Source: Marinifilaceae bacterium (GTDB lineage Bacteria > Bacteroidota > Bacteroidia > Bacteroidales > Marinifilaceae). Taken from it: a DNA stretch of 64,000 nucleotides. A program made the translations under genes and the position numbers. The stretch spans positions 49,050 to 113,049 of the forward strand of contig JADGEF010000001.1 of the NCBI GenBank assembly GCA_016744515.1, read 5' to 3'. Positions 1 through 64,000 of the stretch are shown piece by piece. Under the pieces are notes generated by a model, which did no database searches, was not told the DNA's origin, and worked only from the letters and a program-made list of their open reading frames with translations. How positions within the stretch are numbered: position 1 is the first letter of the stretch; every line of letters begins with the position of its first letter.

Positions 1-1393
1 TTGATCCTTCAAGGGTGAATTCCATAATTCTTTCGTGTTCGATTTGTGCTTGAACTTCAGCCTGACTTGTACCCGTCATTGCAGGCATGTCGCCATGCTT
101 TGCCCTGATCTGATTGATTAGGTTAATTGCTGAAGTTGTACCACTTGCACCATCAATTTCATTCACAATTTCTGCATACATAAGCAATACATCAGCATAT
201 CGCATTAAAGGCATGTTTATAGCTGATCGATCAGAAAAATTGTCTGCGCTAGCAGGAATATATTTTCTGAAGTTGATTTTTGTGGTGGAAACATTAAACC
301 ATTGATCGTAGGTTTTTCCATACACATTGGGATTGGCAGAATCATTAAAATAATCATCGCGGAAAAGACAGGTTTCGTACAATCTTGAATCGTGATTTCC
401 ATCTGTGTTTATTTTGCCTTCCTTTTTCATTTCGCTAACTAATGCGTTGGTGCCTAAAATCTCTTCCCAGAAACCGAATTCAGTAGCGCCCATAAAATAC
501 TGGAACCACATATCATATTTTGCACCACCATCTTTAATTGAAGATAGTTGAAGTTCAAATACAGATTCGTTAGAATTTTCATTAGTACCATCGAACATTG
601 AAAGGAAATTATCTTCCAAGCTGTAATTATCTGATTGAATAACTTCATTTAAAGCTTTTTTAGCTTCAGTTAAATATGTTGAGTTATTTTCTTCAGCAGC
701 TCTGTATAAGTAAACTTTACCTAGATAAGCATTGGCAGCACCTTTTGTTGCACGACCAATATCATTTGCAGAACGTTGTTTCGCAAGTACTAGAGCAGCA
801 GCTTTCAAATCGGCAATGATAAAATCGTAGACTTCTGTTCGTGGCGAATCTGCTTTTATTAGATTAGTATGGTCTTGAGGAGTTTTATCTCGGATAATAA
901 CTTTCTTGTAGTGAGATAGAATTTTGAAATAATAATATGCTCGTAGGTATCTGGCTTCTGCGATAATCTCGTTACTAACGTCTTGATCTATTTCCCCTGC
1001 AGGGATATTAGGTGTATTTTCAATAACTTGATTACAGAAATTGATACCACGATAATTGGTTTTCCAAACCAGATTTAGAGCATAGTTTCCCGGAGTATAA
1101 GAAAAATTAAAAAGATCAGTCCACCAGGTATAATTAAAAGCATCGGCACCAGGTTTTATCATATCATTTCTGTAATATTCAATAACTGGACGGCCTTCTT
1201 GCCACTCATCCCATCCAGTAAAACTTTCCAGTTGGGAATATGCTGAAGCTAAACCCGAAAGAGCATCTGATTGATTTCTCCAATAATTGTCAGAAGTGAG
1301 TTTGTCGGGAGATTTTTGATCTAAAAAATCATCGCAGCTCGTTAGGGGAGCAAAAATGATTAGAGCCAATATAAAATATAATAATTTATTCAT
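1..1393 (-). CDS. SusD/RagB family glycan-binding lipoprotein (C-terminus runs off the window)
   Basis: Translated by hand at both ends and spot-checked internally; not in the ORF track. Starts MNKLLYFILALIIFAPLTSCDDFLDQKSP (lipobox Cys) and includes MRYADVLLMYAE and IEHERIMEFTLEGS, typical SusD C-terminal motifs. Directly downstream of SusC. Confidence 0.93.
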   Translation of the reverse strand, partial: MNKLLYFILALIIFAPLTSCDDFLDQKSPDKLTSDNYWRNQSDALSGLASAYSQLESFTGWDEWQEGRPVIEYYRNDMIKPGADAFNYTWWTDLFNFSYTPGNYALNLVWKTNYRGINFCNQVIENTPNIPAGEIDQDVSNEIIAEARYLRAYYYFKILSHYKKVIIRDKTPQDHTNLIKADSPRTEVYDFIIADLKAAALVLAKQRSANDIGRATKGAANAYLGKVYLYRAAEENNSTYLTEAKKALNEVIQSDNYSLEDNFLSMFDGTNENSNESVFELQLSSIKDGGAKYDMWFQYFMGATEFGFWEEILGTNALVSEMKKEGKINTDGNHDSRLYETCLFRDDYFNDSANPNVYGKTYDQWFNVSTTKINFRKYIPASADNFSDRSAINMPLMRYADVLLMYAEIVNEIDGASGTTSAINLINQIRAKHGDMPAMTGTSQAEVQAQIEHERIMEFTLEGS

Positions 1394-1404
1394 GATTTTT
1401 AAAT

Positions 1405-4400
1405 TTAGAAAGTTACTTGAAGACCGAAAACATACGATTTGGTCATTGGGTAAATTGTTCTGTCCACACCTCTTGTTAATGCATCAATTTCACCAGTTTT
1501 GCTATTCATTACCCCAGCAACTTCAGGATCAATGCCAGTGTAGTCGGTTAGTGTTAATAAATTCTGCCCGCTTGCATACAGACGCATTTTACTTAGGTGT
1601 AATTTATTACATATCGATTTTGGTAGTGTGTAACCAATTTGAATATTTCTCAATTTTAAGAAACCTCCATCTTCAAGGAAACGAGTAGATTCGTTGGTGT
1701 TTCCGTTCGGATCACCTAATACTGCACGAGGCATATTTGTATTCTTATTATCAGGAGTCCAAGCATTCAAAGTGTTTTTTGTAAAGTTTCTACCGGCTTC
1801 CATACCTTCCATTTCGAAACGATTCCCATTATAAATTTTGTTGCCTGAAACACCTTGCCAAAACATAGTGAAGTCGAAGTCCTTGTAAGTTGCTGAAAAG
1901 TTGATGCTGTATTCGAAATTCGGGATCCCGCTTCCGCTGTAAACCTTGTCATCTTCATCAATTTTTCCGTTGCCATCAATATCCTTGTATCGAATATCTC
2001 CAGGTTTTGCATTCTTTTGAATTGGATTACTATTAAGAGAATGTTTTGTGATTTCAGCTTCTGATTGAAAAATACCATCGGCTTGATACAAGTAAAACGC
2101 ACCAATTTCGTGACCAACTCGAGTTTGGTTAGGGTAGTGAGATGAGCCATATTTTAGACCTTGACCATAAAGAACTTGATCTGCATTCGCCAAGGCAACA
2201 ACCTCGTTATTCATGCTAGCTATTGTGGTTGTAATGTTGTATTTAAACGCATTATTTCTGTTCGAGTATGTCAACTCCAATTCGAGACCTTTGTTTACAA
2301 TTTCACCAACATTAACTGTAGGGTTATTTACACCTGCTGATAGAGGAACATTCTTAGTGATCAACATATCCGAAGTTGTATTTTTGTAATAGTTGATTGA
2401 ACCGTATATTTTCGAATTTAAGAATGAATAGTCAATCCCAATGTTGATAGACTCTGTTTCTTCCCAACGTAAGTTATGGTTTGCTATATCCCATGCAGCA
2501 GAACCTGTCCATGCATTTTCGCCATTCCCTTTTGAGTAACCACCTACATAGGTGTTTGTATTGGTGATTAACAATTGGTATTCGTAATTCTTTAAGGTAT
2601 CTTCATTACCTAAAAGCCCCCAACTTGCACGAAGTTTTAAGTTGTCGATAAAATTATACTCCTTCATGAAATCTTCTTGAGTAATTCTCCATCCTAATGA
2701 GGCAGAAGGAAAAATTCCATATCGTTCATCTTGTCCGAATTTAGAAGAACCATCGCGACGCATCGTAAACTGGAATAGATATTTGTTATCGTAAGAATAA
2801 TTAATTCGACCTAGTACAGATGCTCTATTGTAGGTGTATTTTGAACCTGAAGTTGTGTAGGTTCCTCCTTTTCCACTATTAATAGTTTTGAAACTTGGAT
2901 CATCGAATCCAATTGGAACCGTTTTTTCTACAATATCACCATCATCATTAACTGAACGTTCAATGGTTTTTCCTTCAACCTGGGCTTCATTCCAATTTTT
3001 TGTGTTGTGATTTATCGAGAATGCAGCAACGCCATTAAAAGAATGCTTGTTGAATTGTTTGTTGAAAGCCAACATTGTTTCAATAATTTCTTCTCGTGTA
3101 TTGCTATTGTATTCAGAAACTGATGGGTACTTTACAATAATTGTTGGATTAGCAATATAATCAGGATGATATTTGTAGTCTTTGTAATTTGAATTTGTTA
3201 AACCCATTCGAGTTGTCCAAGTTAACCATTCAGAGATCTTAAAATCAAGATTTATATTAGCAACCACATATTGATTTGTTTTTTCCTGAGTGTTAAAGTG
3301 ATCCATTGCAACAGGGTTGTCATTGTTTGGAATCCCATTGTTGGTTAAACCGTAACCATATTTCTCATTTGTATCAAAAATAGGAACCAGAGGGGATATA
3401 TGGTAGGTTTCTTTTAGTGATAATTGATGAGGATGATCTGTAGTTTCTGTATACGAGAGTGATCCGTTCAGGGTTAATCTTCCTTTGGTTGTGCCCATGT
3501 TAGCACGTAATGATTTTTTTAGATAATCAGATCCAAGGATGATACCATCCTCGTCGGTGAAGTTTCCAGAGAGACTAAAATGTCCGAAATCACCAGCACT
3601 GCTAATTCTTAAATTATGATTTTGAGAAATTGAGTTACTAATGACTTCTTTAGTCCAATCTGTATCATGTGAGCCAGGATTAGTAATGTAAGCAGGTAAA
3701 TCTGTTCCAGCATTATTGTATATTTGTTGATGTACTTTCAAATATTCATTGGCGTTGAGTAAATCATAAGTATCAACAGCTTTATTAAAGCTTACGTATG
3801 AATTGAATTCAATAAGTGTTTTTCCTTTTTTCCCTTTTTTAGTGCTAACTAAAACAACTCCATTTGCGGCACGAGAGCCGTAAATTGCTGCTGCTGCACC
3901 GTCTTTAAGAACTTCAATGGATTCAATGTCACTGCTACTAAGGAAATTAATATCTCCAGGAATACCGTCTATTACATATAAAGGTTGGCTATTTCCAACA
4001 GTTCCAATTCCCCGAATTTTTACATCTAGACCAGCACCAGGAGTACCACCTATTTTTGTAATTGAAACACCAGCGATCTTTCCCTGCAAGGCTTCAGTTG
4101 GGTTTGTGGCTGCGACTTTGCTTATTTCATCACTTTTTACAGATGATATGGCTCCTGTTAAGTCACTTTTCTTCTGTGTACCATAACCTACAACGACGAC
4201 TTCGTCAAGACCAAGATTTTCAGATTGCAGAACGACATTTAGATTGTTATTCTTAATAATAATCTCTTGAGTTGTCATACCTACAAAAGAGAAAATAAGC
4301 GTTTGCCCTTCTTCAGCCTGAATAGTAAATTCCCCATCAAAATTGGTACTTGTACCATTAGATGTTCCTTTTACGACAACTGATACTCCAGGGATAGAAA

Positions 4401-4596
4401 GCCCATCGTCAGCAGAAGTGACAATACCCGTTACGGTGTTTTGGTTTTGTTCAATATTGCCGGAATTTGATGTTTGTGAAGCTTTCACCAAGGTAGGTGA
4501 AAATAGAATTACGATGATGCATAGTTTCATGAGCCATGAAACGCAGCATTTTTGCGCATAGTGGAATTGCGCAAAAGGGGTTGCATTTTTTTTCAT
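1405..4596 (-). CDS. SusC/RagA family TonB-dependent receptor
   Basis: 1063 aa. N-terminal VTGIVTSADDGLSIPGVSVVVKGT, plug motifs VLKDGAAAAIYGSRAANGVVLVSTKKG and QPLYVIDG, C-terminal aromatic VTF. Confidence 0.97.
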   Translation of the reverse strand: MKKNATPFAQFHYAQKCCVSWLMKLCIIVILFSPTLVKASQTSNSGNIEQNQNTVTGIVTSADDGLSIPGVSVVVKGTSNGTSTNFDGEFTIQAEEGQTLIFSFVGMTTQEIIIKNNNLNVVLQSENLGLDEVVVVGYGTQKKSDLTGAISSVKSDEISKVAATNPTEALQGKIAGVSITKIGGTPGAGLDVKIRGIGTVGNSQPLYVIDGIPGDINFLSSSDIESIEVLKDGAAAAIYGSRAANGVVLVSTKKGKKGKTLIEFNSYVSFNKAVDTYDLLNANEYLKVHQQIYNNAGTDLPAYITNPGSHDTDWTKEVISNSISQNHNLRISSAGDFGHFSLSGNFTDEDGIILGSDYLKKSLRANMGTTKGRLTLNGSLSYTETTDHPHQLSLKETYHISPLVPIFDTNEKYGYGLTNNGIPNNDNPVAMDHFNTQEKTNQYVVANINLDFKISEWLTWTTRMGLTNSNYKDYKYHPDYIANPTIIVKYPSVSEYNSNTREEIIETMLAFNKQFNKHSFNGVAAFSINHNTKNWNEAQVEGKTIERSVNDDGDIVEKTVPIGFDDPSFKTINSGKGGTYTTSGSKYTYNRASVLGRINYSYDNKYLFQFTMRRDGSSKFGQDERYGIFPSASLGWRITQEDFMKEYNFIDNLKLRASWGLLGNEDTLKNYEYQLLITNTNTYVGGYSKGNGENAWTGSAAWDIANHNLRWEETESINIGIDYSFLNSKIYGSINYYKNTTSDMLITKNVPLSAGVNNPTVNVGEIVNKGLELELTYSNRNNAFKYNITTTIASMNNEVVALANADQVLYGQGLKYGSSHYPNQTRVGHEIGAFYLYQADGIFQSEAEITKHSLNSNPIQKNAKPGDIRYKDIDGNGKIDEDDKVYSGSGIPNFEYSINFSATYKDFDFTMFWQGVSGNKIYNGNRFEMEGMEAGRNFTKNTLNAWTPDNKNTNMPRAVLGDPNGNTNESTRFLEDGGFLKLRNIQIGYTLPKSICNKLHLSKMRLYASGQNLLTLTDYTGIDPEVAGVMNSKTGEIDALTRGVDRTIYPMTKSYVFGLQVTF

Positions 4597-4663
4597 AAAT
4601 TTAGGTTCGTTAAAGTTAATGCCAGTTGTCTTCTTTTTTTTGCAATGGAAACAACTGAGCCTA

Positions 4664-4852
4664 TTTAATCTAAAATAATTCCTCGCAGCTTGCTGCGGGT
4701 TTAAAAGAGGAAAGTTTGAAAACCTAAGGTTTTCATAACGCTTTTATAAAAGCGTATTCCCCTAATGAGGGAGAGGCTTGCCTCTTAAAATACTTATCTC
4801 ACGAAAGTGAGATGCCATTAAAGACCTCGTAAGTTTGCTTTGGGGTTGTTTA
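4664..4852 (+). mobile_element. Miniature non-autonomous IS200/IS605-type element in the susC leader
   Basis: End hairpins CCTCGCAGCTTGCTGCGGGTT (4681) and CCTCGTAAGTTTGCTTTGGGGTTGTTTATT (4825) resemble the hairpin after the tnpA remnant (CTTCGGGGCTTGCCTCGGGTTATTCATT, 27719). Interior holds short palindromes and no ORF. Confidence 0.55.
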
Positions 4853-4854
4853 TT

Positions 4855-4890
4855 AGGCAGGGATTGTTGGTAGCTTTCTCTGCCTTTTTT
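4855..4890. promoter_or_regulatory. Hairpin with TGTTGGTAGC loop in the susC 5' leader
   Basis: Stem AGGCAGGGA/TCTCTGCCT, loop TTGTTGGTAGCTT, T-run on the + side. Confidence 0.5.
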
Positions 4891-5162
4891 ATGCAATCTT
4901 ACTTTGGTGTTGAGAAGATTATAATGAATAATCTATTTTAATGGCTGTGTATATTGATTTGTTTTTCTTTTCCCATAAAAACAGGATGTGAGGACATTTC
5001 TATTGTGGTAAATAATAGAAATTTGATAGCTTCAGATCTAGTAGATCCAGCATTCATACAAGCCTTTGTCTGATCTGTTATGAAGTTGACGTAATAGGTT
5101 GTTTTGAATCATAATTACCAAAACTGTATTTGTTAATAGTAGTTATTTTTAATTCTTTGATA

Positions 5163-5198
5163 CAAATATATAAAAAATACCTACCAGTTCCTACCAGT
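5163..5198 (-). promoter_or_regulatory. Probable susC promoter (-7 box TATATTTG) with tandem CTACCAGT repeats just upstream
   Basis: CAAATATA at 5163-5170 reads TATATTTG on the minus strand, matching the Bacteroidota TAnnTTTG consensus. CTACCAGT occurs at 5181 and 5191. Confidence 0.55.
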
Positions 5199-5280
5199 AT
5201 GGTGTATGTAAATTCTTATTTAGAATAGTTTTTATGAGTTCTACCTCTGGAAGACTTGATTTTAGTGATTTAAACTTTTA

Positions 5281-8200
5281 TTAATTATGACTTGTAATAT
5301 CATGAGATTCGATAAAATTCTTCCCATTGTCCATTTTGGACAGGAGTTTAAATTGCTTAGGGGTGTGATCGTATTCTTTTTTAAAGCATCTCGAAAAGTA
5401 TTTGGGATCGTTAAAGCCGACATTAAAAGCAATCTCAGAAATTGTATAGTTATGCTTGACTAAAATAATAGCAGCTTTTTTTAATCTTAAAGAACGCATA
5501 AAATCAACAAGGGTTTTGTTGGTTATGGATTGGAACCTACGGTAGATGTTTGAGTAGCTCATATTTAAGGCTTCAGACAGATCTTCCAATTTGAAATCAG
5601 TATTGATGATATTCTTCTCTAGCTCAATTAATACGGCCTCAATGAATTTTTCATCAGGAGATTCGACTTGTGGAGCTTCTGCTTGAGTTAAAAGTTCTGT
5701 TCTATATTTTTGAATTAAGTTTCTTTGTGATTCAAGAATGTTATTGACCTTGAAGATGAGTTCCTTTACATTGAATGGTTTGTTGATGTATTCAATGGCC
5801 CCATATTTTAAGCCTTCTAGTTTTGATTGTGTGGTGTTACGAGCCGTTAATAGGATGATTGGAATGTGACGTGTTGTTTTTATTTTCTTTAATTCTTTGC
5901 AAAGAGAAATGCCATCCATTATTGGCATCATAACATCACTAATAATTAGATCGGGTTTTACTTCTTGTAGAAGAGATAGTGCTTCTTTGCCATTTTCAGC
6001 TGTGAACACATTATAGTATGCACTAAAAGTATCTTTAAGTAAAAGCAACATCTCGTAATTGTCCTCGACTATTAGGAGCTTAATTTTAGTGTTTGGATTA
6101 ATGCTTGGCGTGTAAAGATCTTCTTTATCTGAATCATCAGCTTGAGCCATTTTATTTATATCTGTTGCATTGATAATCTCATCTGCATTTAAGTGTTTGC
6201 AACCTAATGGAAGCTTTAAACTAAACTCAGTTCCCTTATTAATAGAGGACACAACATTTATTTCTCCCTTGTGCAAAGTGATGAGTTCCTTAGTAAGGGC
6301 GAGCCCAATTCCAGTTCCTCCAACAGCTTTCCCTTCCTTTGATTGATAGAACATGTCAAAGATATGTTTCATGTTTTCTTCATCGATCCCGATACCCGAA
6401 TCAGATATCTTTATAAAGAAATGCTCATAGTTGCTTTGGATTTTAAATTGAATATGACCTTCGCGTGGCGTAAATTTAAAGGCGTTTGCCAAAAGATTAT
6501 AAATCATATGTTCAAGTTTATCTTTGTCGTACCAAAGCATTGTATTATTATCATCCGATTCAAATGTGAAATCGATATGTTTAAACCGTGCTTGCTCTTT
6601 AAAAGATAAAGCAATGGTTTCGCAATGATTAGATATATTATTATGGCTTGTTCGCAATTGCAGTTTTCCCAACTCTCTGTTTCTAACTGTCATTAATTCT
6701 AGAGCAATACGCGATAAGCGTTTTGCGTTATTGTGAATGACATTTAGTCTTTGCTTTAAAAGAAGATTCCCTTCAGCTCTTTCGATCATACTCTCTATGG
6801 GAGCCATGATAAGAGTAAGAGGTGTTTGAATTTCGTGAGACATTTTTGCGAAGAAATTCATTTTCATAGCATACAGTTCATTGTTCTTTTCATTCTGCCA
6901 CTCTTCAATAATGAGTTTTTTCTTTAGTCGGGTCCACATAATGGAATAGCGAATGATGAAAAAGAGAGCAATAATCAGAGCAAGACTGTAGAATGTGTAT
7001 GCCCACCATCTTTGCCACAGCGGTGATAAAACAGTCACTTGTATTGCTCGAGGCTCAATGTCCCAAAGATTTCTTTTGGTTCCAGCTTTTACTTCGAAAG
7101 TGTAATCCCCGTAAGGGATATTGGTGTAGGTTGCAGTGCGATTGGTTTCTGTACTTATCCAGTTTGTGTTAAAGCCCTTTAATCGATAGGCATAAAAATA
7201 ATTGGGATCAAGATGATCGTTAATTATCGAAAATTGAAAGGAGAATGAAGTTTGTTTGTGGTTGAGTTCTATTGTTTTTACCTGTTCTATGCCTTCATAT
7301 ATCTGACTAGGAATAATCTCATTGGCATCTCTATTTACAATGTCTAATTGATTTATTCTTAGTTGGAATTCTTTTTTGCTGGTTTTCATTTTTTTTGGAT
7401 CAAAGAAATTGACACCACCAACACCCCCGAAATAGAGTAGGCCTTTTTGATCGAGACTAGCACTACCAGATAGAAACTTTTCTTTCAAGGTTCCATTTTT
7501 CCATGTATAGGAATAAATTTGTTTCGTATTTAGGTCTAGATGAGAAATGCCACCCGTTTTTGAAACCCATATGTTAGAACTGTCTGCTAAAACAATGGCT
7601 ATACATTCATGTAAATCTTCGATGGTGAAACCTTCGATAGGTTTGGCAAGTTTGTTTTTAATATCGAACTTGATCATTTGGGAATAGGAGTTAAGCAAAT
7701 ATAAATGACCATTTAGATCTGCAGTGCCATGCATGACGCTGTTTTCCATCTGGCTATTTGATTTTGACAACTGGTAGGTTTCGAAATTGGATTGTTCAAA
7801 TAACTCATTTTCGTTGAATAGACAGATTCCTCCCAAGTACATTCCTACCCACAATTGATTATTTTCATCTTCAATAAACACTTCTGCAATACTTCCAATC
7901 AGTCCATTCTCATTGTTTGGGAAGAAAGCAATTTGTTTATTGATGTTTGAAAAAACAAAGATACCTAGATTGGTTCCAGCCCAAATGCGATTTTGTTTAT
8001 CTAAATATAAGGATCTAACATCAGTCACAAGTTGCCCCTCATTATTTTTTATTTGTATGGATTTAAAGAGATTGGTTTTGTCGTTATAGTAGATAAGTCC
8101 ATTAAGATAGGTTCCTATCCACTTGTTATTATTTTTATCCTCAATTATAGCCTGTATGTAATTTCCGTTTAGGCCTTGGTTTGACTTTGAATTGGCAATA

Positions 8201-9378
8201 AACTGTTTGATTGCTTTACCTTGCTTGTTAATCACACTTATGCCTTCACCATCAGTACCCATCCAAAGATTTCCATCTTTACAATTTAATATGGATAAAA
8301 CACGTGTTGGCGTTCCTGATAAGCTTCCACTATAATAGCCAACAGTTGACGATTCATGAGGTAAGATATTGATATTCCCATAATTTGTGAAAATCCAAAT
8401 GTCGCTATTCATTGTTTCTCCAAATCCGATTACTGTATTACTTTGTAGAGAATACTTATTGGTTTTAGAATGCTTGTATATCTTTATTTTTTTTGTTCTT
8501 GGACTGATCTGATATAGTCCACCGCCATCTGTTCCTGCCCAAATTAGACCTTTACTATCGCAAAAAACACGAATAATCATATTTGTTGGGATAAAATGTG
8601 AGGCATCTGCATTTTTATGAAAATGCTCGTAAGTCTGATTTGTAGTGTCATAGAAATAGAGACCATTGAATTCGGTTCCTATCCATAAATTACCAGTTAT
8701 ATCTGTGGTTAAAATAATTGTGTTAGATGATTGGTTAAATGGAACACGAAGTTCCTTAAATGTCATTGTTGTAGTATTTCCTTTAAATATTCGACCATTA
8801 TTTGTGCTAAACCAAATGGTATTGTTTATATCTTCTGAAATTGATGTTATAGTTTCGTTGATTGAATTGATGTCAAACTTAATAAGAGTCGAATCGGATA
8901 AGGATTGCCCTGTCATCGTTCCAAAATTGCTTCCTAACCAAAGTCTTGATTTACCTAAGCTTGATGATTCAAAATTTTGATGTTCATCTAAATTCTGAAT
9001 ACTTGAAAAGCAGGGGATGAATTTTCCTGATGGTAAAAGTTCCGAAATATTCCCTTTTTTAGATACACACCAAATCCTATTGTTTTTATCTTGGACGATG
9101 TTTAGTATAGATGATGATTTTGCATGATCTCCCATCACATCCGAAAATGAATAGGCTTTATAGTTGTACCCATCGAAACGAAGAATGCCTTTATCAGAAT
9201 TTAGCCATAAGTAACCTAAAGAATCCTCAACGACATGACTTGTATTGGTTTGTTGTTTGTCAACTTCAGCACTCAGGTGAATGAAATTTGTTGATTCATC
9301 AGCAAATAGAAAGAAATGAGAGTTGCAAAGAACGATAAGTAGAATGAGTTTGCTTAGGAGGGTGTTATTTTTTAGCAT
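5281..9378 (-). CDS. Hybrid two-component system sensor kinase/response regulator (beta-propeller, Y_Y_Y, HisKA, HATPase, REC, AraC HTH)
   Basis: 1365 aa. Repeated GNLWIGT propeller motifs, TYTNIPYGDYTFEVKA, SHEIQTPLTLI, GGTGIGLALTK, DLIISDVMMP, GFNDPKYFSRCFKK. Confidence 0.97.
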   Translation of the reverse strand: MLKNNTLLSKLILLIVLCNSHFFLFADESTNFIHLSAEVDKQQTNTSHVVEDSLGYLWLNSDKGILRFDGYNYKAYSFSDVMGDHAKSSSILNIVQDKNNRIWCVSKKGNISELLPSGKFIPCFSSIQNLDEHQNFESSSLGKSRLWLGSNFGTMTGQSLSDSTLIKFDINSINETITSISEDINNTIWFSTNNGRIFKGNTTTMTFKELRVPFNQSSNTIILTTDITGNLWIGTEFNGLYFYDTTNQTYEHFHKNADASHFIPTNMIIRVFCDSKGLIWAGTDGGGLYQISPRTKKIKIYKHSKTNKYSLQSNTVIGFGETMNSDIWIFTNYGNINILPHESSTVGYYSGSLSGTPTRVLSILNCKDGNLWMGTDGEGISVINKQGKAIKQFIANSKSNQGLNGNYIQAIIEDKNNNKWIGTYLNGLIYYNDKTNLFKSIQIKNNEGQLVTDVRSLYLDKQNRIWAGTNLGIFVFSNINKQIAFFPNNENGLIGSIAEVFIEDENNQLWVGMYLGGICLFNENELFEQSNFETYQLSKSNSQMENSVMHGTADLNGHLYLLNSYSQMIKFDIKNKLAKPIEGFTIEDLHECIAIVLADSSNIWVSKTGGISHLDLNTKQIYSYTWKNGTLKEKFLSGSASLDQKGLLYFGGVGGVNFFDPKKMKTSKKEFQLRINQLDIVNRDANEIIPSQIYEGIEQVKTIELNHKQTSFSFQFSIINDHLDPNYFYAYRLKGFNTNWISTETNRTATYTNIPYGDYTFEVKAGTKRNLWDIEPRAIQVTVLSPLWQRWWAYTFYSLALIIALFFIIRYSIMWTRLKKKLIIEEWQNEKNNELYAMKMNFFAKMSHEIQTPLTLIMAPIESMIERAEGNLLLKQRLNVIHNNAKRLSRIALELMTVRNRELGKLQLRTSHNNISNHCETIALSFKEQARFKHIDFTFESDDNNTMLWYDKDKLEHMIYNLLANAFKFTPREGHIQFKIQSNYEHFFIKISDSGIGIDEENMKHIFDMFYQSKEGKAVGGTGIGLALTKELITLHKGEINVVSSINKGTEFSLKLPLGCKHLNADEIINATDINKMAQADDSDKEDLYTPSINPNTKIKLLIVEDNYEMLLLLKDTFSAYYNVFTAENGKEALSLLQEVKPDLIISDVMMPIMDGISLCKELKKIKTTRHIPIILLTARNTTQSKLEGLKYGAIEYINKPFNVKELIFKVNNILESQRNLIQKYRTELLTQAEAPQVESPDEKFIEAVLIELEKNIINTDFKLEDLSEALNMSYSNIYRRFQSITNKTLVDFMRSLRLKKAAIILVKHNYTISEIAFNVGFNDPKYFSRCFKKEYDHTPKQFKLLSKMDNGKNFIESHDITSHN

Positions 9379-9408
9379 ACTAACTTAATTTCTAGGTTTG
9401 GGATAAAA

Positions 9409-9416
9409 CAAAAATA
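9409..9416 (-). promoter_or_regulatory. -7 promoter box for the HTCS gene
   Basis: TATTTTTG on the minus strand, 31 bp upstream of the ATG; conserved in the duplicated copy at 14038-14045. Confidence 0.55.
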
Positions 9417-9500
9417 GATATCTGTTGTAAGGCTACCAAAAAAAATGGAATAAAAACAAACAAGAGGGGATCTGTATATAAGGGTTTAATAGATGCTTGT

Positions 9501-9540
9501 GAAAATGTCTACCTATTAGCTTAAAATATCCACTTTTTTA
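9501..9540. promoter_or_regulatory. Candidate HTCS operator (copy 1)
   Basis: 40 bp identical to 14131-14170. Contains direct repeats AAAATGTCTAC and AAAATATCCAC 21 bp apart, the spacing typical of AraC/HTCS sites. Confidence 0.5.
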
Positions 9541-9907
9541 TAATTGTGATTTTCCAATTTTGAAATTTTCATCGTTGAGCAAGTCACTCAATTTGAAATT
9601 TTGCATAGATGTGGAAATTAAAATTAACTTAATTAAATAAAAGCTCTATGAAAAACATTTTGTTGACTATTTGTTTATTGTTAATGATGTGTCCTTAAAC
9701 GAAAGTATGATCATAGATCATGTTTTGAAGAATTGGTCAAAAGAGACATTTCTAGTAAGAACTTTTGTTCGATTAAATTGTCCTAGAAAGTTGGAATTGG
9801 GATTAAATATTTAACACGTCCAAGATAGATGCAATAAAATGATATTCAATGGTGCTTTAGTTTCGTAAATTGATAAAACAGACATATAAATAAATGATAC
9901 AATTAAG

Positions 9908-12900
9908 ATGAAGAAATTAGTATTAAAAGGGAGTGCATTCTTAGCATTCATGTTTTTTGTTTTGACTTCAACTTTTGTTGTGGCTCAAAACGACGTAAAA
10001 ATGAAAGCAGGCAACCAGCAGGAGCAAATTAAACTGGTTGCTGCCCGAAAAACAAATCCCACAACAATAGAAATCGAGTTTTCCAATCATCAGAAAATGT
10101 TGATTGATTTTTATGGAAACAACATTTTCAGAATGTTTCAGGATAACAGTGGTGAAGGATTGAGAGCCCCTCTGGCAGAACCAGCGGCAGAAATCTTAGT
10201 GAAGACCCCCCGAAAACCAGTTTCGGAACTTGATGTGGAAGACACTGGAAATAAGATTACCATCAAAACACTTTCTATTGAGTTAACCTTCTACAAAAAC
10301 GAAACAACTTTTAAGCTTAAAAACTTGAAAACGGGTAAAATAGTTGTGAAATCGATCGCACCGATTGCTTTCAAAGAAAACAAAGTGAAAATTGAATTGA
10401 GCGAAGATCAGAATGAGTACTTTTATGGGGGCGGTGTGCAAAACGGACGTTTTTCGCATAAAGGAAAAGTCATTGCTATCGAAAATCAAAACAGTTGGAC
10501 CAACGGAGGCGTGGCTTCTCCAACACCATTTTACTGGTCAACTAATGGATATGGTTTTATGTGGTACACCTTCAAAAAAGGAACGTACAACTTCGACGCT
10601 AAAAACGAAAATAAAGTAAGCCTATCACACGACACCGATTATTTGGATGTATTCTTCATGGTAAACGATGGCCCGGTGGCTTTACTGAACGATTTCTATC
10701 AATTGACCGGACATCCGGTGTTGATCCCTAAGTTTGGATTCTACGAAGGTCACTTAAATGCATACAACCGCGATTACTGGAAAGAAGATACTAAAGGAAT
10801 CCTTTTCGAGGACGGAAAACATTATAAAGAATCTCAAAAAGACAATGGCGGTACCAAAGAATCGCTAAACGGTGAGAAAAATAACTATCAATTCTCGGCC
10901 AGAGCAGTTATAGATCGCTATAAAAATCACGATATGCCATTGGGCTGGATTTTACCTAACGATGGTTATGGAGCCGGATACGGACAGACTTCAAGCTTGG
11001 ATGGTAATATCGCAAACTTGAAAGAATTTGGCGACTACGCCCGCGATCATGGTGTTGAAATTGGTTTGTGGACTCAGTCTGACTTGCACCCTATTGATAC
11101 CATTGAAGCGCTTTTACAACGTGATATTGTGAAAGAAGTTGGAGAGGCAGGTGTTCGTGTACTTAAAACCGATGTGGCTTGGGTAGGAGCCGGATATTCT
11201 TTTGGATTGAATGGTGTACAGGATGCTGCTGAAATTATGCAGGAGCATGGAAATAAAGCCAGACCATTCATTATTTCACTTGATGGTTGGGCAGGAACGC
11301 AAAGATATGCCACGGTCTGGTCGGGCGATCAAACTGGCGGTTCTTGGGAATACATTCGTTTCCACATTCCAACATTTATTGGATCGGGGCTATCGGGACA
11401 ACCCAACATATCAAATGATATGGATGGTATCTTCGGTGGTAGAAATCAGATCATCAATACACGCGATTTCCAATGGAAAGCATTTGCGCTTATGCAATTG
11501 AATATGGATGGCTGGGGTTCAAACGAAAAATATCCGCATGTTTTGGGCGAACCAGTAACGTCAATCAATCGCAACTACCTGAAGCTTAAGTCGGAATTGT
11601 TGCCTTACGCTTACAGTGTCGCTCATGAAGCGGTTGATGGATTGCCAGTTATGAGAGCGATGTTCTTAGAAGAAGAAAATCCTTATACTTTAGGTAAAAG
11701 TACCGAATATCAATATATGTTTGGCTCAGATTTCCTTGTTGCTCCCATCTATCAAGACACAAAATCGGACACATTAGGTAACGATATTCGAAACCATATT
11801 TATTTACCTCAGGGAAGTTGGGTGGACTATTTTTCAGGTCAGGTTTACGAGGGAGGACGAATTATTAACAATTTTGATGCTCCAATCTGGAAATTACCGG
11901 TATTTGTAAAAAGAGGAGCCATTATTCCAATGGTGAATCCGAATAACAATGTAAGCGAAATAAACCTGCAACGGAGAATTTACGAAATTTATCCCTATGG
12001 AAATTCGTCGTTTGTTGAATACGATGACGATGGTTTAACCACCGATTATATGCGTGAGCAATACATTACAACTAAGATTGAGTCGGTGGTTGATGGTGAT
12101 GTGGTGAATATTCTTGTAGAACCTGCAAAAGGTGATTTTACGGGTTTTGTGAAAGAAAAAGAAACTGAATTCCGGATCAATGTAACCAGTCAGCCACAAA
12201 AAATTGAAGCTAAAATAAATGGCAAAAAAGTGCGTCTGAAGAGCGTGAAAACAATACAAGACTTCAACGCTCGCAACAATGTTTACTATTACAATCCAGA
12301 GACAAACATGAACCAGTTTGCCACAAAGGGGAGTGAATTTGAAAAAGTAAATATTACCAAAAATCCGCAAGTATTGGTGAAGCTTGAAAAAACAGATATT
12401 AGTCAAAACAGTATTAGTCTTCAGCTTACTGGTTATGAATTTAACCCAGTAAACCATATACTTAAAAATACCGGAAAGTTGTCGACTGTGAAAAATGCGA
12501 CTGTTCTTGACAGCAATACTACGGCATATACTTTGAAACCAACTTGGGACAAAATAGCCAATGCCGACTGTTACGAACTTAAGTTTGAGGGCATGTTGTA
12601 TGCCGATATTAAAGACAATGAATTACTGTTCGAAAATTTAAGTCCGGAAACAGAATATACATTCAAGGCCAGAGCTGTTAACAAAAATGGACATTCAGAA
12701 TGGGTTAGTTTTATTGCTAAAACAAAAAGCGATCCGTTGCAATTTGCCATTAAAAAAATCACAGCTGAAAGTATGGTTAACATGCAGGGTGGACATGGTT
12801 TTAATAGATTGTTCGACTTCAACGAAAATTCATTAATGCACACCAAATACTACGAAAAATCTATTCCCTTTGAATTCATAATCGACTTACATTCCATTAA

Positions 12901-13753
12901 CCAATTGGAAAAAATTGTTTATTTGCCACGCCTTAGCGGAAGCAACGGTATTATTCAGAAGGGTAAATTCTTATACAGCAAGGACAAAGAAAACTGGACA
13001 GATGCTGGTCGTTTTGAGTGGAAAAACAATAATGGAGTAAAAACATTCATATTGAAAGATCAACCGGTAACTCGTTATATTAAAATGCTGGTTGATGAAG
13101 CGAACAACAACTATGGTACGGGCCGACAGCTTTATATTTTTAAAGTTCCGGGAACGGAAAGCTTTCTGCCAGGCGATATTAACAGCGATGGTGTGATTGA
13201 CGACAACGACCAGACATCGTACATGAATTATACAGGCTTGCGCAAAGGCGACAGTGATTTTGGGTATGTAAGTCGTGGAGATGTAAACAAGAATGGATTG
13301 ATCGACGCTTACGACATTTCAAATGTAAGCACTCAACTCAACAATGGAATTAGTAATACACTAATAGAAAAAGTTGGTGGGAAGCTAATTTTATCCGCAT
13401 CGAAAAGTAAATACCAAGCTGGCGATACGCTTGAAATTAAAGTGAATGGCAGCCTGCTTAAATCAGTAAACGCCTTTAGTTTCGCACTTCCGTATAACGG
13501 CAAGCTTCTTGAGTATATTGGCGTGAAAACGATTAATACAAAAGAAATGGACAACCTGACTTATAATCGCTTGCATTCCAATGGCGATAGAGTTTTGTAT
13601 CCAACTTTTGTAAATTTGGGCGACCAATCAGCCTTAGAAGGTGATGGAACAATCCTGACCCTTCTGTTTAAAGTCAAACGTTTTTTTAAATTCAACTTGG
13701 ACTTACAAAACGGACTGATTGTTGATAAATACCTAAACACAGTAGAGTTCTAA
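9908..13753 (+). CDS. GH31 glycoside hydrolase, probable alpha-N-acetylgalactosaminidase, with FN3, F5/8C-like, dockerin and cohesin modules
   Basis: WILPNDGYGAGYG, VLKTDVAWVG (nucleophile Asp) and PNISNDMDGIFGG (acid/base Asp) resemble the alpha-GalNAcase clade of GH31. Paired EF-hand repeats PGDINSDGVIDDND and RGDVNKNGLIDAYD are followed by a cohesin-like domain. Confidence 0.85.
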   Translation: MKKLVLKGSAFLAFMFFVLTSTFVVAQNDVKMKAGNQQEQIKLVAARKTNPTTIEIEFSNHQKMLIDFYGNNIFRMFQDNSGEGLRAPLAEPAAEILVKTPRKPVSELDVEDTGNKITIKTLSIELTFYKNETTFKLKNLKTGKIVVKSIAPIAFKENKVKIELSEDQNEYFYGGGVQNGRFSHKGKVIAIENQNSWTNGGVASPTPFYWSTNGYGFMWYTFKKGTYNFDAKNENKVSLSHDTDYLDVFFMVNDGPVALLNDFYQLTGHPVLIPKFGFYEGHLNAYNRDYWKEDTKGILFEDGKHYKESQKDNGGTKESLNGEKNNYQFSARAVIDRYKNHDMPLGWILPNDGYGAGYGQTSSLDGNIANLKEFGDYARDHGVEIGLWTQSDLHPIDTIEALLQRDIVKEVGEAGVRVLKTDVAWVGAGYSFGLNGVQDAAEIMQEHGNKARPFIISLDGWAGTQRYATVWSGDQTGGSWEYIRFHIPTFIGSGLSGQPNISNDMDGIFGGRNQIINTRDFQWKAFALMQLNMDGWGSNEKYPHVLGEPVTSINRNYLKLKSELLPYAYSVAHEAVDGLPVMRAMFLEEENPYTLGKSTEYQYMFGSDFLVAPIYQDTKSDTLGNDIRNHIYLPQGSWVDYFSGQVYEGGRIINNFDAPIWKLPVFVKRGAIIPMVNPNNNVSEINLQRRIYEIYPYGNSSFVEYDDDGLTTDYMREQYITTKIESVVDGDVVNILVEPAKGDFTGFVKEKETEFRINVTSQPQKIEAKINGKKVRLKSVKTIQDFNARNNVYYYNPETNMNQFATKGSEFEKVNITKNPQVLVKLEKTDISQNSISLQLTGYEFNPVNHILKNTGKLSTVKNATVLDSNTTAYTLKPTWDKIANADCYELKFEGMLYADIKDNELLFENLSPETEYTFKARAVNKNGHSEWVSFIAKTKSDPLQFAIKKITAESMVNMQGGHGFNRLFDFNENSLMHTKYYEKSIPFEFIIDLHSINQLEKIVYLPRLSGSNGIIQKGKFLYSKDKENWTDAGRFEWKNNNGVKTFILKDQPVTRYIKMLVDEANNNYGTGRQLYIFKVPGTESFLPGDINSDGVIDDNDQTSYMNYTGLRKGDSDFGYVSRGDVNKNGLIDAYDISNVSTQLNNGISNTLIEKVGGKLILSASKSKYQAGDTLEIKVNGSLLKSVNAFSFALPYNGKLLEYIGVKTINTKEMDNLTYNRLHSNGDRVLYPTFVNLGDQSALEGDGTILTLLFKVKRFFKFNLDLQNGLIVDKYLNTVEF

Positions 13754-13776
13754 ATTAAAATAAGTAGCAAATAAGG

Positions 13777-13808
13777 AAATAGGCTGTTCAAATGTGGACA
13801 GCCTATTT
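13777..13808 (+). terminator. Intrinsic terminator after GH31
   Basis: AAATAGGCTGT-N10-ACAGCCTATTT. Confidence 0.75.
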
Positions 13809-13930
13809 TATGTTCGGATGATTAAATTACCCTAAGTATAATTCATTGATAGGAAAATTGAGATACCTGAATACTTGGGTGCGTGACCGTTTGCGATACT
13901 GCATCTGGTTTGCCAGCTAGCGAAGAAGAA

Positions 13931-14006
13931 AGCAGAAAAGAAATAAGAGTTGCATATAGTTATAAGTAGAATGAGCTTGGCTATATTAGGTGTGTCTTTT
14001 TTGCAT
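13931..14006 (-). pseudogene. 5' stub of a second HTCS gene (signal peptide only, frameshifted)
   Basis: Aligns with 9301-9378. Removing one A from the A-run after the ATG gives MQKDTPNIAKLILLITICNSYFFSA, versus MLKNNTLLSKLILLIVLCNSHFFLFA in the intact HTCS. Confidence 0.7.
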
Positions 14007-14130
14007 GCAGATTTAATTTTCAGGTTTTAGGGTAAAACAAAAATAGATATCTACAACAATTCTTTCATGTAAATATCAAATAAATAATAAGTTGTAATTC
14101 GCAGTATTGTGCTATTTAATAGGCTTGTGG

Positions 14131-14170
14131 GAAAATGTCTACCTATTAGCTTAAAATATCCACTTTTTTA
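14131..14170. promoter_or_regulatory. Candidate HTCS operator (copy 2)
   Basis: Identical to 9501-9540 while the flanks diverge. Confidence 0.5.
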
Positions 14171-14414
14171 TAGTTGTGATTCTCCAATTTTGAAACTCTC
14201 ATCGTTGAACAAGTCGACCAACTTGGAATCTTGTGAAATGGATGTGGGAATAAAATTAACCTAATTTAAAACAAAACCTTTATGAAAAACATTTTGTTGA
14301 CTTTGGTGAAGGTTATTTTTGAATTCAAGTAAATTTAGAATCGGAACGAAGAATTGTTTTTTCGGTTTGGAGGTTTTTTGTTAAGAATTAATATTGAGTT
14401 CATAATTGATTGAG

Positions 14415-16715
14415 ATGAAGAAGTTCAGGTTATTGGTAGTTATTGTGTTTGGTTGTTGTTTATGTACTTGCGCACAGGATTGTGTTCGATTAGAAAAAAT
14501 GGAGTATGACCTGCAGTTTGAAAAGCTTGCTACTCGATGGGATGAGGCTGTTCCTCTTGGGAATGCAATGTTAGGAGTATTGGTTTGGCAGAATGGGAAT
14601 AATTTGAGGCTCTCTTTGGATCGAGCTGATTTATGGGATATGCGCCCAATGGAAAATATAGATTTACCTGAGTGGAACTATAAGTGGGTTTATGAACAAT
14701 GGAAAAATAATAATTATGAAGCTGTTCAGAAAGCATTTGATGACCCTTACAATCAAAATCCTGCACCATCAAAGATTCCTGGAGCAGCATTAGAATTTAA
14801 TATTCAATCGTTAGGAGCTATTGATTCTGTAAAGTTATCTATTTCTGATGCTACATGCGAAGTTAATTGGCATAATGGAACTAGGCTAATTACCTTTGTA
14901 CATGCAAAAGAAAATGTAGGATGGTTTCAGTTCGAAGGACTAAAAAATAACATACAGCCTGTAGTTATACCTCCAAAATATAATGTGGAAAGCAATGGCG
15001 GCGTAAGTGATCCTGTGAGTGGGCAAGATTTACGACGTTTAGGATATCCTAAAGGAAAAATTGTCCGAAGCACTAATCAGATTACCTATACACAAGAAGG
15101 TTGGGGAGGATTTAAGTATCACGTAAATGTTATCTGGAAAAAAGAAGGAGATATTCTCAAAGGTTGTTGGAGTATTAGTTCAGAATTCCCAGAATGGGAG
15201 GAACAAGTAAATTCTGCTTCCATTGTTAAAAAGGAATTAAAAAAAGGAATTGACCAAGCTTTTGAGTCACATCATATTTGGTGGAATAAGTTTTGGGCAA
15301 AATCGTCGATAGATTTACCAGATCCAATTCTAACGAAGCAATGGTATTTGGAACAATATAAATTTGGTTCGGTAGCCCGAAAGGGGGCACCTCCAATTTC
15401 ATTACAAGCTGTTTGGACTGCTGATAATGGTAAGCTTCCGCCATGGAAAGGGGATTTTCATCATGATTTGAATACTCAATTAAGTTATTGGCCAGCATAC
15501 AGTAGTAATCACCTTGATTTAGAAGAAGGTTTTATTGACTGGTTATGGAAAAATAAAGGAACATTTAAAAAATATACGAAGGACTATTTTGGAACTGATG
15601 GCTTAAATGTACCAGGAGTCACAACTTTGGATGGAGCTCCAATGGGCGGATGGATTCAGTATTCATTTGGACCTACTGTTTCGGCTTGGTTGGCACAGAG
15701 CTTTTACTTGCATTGGCGTTACACTATGGATCGAGATTTTTTAGAAGAAAAAGCACATCCATGGATTAAAGATGTCGCTATTTATATAGATGAGTTATCT
15801 GTGAAAGATGAAAAGGGAGTGCGTAAATTACCAATTAGTTCAAGTCCTGAGCTTAATGATAATTCACGTTCTGCTTGGTTTGGGCAAACTACTAATTTTG
15901 ATTTGGCTTTAATTCGATGGACATTTGAGAAAGCTGCTGAAGTAGCTAAAGAATTAGGTAAAAATGAAGAGGCTAAAAAATGGATTGAAATTCTTGGGCA
16001 ATGGCCAGACTATTCAGTAGATGAAAAAACTGGGTTTATGTTTGCTCCTGGTCTTTCTTACGACCATTCTCATCGTCACTTTTCACATCTAATGGCTATT
16101 CATCCATTGGGCATAGTAGATTGGTCGCAAGGTGATGAAGCACAGCAACTAATTACTAAGACTGTAGAAAATTTAAAAAAGCAAGGATCAGATTCGTGGG
16201 TAGGTTATTCTTTCAGTTGGTTAGCGAATCTTCAGGCTCGTGTGTTTGACGGCGAAGGTGCTGCGGAAACACTTAGCATATTTGCGAATAACTTTTGCTT
16301 AAAAAATACTTTTCATGCAAATGGAGAGCAATTTAATAAAGGTTATTCTAATTTTAAATATCGTCCATTCACATTGGAGGGCAATTTTGCATTTGCATCC
16401 GCAATTCAGGAAATGTTGATACAGAGCCATACTGGTGTCGTGAAGGTTTTCCCTGCAATTCCTGAAGATTGGGATACAGTGTCCTTTAATCAATTGCGTA
16501 CAGAAGGTGCTTTTTTGGTATCTGCACAAAAAAAGAATGCTAATGTAGCTCAGATAGTAGTCCAATCCGATAAAGGTGGAATACTTAAATTAGATAACCC
16601 ATTTAAAGATCAAATGTTTACTTCTCCTAATAAGGATGTGATAAAGGGTAAGATTATTGTTATTGAGATGAAACCTAGAGAAACTGTAGTTCTAAATGGA
16701 ATAAAGGAGCTGTAG
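14415..16715 (+). CDS. GH95 family alpha-L-fucosidase/alpha-L-galactosidase
   Basis: WDEAVPLGNAMLG, PPWKGDFHHDLNTQLSYWP, SSSPE, HSHRHFSHL, RPFTLEGNF..IQEMLIQSH. The ATG at 14415 is preferred over the TTG at 14406. Confidence 0.85.
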   Translation: MKKFRLLVVIVFGCCLCTCAQDCVRLEKMEYDLQFEKLATRWDEAVPLGNAMLGVLVWQNGNNLRLSLDRADLWDMRPMENIDLPEWNYKWVYEQWKNNNYEAVQKAFDDPYNQNPAPSKIPGAALEFNIQSLGAIDSVKLSISDATCEVNWHNGTRLITFVHAKENVGWFQFEGLKNNIQPVVIPPKYNVESNGGVSDPVSGQDLRRLGYPKGKIVRSTNQITYTQEGWGGFKYHVNVIWKKEGDILKGCWSISSEFPEWEEQVNSASIVKKELKKGIDQAFESHHIWWNKFWAKSSIDLPDPILTKQWYLEQYKFGSVARKGAPPISLQAVWTADNGKLPPWKGDFHHDLNTQLSYWPAYSSNHLDLEEGFIDWLWKNKGTFKKYTKDYFGTDGLNVPGVTTLDGAPMGGWIQYSFGPTVSAWLAQSFYLHWRYTMDRDFLEEKAHPWIKDVAIYIDELSVKDEKGVRKLPISSSPELNDNSRSAWFGQTTNFDLALIRWTFEKAAEVAKELGKNEEAKKWIEILGQWPDYSVDEKTGFMFAPGLSYDHSHRHFSHLMAIHPLGIVDWSQGDEAQQLITKTVENLKKQGSDSWVGYSFSWLANLQARVFDGEGAAETLSIFANNFCLKNTFHANGEQFNKGYSNFKYRPFTLEGNFAFASAIQEMLIQSHTGVVKVFPAIPEDWDTVSFNQLRTEGAFLVSAQKKNANVAQIVVQSDKGGILKLDNPFKDQMFTSPNKDVIKGKIIVIEMKPRETVVLNGIKEL

Positions 16716-17106
16716 ATTTCACATTAATGCCAGTTAAAGCATTATGTGTAGCACTGTCTAAAAAGGAATGAATGAGTTCTTATAAGAGTTTAAATTTTTG
16801 CACCTAATAATTAGTGCATCACAGGAGTTGGAAAATAGTATAACATGAAAGTATAAAATATATTAAGATATCTCAAAAATTAAAGAAAATAATAAAATTT
16901 AAAGATAATAGTTCGTTAGATTTTAGTGGCGAGCTTAACTTGTAAAATAATTATTATTAATCATCTAATATTAAGAATGTGACAGGTTTAACTTGCTGAT
17001 AATCAATGTTAAATGAAGATTCAGTAAATCATTGTTATTTAAGACATTTTTGAAATTTTAATGGTATACAAAATTAGGATGACTTAGTTCCGTAAAATAA
17101 AAAGGT

Positions 17107-19617
17107 ATGATAATTAAACTAAAGTATTTATTGTTAATAAGTCTGTTATGGCTGGGGGCTTGCCGAGATGGTCAGGATACCAATGGCAGACAAGAAAAGT
17201 CCTTTAATGCACATTGGGATTTTGCTAAGGTATATACCCAAATAGATCAAAGCTCCCAACACTCAAATAAAAAAAAGGTTCAGGATGGAAATGATTGGAA
17301 ATCTCAATTTTTTATTGAGCATATAGATTCTGAGAACCATCAAGATAGTGTTATCAATTGGGATAAGGTGCTAGATCAGGAGCTTAGATTAGTAAAATAT
17401 TGGGATAAGGTTTGTCTTCCTCATGCTGCTCATGTTGAAGATTATCAGGTTAAAAAGCAATGGGAGGGTATTTGTTATTACCGTAAGAATTTTTTGGTAG
17501 ATAAGAATAGAGAAGGAAAGAAACTATTTGTAAAATTTGAAGGTGCCATGCAAACCGCTGATGTTTGGGTTAATGGTAATCATCTAAAGCGACATTTGGG
17601 GGGATACCTTCCATTTTCGGTTGATATATCTTCAGTGGTATGTTATGGACAGGAGAATACTATTCTTGTGCGTTTGGATAATAGAGATAATCCACTGATA
17701 CCACCAGGGAAACCTCTAGAGAATTTGGATTTTTGTTACTTTCATGGATTGTACAGGAATGTAAAGTTGATAAGTACTGAGAAGGTGTACATTACTGATG
17801 AGGTAGACGCTGATAAAGTTGCTGGAGGAGGCTTGTTTGTGACTTATCCTAAGGTCTCTGATTCTTTTGCCGAGATTCATGTTAAGAGTCATATTAAATG
17901 GGAAATTCCCATTGAGAATATTGATGTGGTTTATCTTTTGAAAGATAATAAAGGGGGTGAGATTGGTCGAAAGATTGATAGAGAGAATTGTATAGGCGAT
18001 AAAGGTGATAAGAATTCTGATGTTTTATTTGAGATGAGTAATCCACATCTTTGGAGTTGTGAAGATCCTTATCTATATGATCTTGTGGTTCAAATATGGA
18101 AGGATAATGCAAAGATTGATGAACGAAAGGAGAAAATTGGGATCAGACGAATATCTATTACTCGTGAAAAAGGATTCACTCTTAATGGAAGCGCTTTCCC
18201 TTTGGTAGGTACCAACAGACATATGGACTTTCCGTGGGTAGGAAATGCTGCATCGGATGAGGCACAATATCGTGATCTGATTAAGATTAAAAAAGCTGGT
18301 TTTAATACAGTTCGATTAGGACATTATCCTCAGTCACCTTCAGTTTATGATATTTGCGATTCCATTGGTTTATTGGTGATTGATCCTATTCCTGGATGGC
18401 AGTTTTTTAATAAAGACTCTCTTTTTTGTGAAAGAACGTGGCAAACAGTGAGGGATATGATTCGTAGAGATAGAAATCATCCATGTGTTGTGATGTGGGA
18501 GACCATTCTTAACGAATCCTGGCCTCCTAAATGGTGGAAGGATAAGTCTAATCAAGTGGCTCATGAGGAGTATCCAGGCGATCAGTGTTTTACATCAGGA
18601 GATATGTATGGGTATAATGGATGGGATGTGTTGTATAATGATTGGAGTGAGGATCATACAAGGCCAAATGCCAGTAGCCATCCAGGATTTATACGTGAGT
18701 ATGGAGACTATGAATTTGGGGGTCATTTAAGTACAACTCGTATTACTCATATCGATGGAGAGAAAGCATTGTTGCAGAATGCTTGGAATTTTCTCTGGTC
18801 GCATAACAAGCACCGAGGTCAATATCCTTGGACAATAGGAGATGCCAATTGGAGTATGTATGATTATAATAGAGGTTGTTCGGAGAACATTTGTTATAGT
18901 GGCATATCTGAATTAGATCGTAGACCTAAATTTGCTTACTATTTTTATAGCTCTCAGATTGATGTAGGCACTCCGATGGGCAATAAGCTAAAGGAACCAG
19001 AACTGTTTATTGCTAATTATTGGACTCCCAGAGAAGGGAAGGATAAAGTTGTTGTTTTTTCCAATGTTGATGAGGTTGAGCTTCGTGTGAATGGGGAAAT
19101 TATTGAGCGTCGTAAACCTGATGGAGGACCTGATACCCCATATGGAAAAGATTATCATGGGCGGATTAATGGAGGATCGCCTTTTGATGGAGGAAATGCT
19201 AATAATCTTAAGCATCCGCCTTTTACGTTTAATAATGTAGTATGGGAAAAAGGTAAGCTTGAAGCTCTAGGATACATAAATGGAAAACTTGTAGCTGAGA
19301 GTATAGTTAATACGCCAGAGAAACCTACAGAACTTGTTGTGGAATTTGATACCGAAGGTTTATTGCCTGTGTCGAATGGAAGTGATGTGTTGTTTGTACG
19401 TGTTAAAATTCAAGATATTAATAATAGTTTGTGTGTGATGGATAACTCAGAAGTAAGCATTGTTGTTGATGGCGCTGAAGTAGTATCCCCTTCAACCAGA
19501 AAGGCTGAATCAGGTATGGCAACTTTCCTAGTGAAAGTGAAACTGGGTGCTCATAAGTTAAAGGTAACTGCTGTTAGTGGCCAATTGAAAGGTCAGGCTA
19601 ATATTAGGACAAATTAA
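17107..19617 (+). CDS. GH2 glycoside hydrolase, lipoprotein
   Basis: Lipobox LWLGAC, LFVKFEGAM, GTNRH, NHPCVVMWETILNE (acid/base Glu), GFIREYG (nucleophile). Confidence 0.9.
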   Translation: MIIKLKYLLLISLLWLGACRDGQDTNGRQEKSFNAHWDFAKVYTQIDQSSQHSNKKKVQDGNDWKSQFFIEHIDSENHQDSVINWDKVLDQELRLVKYWDKVCLPHAAHVEDYQVKKQWEGICYYRKNFLVDKNREGKKLFVKFEGAMQTADVWVNGNHLKRHLGGYLPFSVDISSVVCYGQENTILVRLDNRDNPLIPPGKPLENLDFCYFHGLYRNVKLISTEKVYITDEVDADKVAGGGLFVTYPKVSDSFAEIHVKSHIKWEIPIENIDVVYLLKDNKGGEIGRKIDRENCIGDKGDKNSDVLFEMSNPHLWSCEDPYLYDLVVQIWKDNAKIDERKEKIGIRRISITREKGFTLNGSAFPLVGTNRHMDFPWVGNAASDEAQYRDLIKIKKAGFNTVRLGHYPQSPSVYDICDSIGLLVIDPIPGWQFFNKDSLFCERTWQTVRDMIRRDRNHPCVVMWETILNESWPPKWWKDKSNQVAHEEYPGDQCFTSGDMYGYNGWDVLYNDWSEDHTRPNASSHPGFIREYGDYEFGGHLSTTRITHIDGEKALLQNAWNFLWSHNKHRGQYPWTIGDANWSMYDYNRGCSENICYSGISELDRRPKFAYYFYSSQIDVGTPMGNKLKEPELFIANYWTPREGKDKVVVFSNVDEVELRVNGEIIERRKPDGGPDTPYGKDYHGRINGGSPFDGGNANNLKHPPFTFNNVVWEKGKLEALGYINGKLVAESIVNTPEKPTELVVEFDTEGLLPVSNGSDVLFVRVKIQDINNSLCVMDNSEVSIVVDGAEVVSPSTRKAESGMATFLVKVKLGAHKLKVTAVSGQLKGQANIRTN

Positions 19618-19998
19618 ATAGTTTACAGTTGAAAATGATGTTATCCGTGATGCTAATAATTCTATTGGATAAGTGTAGATATAGGAATGGATACCATAGA
19701 GAAAAGATGGCTGATGTAATTAGAATAGTAGATTGTAAAATCATCGGTATTGGGAAATGGAATCTTAGGAGATACTGAGAAATATTATTCGGACAATAGA
19801 GGCTTTTATGTTTTCTATGGAATGGGATCTTTAAAAATTATTTTATATTCTGATAAAACAAATGATGCTATTTTTATTGTGAAAAAAACACAACAGGTAG
19901 GTACTGGTGTGATAAAATATTATATTTATGCTCTCGTATAAAAGTTATCTGAATTTTTATATGAGACTGCTTTGTATAAAAAAATATTTACTAATTAG

Positions 19999-23196
<3,198 letters not shown>

Positions 23197-23242
23197 CTTA
23201 CTCTATTCTTATAAATAATTATTGAAGTTTAAAATATAAATA

Positions 23243-26200
23243 ATGAAAAAGGTTTTAATTGGATTAATAGTAGCTTTTGCTGTGCATTCTTATACAGCCT
23301 CGGCACAGCTTGAGGGTTTCACCTATGGTGATAAAAATGCTCCGACTGGTGAAGAGTGGGAATCACCATCTCACATCGCCCATAACAAAGAACAGCCTCG
23401 TGCTACTTTTTACTCTTTTAAAGATGTTGAAAGTGCTCGTAAAGTACTGCCAGAAAATGCAGAATATTGGAAGTCACTTGATGGTGACTGGAAGTTTAAT
23501 TGGGTAAAACGCCCAGAACTACGTCCTGTAGATTTTTTCAAACCTAGCTTTGATGTAAGTAACTGGGACGAAATTCCAGTACCATCAAACTGGAATATTT
23601 ATGGTTTAGCCCAAGATGGTGGTCAGAAATATGGTACGCCAATTTATTGTAACCAGCCTGTTATTTTCAAACACAGTGTAAAAGTTGATGACTGGAAAGG
23701 CGGCGTGATGCGTGAGCCTGCGAAAGACTGGGTGACCTACGAGGCGCGTAATGAAGTAGGTTCTTACCGTCGCAATTTCGAAATTCCTGAAAATTGGGAT
23801 GGACGTGAAATCTTTGTTCAGTTTGACGGTGTAGACTCTTTCTTCTATCTATGGATCAATGGTAAATATATTGGTTTCTCAAAAAACTCACGTAATGCGG
23901 CTACTTTTGATATCAGCAAATACGTGAAAAAAGGTAATAACGTAATTGCTGCGGAAGTTTACCGTAACTCAGATGGATCTTTCCTTGAAGCACAGGATAT
24001 GTTCCGCCTTCCAGGTATTTTCCGTACCGTACAACTTTATTCTACTCCAAAAGTACAGATTCGTGACCTTTTCGCACTTCCTGAACTTGATGATAATTAC
24101 GAGAACGGCTCACTGAAAATCTCTGCCGATATCCGTAACTTTAGTGCAAAAGCTGCTAAAGGATACAATGTGGATTTCTCTCTTTTCGCCAACAAGCTTT
24201 ATTCTGATGACAATGAAGTTGTTGCCGGTGCTATTGCAACTGCATCTGTTCCAGTTGTAAATGCTGGTGCTGAGAAAGCTGCTGCAACAGTCATGAATGT
24301 GACAGCGCCAAATCAATGGTCAGCAGAACTCCCATATCGTTATACACTTGTTGCTGAGCTAAAAGATGAGAAAGGTAAAGTTATTGAGACTATCTCTATT
24401 TATACTGGCTTCCGTGAAGTTGAAATAAAAAACACTCTGGCTAAAGACGACGAGTTCGGTTTAGCTGGCCGCTACTACTATGTTAATGGAAAGACTGTAA
24501 AGCTTAAAGGTGTAAACCGTCACGAAACACATCCAGCTTCTGGTCACACTTTGACTCGTGAGCAGATGAAAGAAGAAGTGATGCTAATGAAACGTGGTAA
24601 CATTAACCATGTTCGTAATTCTCACTACCCACCTGCACCATATTGGTACTACCTGTGTGACAAATATGGTATTTATTTGGAAGACGAAGCCAATATAGAA
24701 TCTCATGAGTACTACTACGGTGAGGCGTCTCTTTCTCACCCACCAGAGTGGAAAAATGCTCATGTTGGTCGTGTTGTAGAAATGACTCAACAGAATAAAA
24801 ATCACGCATCTATCGTTATCTGGTCTCTTGGTAACGAAGCTGGTCCTGGTAAAAACTTTGTTTACGCATACAACGCACTGAAAGAAATCGACGAATCTCG
24901 TCCAGTTCAGTACGAACGAAACAATAGTATCGTTGATATGGGTTCAAATCAGTATCCTTCTATCGGTTGGATGAAGGTTGCGGTAACTGGTGAAATGGGT
25001 ATCAAATATCCATTCCACATTTCTGAATATGCTCACTCTATGGGTAATGCCTGTGGTAACCTGATTGATTATTGGGATGCTATCGAATCTACCAACTTTA
25101 TTTGTGGTGGCGCAATTTGGGACTGGGTTGACCAGGCTGTTTACAATTACAGAGCAGATGGTACACGTTACCTTGCTTATGGTGGAGACTTTGGTGATAA
25201 ACCCAATAGTGGTCAGTTTGTAATGAACGGTATCATTTTTGCTGAGCGTGATCTTAAACCTCAGTACTACGAAGTGAAAAAAGTTTACCAGCACATTGGT
25301 GTAAAAACTATTGATATCAAGAAAGGTTCTTTCGAGATCTTCAATAAATACTACTTTAAATCTCTTGCCGATTATGATCTGAAATGGTCTATCTGGGAAA
25401 ATGGTTCTGAAATTAAAAATGGTAATGTTGCACTTGCTCCAACTGCAGCAAGAACTAAAACTACAGTGACTGTTCCTTATAAATTTGCTGAATTAAAAAG
25501 TGGTTCTGAATACTTTGTTAAATTTCAGTTTACTTTGAAAGAGGACAAGCCTTGGGCTGACAATGACTATGTTCAGGCTGAAGCTCAGTTCTTGATTAAA
25601 GCAAAAAGTGAAGTTCCTGCAATTGCCGATGTGACTAAAGAAAATGGTGGCGATAAAGCTAAGATCTCCGATGCTGGTGAAAATATCAAAATCGTTAATG
25701 GTAAAGGTTTCTCTGCTAAATTCAATCTTGCTGATGGTTCACTTTACGGTCTTACTTATGGTGGTGCTACAATCATCACTGACGGTAATGGTCCAAAACT
25801 TGACGCTTTCCGTGCTTTCGTAAATAACGATACATGGGGATACAGCAGCTGGTACGAAAAAGGTCTTCATAATTTGAAACACAAAGCTACTGATTCTAAA
25901 ATACGTATTAATGCAGATGGAACTGTAACATTGGCTTTCACTGTTGTATCTCAGGCTCCCAATGCTGCTCGTCAGCATGGTGGAACAAGTGGAAATGTAC
26001 TATCAGTGGAAGAGCTTACTGATCGTGTATACGGTGAATTTGATTTCCGTTTTGTAACTAATCAAATATGGACAGTTTATCAGGATGGTTCAATCGAGCT
26101 ACAGTCAAGTATCACTTCAAATGAGCCAAGTTTTGTACTTCCTCGTCTTGGTTACTCAATGACAATTCCAAAAGTATACAAAAACTTTACTTATTACGGA

Positions 26201-27277
26201 CGTGGCCCAATCGGCAACTATAACGACCGTATGACAGGTCAGTTTATACAGAAATATACGACTACTGTTAACGAAGAGTTCGTAAACTTTCCGAAACCAC
26301 AGGACATGGGCAACCACGAAGAAACTCGTTGGTGTGCTTTGACTGATAACAGTCAGAATGGTATAAACGGTGCTGTATTTGTTGCTACTGGTAACATGGC
26401 AGTAAGCGCACTTCCTTACACTGCACAAGCTATGGGAACTGCTGCTCACATTTACGAACTTCCAGAAGCTGGAGCTACAACACTTCATCTTGACGTGAAA
26501 GTATCTGGTCTTGGTGGAGCAAGTTGTGGACAAGGTGGTCCTCTAGATCACGATCGTGCTTATGCAGGTCAGAACGATTTTGGTTTCATCATTCGTCCTG
26601 CTGGTCGTAAATTGGACATAATTGCCAATGTATCTCCTTCAGGTGAATTGCCAATTGCTATCACACGTTCATATAACGGTGCAGTAAAAGTTACTTCAAG
26701 CAAAGCTGATGCCAAACTATGTTACTCAGTAAATGGTGGTGCTACTCAGGATTACAGCGAGACTGTACCTCTACGTGTTGGTGGAACAATTAAAGCTTGG
26801 TACAAAGGCAACAAAGACTCTGAAGTTACAATGAAGTTCAACAAAATCGAAAAAATTGATACAATTGTAGTATTCACAAGTAGTGAAGAGCCTGGTAGCG
26901 GTACCGCCGCTAAAAATCTTGTTGATGGTGACCCTTCTACAATCTGGCATACTATGTACTCAGTAACTGTTGCACAGTATCCACACTGGGTTGACTTTGA
27001 CAGTGGCGAAGCTAAAAACATCAAAGGTTTCTCATACATGCCTCGTCAGGATGGTGGAACCAACGGTGATATAAAGAACTATACTATTCATTTAAGTCTT
27101 GATGGCAAGAACTGGGGTGAACCAGTACACAAAGGCCGTTTCTCTAATGACAAGAAAGAGAAACGTGTATTGTTCAAGAAACCTGTAAAAGCGCGTTTCA
27201 TTCGCTTTACTGGTAAAAGTTCACAGAACGGACAGGATTTTGCTGGTGGCGCAGAATTCAGTGTTTTTGCTGACTAA
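23243..27277 (+). CDS. GH2 LacZ-type beta-galactosidase with C-terminal F5/8 type C (CBM32-like) domain
   Basis: [33 protein letters not shown]; C-terminal NLVDGDPSTIWHT...YMPRQDGG...ARFIRF discoidin module. Confidence 0.95.
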   Translation: MKKVLIGLIVAFAVHSYTASAQLEGFTYGDKNAPTGEEWESPSHIAHNKEQPRATFYSFKDVESARKVLPENAEYWKSLDGDWKFNWVKRPELRPVDFFKPSFDVSNWDEIPVPSNWNIYGLAQDGGQKYGTPIYCNQPVIFKHSVKVDDWKGGVMREPAKDWVTYEARNEVGSYRRNFEIPENWDGREIFVQFDGVDSFFYLWINGKYIGFSKNSRNAATFDISKYVKKGNNVIAAEVYRNSDGSFLEAQDMFRLPGIFRTVQLYSTPKVQIRDLFALPELDDNYENGSLKISADIRNFSAKAAKGYNVDFSLFANKLYSDDNEVVAGAIATASVPVVNAGAEKAAATVMNVTAPNQWSAELPYRYTLVAELKDEKGKVIETISIYTGFREVEIKNTLAKDDEFGLAGRYYYVNGKTVKLKGVNRHETHPASGHTLTREQMKEEVMLMKRGNINHVRNSHYPPAPYWYYLCDKYGIYLEDEANIESHEYYYGEASLSHPPEWKNAHVGRVVEMTQQNKNHASIVIWSLGNEAGPGKNFVYAYNALKEIDESRPVQYERNNSIVDMGSNQYPSIGWMKVAVTGEMGIKYPFHISEYAHSMGNACGNLIDYWDAIESTNFICGGAIWDWVDQAVYNYRADGTRYLAYGGDFGDKPNSGQFVMNGIIFAERDLKPQYYEVKKVYQHIGVKTIDIKKGSFEIFNKYYFKSLADYDLKWSIWENGSEIKNGNVALAPTAARTKTTVTVPYKFAELKSGSEYFVKFQFTLKEDKPWADNDYVQAEAQFLIKAKSEVPAIADVTKENGGDKAKISDAGENIKIVNGKGFSAKFNLADGSLYGLTYGGATIITDGNGPKLDAFRAFVNNDTWGYSSWYEKGLHNLKHKATDSKIRINADGTVTLAFTVVSQAPNAARQHGGTSGNVLSVEELTDRVYGEFDFRFVTNQIWTVYQDGSIELQSSITSNEPSFVLPRLGYSMTIPKVYKNFTYYGRGPIGNYNDRMTGQFIQKYTTTVNEEFVNFPKPQDMGNHEETRWCALTDNSQNGINGAVFVATGNMAVSALPYTAQAMGTAAHIYELPEAGATTLHLDVKVSGLGGASCGQGGPLDHDRAYAGQNDFGFIIRPAGRKLDIIANVSPSGELPIAITRSYNGAVKVTSSKADAKLCYSVNGGATQDYSETVPLRVGGTIKAWYKGNKDSEVTMKFNKIEKIDTIVVFTSSEEPGSGTAAKNLVDGDPSTIWHTMYSVTVAQYPHWVDFDSGEAKNIKGFSYMPRQDGGTNGDIKNYTIHLSLDGKNWGEPVHKGRFSNDKKEKRVLFKKPVKARFIRFTGKSSQNGQDFAGGAEFSVFAD

Positions 27278-27326
27278 TACAGTATTTTAACATTGGATGT
27301 TCGATGTTAAAAGTTCAAATATTTGC

Positions 27327-27359
27327 AAAAAGGTGCTTCCTCTGGGGATGCACCTTTTT
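27327..27359 (+). terminator. Intrinsic terminator closing the GH run
   Basis: AAAAAGGTGC-N13-GCACCTTTTT. Confidence 0.75.
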
Positions 27360-27362
27360 CAT

Positions 27363-27493
27363 TATTTACAACATAATTATATTTTTCATTTGGAGTCAAG
27401 TAATTTAGACACTTTCTAGGTCTATTATTTAATTTATCTTGAACCCATTGTACTCTTTCATTTATTATTCTGTCGAAAGAAGATACTTTGATA
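27363..27493 (-). pseudogene. IS30-family transposase C-terminal remnant
   Basis: KVSSFDRIINERVQWVQDKLNNRPRKCLNYLTPNE matches the IS30 C-terminal LNxRPRKxLxxxTPxE motif. Confidence 0.8.
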
Positions 27494-27746
27494 AGATAGT
27501 TAGAACAATTAAAAGCATTACTGCACGACAGATATTTAAGGAATATCCCTTGGTGAAACAACAATTGTGGGGAGGTAACTTTTGGACTAGTGGTTATTAT
27601 GCCAATACTGTTGGTCAATATGGTAATCAAAGATGTTATCAAAAAATATGTTGAGAGCCAAGGGAAAAAGTATTTAGTCGTTTATTGAGAATAGTTGAGT
27701 CTAGATATATAAAAGATACTTCGGGGCTTGCCTCGGGTTATTCATT
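27491..27746 (+). mobile_element. tnpA: IS200/IS605 tnpA 3' remnant with right-end hairpin
   Basis: KIVRTIKSITARQIFKEYPLVKQQLWGGNFWTSGYYANTVG, then a frameshift into DVIKKYVESQGK; hairpin CTTCGGGGCTTGCCTCGGG at 27719. Confidence 0.85.
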
Positions 27747-27827
27747 GAAATAAAGTAAGTTTGGTGTTTAAAATTACGTAACGCCTCTTACCGAAATCGT
27801 TAGTGGTTATTAAAAAAAAACGATACT

Positions 27828-28898
27828 ATGAACTATAGACTTAGATGTTTTTTAATAGGAATAATCATATTAATCTCAATAAATCAATCATTTGGACAAA
27901 AGATTAAGGTTTCTGAAAACTTGATTTTATATAAATTATCAGAACATTGTTATGAACACACCCAAAAGAACAATAACGGATTGATTTATATTAATAACGG
28001 AAAAGCAGTTATTGTTTCAACTCCCGATTCTGATATTGAGACGCAAAATTTAATAGATTGGGTGCGAAATGATCAACACGCTAAAATTATTGCCTACGTG
28101 ATTGACAGGTGGCATCCAGATGCAATGCAAGGATTAGATATTGTTAAAAAAAATGGAATAAAAAGCTATGCTTATGAATTAACAAGACAAATAGCCAAAG
28201 AGAAAGGATTGCCGATTCCTGAGATCGGATTTAATCCTAAAAAAGAAATAAAAGTCGGTGATAAAAAGGTGATTTGCCATTTTCTGGGGAAAGCTCATAC
28301 TTCCGACGGAATAGTTGTTTGGATACCGAGTGAGAAAATTCTATTTGGTGGAAATGAGATTAGAAATTATAACGGATGGATTGGTAATATTGGCGATGCG
28401 CATCTTGACAAGTGGTCTGAAACAGCAACAAACATAAAAAGAGAATATGGTTCTGCAAAGATTGTCATTCCGGGACACGGAAAATATGGAGGTGTAGAAT
28501 TAATTGATTATACTATTGATTTATATAAATTTACAAACAATGAATCAATTGCTAGTAGTTCTGAAATATCCATTAAGCCTGATTTTAGAACGGATAAAGA
28601 ATTTTTTATAAAAGCTGAATCTAATTCTCTTCAAAATGGAAAGCGAATCCTGAAAAATGCAATTATGATTGTTCAGGATGCAACAAAACTTATAGAGATT
28701 GAATCTCCTCAAATTGTTTATCAAACAGACAAAAAAAGAATTGATTCAGAAATTGGAAGATTAAGGATTTACGATAAAATAACAGATAACGAAGTACTAA
28801 GAACAGATGTCAATTATAAAAGACTGATTGTCTATAAATATGATGATTTTGTTGGATTTGTAGTAATATTGAAAGGAATAGAAAATAACAATCGCTAA
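27828..28898 (+). CDS. Subclass B1-like metallo-beta-lactamase fold protein with altered metal ligands and a C-terminal extension
   Basis: NGLIYINNGKAVIVSTP, DRWHPDA, FLGKAHTSDGIVVWIP..KILFGGN, IVIPGHG; signal peptide; about 100 extra C-terminal residues. Confidence 0.8.
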   Translation: MNYRLRCFLIGIIILISINQSFGQKIKVSENLILYKLSEHCYEHTQKNNNGLIYINNGKAVIVSTPDSDIETQNLIDWVRNDQHAKIIAYVIDRWHPDAMQGLDIVKKNGIKSYAYELTRQIAKEKGLPIPEIGFNPKKEIKVGDKKVICHFLGKAHTSDGIVVWIPSEKILFGGNEIRNYNGWIGNIGDAHLDKWSETATNIKREYGSAKIVIPGHGKYGGVELIDYTIDLYKFTNNESIASSSEISIKPDFRTDKEFFIKAESNSLQNGKRILKNAIMIVQDATKLIEIESPQIVYQTDKKRIDSEIGRLRIYDKITDNEVLRTDVNYKRLIVYKYDDFVGFVVILKGIENNNR

Positions 28899-28985
28899 CA
28901 ACTAAGCGTTCGTGTAGCAGAAACTACCCAACATGAACGGTGGGTTGACGTAACCGATGACAGAATTGCTACTTTATGGGGAATG
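28893..28985 (+). repeat. attC-like element, short type, left arm only
   Basis: CGCTAAC-AACTA-AGCGTTCGTGTAGCAGAAACTACCCAACATGAACGGTGGGTT; the upstream stop codon lies in the TAAC; homologous to 42380, 54282 and 56320. Confidence 0.8.
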
Positions 28986-29158
28986 ATCTAATTAGCGGAA
29001 CATTTAATAAAGGGGAACTTGCAATATGAAGCCCTTTTTAAATGCAGTGATTTCAAAAATAGAGTAAAGCTATGGATTCATCTGCAGCTTTTTTTGTGTT
29101 TTGTATTTCGGTGGTTTTATAATAGGGTATAGCTATATCATTAGCCTTGCTTTAAGAC

Positions 29159-29443
29159 TTTAGTGTTCAATCTGGCGAAAGAGACTTTATGCATTTATGG
29201 AAGCTCACAGAAGTAGTTCTTCTAGAAAAATTAGTTTGCTTTTGGGAGTATGAGGAGTGTGAAGACGAATCTCTCGTTTGTTTTGAAACTTTTATAAGCG
29301 AGAAAGGTTCATGTCTACGTCTGACGCATACAGTAATCGAAAATTTCCCTCAGTCCATTTCTGAATTTACACGTGAGAGTTGTTTCTGTGGATGAAAATA
29401 TTTTATTTGTGATCGACTTAAAGCTTACACTGAGACATTATAA
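29159..29443 (+). pseudogene. SRPBCC (Aha1-like) domain pseudogene
   Basis: FSVQSGERDFMHLWKLTEVV...LRLTHTVIENFP...FTRESCFCG*KYFICDRLK; TGA sits where the conserved Trp is expected and the 5' part is decayed. Confidence 0.7.
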
Positions 29444-29516
29444 GCTTAACTTATTTATTAGGTGTGTTTTAACAAGTTATTAGGATGTCTAGATACAGAA
29501 CTTTTAAAAATTCGGT

Positions 29517-29524
29517 TACTTTTG
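29517..29524 (+). promoter_or_regulatory. -7 promoter box of the RND operon
   Basis: TACTTTTG, 27 bp before the ATG. Confidence 0.55.
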
Positions 29525-29551
29525 TAGTATAAATAATTAAATCTACCTATA

Positions 29552-30670
29552 ATGAATCGTAAAGTTGTAATTGTTGCCTCAGTTGTGCTAATATTAGTCT
29601 TGGGCTTTGCAGGTATGATGGGTTTAAAAAGCCTTAAGAAGCAACCTCAGAAAGATTTAAATAGAAAGAAAGTTCCATTTGTAAAAGTGGAGCAAGTCAA
29701 CTATCAAGCTATCGCAACTCCAATTGTTGAGAAGGGACGCTTGGTGTCAAACCTGGAAGTGAATTTAAGTTCAGAAGTTCCTGGACGTATAGTTGAAGTT
29801 GGTGTGCCGCTTAAAGTGGGACAGCGCTTTAAAAAAGGCGATTTTCTTCTTCAGATTTATAATGAGGATGCACGTATGGATCTTCAGGCACAAAAAAGTA
29901 AGTTTCTGAATAAGCTTGCTCAAAGCCTTCCAGATATTAAGATTGACTATAAGGATCGTTTCGACTCTTGGATGAATTTTTTTAATGCAATTAAGCTTGA
30001 TGAGAATATACCCGCTTTACCTGAAATGAAAACAGGAAAGGAAAAAGTATTTTTGGCAAGTCGTAATATTTTAGGTGATTATTATGCCATAAAATCCAGC
30101 GAAGTTAAACTTTCTAAATATCGTATTTATGCACCATTCTCAGGTTCCTATGTTCAGGTAAATACCCAAATAGGAGCTGTGGCAGGAATGGGTTCAAAAC
30201 TTGCGAGCCTTATTGAGTCTAGAAAATTGGAATTGCAAGTGCCTATCGAATCGGAAGATATCAAATGGCTGCGTATTGGCGATCAGGTTGATGTATTGAA
30301 TTCGAGTGGCGTGAAAGTAGCTTCGGGTAAATTGTTACGTAAATCAGAATTTGTAGATGAGGGAACTCAGTCTATTGCCGTATATGTTGGATTAAATAAG
30401 ACAACTTCAGAATTGTATCAAGGACAATATTTTACAGCTAAATTTCACGGAAAACTGATTGATCAGGTAATGGAAATTCCTCGAAATGCTGTATTTAGAT
30501 CGAATAGAGTATTTGTTGTGGAGAAGAATATGTTGAAAGAGAAACAAATTAATGTAATTAAGAGAAACGAAAATACTTTGATTTTCAATGGTCTTTCTGA
30601 AGGTGAACTTTTAGTAATATCGGTTCCTGTAAAAGCAGCTGAAAATATGAAGGTGCAGATTATGAAATAA
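29552..30670 (+). CDS. RND efflux periplasmic adaptor (MFP)
   Basis: N-terminal anchor, VNLSSEVPGRI, IYAPFSG; directly upstream of the RND permease. Confidence 0.92.
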   Translation: MNRKVVIVASVVLILVLGFAGMMGLKSLKKQPQKDLNRKKVPFVKVEQVNYQAIATPIVEKGRLVSNLEVNLSSEVPGRIVEVGVPLKVGQRFKKGDFLLQIYNEDARMDLQAQKSKFLNKLAQSLPDIKIDYKDRFDSWMNFFNAIKLDENIPALPEMKTGKEKVFLASRNILGDYYAIKSSEVKLSKYRIYAPFSGSYVQVNTQIGAVAGMGSKLASLIESRKLELQVPIESEDIKWLRIGDQVDVLNSSGVKVASGKLLRKSEFVDEGTQSIAVYVGLNKTTSELYQGQYFTAKFHGKLIDQVMEIPRNAVFRSNRVFVVEKNMLKEKQINVIKRNENTLIFNGLSEGELLVISVPVKAAENMKVQIMK

Positions 30671-30700
30671 GCTTAATTATCAATTCTCAAATCTAATTTT

Positions 30701-33700
30701 ATGAAGCATATTATATCTCATTTTGTCAGACATCCCTTTTATGGGAAGATGATTATTGCACTTTTTCTTATTGCGGGTATTTTCTCTTTATTCCATATGA
30801 AGAAGTCGTTTTTTCCAGAAACGGAATCCAAAACAATTACTGTATCTATGGTTTACCCCGGAGCTTCTCCCAAGGAAGTTGAAGAGGGGATAACATCTCG
30901 AATTGAAGATGTTATACGAGGAATTGTAGGTATTAAAGAAATGAACTCGGTATCATCAGAAGGTTTCGCTAGGGTAACAATTACTACAACTGGTGATTTA
31001 AAGCTAGATGAAACGCTTGCTGATGTGAAAAATGCCGTTGATGGAATTCCTTCATTCCCTTCGGGAGCCGAAAAGGCGGTAATAGCAAAAGTTCGATCAA
31101 CAACACCAGCTGTAAGAATGGCCGTAACAGGTGATGTCGATTTATTGACACTAAAGCGTTACTCAGACGTTATTTATGATGACTTGATGCGTTCCAAGAA
31201 GATGTCGCAGATCTCAATTTCAGGCTTACCACGTTTGGAACTATCAGTAGAAATAAAGGAAGACGATTTACGTCGTCATAAATTAAGCTTTTCAGAGGTA
31301 TCAACAGCTATTGCTAGCAATAATATTGATATATCAGGAGGTGTTATTAAGAATGCCAAAGAAGAAATTATAATTAGATCTCGTAACCGTTCGGTTGATC
31401 CGGATAAGATTGGAGAAATTATTGTACGTGCTAATTCTGATGGATCGTATATCAGATTGAAAGATGTTTGCGATATTCATTTTCAATTCGAGGATGTGCC
31501 GCGTTCTTCTTATGTCAATAATAATCCAGCCGTTTCAATTCGAGTAAATAAGTTAAATAATGAGGATTTAGAGGAGATTTCAGAATTCTGCAATCAATAT
31601 GCTAAGGCGTTTAATGCGGATCATACTGATGCTAGTTTAGAGGTTACTTTCGACTATGTTAACATGTTACAATCACGACTAAACCTATTGTATAAGAATG
31701 GTGGCTATGGTCTAGCTCTTGTCGTTCTAGCTTTAGCTTTGTTTTTAAGTTTTCGTTTATCCTTATGGGTAGCTTGGGGAATTCCGGCTTCATTTTTAGG
31801 TATGTTTATTTTTGCGAACCTAATGGGAGTCACCATCAATATGATTTCACTTTTTGGTATGATTCTAATCATCGGTATTCTTGTTGATGATGGAATTGTG
31901 ATTGGAGAAAATATTTATACGCATTTCGAAATGGGGAAGAGTCCTCGTCGAGCAGCCATTGATGGAACCATGGAGGTTGTACCTGCCGTTTTAACTTCGG
32001 TTACAACGACTATGGTCGCCTTTACACCACTCTTACTCGTTACGGGTAATATGCAATTCCTTTACGAGATGGCTTTTGTTGTTGTTGCTTGTCTTGGGAT
32101 TTCTTTATTCGAAAGTCTTTTTGTTTTGCCAAGTCATGTGGGGAACGAAAAGGTACTGAATGTGAGAAAAAGCCATACCGCTTTTAATCGCTTCCGAGAT
32201 AAAATTGAAAAAGGCATTATGTATATGCGTGATCGTCTTTATATGAGCTTTTTGAGAAGAGCCATAAAATGGCGTTGGATCATTGTTTTTCTGCCAGTAG
32301 CTTTCATTTTTATTACTGTTGGTTTATTTGGTGGCGGTTTTATAAAAAGTACCTTCTTTCCTAATGTGAGTTTTGATACTTTTAATATTAACGTGGCTTA
32401 TAAGCCAGGAACCAATAAGGATATTACTGTTAGAGCTTTAAAGAGTTTTGAGAATGCGGTTTGGGAAATAAATAAGGAATTAAAGGAGAAGCATAGCCAG
32501 AAAGATGATTTTATTAAATATACAAACCTATCAGTAGGTTCGGCATTTAATGGTCAGGAATCAGGTCCGCATTCAGGAAATATTACTGTAACACTTCGAG
32601 ATATGGAAGGATCTCCAATTTCGAGTTTTGATATCTCTAATGCAGTAAAGAAAAGGATTGGTGATGTGAACCTAGCCGAAAAATTTACCATTGGCTCATT
32701 TAATAGATGGGGTGCAGCAGTTTCGGTTAGTCTTTTGGGCAGTGATTTAGAAGAACTAAATGCTGCCAATATCTTTTTTCAGAATGAGTTAAGAAAAATG
32801 ACTTCTCTCTATAATATCAATGACAATAACCCATTGGGAAGCCGTGAGGTTCGATTAAAATTGAAAGATAAAGCTTACTATTTAGGAATGGATTTGCGTA
32901 GTATCACTTCGCAAGTTCGTCAAGGTTTCTTTGGTGGTCAGGCTCAGCGTTTACAAGAAGGGAAAGATGAGATTAAAGTTTGGGTGCGTTATCCAAAGAG
33001 TGATCGCATCTTTATTGGACAAATGGAGAGTATGCGTATTAGAACTCTAAATGGTGAATACCCATTGTCGGAGTTGGTTGATTACGATATTTTACGTGGT
33101 CCTGTTAGTATTCAGCGATATAATGGTGCGAGAGAAATTCGTGTTGAAGCTGATTTATTAGATCCCAATGAGCCCGTTCCTCCTATTTTGGAAGAAGTGA
33201 CCAATAATATATTGCCTGTTCTTAAAGAGAAATTTCCAAGTGTACGTCCCGAATTTCAAGGTCAAGCAAAACGTTCATCTGAAGATATTGCTGAAATGAA
33301 AATTTACTTTTCAATTGCTTTTATAGCTATCATGTTTATCGTGATGCTTCATTTTAGATCTTTCACTCAAGGAATGATTGTAATTATGATGGTTCCTTTG
33401 GGGATTATTGGATCAACTTGGGGACATGGTATTGAAGGCGTTCAGGTATCGATGCTTAGTGTATGGGGAATGGTTGCTCTTTCGGGTGTCATTATTAACG
33501 ATGCCGTCGTCTTCCTCTCCAAATACAATACCAATTTAAAGGAAGGGATGCATCCCGAAGCTGCTGTTATTGGTGCTGGTAAAGCACGTTTTAGAGCCAT
33601 TGTTCTAACAACAATTACCACGTCGGTTGGTTTGTATCCTCTAATTTTGGAGAATTCATTTCAGGCTCAGTTCCTTATTCCAATGGCTATTGCTTTAGCT

Positions 33701-33865
33701 TATGGTGTTTTGGTTGGAACCTTTTTTATCCTAACACTTTTTCCTGTCATTATTCTTGTTTTGAATGATATTCGAAAATTTACAAGGGAACTTTGGACAG
33801 GAGAGAAAGTTGAGGCAATTGATGTCGAACCGGCAATTAAGGAAGCTAAAGTAACACTTGATTAA
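30701..33865 (+). CDS. RND efflux permease (AcrB/AcrD/AcrF family)
   Basis: 1054 aa. YPGASPKEVEEGIT, GILVDDGIVIGENI, KARFRAIVLTTITT. Confidence 0.95.
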   Translation: MKHIISHFVRHPFYGKMIIALFLIAGIFSLFHMKKSFFPETESKTITVSMVYPGASPKEVEEGITSRIEDVIRGIVGIKEMNSVSSEGFARVTITTTGDLKLDETLADVKNAVDGIPSFPSGAEKAVIAKVRSTTPAVRMAVTGDVDLLTLKRYSDVIYDDLMRSKKMSQISISGLPRLELSVEIKEDDLRRHKLSFSEVSTAIASNNIDISGGVIKNAKEEIIIRSRNRSVDPDKIGEIIVRANSDGSYIRLKDVCDIHFQFEDVPRSSYVNNNPAVSIRVNKLNNEDLEEISEFCNQYAKAFNADHTDASLEVTFDYVNMLQSRLNLLYKNGGYGLALVVLALALFLSFRLSLWVAWGIPASFLGMFIFANLMGVTINMISLFGMILIIGILVDDGIVIGENIYTHFEMGKSPRRAAIDGTMEVVPAVLTSVTTTMVAFTPLLLVTGNMQFLYEMAFVVVACLGISLFESLFVLPSHVGNEKVLNVRKSHTAFNRFRDKIEKGIMYMRDRLYMSFLRRAIKWRWIIVFLPVAFIFITVGLFGGGFIKSTFFPNVSFDTFNINVAYKPGTNKDITVRALKSFENAVWEINKELKEKHSQKDDFIKYTNLSVGSAFNGQESGPHSGNITVTLRDMEGSPISSFDISNAVKKRIGDVNLAEKFTIGSFNRWGAAVSVSLLGSDLEELNAANIFFQNELRKMTSLYNINDNNPLGSREVRLKLKDKAYYLGMDLRSITSQVRQGFFGGQAQRLQEGKDEIKVWVRYPKSDRIFIGQMESMRIRTLNGEYPLSELVDYDILRGPVSIQRYNGAREIRVEADLLDPNEPVPPILEEVTNNILPVLKEKFPSVRPEFQGQAKRSSEDIAEMKIYFSIAFIAIMFIVMLHFRSFTQGMIVIMMVPLGIIGSTWGHGIEGVQVSMLSVWGMVALSGVIINDAVVFLSKYNTNLKEGMHPEAAVIGAGKARFRAIVLTTITTSVGLYPLILENSFQAQFLIPMAIALAYGVLVGTFFILTLFPVIILVLNDIRKFTRELWTGEKVEAIDVEPAIKEAKVTLD

Positions 33866-33990
33866 AAGGGAAACAAGGGTAAAGTGAATAAGGATAAAGT
33901 AAACAAGCTTAAAGTAAATAAGGGTAAAGGAGCCTGTCGACTTTCGAGGATTTGACTTTTCAGACTTTTCGACTCTTTGACTTTTATGGA
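33866..33990 (+). repeat. Low-complexity intergenic repeats (about 15-mer AAGGGTAAAGTRAAY, then GACTTTTC 8-9-mers)
   Basis: Read directly; the first part is the reverse complement of the CTTTACCC family at 40792-40924. Confidence 0.7.
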
Positions 33991-34010
33991 CATTTAGAAA
34001 AATAGAAACA

Positions 34011-35297
34011 ATGAATAAATATATAATAATCGTACTCATGTTGTTTTGTGCAGGCTCTTTGTCTGCACAAAAAGATTTAAATCTTGCTCAGGCCGTTGAG
34101 ATTGGACTTGAGAAGAACTACAAGATTCAGATAGTACGTCAATCAGAGAAAATTGCTGATTTGAATAATACTTGGGGTAATGCAGGTCAATACCCTAAGG
34201 TAGAATTCAACTTTCGTTCTAATAATAAGAAAGATTATAATGAAAATGATGATTTCAGGCAGAATGTATTAAGTCCATCCATTGATTTAACTTGGACTTT
34301 ATTTGATGGCTTTGCTGTTAGTATTCGTAAGGATAAATTTAATGACCTTGCTGCTCTTTCTAAGGGGAATACCATAGTAGCTGTTGAAAGTCAAATTCAG
34401 TTGATTATTCTAGCTTACTATAAAACCTTGATGGAACAGGAGCGTTTGGCAGTTAGCAAAAAAATAAAGGAACTTTCTGAAGACAGATATGGGAATGAGA
34501 AAGTAGCGAGTGAACTGGGGACAAAAGGTAGTTACGAATTGCTTCTGGCTAAGAATGCTTTTCTTGAGGATAAGTCTAATTACCTGACGCAGCAAGTGAA
34601 TTATAATAATACTGTTCGTGACTTGAATTTTCTTTTAGGTGTTGAGGAGAGTACCCAGTATATTTTTACCGATGCTTTTATCACTAATGTTACGGATTAC
34701 CGATTGGCTGATTTAATCGACAAGATGTTTGCTAATAATAACAATTTGAAGAATCGTTATATGCAAGAGGCTATTCAGAAGCGAGATATTGAAATGGCTC
34801 GATCGAATTATTATCCTCGAGTTTCATTGGGAGCGGGAGCACAAGGAAATAAGTTTATACAAAAGCATGATGTTGCCCCTAAGCTCGATAATAAATCACA
34901 TAACCTGTATGCAAATTTAAGTTTGAATTGTTTGATATTCAATGGTAATGCAAATCGTAGAGCCTTGCAGATAGCAAAAATTGAAGAGGAAATTTCTAAG
35001 ATTGAGACTGCTGATTTAAAACACAGCTTGACCAATACTTTAGCTCAGAATTTTGAGTTGTATGAGTTACGCAAGGAATTGTTCGACTTAGCTGAGGAAA
35101 ATATGTCGGCGACAGAGATTAACATGCAGTTGTCTAAGGAAAAGTACGAGTCTGGTAGTATTAATTCATTTAACTACCGTGATGTTCAGATAAGTTATCA
35201 GAATGCATCCTTAGGCAGACTTACGGCTATCTTTAATCTAATTCAATCGAAAACTACTTTAGTTAGAATGACAGGTGGTATATTGAGTGAGTTCTAA
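34011..35297 (+). CDS. TolC family outer membrane efflux protein
   Basis: Signal peptide, LTWTLFDGF, ARSNYYPRVSL, KYESGSINSF; follows the RND permease. Confidence 0.92.
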   Translation: MNKYIIIVLMLFCAGSLSAQKDLNLAQAVEIGLEKNYKIQIVRQSEKIADLNNTWGNAGQYPKVEFNFRSNNKKDYNENDDFRQNVLSPSIDLTWTLFDGFAVSIRKDKFNDLAALSKGNTIVAVESQIQLIILAYYKTLMEQERLAVSKKIKELSEDRYGNEKVASELGTKGSYELLLAKNAFLEDKSNYLTQQVNYNNTVRDLNFLLGVEESTQYIFTDAFITNVTDYRLADLIDKMFANNNNLKNRYMQEAIQKRDIEMARSNYYPRVSLGAGAQGNKFIQKHDVAPKLDNKSHNLYANLSLNCLIFNGNANRRALQIAKIEEEISKIETADLKHSLTNTLAQNFELYELRKELFDLAEENMSATEINMQLSKEKYESGSINSFNYRDVQISYQNASLGRLTAIFNLIQSKTTLVRMTGGILSEF

Positions 35298-35463
35298 ATT
35301 CAATAGATCGTGAGATATGAGAATCAAGACATGAGACTGATTTGTAAGCTGCTTATAATCAATATATTAATTAAAACACGATGGGTTTATAATAATTTTA
35401 TTACCAGGTGTTTATAAAACCTTACCGAACTATTGAAATTAAGACATGCTAAATTTTAAGCAT

Positions 35464-35496
35464 AAAAAAACCGTCACTCGAGTGACGGTTTTTTTT
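35464..35496. terminator. Bidirectional intrinsic terminator
   Basis: AAAAAAACCGTCAC-TCGA-GTGACGGTTTTTTT between convergent genes. Confidence 0.9.
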
Positions 35497-35518
35497 ATGA
35501 TCTATAACGAAAATGTGT

Positions 35519-36115
35519 TTAGAATAAACGGAATCCCAAAGTCACATTCATCATTTTGTTTTTCTTTAAGAACTCAGACGAAACATCGGTTAAACCAAAT
35601 TCGTAATCAACATCTAAAGTTAATTTCCAAACGTCGATACCAGCACCAACTTTAGCATTCCAAACAGCATTTTTCATTTCTGGCTTGAAGCTATTTTCAC
35701 CACTACCAGTTACTAAATCTTTAAAATTATCATCAACACTAAAAGAAGCAACAGGTCCAGCAAAAGCTCTCAATTTGAAAAGAGGAAGCTTTACAAGTTT
35801 GTATCCCAATAGAACTGGAATATCAACACTTTTTGTTTTAACATCTGCTGATACTCCTGCTAATTCAAGAGATGATTTACGGGAAACGTAGTTTAATTCA
35901 GGCTGAATATACCATTTATTGATATTGATTCTGGCAAAAGCTCCCAACATCATGCCATTCTCAGCACTTTCTTTTATACTAGAACCAGTCATATTGGCGT
36001 CAACTTTAGTGCTAACAAGTCCTCCGTGAACACCAAGACTGATAGGAGATGATAATTGGGCAAATAATGCTGATGAAAATAAGCAGATAGCTGCTACTAA
36101 TAATAACTTTTTCAT
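35519..36115 (-). CDS. Outer membrane beta-barrel (porin family/OMP_b-brl_2-like) protein
   Basis: Signal peptide, YIQPELNY, VDIPVLLGY, C-terminal TLGFRLF. Confidence 0.88.
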   Translation of the reverse strand: MKKLLLVAAICLFSSALFAQLSSPISLGVHGGLVSTKVDANMTGSSIKESAENGMMLGAFARININKWYIQPELNYVSRKSSLELAGVSADVKTKSVDIPVLLGYKLVKLPLFKLRAFAGPVASFSVDDNFKDLVTGSGENSFKPEMKNAVWNAKVGAGIDVWKLTLDVDYEFGLTDVSSEFLKKNKMMNVTLGFRLF

Positions 36116-36276
36116 AATGTGTAATTTTTTGTATTTAATAATTTAATGAGTTCCGTATTTATAAATTCATCTGTAAAGAATATAGCTGTATAGATTGACG
36201 AATTTATATTAAATTTTTTAATTACAAAAGTATTCAAAAATCAGACCAAGTTTATAAATATGGTGATAAAAGGCAT

Positions 36277-36309
36277 AAAAAAAAGCTCGACCGTCATAGT
36301 CGAGCTTTT
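36277..36309 (-). terminator. Intrinsic terminator after pepC
   Basis: AAAAGCTCGAC-N7-GTCGAGCTTTT with a U-tract on the minus strand. Confidence 0.8.
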
Positions 36310-36329
36310 AATATAGTCGTTGAGTTTGA

Positions 36330-37547
36330 TTATTTCAAACCTAATTTTCTTTTTAATTTTGCAGGAACTGCATCCTTATGAATCATGAAAGACATGGTTT
36401 TATATGCAACAAATGGGAATGAAGCATAAAAATAACCCTCATATGGATTGTTATCAGTACCCCATGAGTTTTTTACAATAAAGTATTTGTTACCTTTTTG
36501 GTCTTTAGAAATACCAACAATGTGCATGCCGTGATCGTCAGTAGTTGTGTAGTTATTGAAAGCTTCTTGACGCATTTCTTGAGTAATTACTTTTTCTTCA
36601 CCAGGACCTTGGAAGCTATATAGTTTAGCATTCTTTTTCTTGTCAGACATATCTTGCCATTTAGAAATTTCAGAATCACTCATGTTCTTAGTATCCGCTT
36701 CAGGAACAATTGCAACACCTTTTCGGTATGCAAATCCTTTTTCGCTTACGTCAGAAGCCCAACCAATAGTATAACCATTCATAATTGCACTTTCCATAAC
36801 TTCCATCATTTCGTCGATAGGTAAGTTATAAACCTCGTCCCATAACCAGTTGTCACCAACCTCGATAATGAATTTTTCGTAGAATGGGTGGTGGGTGTAA
36901 GACGAAATCTCGATATAGTCATCAGCGTTAAGACCTGTATAGTCTTTTGCAAACGACTTAGGAGTGTACTCTTTTCCTTCGTACTTAAATGTCTCAGGTA
37001 ATTTTCCTAAGTAAGCATCTAAAACGCCATCAAAACCTTTATGCCAAGTTGGTGTTAATTTTCTGTTTTTATTTTTAATTACAGCATCCACATAGCTGCT
37101 AAGGATAATATCCATTTCACCATGAGTGTGCCCTGACTCTCCATAGTTTAATCCAGCGTATACTGACTCAGGAACGATACCATAATTTTTTATTACATAA
37201 GTCACATCGTGGAATGCACCACCACCACCAAAGTTGAATTTACCGCTCAAACGAACGTCTTTAATAGCTTTATCAGAGTAACAGTTATAAACAACAAACA
37301 TTTCTGATAAATCTACCTCAGGCTTACCCATACGTAGCATTTCTGATTCCATGAACGAAAGTCCCGAAAAAGCCCAACATGTACCTGAACGATGCTGATC
37401 TTTTACAGAAGTTGCAGGCATACGTTTTACATCAGTAAAAATATAAGCTTCTTCTTTGTCCTTTTTTTTGTCTTTTTTCACTTCAGCTGATGAAGAAAAT
37501 ACAGTTCCTCCAATAAGTAGAGCTGCGGCAATAATTCTAAAATTCAT
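36330..37547 (-). CDS. pepC: Aminopeptidase C (cysteine peptidase C1B), secreted
   Basis: QHRSGTCWAFS (Cys), DDHGMHIVG (His), VKNSWG (Asn); signal peptide. Confidence 0.9.
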   Translation of the reverse strand: MNFRIIAAALLIGGTVFSSSAEVKKDKKKDKEEAYIFTDVKRMPATSVKDQHRSGTCWAFSGLSFMESEMLRMGKPEVDLSEMFVVYNCYSDKAIKDVRLSGKFNFGGGGAFHDVTYVIKNYGIVPESVYAGLNYGESGHTHGEMDIILSSYVDAVIKNKNRKLTPTWHKGFDGVLDAYLGKLPETFKYEGKEYTPKSFAKDYTGLNADDYIEISSYTHHPFYEKFIIEVGDNWLWDEVYNLPIDEMMEVMESAIMNGYTIGWASDVSEKGFAYRKGVAIVPEADTKNMSDSEISKWQDMSDKKKNAKLYSFQGPGEEKVITQEMRQEAFNNYTTTDDHGMHIVGISKDQKGNKYFIVKNSWGTDNNPYEGYFYASFPFVAYKTMSFMIHKDAVPAKLKRKLGLK

Positions 37548-37646
37548 AGTATTGTTGTTTAAATAATTAATTGTTCTAATTTATGTAATTTAAACCTATG
37601 GCATCTGTCTCAACAAATCTGTTAATACTAGCTAGGTTTAAAGGCG

Positions 37647-37654
37647 CAAAAATA
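37647..37654 (-). promoter_or_regulatory. -7 promoter box of pepC
   Basis: TATTTTTG on the minus strand, about 100 bp upstream of the ATG. Confidence 0.5.
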
Positions 37655-37794
37655 GCAAAAACCTAAACCTAGCCAATTGTTATGCTGACTTTGCTTAAGT
37701 TTTTAGATATTTTTAAGACTTTACTCGATGAACCGATCAGTTATTTGTTAATTAAGGATTATCGAATGAGTCTATTAAGGCAAATATGAAATGC

Positions 37795-38481
37795 TTAAAT
37801 GATTTGTTTTTCTTTTAAAATTTTAATTGTTGTATCCACGATTATCCTATCTTCAATATTCATTGAATTGAAAACAATATCAAAATGACTCAATTTTAAA
37901 GGTTTTGTGTTGAAAAAATTTCTTAGAATTTCACGTTTACTATCTATAGTTTGGGCATAAGTGATCATTTCTTCAAATTTACCACCAAGATTTTTCTGTA
38001 GTTGTTGTGCACGCCACTTTATGGGAGCTTGAAGCTTTATGTGCATCGATTTTTCAATGTCTTGAGTTAGGATGACACCACCACGTCCGACAATAATACA
38101 ATTTCCACGTCTTGCCATTGCTTGAACCACTTCGGCGATGGTTTTTTTTATTTGCTTATCGCTTTTATAGTATTTATTAGACATTGACGAAAACACTTCA
38201 TCCCAAGTTGACTTTTCTTTTGATTCGAAAACGTATTCAATTTGCCTAGGATGTAACCCCAGTTGTTCAGCAGCTTCTACTAGAATCTCTTTAGTTAATA
38301 CGGTCCATTCCTGTCCAGTGACTTTCTTGAGTTTATTTGCAAGGGCAGTAGCCATATTAATTGCATAACATCCACACTCCCTCGAGATGGTGATAACAGG
38401 TCCCGGAAACTGATATTTTGGGGTTTCTGTTTCCTTGAGTTGGTACCTTTTTTTCATGTACTGATGCAGAATGTCTTTCAT
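37795..38481 (-). CDS. Cytidylate kinase-like family protein
   Basis: VITISRECGC, CIIVGRGG, HIKLQAPIKWR, FDIVFNS. Confidence 0.85.
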   Translation of the reverse strand: MKDILHQYMKKRYQLKETETPKYQFPGPVITISRECGCYAINMATALANKLKKVTGQEWTVLTKEILVEAAEQLGLHPRQIEYVFESKEKSTWDEVFSSMSNKYYKSDKQIKKTIAEVVQAMARRGNCIIVGRGGVILTQDIEKSMHIKLQAPIKWRAQQLQKNLGGKFEEMITYAQTIDSKREILRNFFNTKPLKLSHFDIVFNSMNIEDRIIVDTTIKILKEKQII

Positions 38482-38736
38482 AGCTAAAGGTTTTAATCAG
38501 TAAAATCTAATAAATGTTTTTCATTTTATGGATCTGTATTTGTAATTGATGAATACATATCCTGATTTAAGCATTCGTTAAATGTACTTCTACCTTCAAG
38601 TTAAGACATTTAAGAAAAATATAAAAATAGAACGAATCTGTTTTATGTAATTTATAATTGAAAGCTGATATCAATTTTAAGTTTGAATTTTATGATTTTA
38701 AACTGTTAATTGGAACTAAATGCAAGCAAGATTTTT

Positions 38737-38744
38737 TAAGTTTG
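38737..38744 (+). promoter_or_regulatory. -7 promoter box of the TPR gene
   Basis: TAAGTTTG, 28 bp before the ATG. Confidence 0.5.
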
Positions 38745-38772
38745 TAGCTTAACACTTGTAATCATTGTTTCT

Positions 38773-40752
38773 ATGCGTTTATATCGACTTCTTTTACTGT
38801 TTAGTTTTATTTTCTGTTTAAAATCTGTTAGTGCACAGCTCAACACGGAAAATTTATTATCTAAAGGCCGTAATGCCATCTATTTTGATGATTACACAGA
38901 AGCAATTATAAAATTTAACGAGATAATTAGGGTAAAGCCATATCTTCCAGAGCCATATTTATTTAGGGCTTTAGCTAAATACTATCTTGAAGATTTTGAG
39001 GGGGCAGAAGTCGATTATACAAAGGCAATTTCAATCAATCCAAATTATACTCTAGCTTATCTGTATAGAGGCGTTGCGAATAATCACTTAAGTCGATATA
39101 ATTTGGCTCTTAAGGATTTTGATATGGCTGAAGATCTGAATCCGAGTAATCCAGATATATTTGCTAATAGAGGAATTACTTTAGCTGCATTAAAGCGTTT
39201 TAAGGAAGCTGAAAAAAATTATTCTAGAGCTATAAAGATCAAGGACGACATGCTTGGCGCTTATCTGAATCGAGCTGTGGTTAGAGAACAAATGGATAAT
39301 TTCGAAGGTGCTATTTCAGATTGTAATAAAGCTGTTCAACTTAATAATTTTTCTGCGGATGCTTTCGGTCATAGAGCCTATTTAAAGTATAAAACCAAGA
39401 AGTATAAGGAATCTGTAGAGGATTATGAGCGTGCGTTAAAAATCAATCCCGATGACACAAGATTGATAATGGGACGAGGGGTTTCTAACTATGCTACTAA
39501 GAATTTAAAAGGAGCTTTGGCTGATTACGATAAGGTTATTGAGCTTGATCCAAATAATGCCTATGGCTATTATAATAGAGCATTGCTTAAATCGGAGGTT
39601 GGAGATTTCAATTCGGCTATTGATGATTTTAATATGGTATTGGATATGAATCCAGATAACATGCTGATTTATTTTAATAGAGGTTTAGTGAAAGCTGATA
39701 TTGGCGATAAGCTTGGAGCAATTGCTGATTATTCAACGGCTATTAAAATTTATCCTGATTTTGCAAAAGCCTACCTAGCACGATCATCAGCAAAAAGAGA
39801 CATAAATGACACAGATGGTTCTATTCGGGATAGAAACCAAGGGCTTATTATCATCGATAAGTATAAACGAATGAAGAATGAAGGTGCCATGGCTGCCTTT
39901 GTTGATACGACAGAGAATTTTCAGCGTTTGATCGATTTAAATTCTCGCGAAAAAATTGTCGAAGAAATTATAAAAGGACGTGTTCAGGATAAATTTGTAA
40001 CGATTAAACTTGAGAAAGATTTTCATATTAGTTACCTATCCATTGATAGTCTTCGATCGGGAAAAATGCAGTATTACGATCAGGAACTGATGAATTATAA
40101 TCAAAAACTCAACTATTCACCAGCCTTTACATTTAGTAATAAGCATTATCCATCTTCTTTAAATCTGATAAAACAACAAATTAAAAATGCTGAACTCAGA
40201 ATTAAATTAGGTAATAGTGAGGCTTACTTTTTTAAAGGAACTTATGAATTAACCAATAAGAAATTTAATAATGCCATTGCTTCATTTAACGCATGTATTG
40301 AGAATAATAAAAACTTTGCCTTTGCGTATTTTAATAGAGCAAATGCCATTGTCGATATGACCGATTACATTCAATCCATTGGAGTAAACGACGATACTAA
40401 CTTGAGTTTTAGTAACGATAAAAATGGAAAAAACAATGAGATTATTGTCGATTATAGTTCTGCAATCACAGATTATAATAAAGCGATCGAACTGAAACCA
40501 AATTTTGGTTTTGCTTATTTCAATAGAGGAAATACTTATGCAAAATCGAAGCAATTCGACAAGGCAATTTTGGATTATAATAAAGCTATTGTGTTAGATA
40601 AGAGTCTAAAGGAAGCTTACTTTAATAGAGGTTTAGTTTATCTGTACAATAATGATAAAAAATCGGCATATGGCGATTTAAGTAAAGCTGGAGAGCTAGG
40701 CTTGCTTGATGCATACAATGTGATTAAGCGTTATTGTAATAAAGAAAAATAG
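38773..40752 (+). CDS. Secreted tetratricopeptide repeat protein
   Basis: Signal peptide and many AYxxRGxA...AIxDYxKAIxLxP repeats. Confidence 0.92.
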   Translation: MRLYRLLLLFSFIFCLKSVSAQLNTENLLSKGRNAIYFDDYTEAIIKFNEIIRVKPYLPEPYLFRALAKYYLEDFEGAEVDYTKAISINPNYTLAYLYRGVANNHLSRYNLALKDFDMAEDLNPSNPDIFANRGITLAALKRFKEAEKNYSRAIKIKDDMLGAYLNRAVVREQMDNFEGAISDCNKAVQLNNFSADAFGHRAYLKYKTKKYKESVEDYERALKINPDDTRLIMGRGVSNYATKNLKGALADYDKVIELDPNNAYGYYNRALLKSEVGDFNSAIDDFNMVLDMNPDNMLIYFNRGLVKADIGDKLGAIADYSTAIKIYPDFAKAYLARSSAKRDINDTDGSIRDRNQGLIIIDKYKRMKNEGAMAAFVDTTENFQRLIDLNSREKIVEEIIKGRVQDKFVTIKLEKDFHISYLSIDSLRSGKMQYYDQELMNYNQKLNYSPAFTFSNKHYPSSLNLIKQQIKNAELRIKLGNSEAYFFKGTYELTNKKFNNAIASFNACIENNKNFAFAYFNRANAIVDMTDYIQSIGVNDDTNLSFSNDKNGKNNEIIVDYSSAITDYNKAIELKPNFGFAYFNRGNTYAKSKQFDKAILDYNKAIVLDKSLKEAYFNRGLVYLYNNDKKSAYGDLSKAGELGLLDAYNVIKRYCNKEK

Positions 40753-40791
40753 ATTATCATTAGTCAAAGTGCTGAGCACAGTCAACGTTTT

Positions 40792-40924
40792 TTACTTTTT
40801 ACCTAACCTTTACCCTTTTACCTTTACCCTTTTAACCTTTAACCTTTAACCTTTTACCCTTTACCCTTTACCCTTTATCCTTTAACCTTTATACTTTTAC
40901 CTTTACCCTTTTAACCTTTATCTT
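40792..40924 (+). repeat. Degenerate heptamer array (CCTTTA[C/A]) abutting the rarA start
   Basis: About 18 units of TTTACCC/TTTAACC read directly. Confidence 0.9.
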
Positions 40925-42199
40925 ATGGTAGCAAACCAACCTTTAGCAGAACGATTACGACCTACTAGTCTCGATAATTATTTGGGACAAAAACATTTGG
41001 TAGGAGAGAAGGCTGTTCTTAGGAAGATGATTGAATCAGGGAATATTTCGTCCTTCATTCTTTGGGGCCCTCCAGGTGTTGGTAAAACAACTTTGGCTAA
41101 GATAATAGCTAATCAACTTAACCGCCCTTTTTATAATTTATCAGCGATTAATTCTGGGGTTAAAGACGTAAGAGAAGTTATCGCAAAGGCAGAGAAGCAA
41201 AAGTTCTTTTCTACGCCAAACCCTATCTTATTCATCGATGAAATTCATCGATTTAGTAAGTCGCAGCAAGATTCTTTGTTGGGAGCAGTGGAAAATGGTA
41301 CCGTAACTTTAATTGGTGCAACCACCGAGAATCCTTCTTTCGAAGTCATATCGCCCCTACTTTCACGTTGCCAGGTATATGTACTAAAAGCTCAGGAAAA
41401 ATCAGACTTAGAACATTTAATCGACCATGCTTTAACAACAGATCTTTATTTAAAAGACAAGAATGTTACTGTAAAAGAAAAGGACGCTCTAATTAAATTT
41501 TCTGGTGGAGATGCTCGCAAGCTTCTTAATATATTGGAGTTGGTTGTTAATTCTCAAATGACTGAAGAAATTATTCTGACTAACGAATTGGTACTGAAAG
41601 AGCTTCAAGAAAATCCATCGATGTATGATAAGGATGGAGAGCAACATTACGATATAGCTTCTGCTTTAATCAAGTCGATACGTGGTAGTGATCCCGATGC
41701 GGCGGTTTATTGGTTGGCTAGAATGATTGAAGGGGGAGAAGACCCTAAATTTATTGCTCGCCGTTTAGTAATTTCAGCTAGCGAGGATATAGGCTTGGCA
41801 AATCCCAATGCCTTACTATTAGCCAATGCAGGTTTTCAATCGGTAAACTTGGTTGGCATGCCCGAATCTCGAATTATTCTCTCCGAAGTTGCCATCTATT
41901 TAGCGACTTCAGCAAAAAGTAATGCATCTTATTTGGCAATTGGCAAAGCTCAAGCTTTGGTTCGAGAAACAGGAAACTTATCGGTTCCCTTACACTTGCG
42001 CAATGCACCAACCAAGTTGATGAAAGATTTGGGCTATAACAAAGAGTACAAATATTCACACGACTATCCAGGTAACTTTGTTAATCAGGAATACCTTCCA
42101 TCAGAAATCCTGAATCAACGCTTATATACACCACAAAATAATGTCTTAGAAGTAAAGATTCTGGAGCGATTAAAATTTTGGTGGAAAAAAAGATTCTAG
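40925..42199 (+). CDS. rarA: Replication-associated recombination protein A (MgsA/RarA AAA+ ATPase)
   Basis: PLAERLRP, ILWGPPGVGKTT, LFIDEIHRF, YDKDGEQHYDIASALIKSIRGSDPDAA, VPLHLRNAPT. Confidence 0.97.
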   Translation: MVANQPLAERLRPTSLDNYLGQKHLVGEKAVLRKMIESGNISSFILWGPPGVGKTTLAKIIANQLNRPFYNLSAINSGVKDVREVIAKAEKQKFFSTPNPILFIDEIHRFSKSQQDSLLGAVENGTVTLIGATTENPSFEVISPLLSRCQVYVLKAQEKSDLEHLIDHALTTDLYLKDKNVTVKEKDALIKFSGGDARKLLNILELVVNSQMTEEIILTNELVLKELQENPSMYDKDGEQHYDIASALIKSIRGSDPDAAVYWLARMIEGGEDPKFIARRLVISASEDIGLANPNALLLANAGFQSVNLVGMPESRIILSEVAIYLATSAKSNASYLAIGKAQALVRETGNLSVPLHLRNAPTKLMKDLGYNKEYKYSHDYPGNFVNQEYLPSEILNQRLYTPQNNVLEVKILERLKFWWKKRF

Positions 42200-42240
42200 A
42201 TCTCGTACCAATTAAACTAAGTTGGGGGTTCCTCCATACT

Positions 42241-42326
42241 GTCGGGCGGGCTTTACATTGCAACGCCTCGCCCCAGCCCACAAATCCCAGACTACTGCGG
42301 GGTTTCCATTACAATCCCTAACCCAC
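42241..42326 (+). ncRNA. Bacteroidota intergenic structured repeat, resembling the Flavo-1 RNA motif (recalled from memory, unverified)
   Basis: Two related arms GGGCTTTACATTGCAA..CCTCG and CTGCGGGGTTTCCATTACAATCCCTAAC; a GC-rich island in AT-rich DNA. Confidence 0.4.
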
Positions 42327-42379
42327 ACCAAAGCAAAACAATTAGGCTCATTTATTGTAATCACCTTCGTTATCGTACT

Positions 42380-42541
42380 ATATAGCAAAGTGTTTTATCC
42401 TTTAGTTTGTCGAAGTTAACAAAAAAAGAGAATGAAGGTTTATCTACATTCTCCATAAACTAACAATTCTCTTAACGGTTACGTGAACCCACCGTTCATG
42501 TTGGGCAGTTCCTGCCACACTAACGCTTAGTTGTTATGGGC
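42380..42541 (-). repeat. attC-like element, short type, right-end GTT decayed
   Basis: Minus strand CCATAAC-AACTA-AGCGTTAG...GGATAAAACACT-TTGCT-ATA; close to 56320-56481. Confidence 0.85.
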
Positions 42542-42550
42542 TTTTATTTT

Positions 42551-43063
42551 TTATTTTTTACGGAATGCGCTCAAATACTCTTTGTTATTTTCATTTATTT
42601 CAATAATCGTCCCATTTTCAACAAAAAATTGTATTGGAAAGCCTCCAGTTGTACCCTTTCGTGAGAGGCTTATTTCTTTAACGAAATTGTTATAGTTTTT
42701 TGTAGATAGCAGTAAATAATTTCCATTCACTTGTTTCTTTTTTACGAATCTGGTGAATTCAATTTTATTGTTAAAATCGTTTGAGCTAAAAACGTGTAAC
42801 AATTCTAAATTTGTTAAATCATTTCCCCCTTTTTCAGTTGAATACAAGCAGTTGTCGGAGTCAGGAGTCCACAGATTTACCAATACGGTTTTATTTGATA
42901 ATTTTTCTATTTCGGTTAAGTCATGTATTGATTCAATTCTGTTATTCTCAATGAAAACAACATTTTCATCACTAGAATATTGGCTAAAGTCATAAAGCTT
43001 GATTACTAATACTGTTATTAGTGTAGTAATTGCTATTCCAATAAAAATAATTCTCTTATTCAT
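42551..43063 (-). CDS. Membrane-anchored thioredoxin/TlpA-like protein with SxxC in place of CxxC
   Basis: LSNKTVLVNLWTPDSDNC parallels LKGKxVLVNFWAxWCxxC; GGFPIQFFVENG parallels the cis-Pro strand. Confidence 0.55.
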   Translation of the reverse strand: MNKRIIFIGIAITTLITVLVIKLYDFSQYSSDENVVFIENNRIESIHDLTEIEKLSNKTVLVNLWTPDSDNCLYSTEKGGNDLTNLELLHVFSSNDFNNKIEFTRFVKKKQVNGNYLLLSTKNYNNFVKEISLSRKGTTGGFPIQFFVENGTIIEINENNKEYLSAFRKK

Positions 43064-43165
43064 AAATTCAGAATTTAATATTTTTTTTCGTTAAAACGAG
43101 AATCTCAAGTATTCTATTAAATTATTGTTCTATAATTGTCAAACCTCTTTCAGTAAAATGACGCC

Positions 43166-43380
43166 TAACAACGTAAAAGTGTTTTATCCTTTCGTTTGTC
43201 GAAGTTAACAAAGAAAGAACATTAAGGTTTATTTTCATTCTCTTTTCTGATAAGAATACTGACAAATAGAGGATAAAATAGAGTTGAACAATGCCGTTGA
43301 GCCCATGGGTATTCAATAGGTTCTTCTTTTCAATATCGACATTGCACCTCCTTTTTAATTCCTACGCTTATTTGTTTGCC
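43166..43380 (-). repeat. attC-like element, long type (215 bp), complete
   Basis: Minus strand GGCAAAC-AAATA-AGCGTAG ... AAAACACT-TTTAC-GTTGTTA; aligns without gaps to 45966-46180. Confidence 0.8.
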
Positions 43381-43416
43381 GAGTTTTAGTCCTAAGCTTG
43401 TGTATTATTAAAAACT

Positions 43417-43442
43417 AAGGGCTTCACCTCTGTGAAACCCTT
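43417..43442 (-). terminator. Hairpin after the DUF6261-like gene
   Basis: AAGGGCTTCAC-CTCT-GTGAAACCCTT. Confidence 0.6.
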
Positions 43443-43446
43443 AACA

Positions 43447-44175
43447 TTAAACCAATTCGGTATCAGGTTCGTTTGTTTTTCTGCGACGTTTAACTAAATC
43501 GTTATTTTTCTCGATTAACTCGGCAATTGTTTTGGCAGTAGCCTCATAGGTGGCAGGGTTTACCTTTGCCATGGTATTCATATAGCCCACCAAGTTGTTG
43601 TTAATATCAGCGATGCTCCCCTTTTTCAACTGGCTTGCCGAAGCCAAATCGTTTTTCACACTTTTACCTTCGGCCTGTTGCAATGTCAAATTTTCAAAAT
43701 CTTGTTGAGCCGCACTTGCCGCTGTAATTGTTTCGGGTACGCCCTGCAATTTTGCTATGGCTAGCACAACATCAGGTTTGTTTAAATCGTTGAGTAAGGA
43801 TTCAATATTTGCTGATTCTTCGGCATAATCCTCATTCTGTATGCTCAAGCCATATTGCTCCAATATGTTGTATACAACCAAGGCAGCTTCTTTTAGTTCA
43901 GCAATGGGAATATAGATATAGCCCTCTACCAACTTAAACAAGGCTTTAATTGCTGTATCGCGAACAAGATCTTTCTCTGCCATTTGAGAATAAACTTTCA
44001 ATCGTTTTAATGCCTCAATTAATGAGGTATTAGTAGCGCTTATTTTTTTTATTATGGGAGAAAGATAGGTGTCTGCACTCCAATCAATCTTCGCAAATGC
44101 TTTTAGAATAAGAGTTAATAATGCACTTACATCGCCATTGCGACTACTTGGTGTAATTTTTTTAATCAATGCCAT
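43447..44175 (-). CDS. DUF6261-like helical protein of unknown function
   Basis: 242 aa all-helical; RNG near the N-terminus, D..RD.AIKAL, ILEQYGLSI...YAEES..IESLL.DL resemble Bacteroidota DUF6261 proteins (recognised from memory). Confidence 0.7.
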   Translation of the reverse strand: MALIKKITPSSRNGDVSALLTLILKAFAKIDWSADTYLSPIIKKISATNTSLIEALKRLKVYSQMAEKDLVRDTAIKALFKLVEGYIYIPIAELKEAALVVYNILEQYGLSIQNEDYAEESANIESLLNDLNKPDVVLAIAKLQGVPETITAASAAQQDFENLTLQQAEGKSVKNDLASASQLKKGSIADINNNLVGYMNTMAKVNPATYEATAKTIAELIEKNNDLVKRRRKTNEPDTELV

Positions 44176-44265
44176 TCTTAGTTTTTTTAAGGATTAATAT
44201 TTATTAATTATTCAAAAAATCTTTTTTTGCTTTACCTGTATTGATTATTCAAAATGTCATTTTTT

Positions 44266-44516
44266 GCTTTGTCACTATTGATATTGGGTGAAAAATCACT
44301 ATTTCATGCTTTGTCACTATTGATATTGAGTAAAAAAACAATTTTTCATGCTTTGTTACTATTGATATTGGGTGAAAAACCAATATTTCATGCTTTGTCA
44401 TTATTGATATTGGGTGAAAAACCACTATTTCATGCTTTGTCATTATTGATATTGGGTGAAAACCATTATTTCATGTTTTACCTGTTTAGGCATTGATCAA
44501 AATACCAGTTTTTCAT
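44266..44516. repeat. 42-bp tandem repeat array (5 core units plus a variant unit)
   Basis: GCTTTGTCAYTATTGATATTGGGTGAAAAAYCAMTATTTCAT at 44266, 44308, 44350, 44392 and 44434 (41 bp); variant unit at 44475. Confidence 0.95.
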
Positions 44517-44613
44517 ATACCACTCATATTGGTATTGATCAAAAGTTCTGTATTTACTATTAGTATCTACTTTAATACGACTTACTTGTGTTTACTTATT
44601 GTAAATAGCCTAA

Positions 44614-44621
44614 CAAATATA
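44614..44621 (-). promoter_or_regulatory. Candidate -7 box for the DUF6261-like gene
   Basis: TATATTTG on the minus strand with TTTG 18 bp further upstream; would place the array inside the transcript leader. Confidence 0.45.
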
Positions 44622-44790
44622 GCAATTTTTATTACTGAACAAAAAAATGATGAAAAAATATTTATTATATTCTAAATAGCAGGGGGAAACCAAAAATTTA
44701 AGGGAATAATAAGTCATGCTCTGATTATAAGCGATCTGGAAATGTCAGAGTATGACTATGTGATGAGAAGTTATTGATTCTGATTTTCGG

Positions 44791-45239
44791 GAACAATGCC
44801 GTTGAGCCTATGGGCATTCTATTGGTCTCTCTTGTGCATTGGAGGTAGCAAGCTCACCAGAATTTCTGTACTTGCCTAAGTTAAGCCTGTTTTGTTTTAA
44901 TATCAGGTAATTATTATAGACATAATTATCTTTTTTTTGTATTATAGGACAATTAATTAGTGCTAGAATCTTTTATTTCGAATTATTCCAATTGTAACTA
45001 TCATTAATGATAGAAATATTTCAGCTCCACTTAGTAACATATTTTCAATTTTAGATTCTTTATTCTAATATTCCGAAAATACCAATGCACTGAAAATCTA
45101 TCAATAAAAAACCAAAACTGTCAATAAGTACATAGGGCTAAAATTCGAATAATCAACAGGGATATAGTTCAATCCCGATGCAAAATCGAGACAGGCTATG
45201 AACACATCGCTGGGTCTTGCAGACCGCTCATAGTTCTAT
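44791..45239 (-). repeat. About 450-bp duplicated block, copy 1 (includes a truncated long attC-like element at 44791-44886)
   Basis: Highly similar to 46086-46532; flanks the TA pair as a direct repeat. Confidence 0.95.
44963..45040 (-). CDS. Small hydrophobic peptide MLLSGAEIFLSLMIVTIGIIRNKRF (25 aa), copy 1
   Basis: ATG after an A-rich initiation region; one predicted TM helix plus a basic tail; first 24 residues identical to copy 2. Confidence 0.35.
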   Translation of the reverse strand: MLLSGAEIFLSLMIVTIGIIRNKRF

Positions 45240-45260
45240 ATTTTTACCAAACGTAATTTT

Positions 45261-45548
45261 CTACATTTGAAGGTTAAAATTCAGTTTTGCTCCTAAAGCA
45301 TTAAAAATTCTCATTACTGTTTCAAAAGTCACATTTCCTGTACTATTTTCAAGTCTAGATATTTGCGCTTTTTTTACTCCAACTAATTCTCCTAATTGTT
45401 CTTGAGTTAGTTTTCTTTTCTTCCTGGCTGTTTTAATCATATCTCCAATCAATTCAAGTTTTAACTCAAATTCATATTCGTCTCTTTCTTCAGTTCCCTT
45501 TTTTCCAATTAAAAGGTCTTCTGCTTGGTCTAAAGTGTAACTTTTCAT
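45261..45548 (-). CDS. XRE-family HTH antitoxin (HigA-like)
   Basis: IKTARKKRKLTQEQLGELVGVKKAQISRLEN; overlaps the toxin stop codon. Confidence 0.9.
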   Translation of the reverse strand: MKSYTLDQAEDLLIGKKGTEERDEYEFELKLELIGDMIKTARKKRKLTQEQLGELVGVKKAQISRLENSTGNVTFETVMRIFNALGAKLNFNLQM

Positions 45549-45886
45549 TTCTCTGTATTTTTAAAATATTCGTTTCTAATTTTATTTGCTTTGTCAATTT
45601 CTTTTTTATCGACTTTGCTTGTTTTCTTTACAATTCCGTGAGTTGCAAAAACAAGTGTTTCTGTTTTATCATCTTTATCCCAAAATGCTAAAAGTCGATA
45701 TTGAATTCCAGCATGTAGTGTTCTAAATTCCCAAATCTCGTCAGTTAATTTTTTAAAGAACTTTGGGTCAGATTGTTGTTCAGCTCTTCTTATATTCTGA
45801 AATATTTTATTTCTAGTTTTAAGATTTTGTTTTTTAATAAATTCAAAAGCTTCTTCTAGTAATTTCGTTTCAAATCGTTTTATCAT
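45545..45886 (-). CDS. RelE/ParE (HigB/Gp49-like) toxin
   Basis: FFKKLTDEIWEFRTL...YRLLAFWD...ATHGIVKKTSKVDKKEIDKA; toxin-first gene order. Confidence 0.9.
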   Translation of the reverse strand: MIKRFETKLLEEAFEFIKKQNLKTRNKIFQNIRRAEQQSDPKFFKKLTDEIWEFRTLHAGIQYRLLAFWDKDDKTETLVFATHGIVKKTSKVDKKEIDKANKIRNEYFKNTEK

Positions 45887-45911
45887 TTTTTATATAAAGT
45901 CAAATATGATA

Positions 45912-45919
45912 CAAAGATA
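45912..45919 (-). promoter_or_regulatory. -7 promoter box of the TA operon
   Basis: TATCTTTG on the minus strand, 25 bp upstream of the toxin ATG and inside the cassette boundary. Confidence 0.55.
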
Positions 45920-45965
45920 CAAAATAGTTTCGTTGAATGTAAACTTACGTATGATTTTTTTATGT

Positions 45966-46180
45966 TTGCAACGTAAAAGTGTTTTATTTTTTAGTTTGTC
46001 GAAGTTAACAAAAAAAGAGAATGAAGGTTTATTTCCATTCTCTTTTCTGATAAGGATACTGACAGATAGAGGGTGAAACATAGTTGAGCAATGCTGTTGA
46101 GCCTATGGGTATTCTATTGGTCTCTCTTTCTTACTGGTGTTACAAGTTCACTCAGACTGTTATGCCCTGCTAAGTTAAGC
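45966..46180 (-). repeat. attC-like element, long type (215 bp), complete
   Basis: Minus strand GCTTAAC ... AAAACACT-TTTAC-GTTGCAA; same length and GTT/AAC register as 43166-43380. Confidence 0.8.
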
Positions 46181-46532
46181 CTGTTTTGTTTTAATATCAG
46201 GTGATATTTAGACATAATTCGCCCTTTTTTGCATTTAGGACAATTAATTAGTGCCAGAGTCTTTTATTTCGAATTATTCCAATTGTAACTATCATTAATG
46301 ATAAAAATATTTCAGCTCCACTTAGTAACATATTTTCAATTTTAGATTCTTTATTCTAATATTCCGAAAATACCAATGCACTGAAAATCTATCAATAAAA
46401 AAACCAAAACTGTCGATAAGTACATAGGGCTAAAATTCGAATAATCAACAGGGATATAGTTCAACTCCCGATGCAAAATCGGAACAGGCTATGAACTCAT
46501 CGCTGGGTCCTGCAGACCGCTCATAGTTCTAT
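46086..46532 (-). repeat. About 450-bp duplicated block, copy 2
   Basis: Highly similar to 44791-45239. Confidence 0.95.
46248..46331 (-). CDS. Small hydrophobic peptide MLLSGAEIFLSLMIVTIGIIRNKRLWH (27 aa), copy 2
   Basis: As copy 1; the only change in codons 1-24 is synonymous (TTA/CTA). Confidence 0.35.
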   Translation of the reverse strand: MLLSGAEIFLSLMIVTIGIIRNKRLWH

Positions 46533-46790
46533 TTATTAGTTGTCATTCTAATTTTTAGAGCGATTAATGATGATTCTGTTATTGCGGCCATTTTTACTAT
46601 TGCAGGATATACTTATGAACCCTTACTCGGATTGTATGCTTTTGGCTTGTTTACGAAACTAAAGGTGAAAGATAATCTAGTGCCAGTTGTGGCTTTTTAT
46701 CCCCTATTATCTGTTCCATTTTAAAAAGCAATTTCAAAATGGATTTAGCTGGAGTATAATTAACATTTTAATATACATGTCTAAGACATG
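46533..46790 (+). pseudogene. Sodium:solute symporter C-terminal fragment
   Basis: LLVVILIFRAINDDSVIAAIFTIAGYTYEPLLGLYAFGLFTKLKVKDNLVPVVA matches the Bacteroidota SSS C-terminus AGYTYGPLLGLYAFGLFT; the 5' part is absent. Confidence 0.8.
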
Positions 46791-47019
46791 TAATATATCT
46801 GTAATATAAGGGGAGGAATACTTTTCTTGTTTTTCTAAATATATGATTTAATAATAAACATTAAAAAAGGTTAAATTAAAGTTGCTTGTGATAATTATTA
46901 ACTATACTTATAGTTGATATTGTTATGTAAGGGGTGGTGTTGTGGAGTAATGATGAGTAGTTGAGATTGATGATTCGTAACAATGATTATTAATAAATAG
47001 AAATTCACTATTACTAGGC

Positions 47020-48246
47020 ATGACGCAATTCTTAAGAAAATTATTAAATATTTCTAAATTACTTCTGTTTGTATTGACAATTTCATCATGTCAAAACAAG
47101 CAAAAAGAAATTTATACATATGCCGTTAAACATTGCGATTTCATTGATAAAATGTCGGTGATAGGTGAATTACATCCTTCAAAATCTATAAATATTTCCT
47201 GTCCTCGGTTACGAGCGGATGCAACGATTTCTTATTTGGCTGATCATGGTGAGCGGGTTGAAAAAGGAGACACTGTTTGTATTTTAGGCTCTCAAGGAAT
47301 TGTTAGTAAGTACGATCAGGCAGAAGCTGATTTGGAGAATGCAAAAGCAGAGTTTCGGAAAACAGAGGCTCGATTGCAGCTAAATACACAATTACTTATC
47401 GCCCAAAAAGAAACGATTGAAGCCAGCGTGTCTATAAAACAGTTGGATAGTATACAGCAAAAATTTGTTTCTAGTTCGCGAAAAAGAATTATCGAGTTGG
47501 AATTAAAAAAGTCAGAGCTTGAAAAGCAAAAGATTGTAAATAGGTTGAACAGTTTAAAAAAGATAAACAAATCGGAGCTTAGCCAGAAACAAATAAGAAT
47601 TAAGCAATCGGAAAATAGGTTGAAAAGTGCTAAAACACAATTGGCTCAATTGCTGATAACAGCTCCAAGTTCTGGGACATTCTTACGTGCTAAGAATCGG
47701 AGAAACAACAAAAGAATGAGTACTGGTGATGTTCTTTGGGGAGGTGCGGCCATTGGGAAAATTCCTAATTCTTCCTTTTATCAGGTGAAATTAGCTCTTA
47801 CGGAACAAGAATGTAAACGCATCGAAAAAGGGTTTTATTTTGAGGCTCGTATGGATTCAAGCAAACTGGTTTGTGGGAAGATAAAAAACAAGGCTTCTGT
47901 TGGAATTCCAATACATCAGAAATCCGAGGTGAAGATGTTTGAAGTAATTGCAACAATTGATTCGCTCAATTTTGAACCAAAACCGGGACAATCGATCCTC
48001 TGCAAAATAACAACAAAAGAAATTCCAGATGCATATGTATTGCCTTTATTGTCTATTTTTCAGGAGGACAGTACTCAGACAGTATATGTTGAAATTAAGG
48101 ATAAATTTGAGAAACGAGATATTAAAATCATTTATAAGAATGCTGTTCAAGCAATAGTACAAGATGGTTTTACTGACAAAGAAAAAGTTGCATTAACAAT
48201 ACCTCATAATAGTCTAATCGTGAATAATGACTCATCCAATGAATAA
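47020..48246 (+). CDS. HlyD/MacA-type periplasmic adaptor 1 (lipoprotein)
   Basis: Lipobox LTISSC, GELHPSKSINISCP, long coiled coil, LITAPSSG. Confidence 0.9.
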   Translation: MTQFLRKLLNISKLLLFVLTISSCQNKQKEIYTYAVKHCDFIDKMSVIGELHPSKSINISCPRLRADATISYLADHGERVEKGDTVCILGSQGIVSKYDQAEADLENAKAEFRKTEARLQLNTQLLIAQKETIEASVSIKQLDSIQQKFVSSSRKRIIELELKKSELEKQKIVNRLNSLKKINKSELSQKQIRIKQSENRLKSAKTQLAQLLITAPSSGTFLRAKNRRNNKRMSTGDVLWGGAAIGKIPNSSFYQVKLALTEQECKRIEKGFYFEARMDSSKLVCGKIKNKASVGIPIHQKSEVKMFEVIATIDSLNFEPKPGQSILCKITTKEIPDAYVLPLLSIFQEDSTQTVYVEIKDKFEKRDIKIIYKNAVQAIVQDGFTDKEKVALTIPHNSLIVNNDSSNE

Positions 48247-49456
48247 AATTTACATTTTCTTGTTAATTTTCTTTTGCCATGCGTGTTCTTCTGGTGAAGA
48301 AAATGAAATATCACTTTACAAAGTAGAAAGAGGTGATTTATCGATTACTTTAAATGAAGAGGGCGAACTCAAAGCTTTAAATTCAACAAATATCTCATCT
48401 CCAAATATTTCCTGGCGATTTGGAAGTTTGAAAGTGATTAAAATTATTGATGATGGTACTGAGGTGATTAAAGGAGATACGGTAATCGTATTTGATCCTT
48501 CGGAAGTTGGAAAAGTAATTGAGCAATCGGAAAATGATTTGGCCATTGCACGTGCTGAATTGGAAAAGAACAAAGCTGAGCAAGCATCAAAATTAGAAGA
48601 GTTGGAATCGAATTTCAAGATTACTGAAATTTCTCATCGCATTTCTGAAATTAATTTTGAATTGGCGGAATATGAGGCTGAAGTAACTAAAAAAGAGATT
48701 GAGTTAAAGCTGAAGAAGGCAAAAATATCCTTAGGAAAAGCAAAGGGGGAAATTGAAAATACGAAAAAGATCCAATTTGAGGAGTTAAAACAAACTTTCT
48801 TGAGAATAAAGCAGTTGGAATCAAGAATGAAAGATGGGATTGACGCATTAAAAAGTTTGACTGTAATAAGTCCAGCACCAGGAATTGCAATTTTAACTAA
48901 GAATTGGAGTACGGGAAATAAATGGCAGGTGGGAGATCAAACTTGGCCTGGAAATCCAATGATTAGCCTTCCGGATTTAAGCCAAATAATAGCTGCTGTA
49001 AAAATTAATGAAATTGACATCTCAAAAATTTGTTCATCGCAGAAGGTAGACGTGAAATTAGATGCCTACTCTGATACAGTATTTTCGGCTGAGGTAACGA
49101 AAATTGCCAATTTAGCTGAAAGTAAGAATGGTAAAGACAAGATTAAAGTTTTCCCAATTGAAACGCTGATTGATGGAACATCGCCAAAGTTGCTTCCAGG
49201 AATGACTGTTAGCTGTAGTATTATAATTGATGAAATAAAAGACCAGTTGCTAGTGCCTGCGGATGCATTATACTCAAAGAAAAATATACATTGGGTGTAT
49301 GTGAAAGAGGGTAGTTCATTCAAGAAAAAAGAGGTAACTATTGGACCTTCGAATAGTGATTATGTTGTTATAAATGAAGGAATAGAGGAAGGTGACAAAC
49401 TTGCACTAACAAATCCTTATCCGGAAGATAAACAAGAAAATGAATCAGATGAATAA
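48239..49456 (+). CDS. HlyD/MacA-type periplasmic adaptor 2 (lipoprotein)
   Basis: Lipobox FFCHAC, GELKALNSTNISSP, TVISPAPG, LLPGMTVSC. The ATG at 48239 is preferred over 48227. Confidence 0.9.
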   Translation: MNKIYIFLLIFFCHACSSGEENEISLYKVERGDLSITLNEEGELKALNSTNISSPNISWRFGSLKVIKIIDDGTEVIKGDTVIVFDPSEVGKVIEQSENDLAIARAELEKNKAEQASKLEELESNFKITEISHRISEINFELAEYEAEVTKKEIELKLKKAKISLGKAKGEIENTKKIQFEELKQTFLRIKQLESRMKDGIDALKSLTVISPAPGIAILTKNWSTGNKWQVGDQTWPGNPMISLPDLSQIIAAVKINEIDISKICSSQKVDVKLDAYSDTVFSAEVTKIANLAESKNGKDKIKVFPIETLIDGTSPKLLPGMTVSCSIIIDEIKDQLLVPADALYSKKNIHWVYVKEGSSFKKKEVTIGPSNSDYVVINEGIEEGDKLALTNPYPEDKQENESDE

Positions 49457-49474
49457 TAAAGCTCAATTTTAGTT

Positions 49475-50668
49475 ATGGAAAAAATTAAGATACTATTATT
49501 GGCAGGTATGTTATTCCTCATTTCCTGCAATACGCAAAGTAAAGACTCTGAATTTGAAGTGAAGAAAGGATACTTTAAGGCTTCGGTAATTGAGTCGGGT
49601 GAACTGCAGGCTATAAATGCAGTTAGCATAAACATGCCGCCTATTGGGTTCAGATATGGTTGGCAATTTAAAATTATCGATTTGGTTGAAAACGGAACGA
49701 TTGTTACTGCTGGAGAAAATATCGCAAAAATTGATCAAGCATCGGTTCGGAAAAGGATCATTGATTTGGAAACACACTTGAATCTTGAAGATGCTAATTT
49801 GAACAAGTTGATTATTCAGCAAAGCAACAAAAAAAGAAGCCTTGAAACAAGCCTTGAGGAAGAACAAGCCAATTTTGAGCTTAAAAAGTTGGAAGTAGAA
49901 ACTTTCAAGTTTGAATCTCCACAAAAACAAAATGTAAAAAAACTAGAGTTCGAACAAGTTAAAATCAACAAGGAAAAAGCAATTCGGAATATTCAGCGAC
50001 AAAAAATAATCAGGAAGAATCAGATAATGATTCAGACGATGAAAGTGGATCAGATAAAGTTGAATATTAAAGAGGCGAATAAAGCAATTAAACAATTGGA
50101 CATTATTAGTCCCATTAATGGAATTGTGCAACTTAAAAGAAATAGAAGAACGAATCAGAACTATAAGATAGGTGATGAAATGCACTTAGGACAGTCATTC
50201 GCCTTGGTGCCTGATATTAATTTCATGAAGGTGAAAACCAGTATCAATGAAATGGATTACAAAAAAATTAAAATAGGACAAAAGGTAAATGTTCGATTAG
50301 ATGCTTTGCCATCGGTCATTTTTAAAGGAGAGCTTTGCTTGTTAGGCAAGCTGAGTAAACCCAAAGAAAGGGACAGTAAAATTAAAGTCTTCGATGCGGA
50401 AATCACCATTCTTAATAATGATGAAAGATTAAAACCGGGAATGACCGTGAGTTGTGAAATTATATATGCCGATCATGAAAATGCCTTGTATGTAAACAAT
50501 GATTGTCTTTTGCGTGAAAATGGTAAGTACTATATTTTTCCTAAAAAGAACAAGAAGCAAGAGGTACATGTGGGTTTTTCCAATAATAAATACACCCATA
50601 TATTGGATGATTTGGAAAAAGGACAGAATTTGTATCAAGCCAACAGGGGAAATGAACCTGCAATTTAG
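49475..50668 (+). CDS. HlyD/MacA-type periplasmic adaptor 3 (lipoprotein)
   Basis: Lipobox LFLISC, GELQAINAVSINMP, IISPING, LKPGMTVSC. Confidence 0.9.
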   Translation: MEKIKILLLAGMLFLISCNTQSKDSEFEVKKGYFKASVIESGELQAINAVSINMPPIGFRYGWQFKIIDLVENGTIVTAGENIAKIDQASVRKRIIDLETHLNLEDANLNKLIIQQSNKKRSLETSLEEEQANFELKKLEVETFKFESPQKQNVKKLEFEQVKINKEKAIRNIQRQKIIRKNQIMIQTMKVDQIKLNIKEANKAIKQLDIISPINGIVQLKRNRRTNQNYKIGDEMHLGQSFALVPDINFMKVKTSINEMDYKKIKIGQKVNVRLDALPSVIFKGELCLLGKLSKPKERDSKIKVFDAEITILNNDERLKPGMTVSCEIIYADHENALYVNNDCLLRENGKYYIFPKKNKKQEVHVGFSNNKYTHILDDLEKGQNLYQANRGNEPAI

Positions 50669-50717
50669 GCTGAAGAACAAATGTTATTTTGTTTAAAGAA
50701 TACCACATCTATCAATA

Positions 50718-51992
50718 ATGAACCAAAGACGAACCAGTCAAAAACGAACTTCCATGCAATTAGAAGAAAACGTACAAGCTGCCTTTAATGGCTTGAAAGA
50801 GCATAAATTCAGATCTTTTCTGACCATGTTGGGGATTATTTTTGGTGTAGCATCCGTTATTGCCATGCTTTCTATTGGAGAGGGTGCCAAACGAGAAGCC
50901 ATTAAAAAGTACCAACAGTTGGGTGTTAATAACATTATCATACGAGATATGGATCTTTCTGATAAAGAATTGGAGAACATGCGAGCCAAATTTTCGCCGG
51001 GCTTATCTCTTAAAGATGCACAAGCAATACGCGATATTGTACCTCATGTTGTTGATGTGGCACCGCAAGCCGAAAAAAAGGCTGATATCAAATATCAGGA
51101 CAAATCTGTAAAAGCAACACTAATTGGAGTCACTCCAAGTTATTCTGAGATCTTAAATTACTCAGCAGATAAAGGCAATTTCATAACGCAAGATCATCAG
51201 AACAGGCAATTAAAGGTGTGTGTGATTGGAATCGATATTGCCTCCAAGTTTTTCTCGATTGAAAATCCTATTGGAAAAAGTATTAAAGTGGATGATCAGT
51301 GGTTGGAAGTGGTTGGTGTATTAGCAAGTAAATCTCTTTTTACCGAGACAGTTGGGGAGTTAGCATCGCGAGATTTGAACTCTGATATCTATATTCCTTT
51401 ATCAACCTTCCACAAACGATTTGAAAAAGAAAAATTATTTTCGAGTGAACTAAAGCAGATAACCATTAAGTTGGAAGGATCTCAGAATATTACTCAAATA
51501 GCTGAGATTGTAGAAAATTTAGTAGATCGTCATCACTTCAGTAATAAAGATTTTAGCATTGTAATTCCGGTTGAGCTTTTAAAACAGGAAGAAAAAGAGA
51601 GACGGATTTATAACATTCTTTTAGGATCGATTGCTGCTATTTCACTTTTGGTAGGGGGAATTGGAATTATGAACATCATGTTGGCAACTGTAATGGAAAG
51701 AACTCGAGAAATTGGAGTTAGAAGAGCAATTGGAGCAAAAAAACATGACATTTTATCTCAATTTATCACGGAATCGTTAGTCCTAAGTATTATAGGTGGA
51801 ATTATAGGGGTAATTATTGGTCTTTCTTTCTCTATTAGTATTTCATTTTTTACAGAGATAACCACGAGTGTTACTTTGTATTCGGTACTTGTAGCTTTTT
51901 TATTCTCTGTAATAGTAGGTGTTACTTTTGGATATTTACCTGCTCGTAAGGCAGCTCAACTTAGCCCAATTGAATCCATTCGTCACGAATAA
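50718..51992 (+). CDS. MacB/FtsX-type ABC transporter permease
   Basis: RSFLTMLGIIFGVASVIAMLSIGEGA, GGIGIMNIMLATVMERTREIGVRRAIGA; the true start may be 50754. Confidence 0.95.
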   Translation: MNQRRTSQKRTSMQLEENVQAAFNGLKEHKFRSFLTMLGIIFGVASVIAMLSIGEGAKREAIKKYQQLGVNNIIIRDMDLSDKELENMRAKFSPGLSLKDAQAIRDIVPHVVDVAPQAEKKADIKYQDKSVKATLIGVTPSYSEILNYSADKGNFITQDHQNRQLKVCVIGIDIASKFFSIENPIGKSIKVDDQWLEVVGVLASKSLFTETVGELASRDLNSDIYIPLSTFHKRFEKEKLFSSELKQITIKLEGSQNITQIAEIVENLVDRHHFSNKDFSIVIPVELLKQEEKERRIYNILLGSIAAISLLVGGIGIMNIMLATVMERTREIGVRRAIGAKKHDILSQFITESLVLSIIGGIIGVIIGLSFSISISFFTEITTSVTLYSVLVAFLFSVIVGVTFGYLPARKAAQLSPIESIRHE

Positions 51993-52004
51993 ATCCTCAG
52001 AATC

Positions 52005-52727
52005 ATGTTGATAGAAATTAAAGATTTACGAAAAAAATACATCATGGGTGAGATGGAAGTTGAAGCTCTTAGTGGTGTGAACTTAAGTATTGCAGCAAAC
52101 GAATTTGTTAGCATTATGGGGCCATCAGGTTCTGGGAAATCTACCTTGATGAATATACTTGGTTGTTTGGATACTCCAACCGGAGGGCAATACCTTTTTG
52201 ATTCAATTGATATTTCATCACGAACAGATGATGAACTGTCGGAAATTCGAAACAAAAAAATAGGTTTTATTTTTCAAACATTTAACCTGCTTCCCAAGTT
52301 GGATGCTTTGCAAAATGTAGAGCTTCCATTAATGTATTCTGGTGTTGATAAAAAGGAAAGACGTGAACTTGCAAAAAAAGCATTGAAAAGGCTTGGTTTG
52401 GAAAGCAGAATGAATCACAAACCTAATGAATTATCTGGAGGACAAAGACAGCGTGTTGCTATTGCGCGAGCTTTGGTTACGAATCCTGAAATAATATTAG
52501 CTGATGAACCAACTGGGAATTTGGATACTAAAACTGGTCGCGAAATCATGGAAATTTTTAGAGAGCTGCATCAGGAAGGTAATACGATTATTTTGATTAC
52601 ACACGAGCATGAAATTGCTCAGCAAGCTAATCGTGGAATTATTATTCGAGATGGACTTATTACAAAAGATGAACTAAACGATCAAAAGAATACGCTTCTC
52701 TCTGAAGAGGTGGATGAATTAAAATAA
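52005..52727 (+). CDS. ABC transporter ATP-binding protein (MacB/LolD type)
   Basis: [35 protein letters not shown]. Confidence 0.97.
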
Positions 52728-52778
52728 GCCAAGTAATCAATTATTAGTACATATTACTCCAAAGATAAAGATACAAAC

Positions 52779-54281
52779 ATGAAACAATTGAGAATTATTA
52801 CGAGTATTCTGGTTTTATTGGTAACTACTCAATCGGTAGTGAAGTCGCAAGATCTTACTATTTTGAAGCTAGACTTGGAAGCAAGTATCAATATTGCAAA
52901 AGAGAAAAGTTATTCTATGTTAGTGTTGAAAGAAAGCATGAATGCGGCTAAGTATCAGTTAAAGGCTGCCAATAGTTCATTCAAGACCCATATGAATATG
53001 GACATTACAGCTCCTAATTATTCTGAATCCATAGTCGATTTTCAGGATACTAAAGGAATGACTTATTTCTCTAATAAGCAATTGTCTTATTCTGGAAATA
53101 TCACAATTGATCAGCCATTACCTACCGATGGACGCTTATTTATCCGATCGAGCATGTATAATACGGATGATTACGATCAGGACGAGAAGTTTTTAAAGCT
53201 ACAAACACGTATTGGTTTAATCCAGCCAATTCAATCTCTTTATGCATATAATTCAATCAGATCCGAATACGAAAAAGCACGATTGAATTATGATTTGACA
53301 AATAAGCGATTAAAAAGAAACGAATTGGATCTAATTTACCGAGTAAGTAAAGCATTCTACGATTTACATTCTTCTAAAGAGCGTTTAAGTATTACTAAGA
53401 CATCAATGGAGAGGTTGTCCGAAGCTTATGAAATTGCACAAAATAAATTTAAAGCTGGTCTAATACGAGAAGTAGAGGCACTTCAGATGGAGGTGGATTT
53501 GGGAGAAGCTCAAAACTCATACGATTTGGCAAATGTTAATTATGGTTCGCAGCTAAATGTATTTAAACAGGTACTTGGATTATCACTTTCCGAAAAAATA
53601 GAATTGGAAGGTGATTTTAATTACGCTCCTGTTCAAATCGATGTGAAAAAAGCAATTAAAATGGCATTGGAGAATCGTTTGGAGTTAAAAGAACAGCAAC
53701 TTCAAATTGATTTAACCAACATAGAATTGAAGAGGGTGAAATCGAGAGGAACCATATCTGGTAATTTGGAAGCTTACTATGATTTTGTGGGTATACAGCA
53801 GTATGATATCAACAAAAGTTTAGGTGGTGCTATTAGCGGAAGTTGGAATGCCTTGAAAGATCGTCCAGCAAATTTTGGAGTTTTATTAAAGCTAAAGATT
53901 CCAATTTTAGACTGGGGTGAAAATAGATCACGAGTAAAAGCCGTAGAATCTCGTATTAAGCAAAGTTTATATCAACAGGAAGAGCAAACAGTCGAGATTG
54001 AAAGTCAGGTGATGAGAACAGTTAATGAGCTTCACAGTACTTTAAGAAGATTAGAATTATTAAAAAAGAATAGAGTAATAGCCGAAAAAAGTTTTGCCAT
54101 CTCTCAAAGCAGGTTCTCGAATGGAGATATCGATAGTCAAACATTGGCCTTGGATCGAGAAAGGTTAGATAAAACAAATGAATCGCACTTAGCGGCATTC
54201 ATCGCTTACAAATTAAAATTAGCTGATTTAATGCGCAAAACCTTCTACGATTTTGAGAAAAATCAGCCAATTGTTTATTAG
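52779..54281 (+). CDS. TolC family outer membrane protein
   Basis: Signal peptide, KFKAGLIREVEALQMEV, LKIPILDWG, RFSNGDIDSQ; ends the ABC operon. Confidence 0.92.
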   Translation: MKQLRIITSILVLLVTTQSVVKSQDLTILKLDLEASINIAKEKSYSMLVLKESMNAAKYQLKAANSSFKTHMNMDITAPNYSESIVDFQDTKGMTYFSNKQLSYSGNITIDQPLPTDGRLFIRSSMYNTDDYDQDEKFLKLQTRIGLIQPIQSLYAYNSIRSEYEKARLNYDLTNKRLKRNELDLIYRVSKAFYDLHSSKERLSITKTSMERLSEAYEIAQNKFKAGLIREVEALQMEVDLGEAQNSYDLANVNYGSQLNVFKQVLGLSLSEKIELEGDFNYAPVQIDVKKAIKMALENRLELKEQQLQIDLTNIELKRVKSRGTISGNLEAYYDFVGIQQYDINKSLGGAISGSWNALKDRPANFGVLLKLKIPILDWGENRSRVKAVESRIKQSLYQQEEQTVEIESQVMRTVNELHSTLRRLELLKKNRVIAEKSFAISQSRFSNGDIDSQTLALDRERLDKTNESHLAAFIAYKLKLADLMRKTFYDFEKNQPIVY

Positions 54282-54339
54282 TCACCCCAACATTCATGTT
54301 GGGCAGTTCCTGCCACACGAACGCTTAGTTGTTATGGAC
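54282..54339 (-). repeat. attC-like element, short type, left arm only
   Basis: Minus strand GTCCATAAC-AACTA-AGCGTTCGTGTGGCAGGAACTGCCCAACATGAA; the upstream stop codon lies in the TAAC; truncated at the tolC stop. Confidence 0.85.
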
Positions 54340-54685
54340 AGTTTAGAAGTAATCCTGTTCCAAAAGAAATCATATTACAAGTCAATGAGCATAATAATGA
54401 AATCATATATTTTGTCCTAAGCATTGCTGAAATAATAATTGATTCAATTAACACTGCAAAAGATTCTCCAATTATTATATACCAAATTTTTTGGTTAATA
54501 TAGCTTGGAATGATAAACCATAAATAAGGTAATGTTGCAAAGCTTGCAACGAATCCAGTAACTAATAAACTAGAAATAGTTATTTTCTCTGACCTAACAA
54601 CAAATCGAAAGAATATTACTATTACAATAGTCTCAATTAAGATAGTCAATGCCAGACTTTGGAAAAATTGCAACCTATAATCCAT
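54332..54685 (-). CDS. Small integral membrane protein of unknown function
   Basis: 117 aa, 3-4 hydrophobic segments, ATLPYLWF and ESFAVLIES motifs; 3 bp from the upstream gene. Confidence 0.75.
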   Translation of the reverse strand: MDYRLQFFQSLALTILIETIVIVIFFRFVVRSEKITISSLLVTGFVASFATLPYLWFIIPSYINQKIWYIIIGESFAVLIESIIISAMLRTKYMISLLCSLTCNMISFGTGLLLNCP

Positions 54686-54688
54686 ATG

Positions 54689-55735
54689 TTAAATTTTTAT
54701 TGTTTTAAATCTTTTGTTCGAAGTTAATACTACAAATAATACAATTGTGGCCAGCAAGGTGATAGAAAATACCACGAAATCATTTTTAAGCCACATGTCA
54801 TTACCAATAATTGTTGGTAATGAACCTATAAAAAGAGCAGCTGTGGTCAATCCAAATGACAAGCCTCTATTTTGGGGCATAACTCTCAAAATCGCAATTA
54901 ATGTAACGGGCATTGTGAAATTAAAAACAAAGGCTCCTAATATAGCAAGAAGTGGTATTGATGAATAAAAAGCAAGTAGCGGTACTGAGAGTAACAAGCC
55001 TCCAATACCTATTTTTATTAATCCATATTTATCAGCCAGAATACCACCAAAGACTTTGCCCAGTGCTAATGCTGCAATTAAAATCATAAACAAATATTGA
55101 TTTTCTTTCCAGGGAAATTCAATCGATAGACCAATTAAAGAACGAACAGCTATCGGAATCATGATTAACGCAACAATTAAGACACTGTAATTAGGCATCC
55201 TTTTTCTTTCAACTGTTCGGTTGAAGTTTGGTGTCTTAATAAAGTATAAAATAGAACTAAGAACCAATAATATAAATGGAAAAAGGATGAGATTTATTTC
55301 AACCCTTGAGATCGATAAAAAAGAGCTTAAGGCTAAACCTATTCCTCCAGGAGCGACATAAATTCCCGAAAAAGTAGCTTTCTTTTCTTTTAACGACAAT
55401 ATAAGACTCCCTCCACCAACATGAAATAGGGCATTTCCTATGCTAACAATAATTAAAGCAGTATATATTTTACTCCAGAATAAAAACGACAAAGCGATAA
55501 AAAGTAAACCAACAATTGCTGCTAGTTTGGGATTGAGAGCTTTGTCAATTAAGTAACCGAATGGAGCTTGTAAAACAAATGCAATTCCATTATAAAGCAA
55601 CATGAATAAAATAATATTGCCACTAAATTCAAGAATTCCAAAGAATAAGAATGCACAAGCAGCATCTACTAGTAAATGTGCAATAGCGTATGTTGTAATG
55701 AAAGGTGTAATCTGCGAAAACTTATCTGAATACAT
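54689..55735 (-). CDS. MFS-like membrane transporter
   Basis: About 10-11 TM segments, AHLLVDA, GNALFHVGG, GGILADKYG. Confidence 0.75.
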   Translation of the reverse strand: MYSDKFSQITPFITTYAIAHLLVDAACAFLFFGILEFSGNIILFMLLYNGIAFVLQAPFGYLIDKALNPKLAAIVGLLFIALSFLFWSKIYTALIIVSIGNALFHVGGGSLILSLKEKKATFSGIYVAPGGIGLALSSFLSISRVEINLILFPFILLVLSSILYFIKTPNFNRTVERKRMPNYSVLIVALIMIPIAVRSLIGLSIEFPWKENQYLFMILIAALALGKVFGGILADKYGLIKIGIGGLLLSVPLLAFYSSIPLLAILGAFVFNFTMPVTLIAILRVMPQNRGLSFGLTTAALFIGSLPTIIGNDMWLKNDFVVFSITLLATIVLFVVLTSNKRFKTIKI

Positions 55736-56280
55736 TAATTAAAAGTTTGGTGCAGTTTCGATAAATCGCCCTCATAATCATAATTTTTAACTAGGTCGGC
55801 TTTCTTTTCCCAATATTTAAAAACCTGTTTTGTTTTGTGCAAAATCATTGTAGTATCATTAAATCCTACAATTTCATAAGTGTGTTCTACCTCTCGTATC
55901 CCTTTCAAAGCAGTTTTGTCGTAGTCTGATAGTATGGTAATATTCGAACTTATCACATTTTTCTTATTTTCCCAGTCAATATCTTTATCATCTCGATTTT
56001 TCAGATATTCTTTTTTTACGGCAAAGAGTTCCGCTGAACAATGTATATGTTTCATAATTACACCATTTCTTTCTTGGTAAACTCTTGTAAAGCCCATATG
56101 TGCGTATTGAGGTAAATCTTCATCTTTAAATACCGCAAATACAGTTATATCAGGATAATCAGTCAGGTTTATTATTCTATGCTTATTGACAGTACCTGTT
56201 TTAGAAATTATGATATCACCTTGCGTATTAATAGTCAGAATTGTTAACACTAGTAAAATTGAATACTTTAAACTTTTCAT
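55735..56280 (-). CDS. Secreted protein of unknown function
   Basis: Signal peptide MKSLKYSILLVLTILTINTQG; stop overlaps the next start codon. Confidence 0.75.
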   Translation of the reverse strand: MKSLKYSILLVLTILTINTQGDIIISKTGTVNKHRIINLTDYPDITVFAVFKDEDLPQYAHMGFTRVYQERNGVIMKHIHCSAELFAVKKEYLKNRDDKDIDWENKKNVISSNITILSDYDKTALKGIREVEHTYEIVGFNDTTMILHKTKQVFKYWEKKADLVKNYDYEGDLSKLHQTFN

Positions 56281-56319
56281 GTCTTTTTATTTTATTAGAA
56301 GTTCATTCATTTAAATTGG

Positions 56320-56481
56320 ACATAACGTAAAAGTGTTTTATCCTTTCGTTTGTCGAAGTTAACAAAAAAATAGAATTCAGGTTTATCTACATTCCCATAA
56401 ACTAACAATTCTCTTAACGCTTACCTCAACCCACCGTTCATGTTGGGCAGTTCCTGCCACACGAACGCTTAGCTCTTACGC
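56320..56481 (-). repeat. attC-like element, short type (162 bp), complete; left AAC reads AAG
   Basis: Minus strand GCGTAAG-AGCTA-AGCGTTCG ... AAAACACT-TTTAC-GTTATGT; the next ATG is 40 bp downstream. Confidence 0.85.
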
Positions 56482-56690
56482 CAGTATAATTTTCTACCTA
56501 ATCAATAAATTTGAGTTATTCTAAGCTAAACAAAAGCGTTGAGTAGGGTAAGTTTTACTAATCGTTGTTGTTTGTACTACAAAAACATCTATAAAATCAG
56601 CTTTCCCCAACTTCATAACTTCTATATAACCAATGTTTACCAGCGTTCTTTCGTGTTATAGTCTTATTGCTGGAAGATGGTAAGACGGTA

Positions 56691-57503
56691 TTAAACAAGT
56701 TCGTTATTATAATATTTTCCATATAAATCATTACGACTATGATTATTAAACCATGCCATTTTTGATTTTCGAATGTTATCTAATTGCTCATTATCGATAG
56801 TACATACACTTATGCCGTTTTCTAAAGATTTTGATATGATTTTTCCCTTAGGATCAATAATAATACTTAAACCAGGAATAAGTGTTCCTTTATCGGATAC
56901 ACTATTTAAATTACAGGCCATCACATAACAGGAATTATCGTAAGCCCGTGCACATAAAAATCGCTCAAATCTAGCAAGTTTTACTATAGATTCTTCTTTT
57001 GGTGATGCAAAGGAATAAGTTAATATAGTAGCGTTTAGATTTGCTTGTATAGCACTTATTATCGGAAAATGAGATTCATAACATAATTGCATTCCCATAA
57101 CTTGCTGTCCCAAACTAGAAACAGCAATTTCATCTCCAGCTGCAAAAGTATCCATTTCTGTTGGTCCTAAATGTGTTTTACGATGGATACCTACAATTTC
57201 TCCCTTCTCAAACATTATTTGCGATATATAAATTTTCATATTTATCTGTTCTGGAAAACCTACCGCAAAAGCAATATTAAAACTTAAGGAAGCTTTCTTT
57301 AAACAATTAAAAATATGTTCCTTTCTATGATTAGCAGCCTTAATTACTTCAATATCTTTAGTGTAAGCTGTCAGATTCATTTCAGGGAAAAGTACAAAAT
57401 CAACGTCTTGAACACTTAGTTTAGTGAGCCATTTAATAGTTTCTTTTATATTGAAGTTAAAATCCCCAACAATAGACTTTATAGGCACTGCAGCAACTTT
57501 CAT
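56691..57503 (-). CDS. Carbon-nitrogen hydrolase (nitrilase family)
   Basis: Glu-Lys-Cys triad in LFPEM, HRKTHL and LCYESHFP. Confidence 0.92.
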   Translation of the reverse strand: MKVAAVPIKSIVGDFNFNIKETIKWLTKLSVQDVDFVLFPEMNLTAYTKDIEVIKAANHRKEHIFNCLKKASLSFNIAFAVGFPEQINMKIYISQIMFEKGEIVGIHRKTHLGPTEMDTFAAGDEIAVSSLGQQVMGMQLCYESHFPIISAIQANLNATILTYSFASPKEESIVKLARFERFLCARAYDNSCYVMACNLNSVSDKGTLIPGLSIIIDPKGKIISKSLENGISVCTIDNEQLDNIRKSKMAWFNNHSRNDLYGKYYNNELV

Positions 57504-57662
57504 TTAATTTTCTGTTAGTTTTGACTTGTTCTATTGTTTTAAACAATTTCTACTTTCTGATTTTCTTAAAGATATATAAATTAGATTTCTTTATTAGATT
57601 CGTATCTTTTTGAGCAAACCAATTGTATTGGCTTGCTGGTGTTTGTTAATTGCACTAAACTT

Positions 57663-57998
57663 TATGCTCAAGCCATACTGCTCCAATATGTTGTATACAA
57701 CCAAGGCAGCTTCTTTTAGTTCAGCAATGGGAATATAGACATAGCCCTCTACCAACTTAAACAAAGCTTTAATTGCTGTATCGCGAACAAGATCTTTCTC
57801 TGCCATCTGAGAGTAAACCTTCAATCGTTTTAATGCCTCAATTAATGAGGTATTAGTAGCGCTTGTCTTTTTTATTATGGGAGAGAGATAGGTGTCTGCA
57901 CTCCAATCAATCTTCGCAAATGCTTTTAGAATAAGAGTTAATAATGCACTAACATCGCCATTGCGACTACTTGGTGTAATTTTTTAAATCAATGCCAT
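57663..57998 (-). pseudogene. Near-identical truncated copy of the DUF6261-like gene
   Basis: Matches 43840-44175; codon 5 AAA changed to TAA; homology stops after YGLSI. Confidence 0.92.
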
Positions 57999-58089
57999 TC
58001 TTAGTTTTTTTTAAGGATTAATATTTATTAATTATTCAAAAAATCTTTTTTTACTTTACCTGTATTGATTATTCAAAATGTCATTTTAT

Positions 58090-58173
58090 GCTTTGTCATT
58101 ATTGATATTGGGTGAAAAACCAATATTTCATACTTTACCTGTTTAGGCATTGATCAAAATACCAGTTTTTCAT
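58090..58173. repeat. Single core unit plus variant unit of the 42-bp repeat
   Basis: GCTTTGTCATTATTGATATTGGGTGAAAAACCAATATTTCAT followed by the same variant unit as at 44475. Confidence 0.9.
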
Positions 58174-58321
58174 ATTCCACAGATCTTCTCAAATTAAAAT
58201 GACCTAAGTTAAGAGTAAGCTGTAGCAGATGAATACACTGAAATAGTTTGCGAGTAATTTACTCGCAAGCTTATTAACATGTTTGTGGTCTTAGCTTAAG
58301 ATAGTGGAATGAATAGGTATC

Positions 58322-58365
58322 AAAAAAAGCGTAAAATTACGTGTTACTGTGAGATTACGCTTTTT
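58322..58365 (-). terminator. Intrinsic terminator after PBP1A
   Basis: AAAAAGCGTAA ... TTACGCTTTTT. Confidence 0.65.
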
Positions 58366-58371
58366 AAAGTC

Positions 58372-60783
58372 TTATTTATCTTTGTTTTTTCTGCTAAATA
58401 TCGATTTTATTTTATCGTAAATCGATTTCTTATTTTTCTTTCGTTTAGCCCGACGTTCCTTTAGTTTCATTCTGTCCTCATTCTTATTGTCTATACCTAA
58501 GAGTCTTTCAAAGAACCCAGCTCTAGGCGGCATGTAATGTGGAATATCTAATTGAGCTAAAGTTTCATTATCTGGTTTGAAAAAAGGAGCAGAGCAATAG
58601 TTATGATACCTGCTGTTATTGTTGAGCTGATGCATGAATTTACCATATATGGGTAGAGCCATTGAAGCACCTTGCCCTAATGATAAAGAGCGGAAATGTA
58701 CTCTCATATCGTCAGCACCAACCCATGCTCCAGCAACTAAGTTCTGATTATATCCAATATACCAACCATCAGCCTGAGATTGTGTTGTTCCGGTTTTACC
58801 AGCAAATTCACCCTTTAAGCCGTAAACTGTTCTCAAAGATTTAGCCGTTCCACTATCTACAACCGCAGTTAGCATGTGATTAATTATATCAGCATTTTCA
58901 GGAGATAAACTTGTGTCAAATTCTGTATCTAATGGATTTAAGTCTACAATAACTTCACCTTTGTTAGTCTCAATTCGAGATATATAATAAGGTTCTACTT
59001 TTTTTCCTCTATTAGCAAAGTCGGCATAAACCTGAATCATCTCTAAAAGCGAAATATTAGCTGTGCCTAAAGCTAATGAAGGTACATTTGGTAGCGGCGA
59101 GGTAATACCCATTTCTTTAGCGAGATCGATGGTTGATTCGATACCTGTTTCCATAATAAGATCAACAGCAATCGTATTGACCGATTCTGCCAAAGCACCC
59201 TCCATACTGTAGCTGCCTTTATAATTATCATCGGCATTCTTAGGAGACCAATCTTGAAAATCAGAATAAACCTTTCGTTCATTCTTGTAGTATTCGTAAG
59301 GCGACATATTAGCTTCGAGAGCTGCTGCGTAAACTATAGGTTTGAAAATTGAACCCACTTGTCGTCTACCTGTAACATGATCGTATTGAAAATGCTTGAA
59401 ATCGATACCTCCAACCCAAGCTTTAATTTTGCCAGTGTTAGTTTCCATGGCAACAAAACCAGTGTTTAGAAGTTTTATGTAGTGCTTTATAGAATCGAGA
59501 GGACTCATTTTCACATTTTTATCACCATTCCAAGTGAAAATCTTCATGTCTCTTTTCTTCTTGAGAAGAGCATCTATTTCTTTCTTCTTTTTACCTTTTT
59601 TTATTAAGGATTTATAATAAGGTGATCGTTCTATAGCTGAGCTTAGAATTCCTTTATTATTGTCCCAAGGATTTTGTTTTCCCCAGTGTTTGTAAAATAA
59701 GTTCTGTAAGTTTTTCATATGAGATTTAACAGCATCCTCTGCATATTTCTGCATGCTATAATCAAGCGTACTTACAATTTTTAAACCGTCTCGGTAAATG
59801 TCATAATAGGAGCCATCAGCCTTTGTGTATTTTTTTAGAATGTTATCAGCCTCCAAGCGAATTCGTTCACGTAAGTATGGGGCAAGTCCTGAATGTGTAC
59901 TCTGTTTCTGATAGTTAATTTTTAAAACTTGTCGTTTAAGTTGCTCAGCCTTATTTTCAGAAATAAAGTTATTCTTAGCCATTTGTCCAATAACTACATT
60001 CCGTCGTTTTTTCGATCTTTCGGGGAATCTTCTAGGGTTGTAGTAGGATGGTGCTTTAAGCATACCAATAAGTACAGCACTTTCATCAAGTTTAAGCCGA
60101 TAAGCAGGTTTGCTAAAATATTGGCGAGAGGCACTTTCAATACCAAAAACCTGCTCTCCGAAAGGAACTGTATTTAGGTAGAGTTGAAGAATCTTCTTTT
60201 TAGAATAGATTTTCTCTAAACGCGAAGCTGTAATGGCTTCTTTAATTTTATTGACTGGCATAGAGAGTTTACCAAAATTCCTTCTAGGATAAAGGTTCTT
60301 TGCTAACTGTTGGCTAAGTGTACTTCCTCCACCAGAGCTTTTGTTGCCAAGTATTAGAGTTTTTACTAGAACTCGAATTAAGCTTATTTCGTCAATACCT
60401 TCATGGCTATAGAATCTTGAATCTTCAGTAGCAACTAGGGCATTTATTACATTGATAGGAATGGCACTAAAGTCTATGTTGGTACGATTCTCTGCGAAGA
60501 TACGCCCCATAATTTTTCCGTCCTCAGAGTAAACTTCCGAAGCATCTGCATTTTGAATCGTCTTTAAAGTATGATAGTCTGGTAGTTTACCCCATGCACC
60601 ATAATAGATACTTGCCAAGAATAAACTGAATAATGATCCAGCTATAAGAATACAGAAGAAGAAAAATCGAAATAGCCGAGTTTTAATTGTTCTCTTAGCC
60701 TTTCCCTTTTTTGCTCGTGATACTTTTCTTTTAGGAGAATTCTTTTTTCGGACTTTTATAGTCGTGTTTTTGCCTTTAGTCAT
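58372..60783 (-). CDS. Class A penicillin-binding protein (PBP1A-like transglycosylase/transpeptidase)
   Basis: EDSRFYSHEGID, GGSTLSQQLAKN, RQVGSIFKP (SxxK), ESVN, AGKTGTT. Confidence 0.95.
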   Translation of the reverse strand: MTKGKNTTIKVRKKNSPKRKVSRAKKGKAKRTIKTRLFRFFFFCILIAGSLFSLFLASIYYGAWGKLPDYHTLKTIQNADASEVYSEDGKIMGRIFAENRTNIDFSAIPINVINALVATEDSRFYSHEGIDEISLIRVLVKTLILGNKSSGGGSTLSQQLAKNLYPRRNFGKLSMPVNKIKEAITASRLEKIYSKKKILQLYLNTVPFGEQVFGIESASRQYFSKPAYRLKLDESAVLIGMLKAPSYYNPRRFPERSKKRRNVVIGQMAKNNFISENKAEQLKRQVLKINYQKQSTHSGLAPYLRERIRLEADNILKKYTKADGSYYDIYRDGLKIVSTLDYSMQKYAEDAVKSHMKNLQNLFYKHWGKQNPWDNNKGILSSAIERSPYYKSLIKKGKKKKEIDALLKKKRDMKIFTWNGDKNVKMSPLDSIKHYIKLLNTGFVAMETNTGKIKAWVGGIDFKHFQYDHVTGRRQVGSIFKPIVYAAALEANMSPYEYYKNERKVYSDFQDWSPKNADDNYKGSYSMEGALAESVNTIAVDLIMETGIESTIDLAKEMGITSPLPNVPSLALGTANISLLEMIQVYADFANRGKKVEPYYISRIETNKGEVIVDLNPLDTEFDTSLSPENADIINHMLTAVVDSGTAKSLRTVYGLKGEFAGKTGTTQSQADGWYIGYNQNLVAGAWVGADDMRVHFRSLSLGQGASMALPIYGKFMHQLNNNSRYHNYCSAPFFKPDNETLAQLDIPHYMPPRAGFFERLLGIDNKNEDRMKLKERRAKRKKNKKSIYDKIKSIFSRKNKDK

Positions 60784-60919
60784 TTATTTCTTTAGTTGTG
60801 GTTTCGGACTCAATTTACGGTGCACAAAAGCCAACCTAACTGAATCAATGCAGATAACGTTAAGTAAATAACTTTTATTGCTGAAAGTTTTAAAATTGAG
60901 TTTTAAGGTGAGGTCACCG

Positions 60920-60927
60920 CAAATATA
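60920..60927 (-). promoter_or_regulatory. -7 promoter box of the PBP1A gene
   Basis: TATATTTG on the minus strand. Confidence 0.45.
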
Positions 60928-61344
60928 AGTAAAACTTGTGAATTAGAATTCTGAAGTGTGTGTATTGAATGTGTTAAAAAAGGTTAGAGTCGATTTTATG
61001 ATTTTCTATATGTGTTGCATTGGAATTGTAGAATTTTAATTTCTTTTAATTCTTCAAGATTCATTCTTTTGCCATAATAGTTTTGTTTCGTGTGCATGAT
61101 AAAAGCCTTGTTTTATAGAGATTTGATCTATTCTAAATCTAAATGTCTGATTATTTGAAATTTAGAAAGCCTACGTGTAACTACTGTTTTTAGGCAAATT
61201 TATGCTTTTTTATGTTATTTTTATTGAGGGAATGTCTTATCTTCATAGCTGCTAATTGAGAAAAAATAGTCACTTTTGTGGCGAATATTGATAGATGGAT
61301 AAGTATCCGTAAAGAATCTTGTTATGAGATCTTTATAAGATAAA

Positions 61345-62694
61345 ATGTGGAGAATGACTGTAAAACAAATTATAATACTAATATTAACTCTGGTTGTTGT
61401 ATTGCTTGATACGCATACTAGCTCGTCTAAACGAGAAGAATTACATATACCTTACGATAGCAAGCTAGATCCAGTTTCGCATCGTATTTCAAACGAACTT
61501 TCATCATCAGATGCTACCAAACGGGCTGATTATAGAATTAATAGATTTCTAGAATATTGGCGTATTAATGGTGCATCAGTTGCTTTGGTAAAAGACGAGA
61601 AGCTTGTATTTGCAAAAGGTTACGGATACGCAGATACAGAAAAGAAAGAGAAGGTTGAGCCTGATCATTTGTTTCGTATTGCTAGTGTTTCAAAGCTGAT
61701 TACGGCTACTGCAATAATGAAACTTAAGGAAGAAGGTAAGTTGCAATTAAGCAATCGTGTTTTTGGAGAAGATGGAATCCTCAATTCAGAGAATTATCTA
61801 GCGATTAGAGATAAACGTGCGAAGAAAATTACCGTAGAGCAATTGCTAAGACATACAGCCGGTTTTACAAGTCGATATGGTGATCAGATGTTTTTGCCTA
61901 TAACGATTGCTGAAAAAATGGATGTTCCAGCCCCAGCAAGTGCTGAAACTATTATTGAATTTGCTCTTTCAAAACGTTTACATTTTACACCTGGAAGTAG
62001 AGGAAGTTATTCAAATTTAGGCTATGTAATTCTCGAGAAAGTTGTTGAAGCTGTATCAGGCAAGGATTACGAATCGTATGTACAAGAACACATCTTACAG
62101 CCTGCAGGTATATTCGATATGCATATTGGGCACAATTTGCGTGAAGATAAATTACCCAATGAAGTAAACTATTACGAACAATCAAACGCTATACTCGTTC
62201 CTGCTTTTGATGGTTCTGGTGGAAGGGTGTACCGTAGCAATGGTGGAAATAATATTGAGGCACTTGGAGGTGCTGGTGCTTGGATTGCTTCTGCAGCCGA
62301 ATTAATGAAATTCTATGTAGCCATTGATGGTAAAGACAAACAAGCTGATATACTATCTAAGAAAAGTATTGAATACATGACCAAGCCAAGCCGAAGAGGA
62401 TTCAGCCCGATTGGATGGAAAGGAACTCGATCGAATGGAACATGGTGGAGAACGGGTACTCTTGCAGGTAGTTCTGCTCTTTTAAAACAAAATCCTGATG
62501 GATCTACTTGGGTGATAATAACCAATACATCGTCGTGGAAAGGATCTGATTTCCCAAAGGAATTGAACAAGTTAATGAATCGTGTAATGCGCTCTGTTAA
62601 AAAATGGCCAGAGGCTGATTTGTTTAACTATTTTGAAGCTCAGCCAAATCAGCTTGCATTTGATGATATTTCTGATTTTTTAGAACGTAGCTAA
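61345..62694 (+). CDS. Serine hydrolase, beta-lactamase class C/AmpC-like family
   Basis: FRIASVSKLIT (SxxK), LLRHTAG, YSNLGY (YxN), WWRTGTLAG; N-terminal anchor. Confidence 0.9.
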   Translation: MWRMTVKQIIILILTLVVVLLDTHTSSSKREELHIPYDSKLDPVSHRISNELSSSDATKRADYRINRFLEYWRINGASVALVKDEKLVFAKGYGYADTEKKEKVEPDHLFRIASVSKLITATAIMKLKEEGKLQLSNRVFGEDGILNSENYLAIRDKRAKKITVEQLLRHTAGFTSRYGDQMFLPITIAEKMDVPAPASAETIIEFALSKRLHFTPGSRGSYSNLGYVILEKVVEAVSGKDYESYVQEHILQPAGIFDMHIGHNLREDKLPNEVNYYEQSNAILVPAFDGSGGRVYRSNGGNNIEALGGAGAWIASAAELMKFYVAIDGKDKQADILSKKSIEYMTKPSRRGFSPIGWKGTRSNGTWWRTGTLAGSSALLKQNPDGSTWVIITNTSSWKGSDFPKELNKLMNRVMRSVKKWPEADLFNYFEAQPNQLAFDDISDFLERS

Positions 62695-62963
62695 GGTTTT
62701 AAATCAGCATAGTTTTTTAGTTCTTTCCTTTAGCTTAAAAAGCTAATACAATCTTCTTTGATTCTGTGATCTCAATAAAAAAGATGCTCAAAGTCTTGAT
62801 GAGATAATGATGTCTGTAAAAAAACAATTTAGGATATGTTGTATTAAATAATGCTTATTTGACTTAAGACTCTGATATAATACTCTTAAGTGCGTTATAT
62901 TAGATGTGATACATAGCATGAAAAAAGATTGTTGTTTTTGTCTTGTATTTTTTAATAGATTGG

Positions 62964-62971
62964 TATTTTTG
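62964..62971 (+). promoter_or_regulatory. -7 promoter box of buk
   Basis: TATTTTTG, 38 bp before the ATG. Confidence 0.5.
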
Positions 62972-63009
62972 CACTCAAATACTAAACAAACAATAAACTA
63001 CTTTTTTTA

Positions 63010-64000
63010 ATGGAAAATCGCAGAATTCTAGCTATAAATCCGGGATCTACTTCTACAAAGATTGCCGTGTATCAAGGCGATAAATCAGTATTTCTAAAAA
63101 ACATTAAGCATTCTAACGAAGAGCTAGCTCAATTTAACAGCATTTCAGATCAATTTGAATTCCGTAAGGATATTATCCTAAAGGAATTGATTGATGCAGA
63201 AATTCTTATTGATCTAATTGAAGCTGTTGTTGGACGCGGCGGTTTGGTTAAGCCTATCGAGTCTGGAGTTTACTTGGTTGACGAGAAACTTAAAGCTGAT
63301 TTACGCATTGGAATCCTTGGAGAGCACGCAAGTAATCTTGGTGGACTGATTGCTGATAATATTGCACAGTCATTACCCAATGCAAAAGCATATATTGCTG
63401 ATCCAGTTGTTGTGGATGAAATGATCGATGTTGCTCGTGTTTCTGGTCATCCAGAATTTGAGCGTATGTCTATTTTTCATGCTTTGAATCAAAAAGCTGT
63501 AAGTCGATCATTTGCTTTATCGGTAGATAAAAATTACGAAGACTTAAATATTATTGTTGCTCACTTAGGAGGAGGTATCTCTGTTGGTGCTCACCTTAAA
63601 GGTCGTGTAATTGATGTGAACAATGCTTTAGATGGAGAAGGACCTTTCTCTCCTGAGCGTTCAGGAACTCTTCCTGCTGGTGCATTAGCTAAGCTTTGTT
63701 TTAGCGGTGATGTTACTTTGGATGATGTTAAAAAAATGATCAAAGGTGAAGGTGGATTAGTTGCTCATATGGGAACTAATGATGCTTACGAAATTGAGTT
63801 GAAAGCTAAAGCTGGCGATACAAAAGCTAAATTGATTCAAGATGCAATGGCTTACCAAATAGGTAAATCTATTGGTGCTTGTGCTGCTTCTTTAAAAGGT
63901 GAAGTTGATGGAATTATCTTAACGGGTGGTATTGCTCACAATGGTGATTTAGTGAGCTATGTTAAAGAAATGGTTTCATTTATTGCTCCAGTTGTTGTTT
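63010..64000 (+). CDS. buk: Butyrate kinase (runs off the window)
   Basis: Translated by hand: MENRRILAINPGSTSTKIAVY, VVGRGGL, EHASNLG, FHALNQKAV, VAHLGGGISVGAH, GPFSPERSG. Confidence 0.96.
   Translation, partial: MENRRILAINPGSTSTKIAVYQGDKSVFLKNIKHSNEELAQFNSISDQFEFRKDIILKELIDAEILIDLIEAVVGRGGLVKPIESGVYLVDEKLKADLRIGILGEHASNLGGLIADNIAQSLPNAKAYIADPVVVDEMIDVARVSGHPEFERMSIFHALNQKAVSRSFALSVDKNYEDLNIIVAHLGGGISVGAHLKGRVIDVNNALDGEGPFSPERSGTLPAGALAKLCFSGDVTLDDVKKMIKGEGGLVAHMGTNDAYEIELKAKAGDTKAKLIQDAMAYQIGKSIGACAASLKGEVDGIILTGGIAHNGDLVSYVKEMVSFIAPVVV

Follow-up and report, generated by a model that had tools for sequence, protein, structure and literature searches.

Dispersed attC-like elements as probable cassette recombination sites of an integron-like system in Marinifilaceae

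Seven related elements resembling integron attC sites are scattered over a 64,000-nucleotide stretch of a Marinifilaceae genome (hereafter the window). Do they delimit gene cassettes, and if so, which recombinase would act on them? The question matters because Bacteroidota had been thought almost integron-free and because one unit of the window carries a metallo-beta-lactamase (MBL) gene.

Anatomy of the repeat family

An earlier note, made from the sequence of the window, had placed elements at 28893 (+) and at 42380, 43166, 44791, 45966, 54282 and 56320 (all -), and all seven were found there. They are real and far above chance: where shuffles led one to expect 0.13, 0.00 and 0.00 occurrences of their core motifs, there are 4, 4 and 3. 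The elements are mosaics in which a shared right module, B, is joined to a left module, A or C. Module B, previously described as a right arm of ~85 bp, is about 80 nt long and runs from a hairpin through a T-run to GTTAACTTCGACAAAC..ATAAAACACTTTTAC|GTT. The proposed short and long types correspond to the A+B copies (42380 and 56320, about 160-170 nt) and the C+B copies (43166 and 45966, about 215 nt), but two other copies are fragments and one has another right module: copy 54282 is limited to the left 63 nt of A and copy 44791 to 43-100 nt of C, and copy 28893 joins A to a module 'F' also present in the related loci L006 and L020. The claimed ends, YAAC..AAGCG on the left and ACACTTTTAC-GTT on the right, hold for complete copies but not for copy 28893, which ends without GTT, or copy 42380, which lacks the terminal TACGTT. 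The combinations met are A+B, C+B, D+B and A+F.

The position of the elements relative to genes agrees with the earlier description. All callable B-type copies (20/20, the count being restricted to these) lie behind a co-oriented ORF, the stop codon falls inside the TAAC twice (28896-28898 and 54332-54334) and the ATG of the next gene is found 40-103 nt beyond GTT. Folding gave a different picture from that of attC sites. The B-type elements of the window have no attC-type hairpin and their bottom strands are not favoured; their ends are unpaired in minimum-energy folds and the RNAalifold consensus contains a terminal stem of 5 bp only. The long elements (160-215 nt) do not adopt an attC-hairpin fold and carry no extended L-box palindrome. 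The hairpin and T-run of module B probably also end transcription of each cassette.

Three clusters in the window

The elements belong to three integrase-less, partly decayed clusters without a platform, a situation that supports their description as CALIN-like (a CALIN, as defined by IntegronFinder, is a cluster of attC sites without an integron integrase). The absence of a tyrosine recombinase from the window was upheld by motif scan, tblastn and family-profile hmmsearch (best E 0.26). GC content is 31.4-31.6% in the clusters and 34.8-36.1% in the core. Since some ends are truncated or fused while others are intact, the clusters are either decaying or have been rearranged.

The first cluster (27.8-29.1 kb, + strand) consists of a cassette-like unit at 27799..28899. 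Its gene (27828-28898) encodes a subclass B1 'long type' MBL, on the basis of a PDB match to B. fragilis CcrA (E 6e-53) with which the source names of relatives agree. The unit starts with GTTAGTGGT (27799-27807); in its element, the left box is ATCGCTAAC (28891-28899), which contains the stop codon. In L042, where the neighbours are different, nucleotide homology covers exactly 27795-28900 (GTTAG..GCTAAC), stopping at GTT and AAC as the cassette reading predicted. The element itself (A+F, 28891..29060) follows A to about 28985 (nhmmer 28884-28982, E 7e-32) and continues with a right module devoid of B and of the terminal GTT; it aligns with L006 and L020 up to ..GATTTCAAAAAT and is divergent beyond.

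The second cluster (42.4-46.5 kb, - strand) comprises five units beside mgsA. Nearest the conserved mgsA flank is the A+B copy 42383..42541 (left box GCCCATAAC, 42541-42533), whose right end is cut to ..AACACTTT and by which the breakpoint relative to L024 and L025 lies (42382-42386). It closes a single-gene cassette with a 170-aa ORF (42551..43063, from the ORF list) that the earlier note called thioredoxin-like; Pfam and PADLOC searches returned no family for it, and it is missing in strain L024. A C+B element of about 215 nt (43170..43383; nhmmer C 43385-43240, B 43243-43162), with left box ..GGCAAAC then AAATAAGCG and right end ..CACTTTTAC GTT GTTAGGCG, stands behind a DUF6261 unit (43447..44475) composed of the gene (43447-44175, Pfam E 5e-22) and seven 42-nt tandem repeats upstream (44182-44475). 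This gene moves within the variable cluster and has a second, truncated copy at 57594-58187. Next come a decayed element reduced to module C without B (44791..44891; nhmmer 44891-44791) and copy 2 of a repeat R (44876..45244), which contains a small hydrophobic ORF (44963-45040) and is 95% identical to copy 1 (46170..46537, small ORF 46248-46331). Between the two copies are a toxin-antitoxin (TA) pair (45261..45886), with a Gp49/HigB-like toxin (45545-45886, Gp49 E 6e-15) and an HTH antitoxin (45261-45548, HTH_3 E 4e-14), and a C+B element (45970..46167) with left box GGGCATAAC (46167-46159) and right end ..CACTTTTAC G|TTGCAAAC, the G being at 45972.

The third cluster (54.3-58.2 kb, - strand) includes a three-gene cassette (54332..56326; 181 aa, MFS 348 aa and 117 aa) beginning with G|TTATGTCC at 56326. 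Only 5 relatives of the 181-aa protein were found among 5.8 billion proteins. The cassette is followed by an A module reduced to its left 63 nt (54278..54340; nhmmer 54343-54281), whose left box TGTCCATAAC (54340-54331) holds the stop codon inside TAAC and which is cut off against the 3' end of an outer-membrane efflux gene; in a strain variant with 98% identity (L039) the A+B at this site is complete. Upstream, an A+B element (56324..56483) with a degenerate left box (GGCGTAAG) lies behind a C-N hydrolase gene (56691-57503, Pfam). The upstream part of the cluster (56691..58187) also contains the truncated DUF6261 copy (57594-57998), fused to an 'E type' fragment (57609-57663; nhmmer E 3.5e-11), and 42-nt repeats (58006-58187). 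The E type is a second element family.

Junctions, turnover and a recombinase in related genomes

Members of the family were found at 13 metagenome loci as well as in genomes of Ancylomarina and Labilibaculum. Metagenome contigs carry it as tandem arrays with one small ORF and one element per unit (L015, L016 and the contiguous L017 and L021, the last two with at least 9 units). The cargo includes TA, defence-like (PDC-M12/AbiL-like, Ppl-like), MBL and ORFan genes. The opening 9 nt of a cassette form an inverted repeat with the left end of the element that follows downstream in the same cassette. Cassettes adjacent to a recombinase match at 57/63 informative positions (control 21.1, maximum 34) and B-type cassettes, two from the window included, at 37/70 (control 21.3, maximum 35; 5000 permutations); two cassettes of L024 are complementary at 9/9 and 8/9. 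In the window, the 6-of-7 complementarities noted earlier were reproduced as 5/7 informative positions each for the MBL unit and the three-gene unit (8/10 overall in the latter), as was the poor match of the thioredoxin-like (2-3/7) and TA units; the measure is undefined for the TA, R and DUF6261 units. Such complementarity is the signature of circular cassettes: with these 9-nt inverted repeats, a circular cassette would have its site closed off by a stem of 9 bp. In L002 a cassette starting at a B-type junction ends in an element of the E type, and the left box there matches at 9/9, so that B-type ends work in the same system. A cassette reads G|TTNNNNNN, gene(s), NNNNNNAAC, a variable interior and ..CACTTTTAC-G.

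The same junctions might be read as the work of an IS91-family rolling-circle transposon, B being its oriIS-type end and the 'cassettes' products of one-ended transposition beside a GTTR/CTTG target. An IS91-family transposase (NCBIfam E 1e-119) precedes C+B both in L011 and in A. longa L002, with 76% nucleotide identity across the two; the sequence adjoining ..TTTTAC is NTTR, as with CTTG in L010; and repeat R copy 1 of the window contains a remnant resembling the transposase C-terminus (46207-46242), a weak similarity (tblastn, 12 aa, 75% identity, E 0.78). However, arrays of at least 9 small cassettes contain no transposase, conservation extends past the tetranucleotide (GTTRGS), and the 9-nt inverted repeat is foreign to IS91 ends and is displayed by E-type and short elements in the absence of any IS91. 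Moreover, the IS91 unit of L011 is placed between an attI-like junction and the next cassette, as a passenger cassette would be. We therefore regard this explanation as very unlikely.

Comparison of strains reveals what is exchanged. L024 matches the window at 99.9% identity as far as 42382, beyond which its cassettes are different ones, so that almost identical strains differ beside mgsA, in line with the strain variability anticipated earlier. Related contigs diverge at the right end TAC|GTT: L018 and L022 part ways after GTT, and L010 and L015 are 99.8% identical to each other as far as ..CACTTTTAC (..TTTTAC) and different from the next base onwards. At the 'G' position the latter two have C and A, respectively, which is compatible with a cut ahead of this base and equally with a mutation. 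Intergenic mosaic repeats that are autonomous, such as those of the REP/BIME, BOX or MITE kind, spreading by themselves and kept as terminators without mobilising their neighbours, would account for the modular make-up, the imperfect terminal inverted repeat YAAC-N4-AAGYGTT, the hairpin and T-run of B, and the fragments and truncated copies of the window. Yet the left box varies by cassette and fits the start of its own cassette 0.4-2.7 kb away, which is not what a self-moving repeat would generate; gene and element move together (L010/L015, L039, L042), units of both rather than bare elements differing between strains at four loci; no target duplications were seen; and arrays adjoin a recombinase with a defined junction. 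Self-spreading repeats are thus a very improbable origin.

A co-occurring recombinase was found upstream of arrays, and co-directional with them, in related genomes (L011, L031, L032 in L. antarcticum, L033, L036 and L037): six independent loci, with at least three named genomes of two genera among them (L. antarcticum, Labilibaculum sp. MAG, Ancylomarina sp.). The protein (358-370 aa) is a Xer/XerA-like tyrosine recombinase and not IntI. It has about 21 residues where VchIntIA has the 63 of the IntI-specific domain, scores 198.8 against TIGR02249 (below the cut-off of 265) and is extended at its N-terminus by about 80 aa. Downstream of its gene are a hairpin, a conserved inverted repeat ATGCAC-N7-GTGCAT and the junction ..YTAAC-GA-G|TTR, where the first cassette starts; among contigs whose recombinases share 85-99% identity, divergence sets in exactly past GAG|TT. 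In L011 a B-type element and an array cassette lie directly 3' of this attI-like site. The full platform in these genomes consists of the recombinase gene, the attI-like site and a co-directional array. Group II intron reverse transcriptases on the opposite strand interrupt element-like sites at ..TTACAAT|CGAGTAGG (L031, L036), in a manner that we take to resemble the group IIC-attC introns of integrons.

These features also bear on whether the sites are those of classical integrons, with a true IntI elsewhere in the genomes and the Xer-like recombinase a bystander. Canonical-looking R''-type/R'-type boxes, the attI1-like ..TAAC-RA-G|TT junction, TA cassettes and the intron insertions are in its favour, and integrons have been reported in Bacteroidota (PMC8618304). 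It is nevertheless no more probable than self-spreading repeats: one recombinase family directly precedes the first junction at all six loci, the inverted repeat between gene and junction is conserved, no IntI was found at any locus examined, and IntegronFinder surveys of Bacteroidetes list nothing beyond In0 elements (earlier survey) and a single complete integron, that of Salinibacter ruber. Least probable of all is selection at the RNA level only (3'-UTR structure, small RNA or terminator), with an incidental DNA pattern: the constant position 3' of a co-oriented gene, the B hairpin followed by a T-run and the local hairpins of A suit it, but Rfam gives no family at gathering threshold, fold z-scores as RNA are only -0.7 to -1.5, covariation is almost absent, and strain-variable content, junctions and complementarity would be left unexplained, while an added terminator role is compatible with cassettes.

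Orientation, strain variation and breakpoints all favour the cassette reading put forward in the earlier note. The observed repeat family, arrays, strain-level turnover, GTT junctions, inverted-repeat signature and recurrent linkage of recombinase and attI-like site very probably reflect an integron-like system native to Marinifilaceae and Marinilabiliales, in which the elements are cassette-associated recombination sites, functional analogues of attC. Its likely enzyme is the Xer-type recombinase, seen in related genomes only, rather than a classical integron integrase; it may catalyse both excision and integration of cassettes, possibly on a folded single strand. It would act in trans on the clusters of the window, within which no recombinase lies.

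Comparison with known systems

The elements share modular composition, location at gene 3' ends and local hairpins with E. coli BIMEs and pneumococcal BOX elements, which, in contrast, do not bound strain-variable gene units with recombinase-type junctions. As in IS91/ISCR, a conserved end adjoins a GTTN/CTTG-like tetranucleotide and C+B follows an IS91-family transposase in two genera; however, most cassettes are without transposase, and the inverted-repeat signature and attI-like platform are not IS91 features.

Classical integrons and CALINs exhibit the same promoter-poor co-oriented cassettes, sites bounded by a left AAC and a right G|TT, crossover at GTT, cassette starts complementary to their own left box, an attI-like site adjoining the recombinase gene, integrase-less clusters elsewhere in the chromosome, TA cassettes and, at some sites, group II intron reverse transcriptase genes. 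The present system differs in its recombinase (no IntI-specific domain, an additional N-terminal ~80 aa, co-directional with the array) and in its sites, which measure 80-305 nt and, for the window type, have neither extended L-box palindrome nor bottom-strand preference. Long arrays of ORFan cassettes, TA cassettes and highly similar site families per lineage (VCRs there, B type and E type here) recall the sedentary chromosomal integrons of Vibrio, but the recombinase is of another type, the sites are longer and site families are mixed within arrays (L002, L033, L036).

[quoted passage not shown] 2019, bioRxiv 10.1101/471110; PMC12247911), which, broadly taken, comes from the same order. By description, it likewise has conserved repetitive intergenic sequences, 'reminiscent of integrons' according to its authors, and the mechanism of its biogenesis is still described as open. 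It is defined by orphan T6SS immunity genes in gut genera, whereas the system described here belongs to marine Marinifilaceae and carries TA, defence-like, MBL and ORFan cargo. Those accounts mention no exact junctions, attI-like site or complementarity between cassette start and left box; all three are present here.

Mosaic elements and low-GC clusters in the window

All seven attC-like elements that the earlier note had recognized in the window were recovered, one on the forward strand (28893) and six on the reverse strand (42380, 43166, 44791, 45966, 54282 and 56320). Their three core motifs are present in 4, 4 and 3 copies, against a shuffle expectation of 0.13, 0.00 and 0.00. The elements are mosaics built from modules A, C and B. 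The left part is either module A (~95 nt, ..YAAC AACTAAGCGTTCGTGTGGCAGGAACTGCC..TTAGTTTATGG) or module C (~90-145 nt), and the shared right part, module B (~80 nt), consists of a hairpin followed by a T-run and then GTTAACTTCGACAAAC.AAAGGATAAAACACTTTTAC/GTT (a slash marks a junction throughout). Elements 42380 and 56320 are A+B and elements 43166 and 45966 are C+B (~215 nt). Element 28893 joins A to a different right module, also found in the related loci L006 and L020 (A+F), element 54282 retains only the left 63 nt of A, and element 44791 is a C fragment detected with nhmmer. Element length is 160-215 nt in the window, which bears out the remark that they exceed the usual 57-141 nt of attC, and 80-305 nt in related loci.

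The elements belong to three clusters whose GC content is 31.4-31.6%, compared to 34.8-36.1% for the core. Cluster 1 (27799-29060, +) holds a metallo-beta-lactamase (MBL) gene and the A+F element. Cluster 2 (42383-46537, -) includes, in transcription order, repeat R with a small ORF, C+B, a Gp49/HTH toxin-antitoxin (TA) pair, a second R copy, the C fragment, 42-nt repeats with a DUF6261 gene, C+B, a 170-aa ORF and A+B, this last element adjoining the conserved mgsA flank. Cluster 3 (54278-58187, -) is read as 42-nt repeats, a truncated DUF6261 copy fused to a fragment of the E type (a second element family), a C-N hydrolase gene, A+B, a three-gene unit and a truncated A. Four elements or fragments are thus grouped in 42380-46180 and two in 54278-56483. 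Motif scan, tblastn and hmmsearch with the family profile found no recombinase of the array-linked family within the 64-kb window, in agreement with the earlier note, which had seen no tyrosine recombinase there. Since, in addition, several ends are cut or fused, the clusters are integrase-less and partly decayed. If one accepts the elements as analogues of attC, they correspond to CALIN (at least two clustered attC and no integrase nearby), as had been proposed.

The E-type fragment lies at 57609-57663 (-; nhmmer E 3.5e-11). This family is otherwise found in Labilibaculum antarcticum, Labilibaculum and Ancylomarina arrays, and its fusion to DUF6261 is the scar of a deletion within a former array. 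The 42-nt tandem repeats (44182-44475 and 58006-58187) lie upstream of both DUF6261 copies. Four 41-nt tandem repeats occur in L. antarcticum (AP018042.1, locus L032, 9577-9740) upstream of the array recombinase; we regard the period as the same, although the sequences are dissimilar, and the DUF6261 protein shows no relationship with the product of the 246-aa gene upstream of that recombinase. Repeat R is a 370-nt direct repeat (95% identity; 44876-45244 and 46170-46537, -) on either side of the TA pair. Within each copy lie several local hairpins and one short, hydrophobic ORF (MLLSGAEIFLSLMIVTIGIIRNK.., 44963-45040 and 46248-46331), and a weak remnant resembling an IS91-transposase C-terminus (CPKCKKGRI) is located at 46207-46242.

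Outside the clusters, the intergenic stretch 5' of mgsA holds a short-period tandem repeat of TAACCTTT / ACCCTTT units (40782-40940, copies 14-15 nt apart). With permissive Rfam settings, a match to the Flavo-1 RNA motif that stays below threshold (42240-42339, -; 26 bits for a gathering score of 42) was obtained outside the elements, in the conserved flank that separates cluster 2 from mgsA. At the gathering threshold no Rfam family was found in the whole window, nor did a tRNA search of the window give any hit. Two upstream regions of ~360 nt (9310-9668 and 13937-14302; 84-91% identity in blocks) are probably duplicated promoter/leader regions of paralogous genes. The proteins encoded at 29552-30670 and 47020-48246 were looked up and gave no informative variants.

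The gene of cluster 1 (27828-28898, +) encodes a 356-aa subclass B1 MBL of the 'long type', with ~120 additional aa at the C-terminus. Among solved structures, that of B. fragilis CcrA is closest to it (PDB search, E 6e-53); a Pfam scan of the protein returned no family, at odds with this unambiguous PDB match. Numerous genomes and contigs hold relatives with 60-79% identity; the few named sources are Draconibacterium, Prolixibacteraceae and Melioribacteraceae. Directly upstream of the unit, at ~27440-27690 (+), the remains of an IS200/IS605-type TnpA with a broken frame (..FWTSGYYANTVGQYGN..KKYVESQGKKY) were recognized by eye. The origin of cassette-borne B1 MBLs is unresolved, and the cassette-bounded gene described here, hosted by an environmental Bacteroidota chromosome, therefore constitutes a concrete lead for resistance-gene ecology.

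Cassette boundaries and turnover in related loci

An exact 19-mer of module B is present in Ancylomarina longa and Ancylomarina sp., with three further occurrences in a Labilibaculum MAG; a longer B pattern identified 13 metagenome loci. Two of these, L017 and L021, are contiguous and form an array of at least nine units, all in the same direction, each pairing a single small ORF, unrelated to the others, with a downstream element of 205-305 nt in which a further left module, D, is joined to B. Similar arrays are found in L015 and L016. The element is preceded by a co-oriented ORF in all 20 callable copies, which generalizes the gene-element orientation first seen in the window. Models of the B-type, A, C and D modules gave no match in the arrays of L031-L036, whose sites belong to other families.

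Whether flanking genes vary between strains, with breakpoints at GTT, had been proposed as a test, and comparison revealed that they do. Locus L024, from the metagenome project (BORC21-1) that also yielded contigs matching the window at ~99.95%, is 99.9% identical to window positions 30918-42382. Beyond 42382, genes of 106, 317 and 271 aa and a C+B element replace the window units. At least one window cluster therefore turns over between close strains. One cassette with its element is common to loci L010 and L015 (99.8% identity) up to ..CACTTTTAC, the two differing from the very next base, and L018 and L022 diverge just past GTT. The MBL gene of L042 (79% aa identity) has different neighbours, and this locus can be aligned with the window only over 27795-28900, that is, from the GTTAG start through the ..GCTAAC box. 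L039 carries a 98% variant of the three-gene unit with a complete A+B where the window copy is cut at 54278.

A second signature concerns the two ends of each cassette. In L. antarcticum (L032), the Labilibaculum MAG (L033) and Ancylomarina sp. (L036), every cassette opens with nine bases that reappear, as their reverse complement, at the left end of its own element 0.7-2.7 kb downstream, in a nine-base box closing with AAC. Integron gene cassettes are characterized by this arrangement (circular permutation), with a TTRRRY start after a G and a complementary R'' (RYYYAAC) in the site at their end. When only positions 4-10 were scored, with derangements as controls, cassettes beside the recombinase (n=9) matched at 57/63 positions (controls: mean 21.1, maximum 34). 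B-type cassettes (n=10) matched at 37/70 (mean 21.3, maximum 35; 5000 permutations), a figure that includes two mis-scored cases, L020 (an indel) and the thioredoxin-like unit (a mislocated junction). An unanchored search of L017 for the complement of cassette starts did no better than controls; the signal emerged only after anchoring the left end at ..AAC/AAAA... Complementarity is 8/8 in L016 and reaches 9/9 and 8/9 in the two L024 cassettes beside mgsA. Of the window units, the MBL and three-gene units score 5/7 each, upholding the complementarity noticed for them, and the thioredoxin-like unit (170-aa ORF) matches poorly, as the earlier note had seen (2-3/7); values are undefinable for the TA, R and DUF6261 units. 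One A. longa cassette begins at a B-type junction (GTTGGCATT) and ends in an E-type element with the matching box AATGCCAAC. Right ends of the kind present in the window therefore work as junctions within this one system. Such complementarity is the trace that circular cassettes cut at G/TT leave.

Integron attC sites are imperfect palindromes with L''/L' boxes, an unpaired central spacer and extrahelical bases, the hairpin forming preferentially from the bottom strand. E-type and short sites of related loci look like attC: the L box pairs at 15/17 positions with A.C mismatches in the top strand, which correspond to G.T in the bottom one, and the latter gives the more stable fold in 6/9. In contrast, A+B, C+B and D+B elements do not. 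Only their terminal box pairs (5-bp stem), their interiors show little structure, and folding the single sequences as RNA or DNA gives results that are not significant and leave the ends unpaired. An RNAalifold consensus of six D+B copies likewise retains the 5-bp terminal stem only, with almost no covariation. For these window-type elements the bottom strand is not favoured, and they are therefore classed as attC analogues rather than attC sites.

The array-linked recombinase and its attI-like junction

A search for co-occurring recombinases found a 358-aa Xer/XerA-like tyrosine recombinase upstream of arrays in related loci. The family is large (Marinifilum, Labilibaculum, Ancylomarina, Draconibacterium and relatives); among the best 120 of 7967 scored relatives, those with a named source are Marinilabiliales. 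The gene is co-directional with the array, and in the four further contexts looked up (L032, L033, L036 and the metagenome contigs L031/L037) cassette-like genes follow it 3' in the same orientation. Its stop codon is followed by a conserved hairpin, the inverted repeat ATGCAC-N7-GTGCAT and then ..YTAAC-GA-G/TT. Loci L011, L031 and L037, whose recombinases are 85-99% identical, diverge exactly after GAGTT, and the first cassettes of L032, L033 and L036 start at the G/TT junction with their own left box matched 9/9. With the first cassette inserted at G/TT beside the recombinase gene, this junction behaves like an attI site.

The IntI-specific domain, located around patch III, is the defining marker of integron integrases and is deemed indispensable for the recognition of folded attC. 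The array-linked recombinase aligns with VchIntIA (2A3V) in two pieces, residues 257-278 lying opposite IntI residues 181-244 (21 residues where IntI has 63), and therefore does not carry this domain. It scores 198.8 with the integron-integrase model TIGR02249 (cut-off 265); its best model is the XerA-type NF040815 (217.4, cut-off 220) and its best PDB relative a P. abyssi XerC-like protein. Its catalytic role, an action in trans and the type of substrate used are inferences.

Group II intron reverse-transcriptase genes (L031 10231-11583; L036 16873-18174) interrupt, on the opposite strand, element-like sites at ..TTACAAT/CGAGTAGG, and in this resemble the group IIC-attC introns of integrons. 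An ORF-less group II intron remnant may be present at the corresponding place in L024 (~11460-11890). Cassettes adjoining the recombinase also carry defence-type genes: a PDC-M12A/B pair (AbiL-like ATPase and partner; E 8e-157 and 2e-81) at L005 360-2262, inverted relative to its own element, and a Ppl-like 883-aa protein with a 918-aa NTPase at L036 11246-16776. The cargo of the few cassettes scanned comprises TA, PDC-M12/AbiL-like, Ppl-like and MBL genes and many ORFans.

In L011, a motif scan covering all retrieved loci detected an IS91-family transposase and two tyrosine recombinases, immediately 5' to a C+B element and to the cassette that also comes first in L017. There, a 278-aa tyrosine recombinase, the transposase and C+B (3129-5418) directly follow the attI-like junction, and the transposase and C+B part shares 76% nucleotide identity with A. 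longa (L002 7285-8000). Rolling-circle transposition by IS91 would account for C+B lying beside a transposase in two genera. As a general mechanism we set it aside: it leaves the transposase-free arrays and the inverted-repeat signature unexplained, and the IS91 unit looks like a passenger in cassette position. A Y2 HUH transposase inside a unit bounded by the conserved end, as expected of IS91, was found only in L011 and L002; the transposase is absent from the window (tblastn) and from L017-type arrays. A canonical IntI hidden elsewhere is unlikely because the recombinase is linked to the junction in six independent cases. A purely RNA-level role of the elements lacks support, although module B may additionally serve as a terminator. 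A scan for terminators did not pick this module up, its loop exceeding 8 nt, so that the function is read from its sequence and folds. Self-mobile REP/MITE-type repeats are contradicted by left boxes that are cassette-specific, a pattern that self-moving repeats would not yield, and by genes that travel along with their own elements.

Comparison with integrons and rAID-1

Turnover, GTT junctions, complementarity and the linked recombinase support the cassette-system interpretation of the earlier note. We consider with good confidence that these loci represent an integron-analogous cassette system served by a non-IntI recombinase, of which the window holds CALIN-like remnants. A broader reading is favoured somewhat less firmly. 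Marine Bacteroidota (Marinifilaceae, Marinilabiliales) would run a second kind of integron, with attI-like and attC-like sites and a Xer/XerA-type recombinase devoid of the IntI domain, tolerating sites of up to ~300 nt and poor hairpins and seeding integrase-less clusters at secondary chromosomal sites. It would probably be a marine relative of the gut rAID-1, in which case it would supply the mechanism missing for rAID-1, and the chromosomal 'long type' B1 MBL gene would be one of its cassettes.

Reviews name Bacteroidota among the phyla with integrons (PMC8618304), but the single complete integron that IntegronFinder 2.0 reports there is that of Salinibacter. The phylum is treated as nearly devoid of integrons. 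Every cassette-level hallmark of integrons combined with a Xer-type recombinase implies that integron surveys miss a whole lineage of platforms. A further question that follows is how such an enzyme, devoid of the extra domain, deals with its sites and whether folded single strands are used at all. Among the papers searched, we found none in which cassette complementarity, junctions or an attI-like site are described for a system of this kind.

Of the systems described so far, rAID-1 of gut Bacteroidales comes nearest, the recombinases being compared by description. Its definition requires, on the 5' side, a XerD-like recombinase with ≥44% identity to BF9343_RS08045, and at least two co-directional downstream genes with GC ≤41% and conserved intergenic motifs (Ross et al. 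2019). Its genes are short and co-oriented, with repetitive intergenic motifs 'reminiscent of integrons', and its cargo is mostly orphan T6SS or polymorphic-toxin immunity genes (Ross et al. 2019). Related loci share the low GC, co-directional genes and intergenic motifs: the L. antarcticum array has 31.4% GC for a flank of 37.6%, that of the Labilibaculum MAG 32.0% for 38.5%, with intergenic repeats in place. The assembly mechanism of rAID-1 was still termed open in 2025, and with defined junctions and sites the build-up of these gut arrays becomes a directly testable question. Compared to classical integrons, the system described here differs both in its Xer/XerA-like recombinase without the IntI-specific domain and in the orientation of the recombinase gene, which points along the array.
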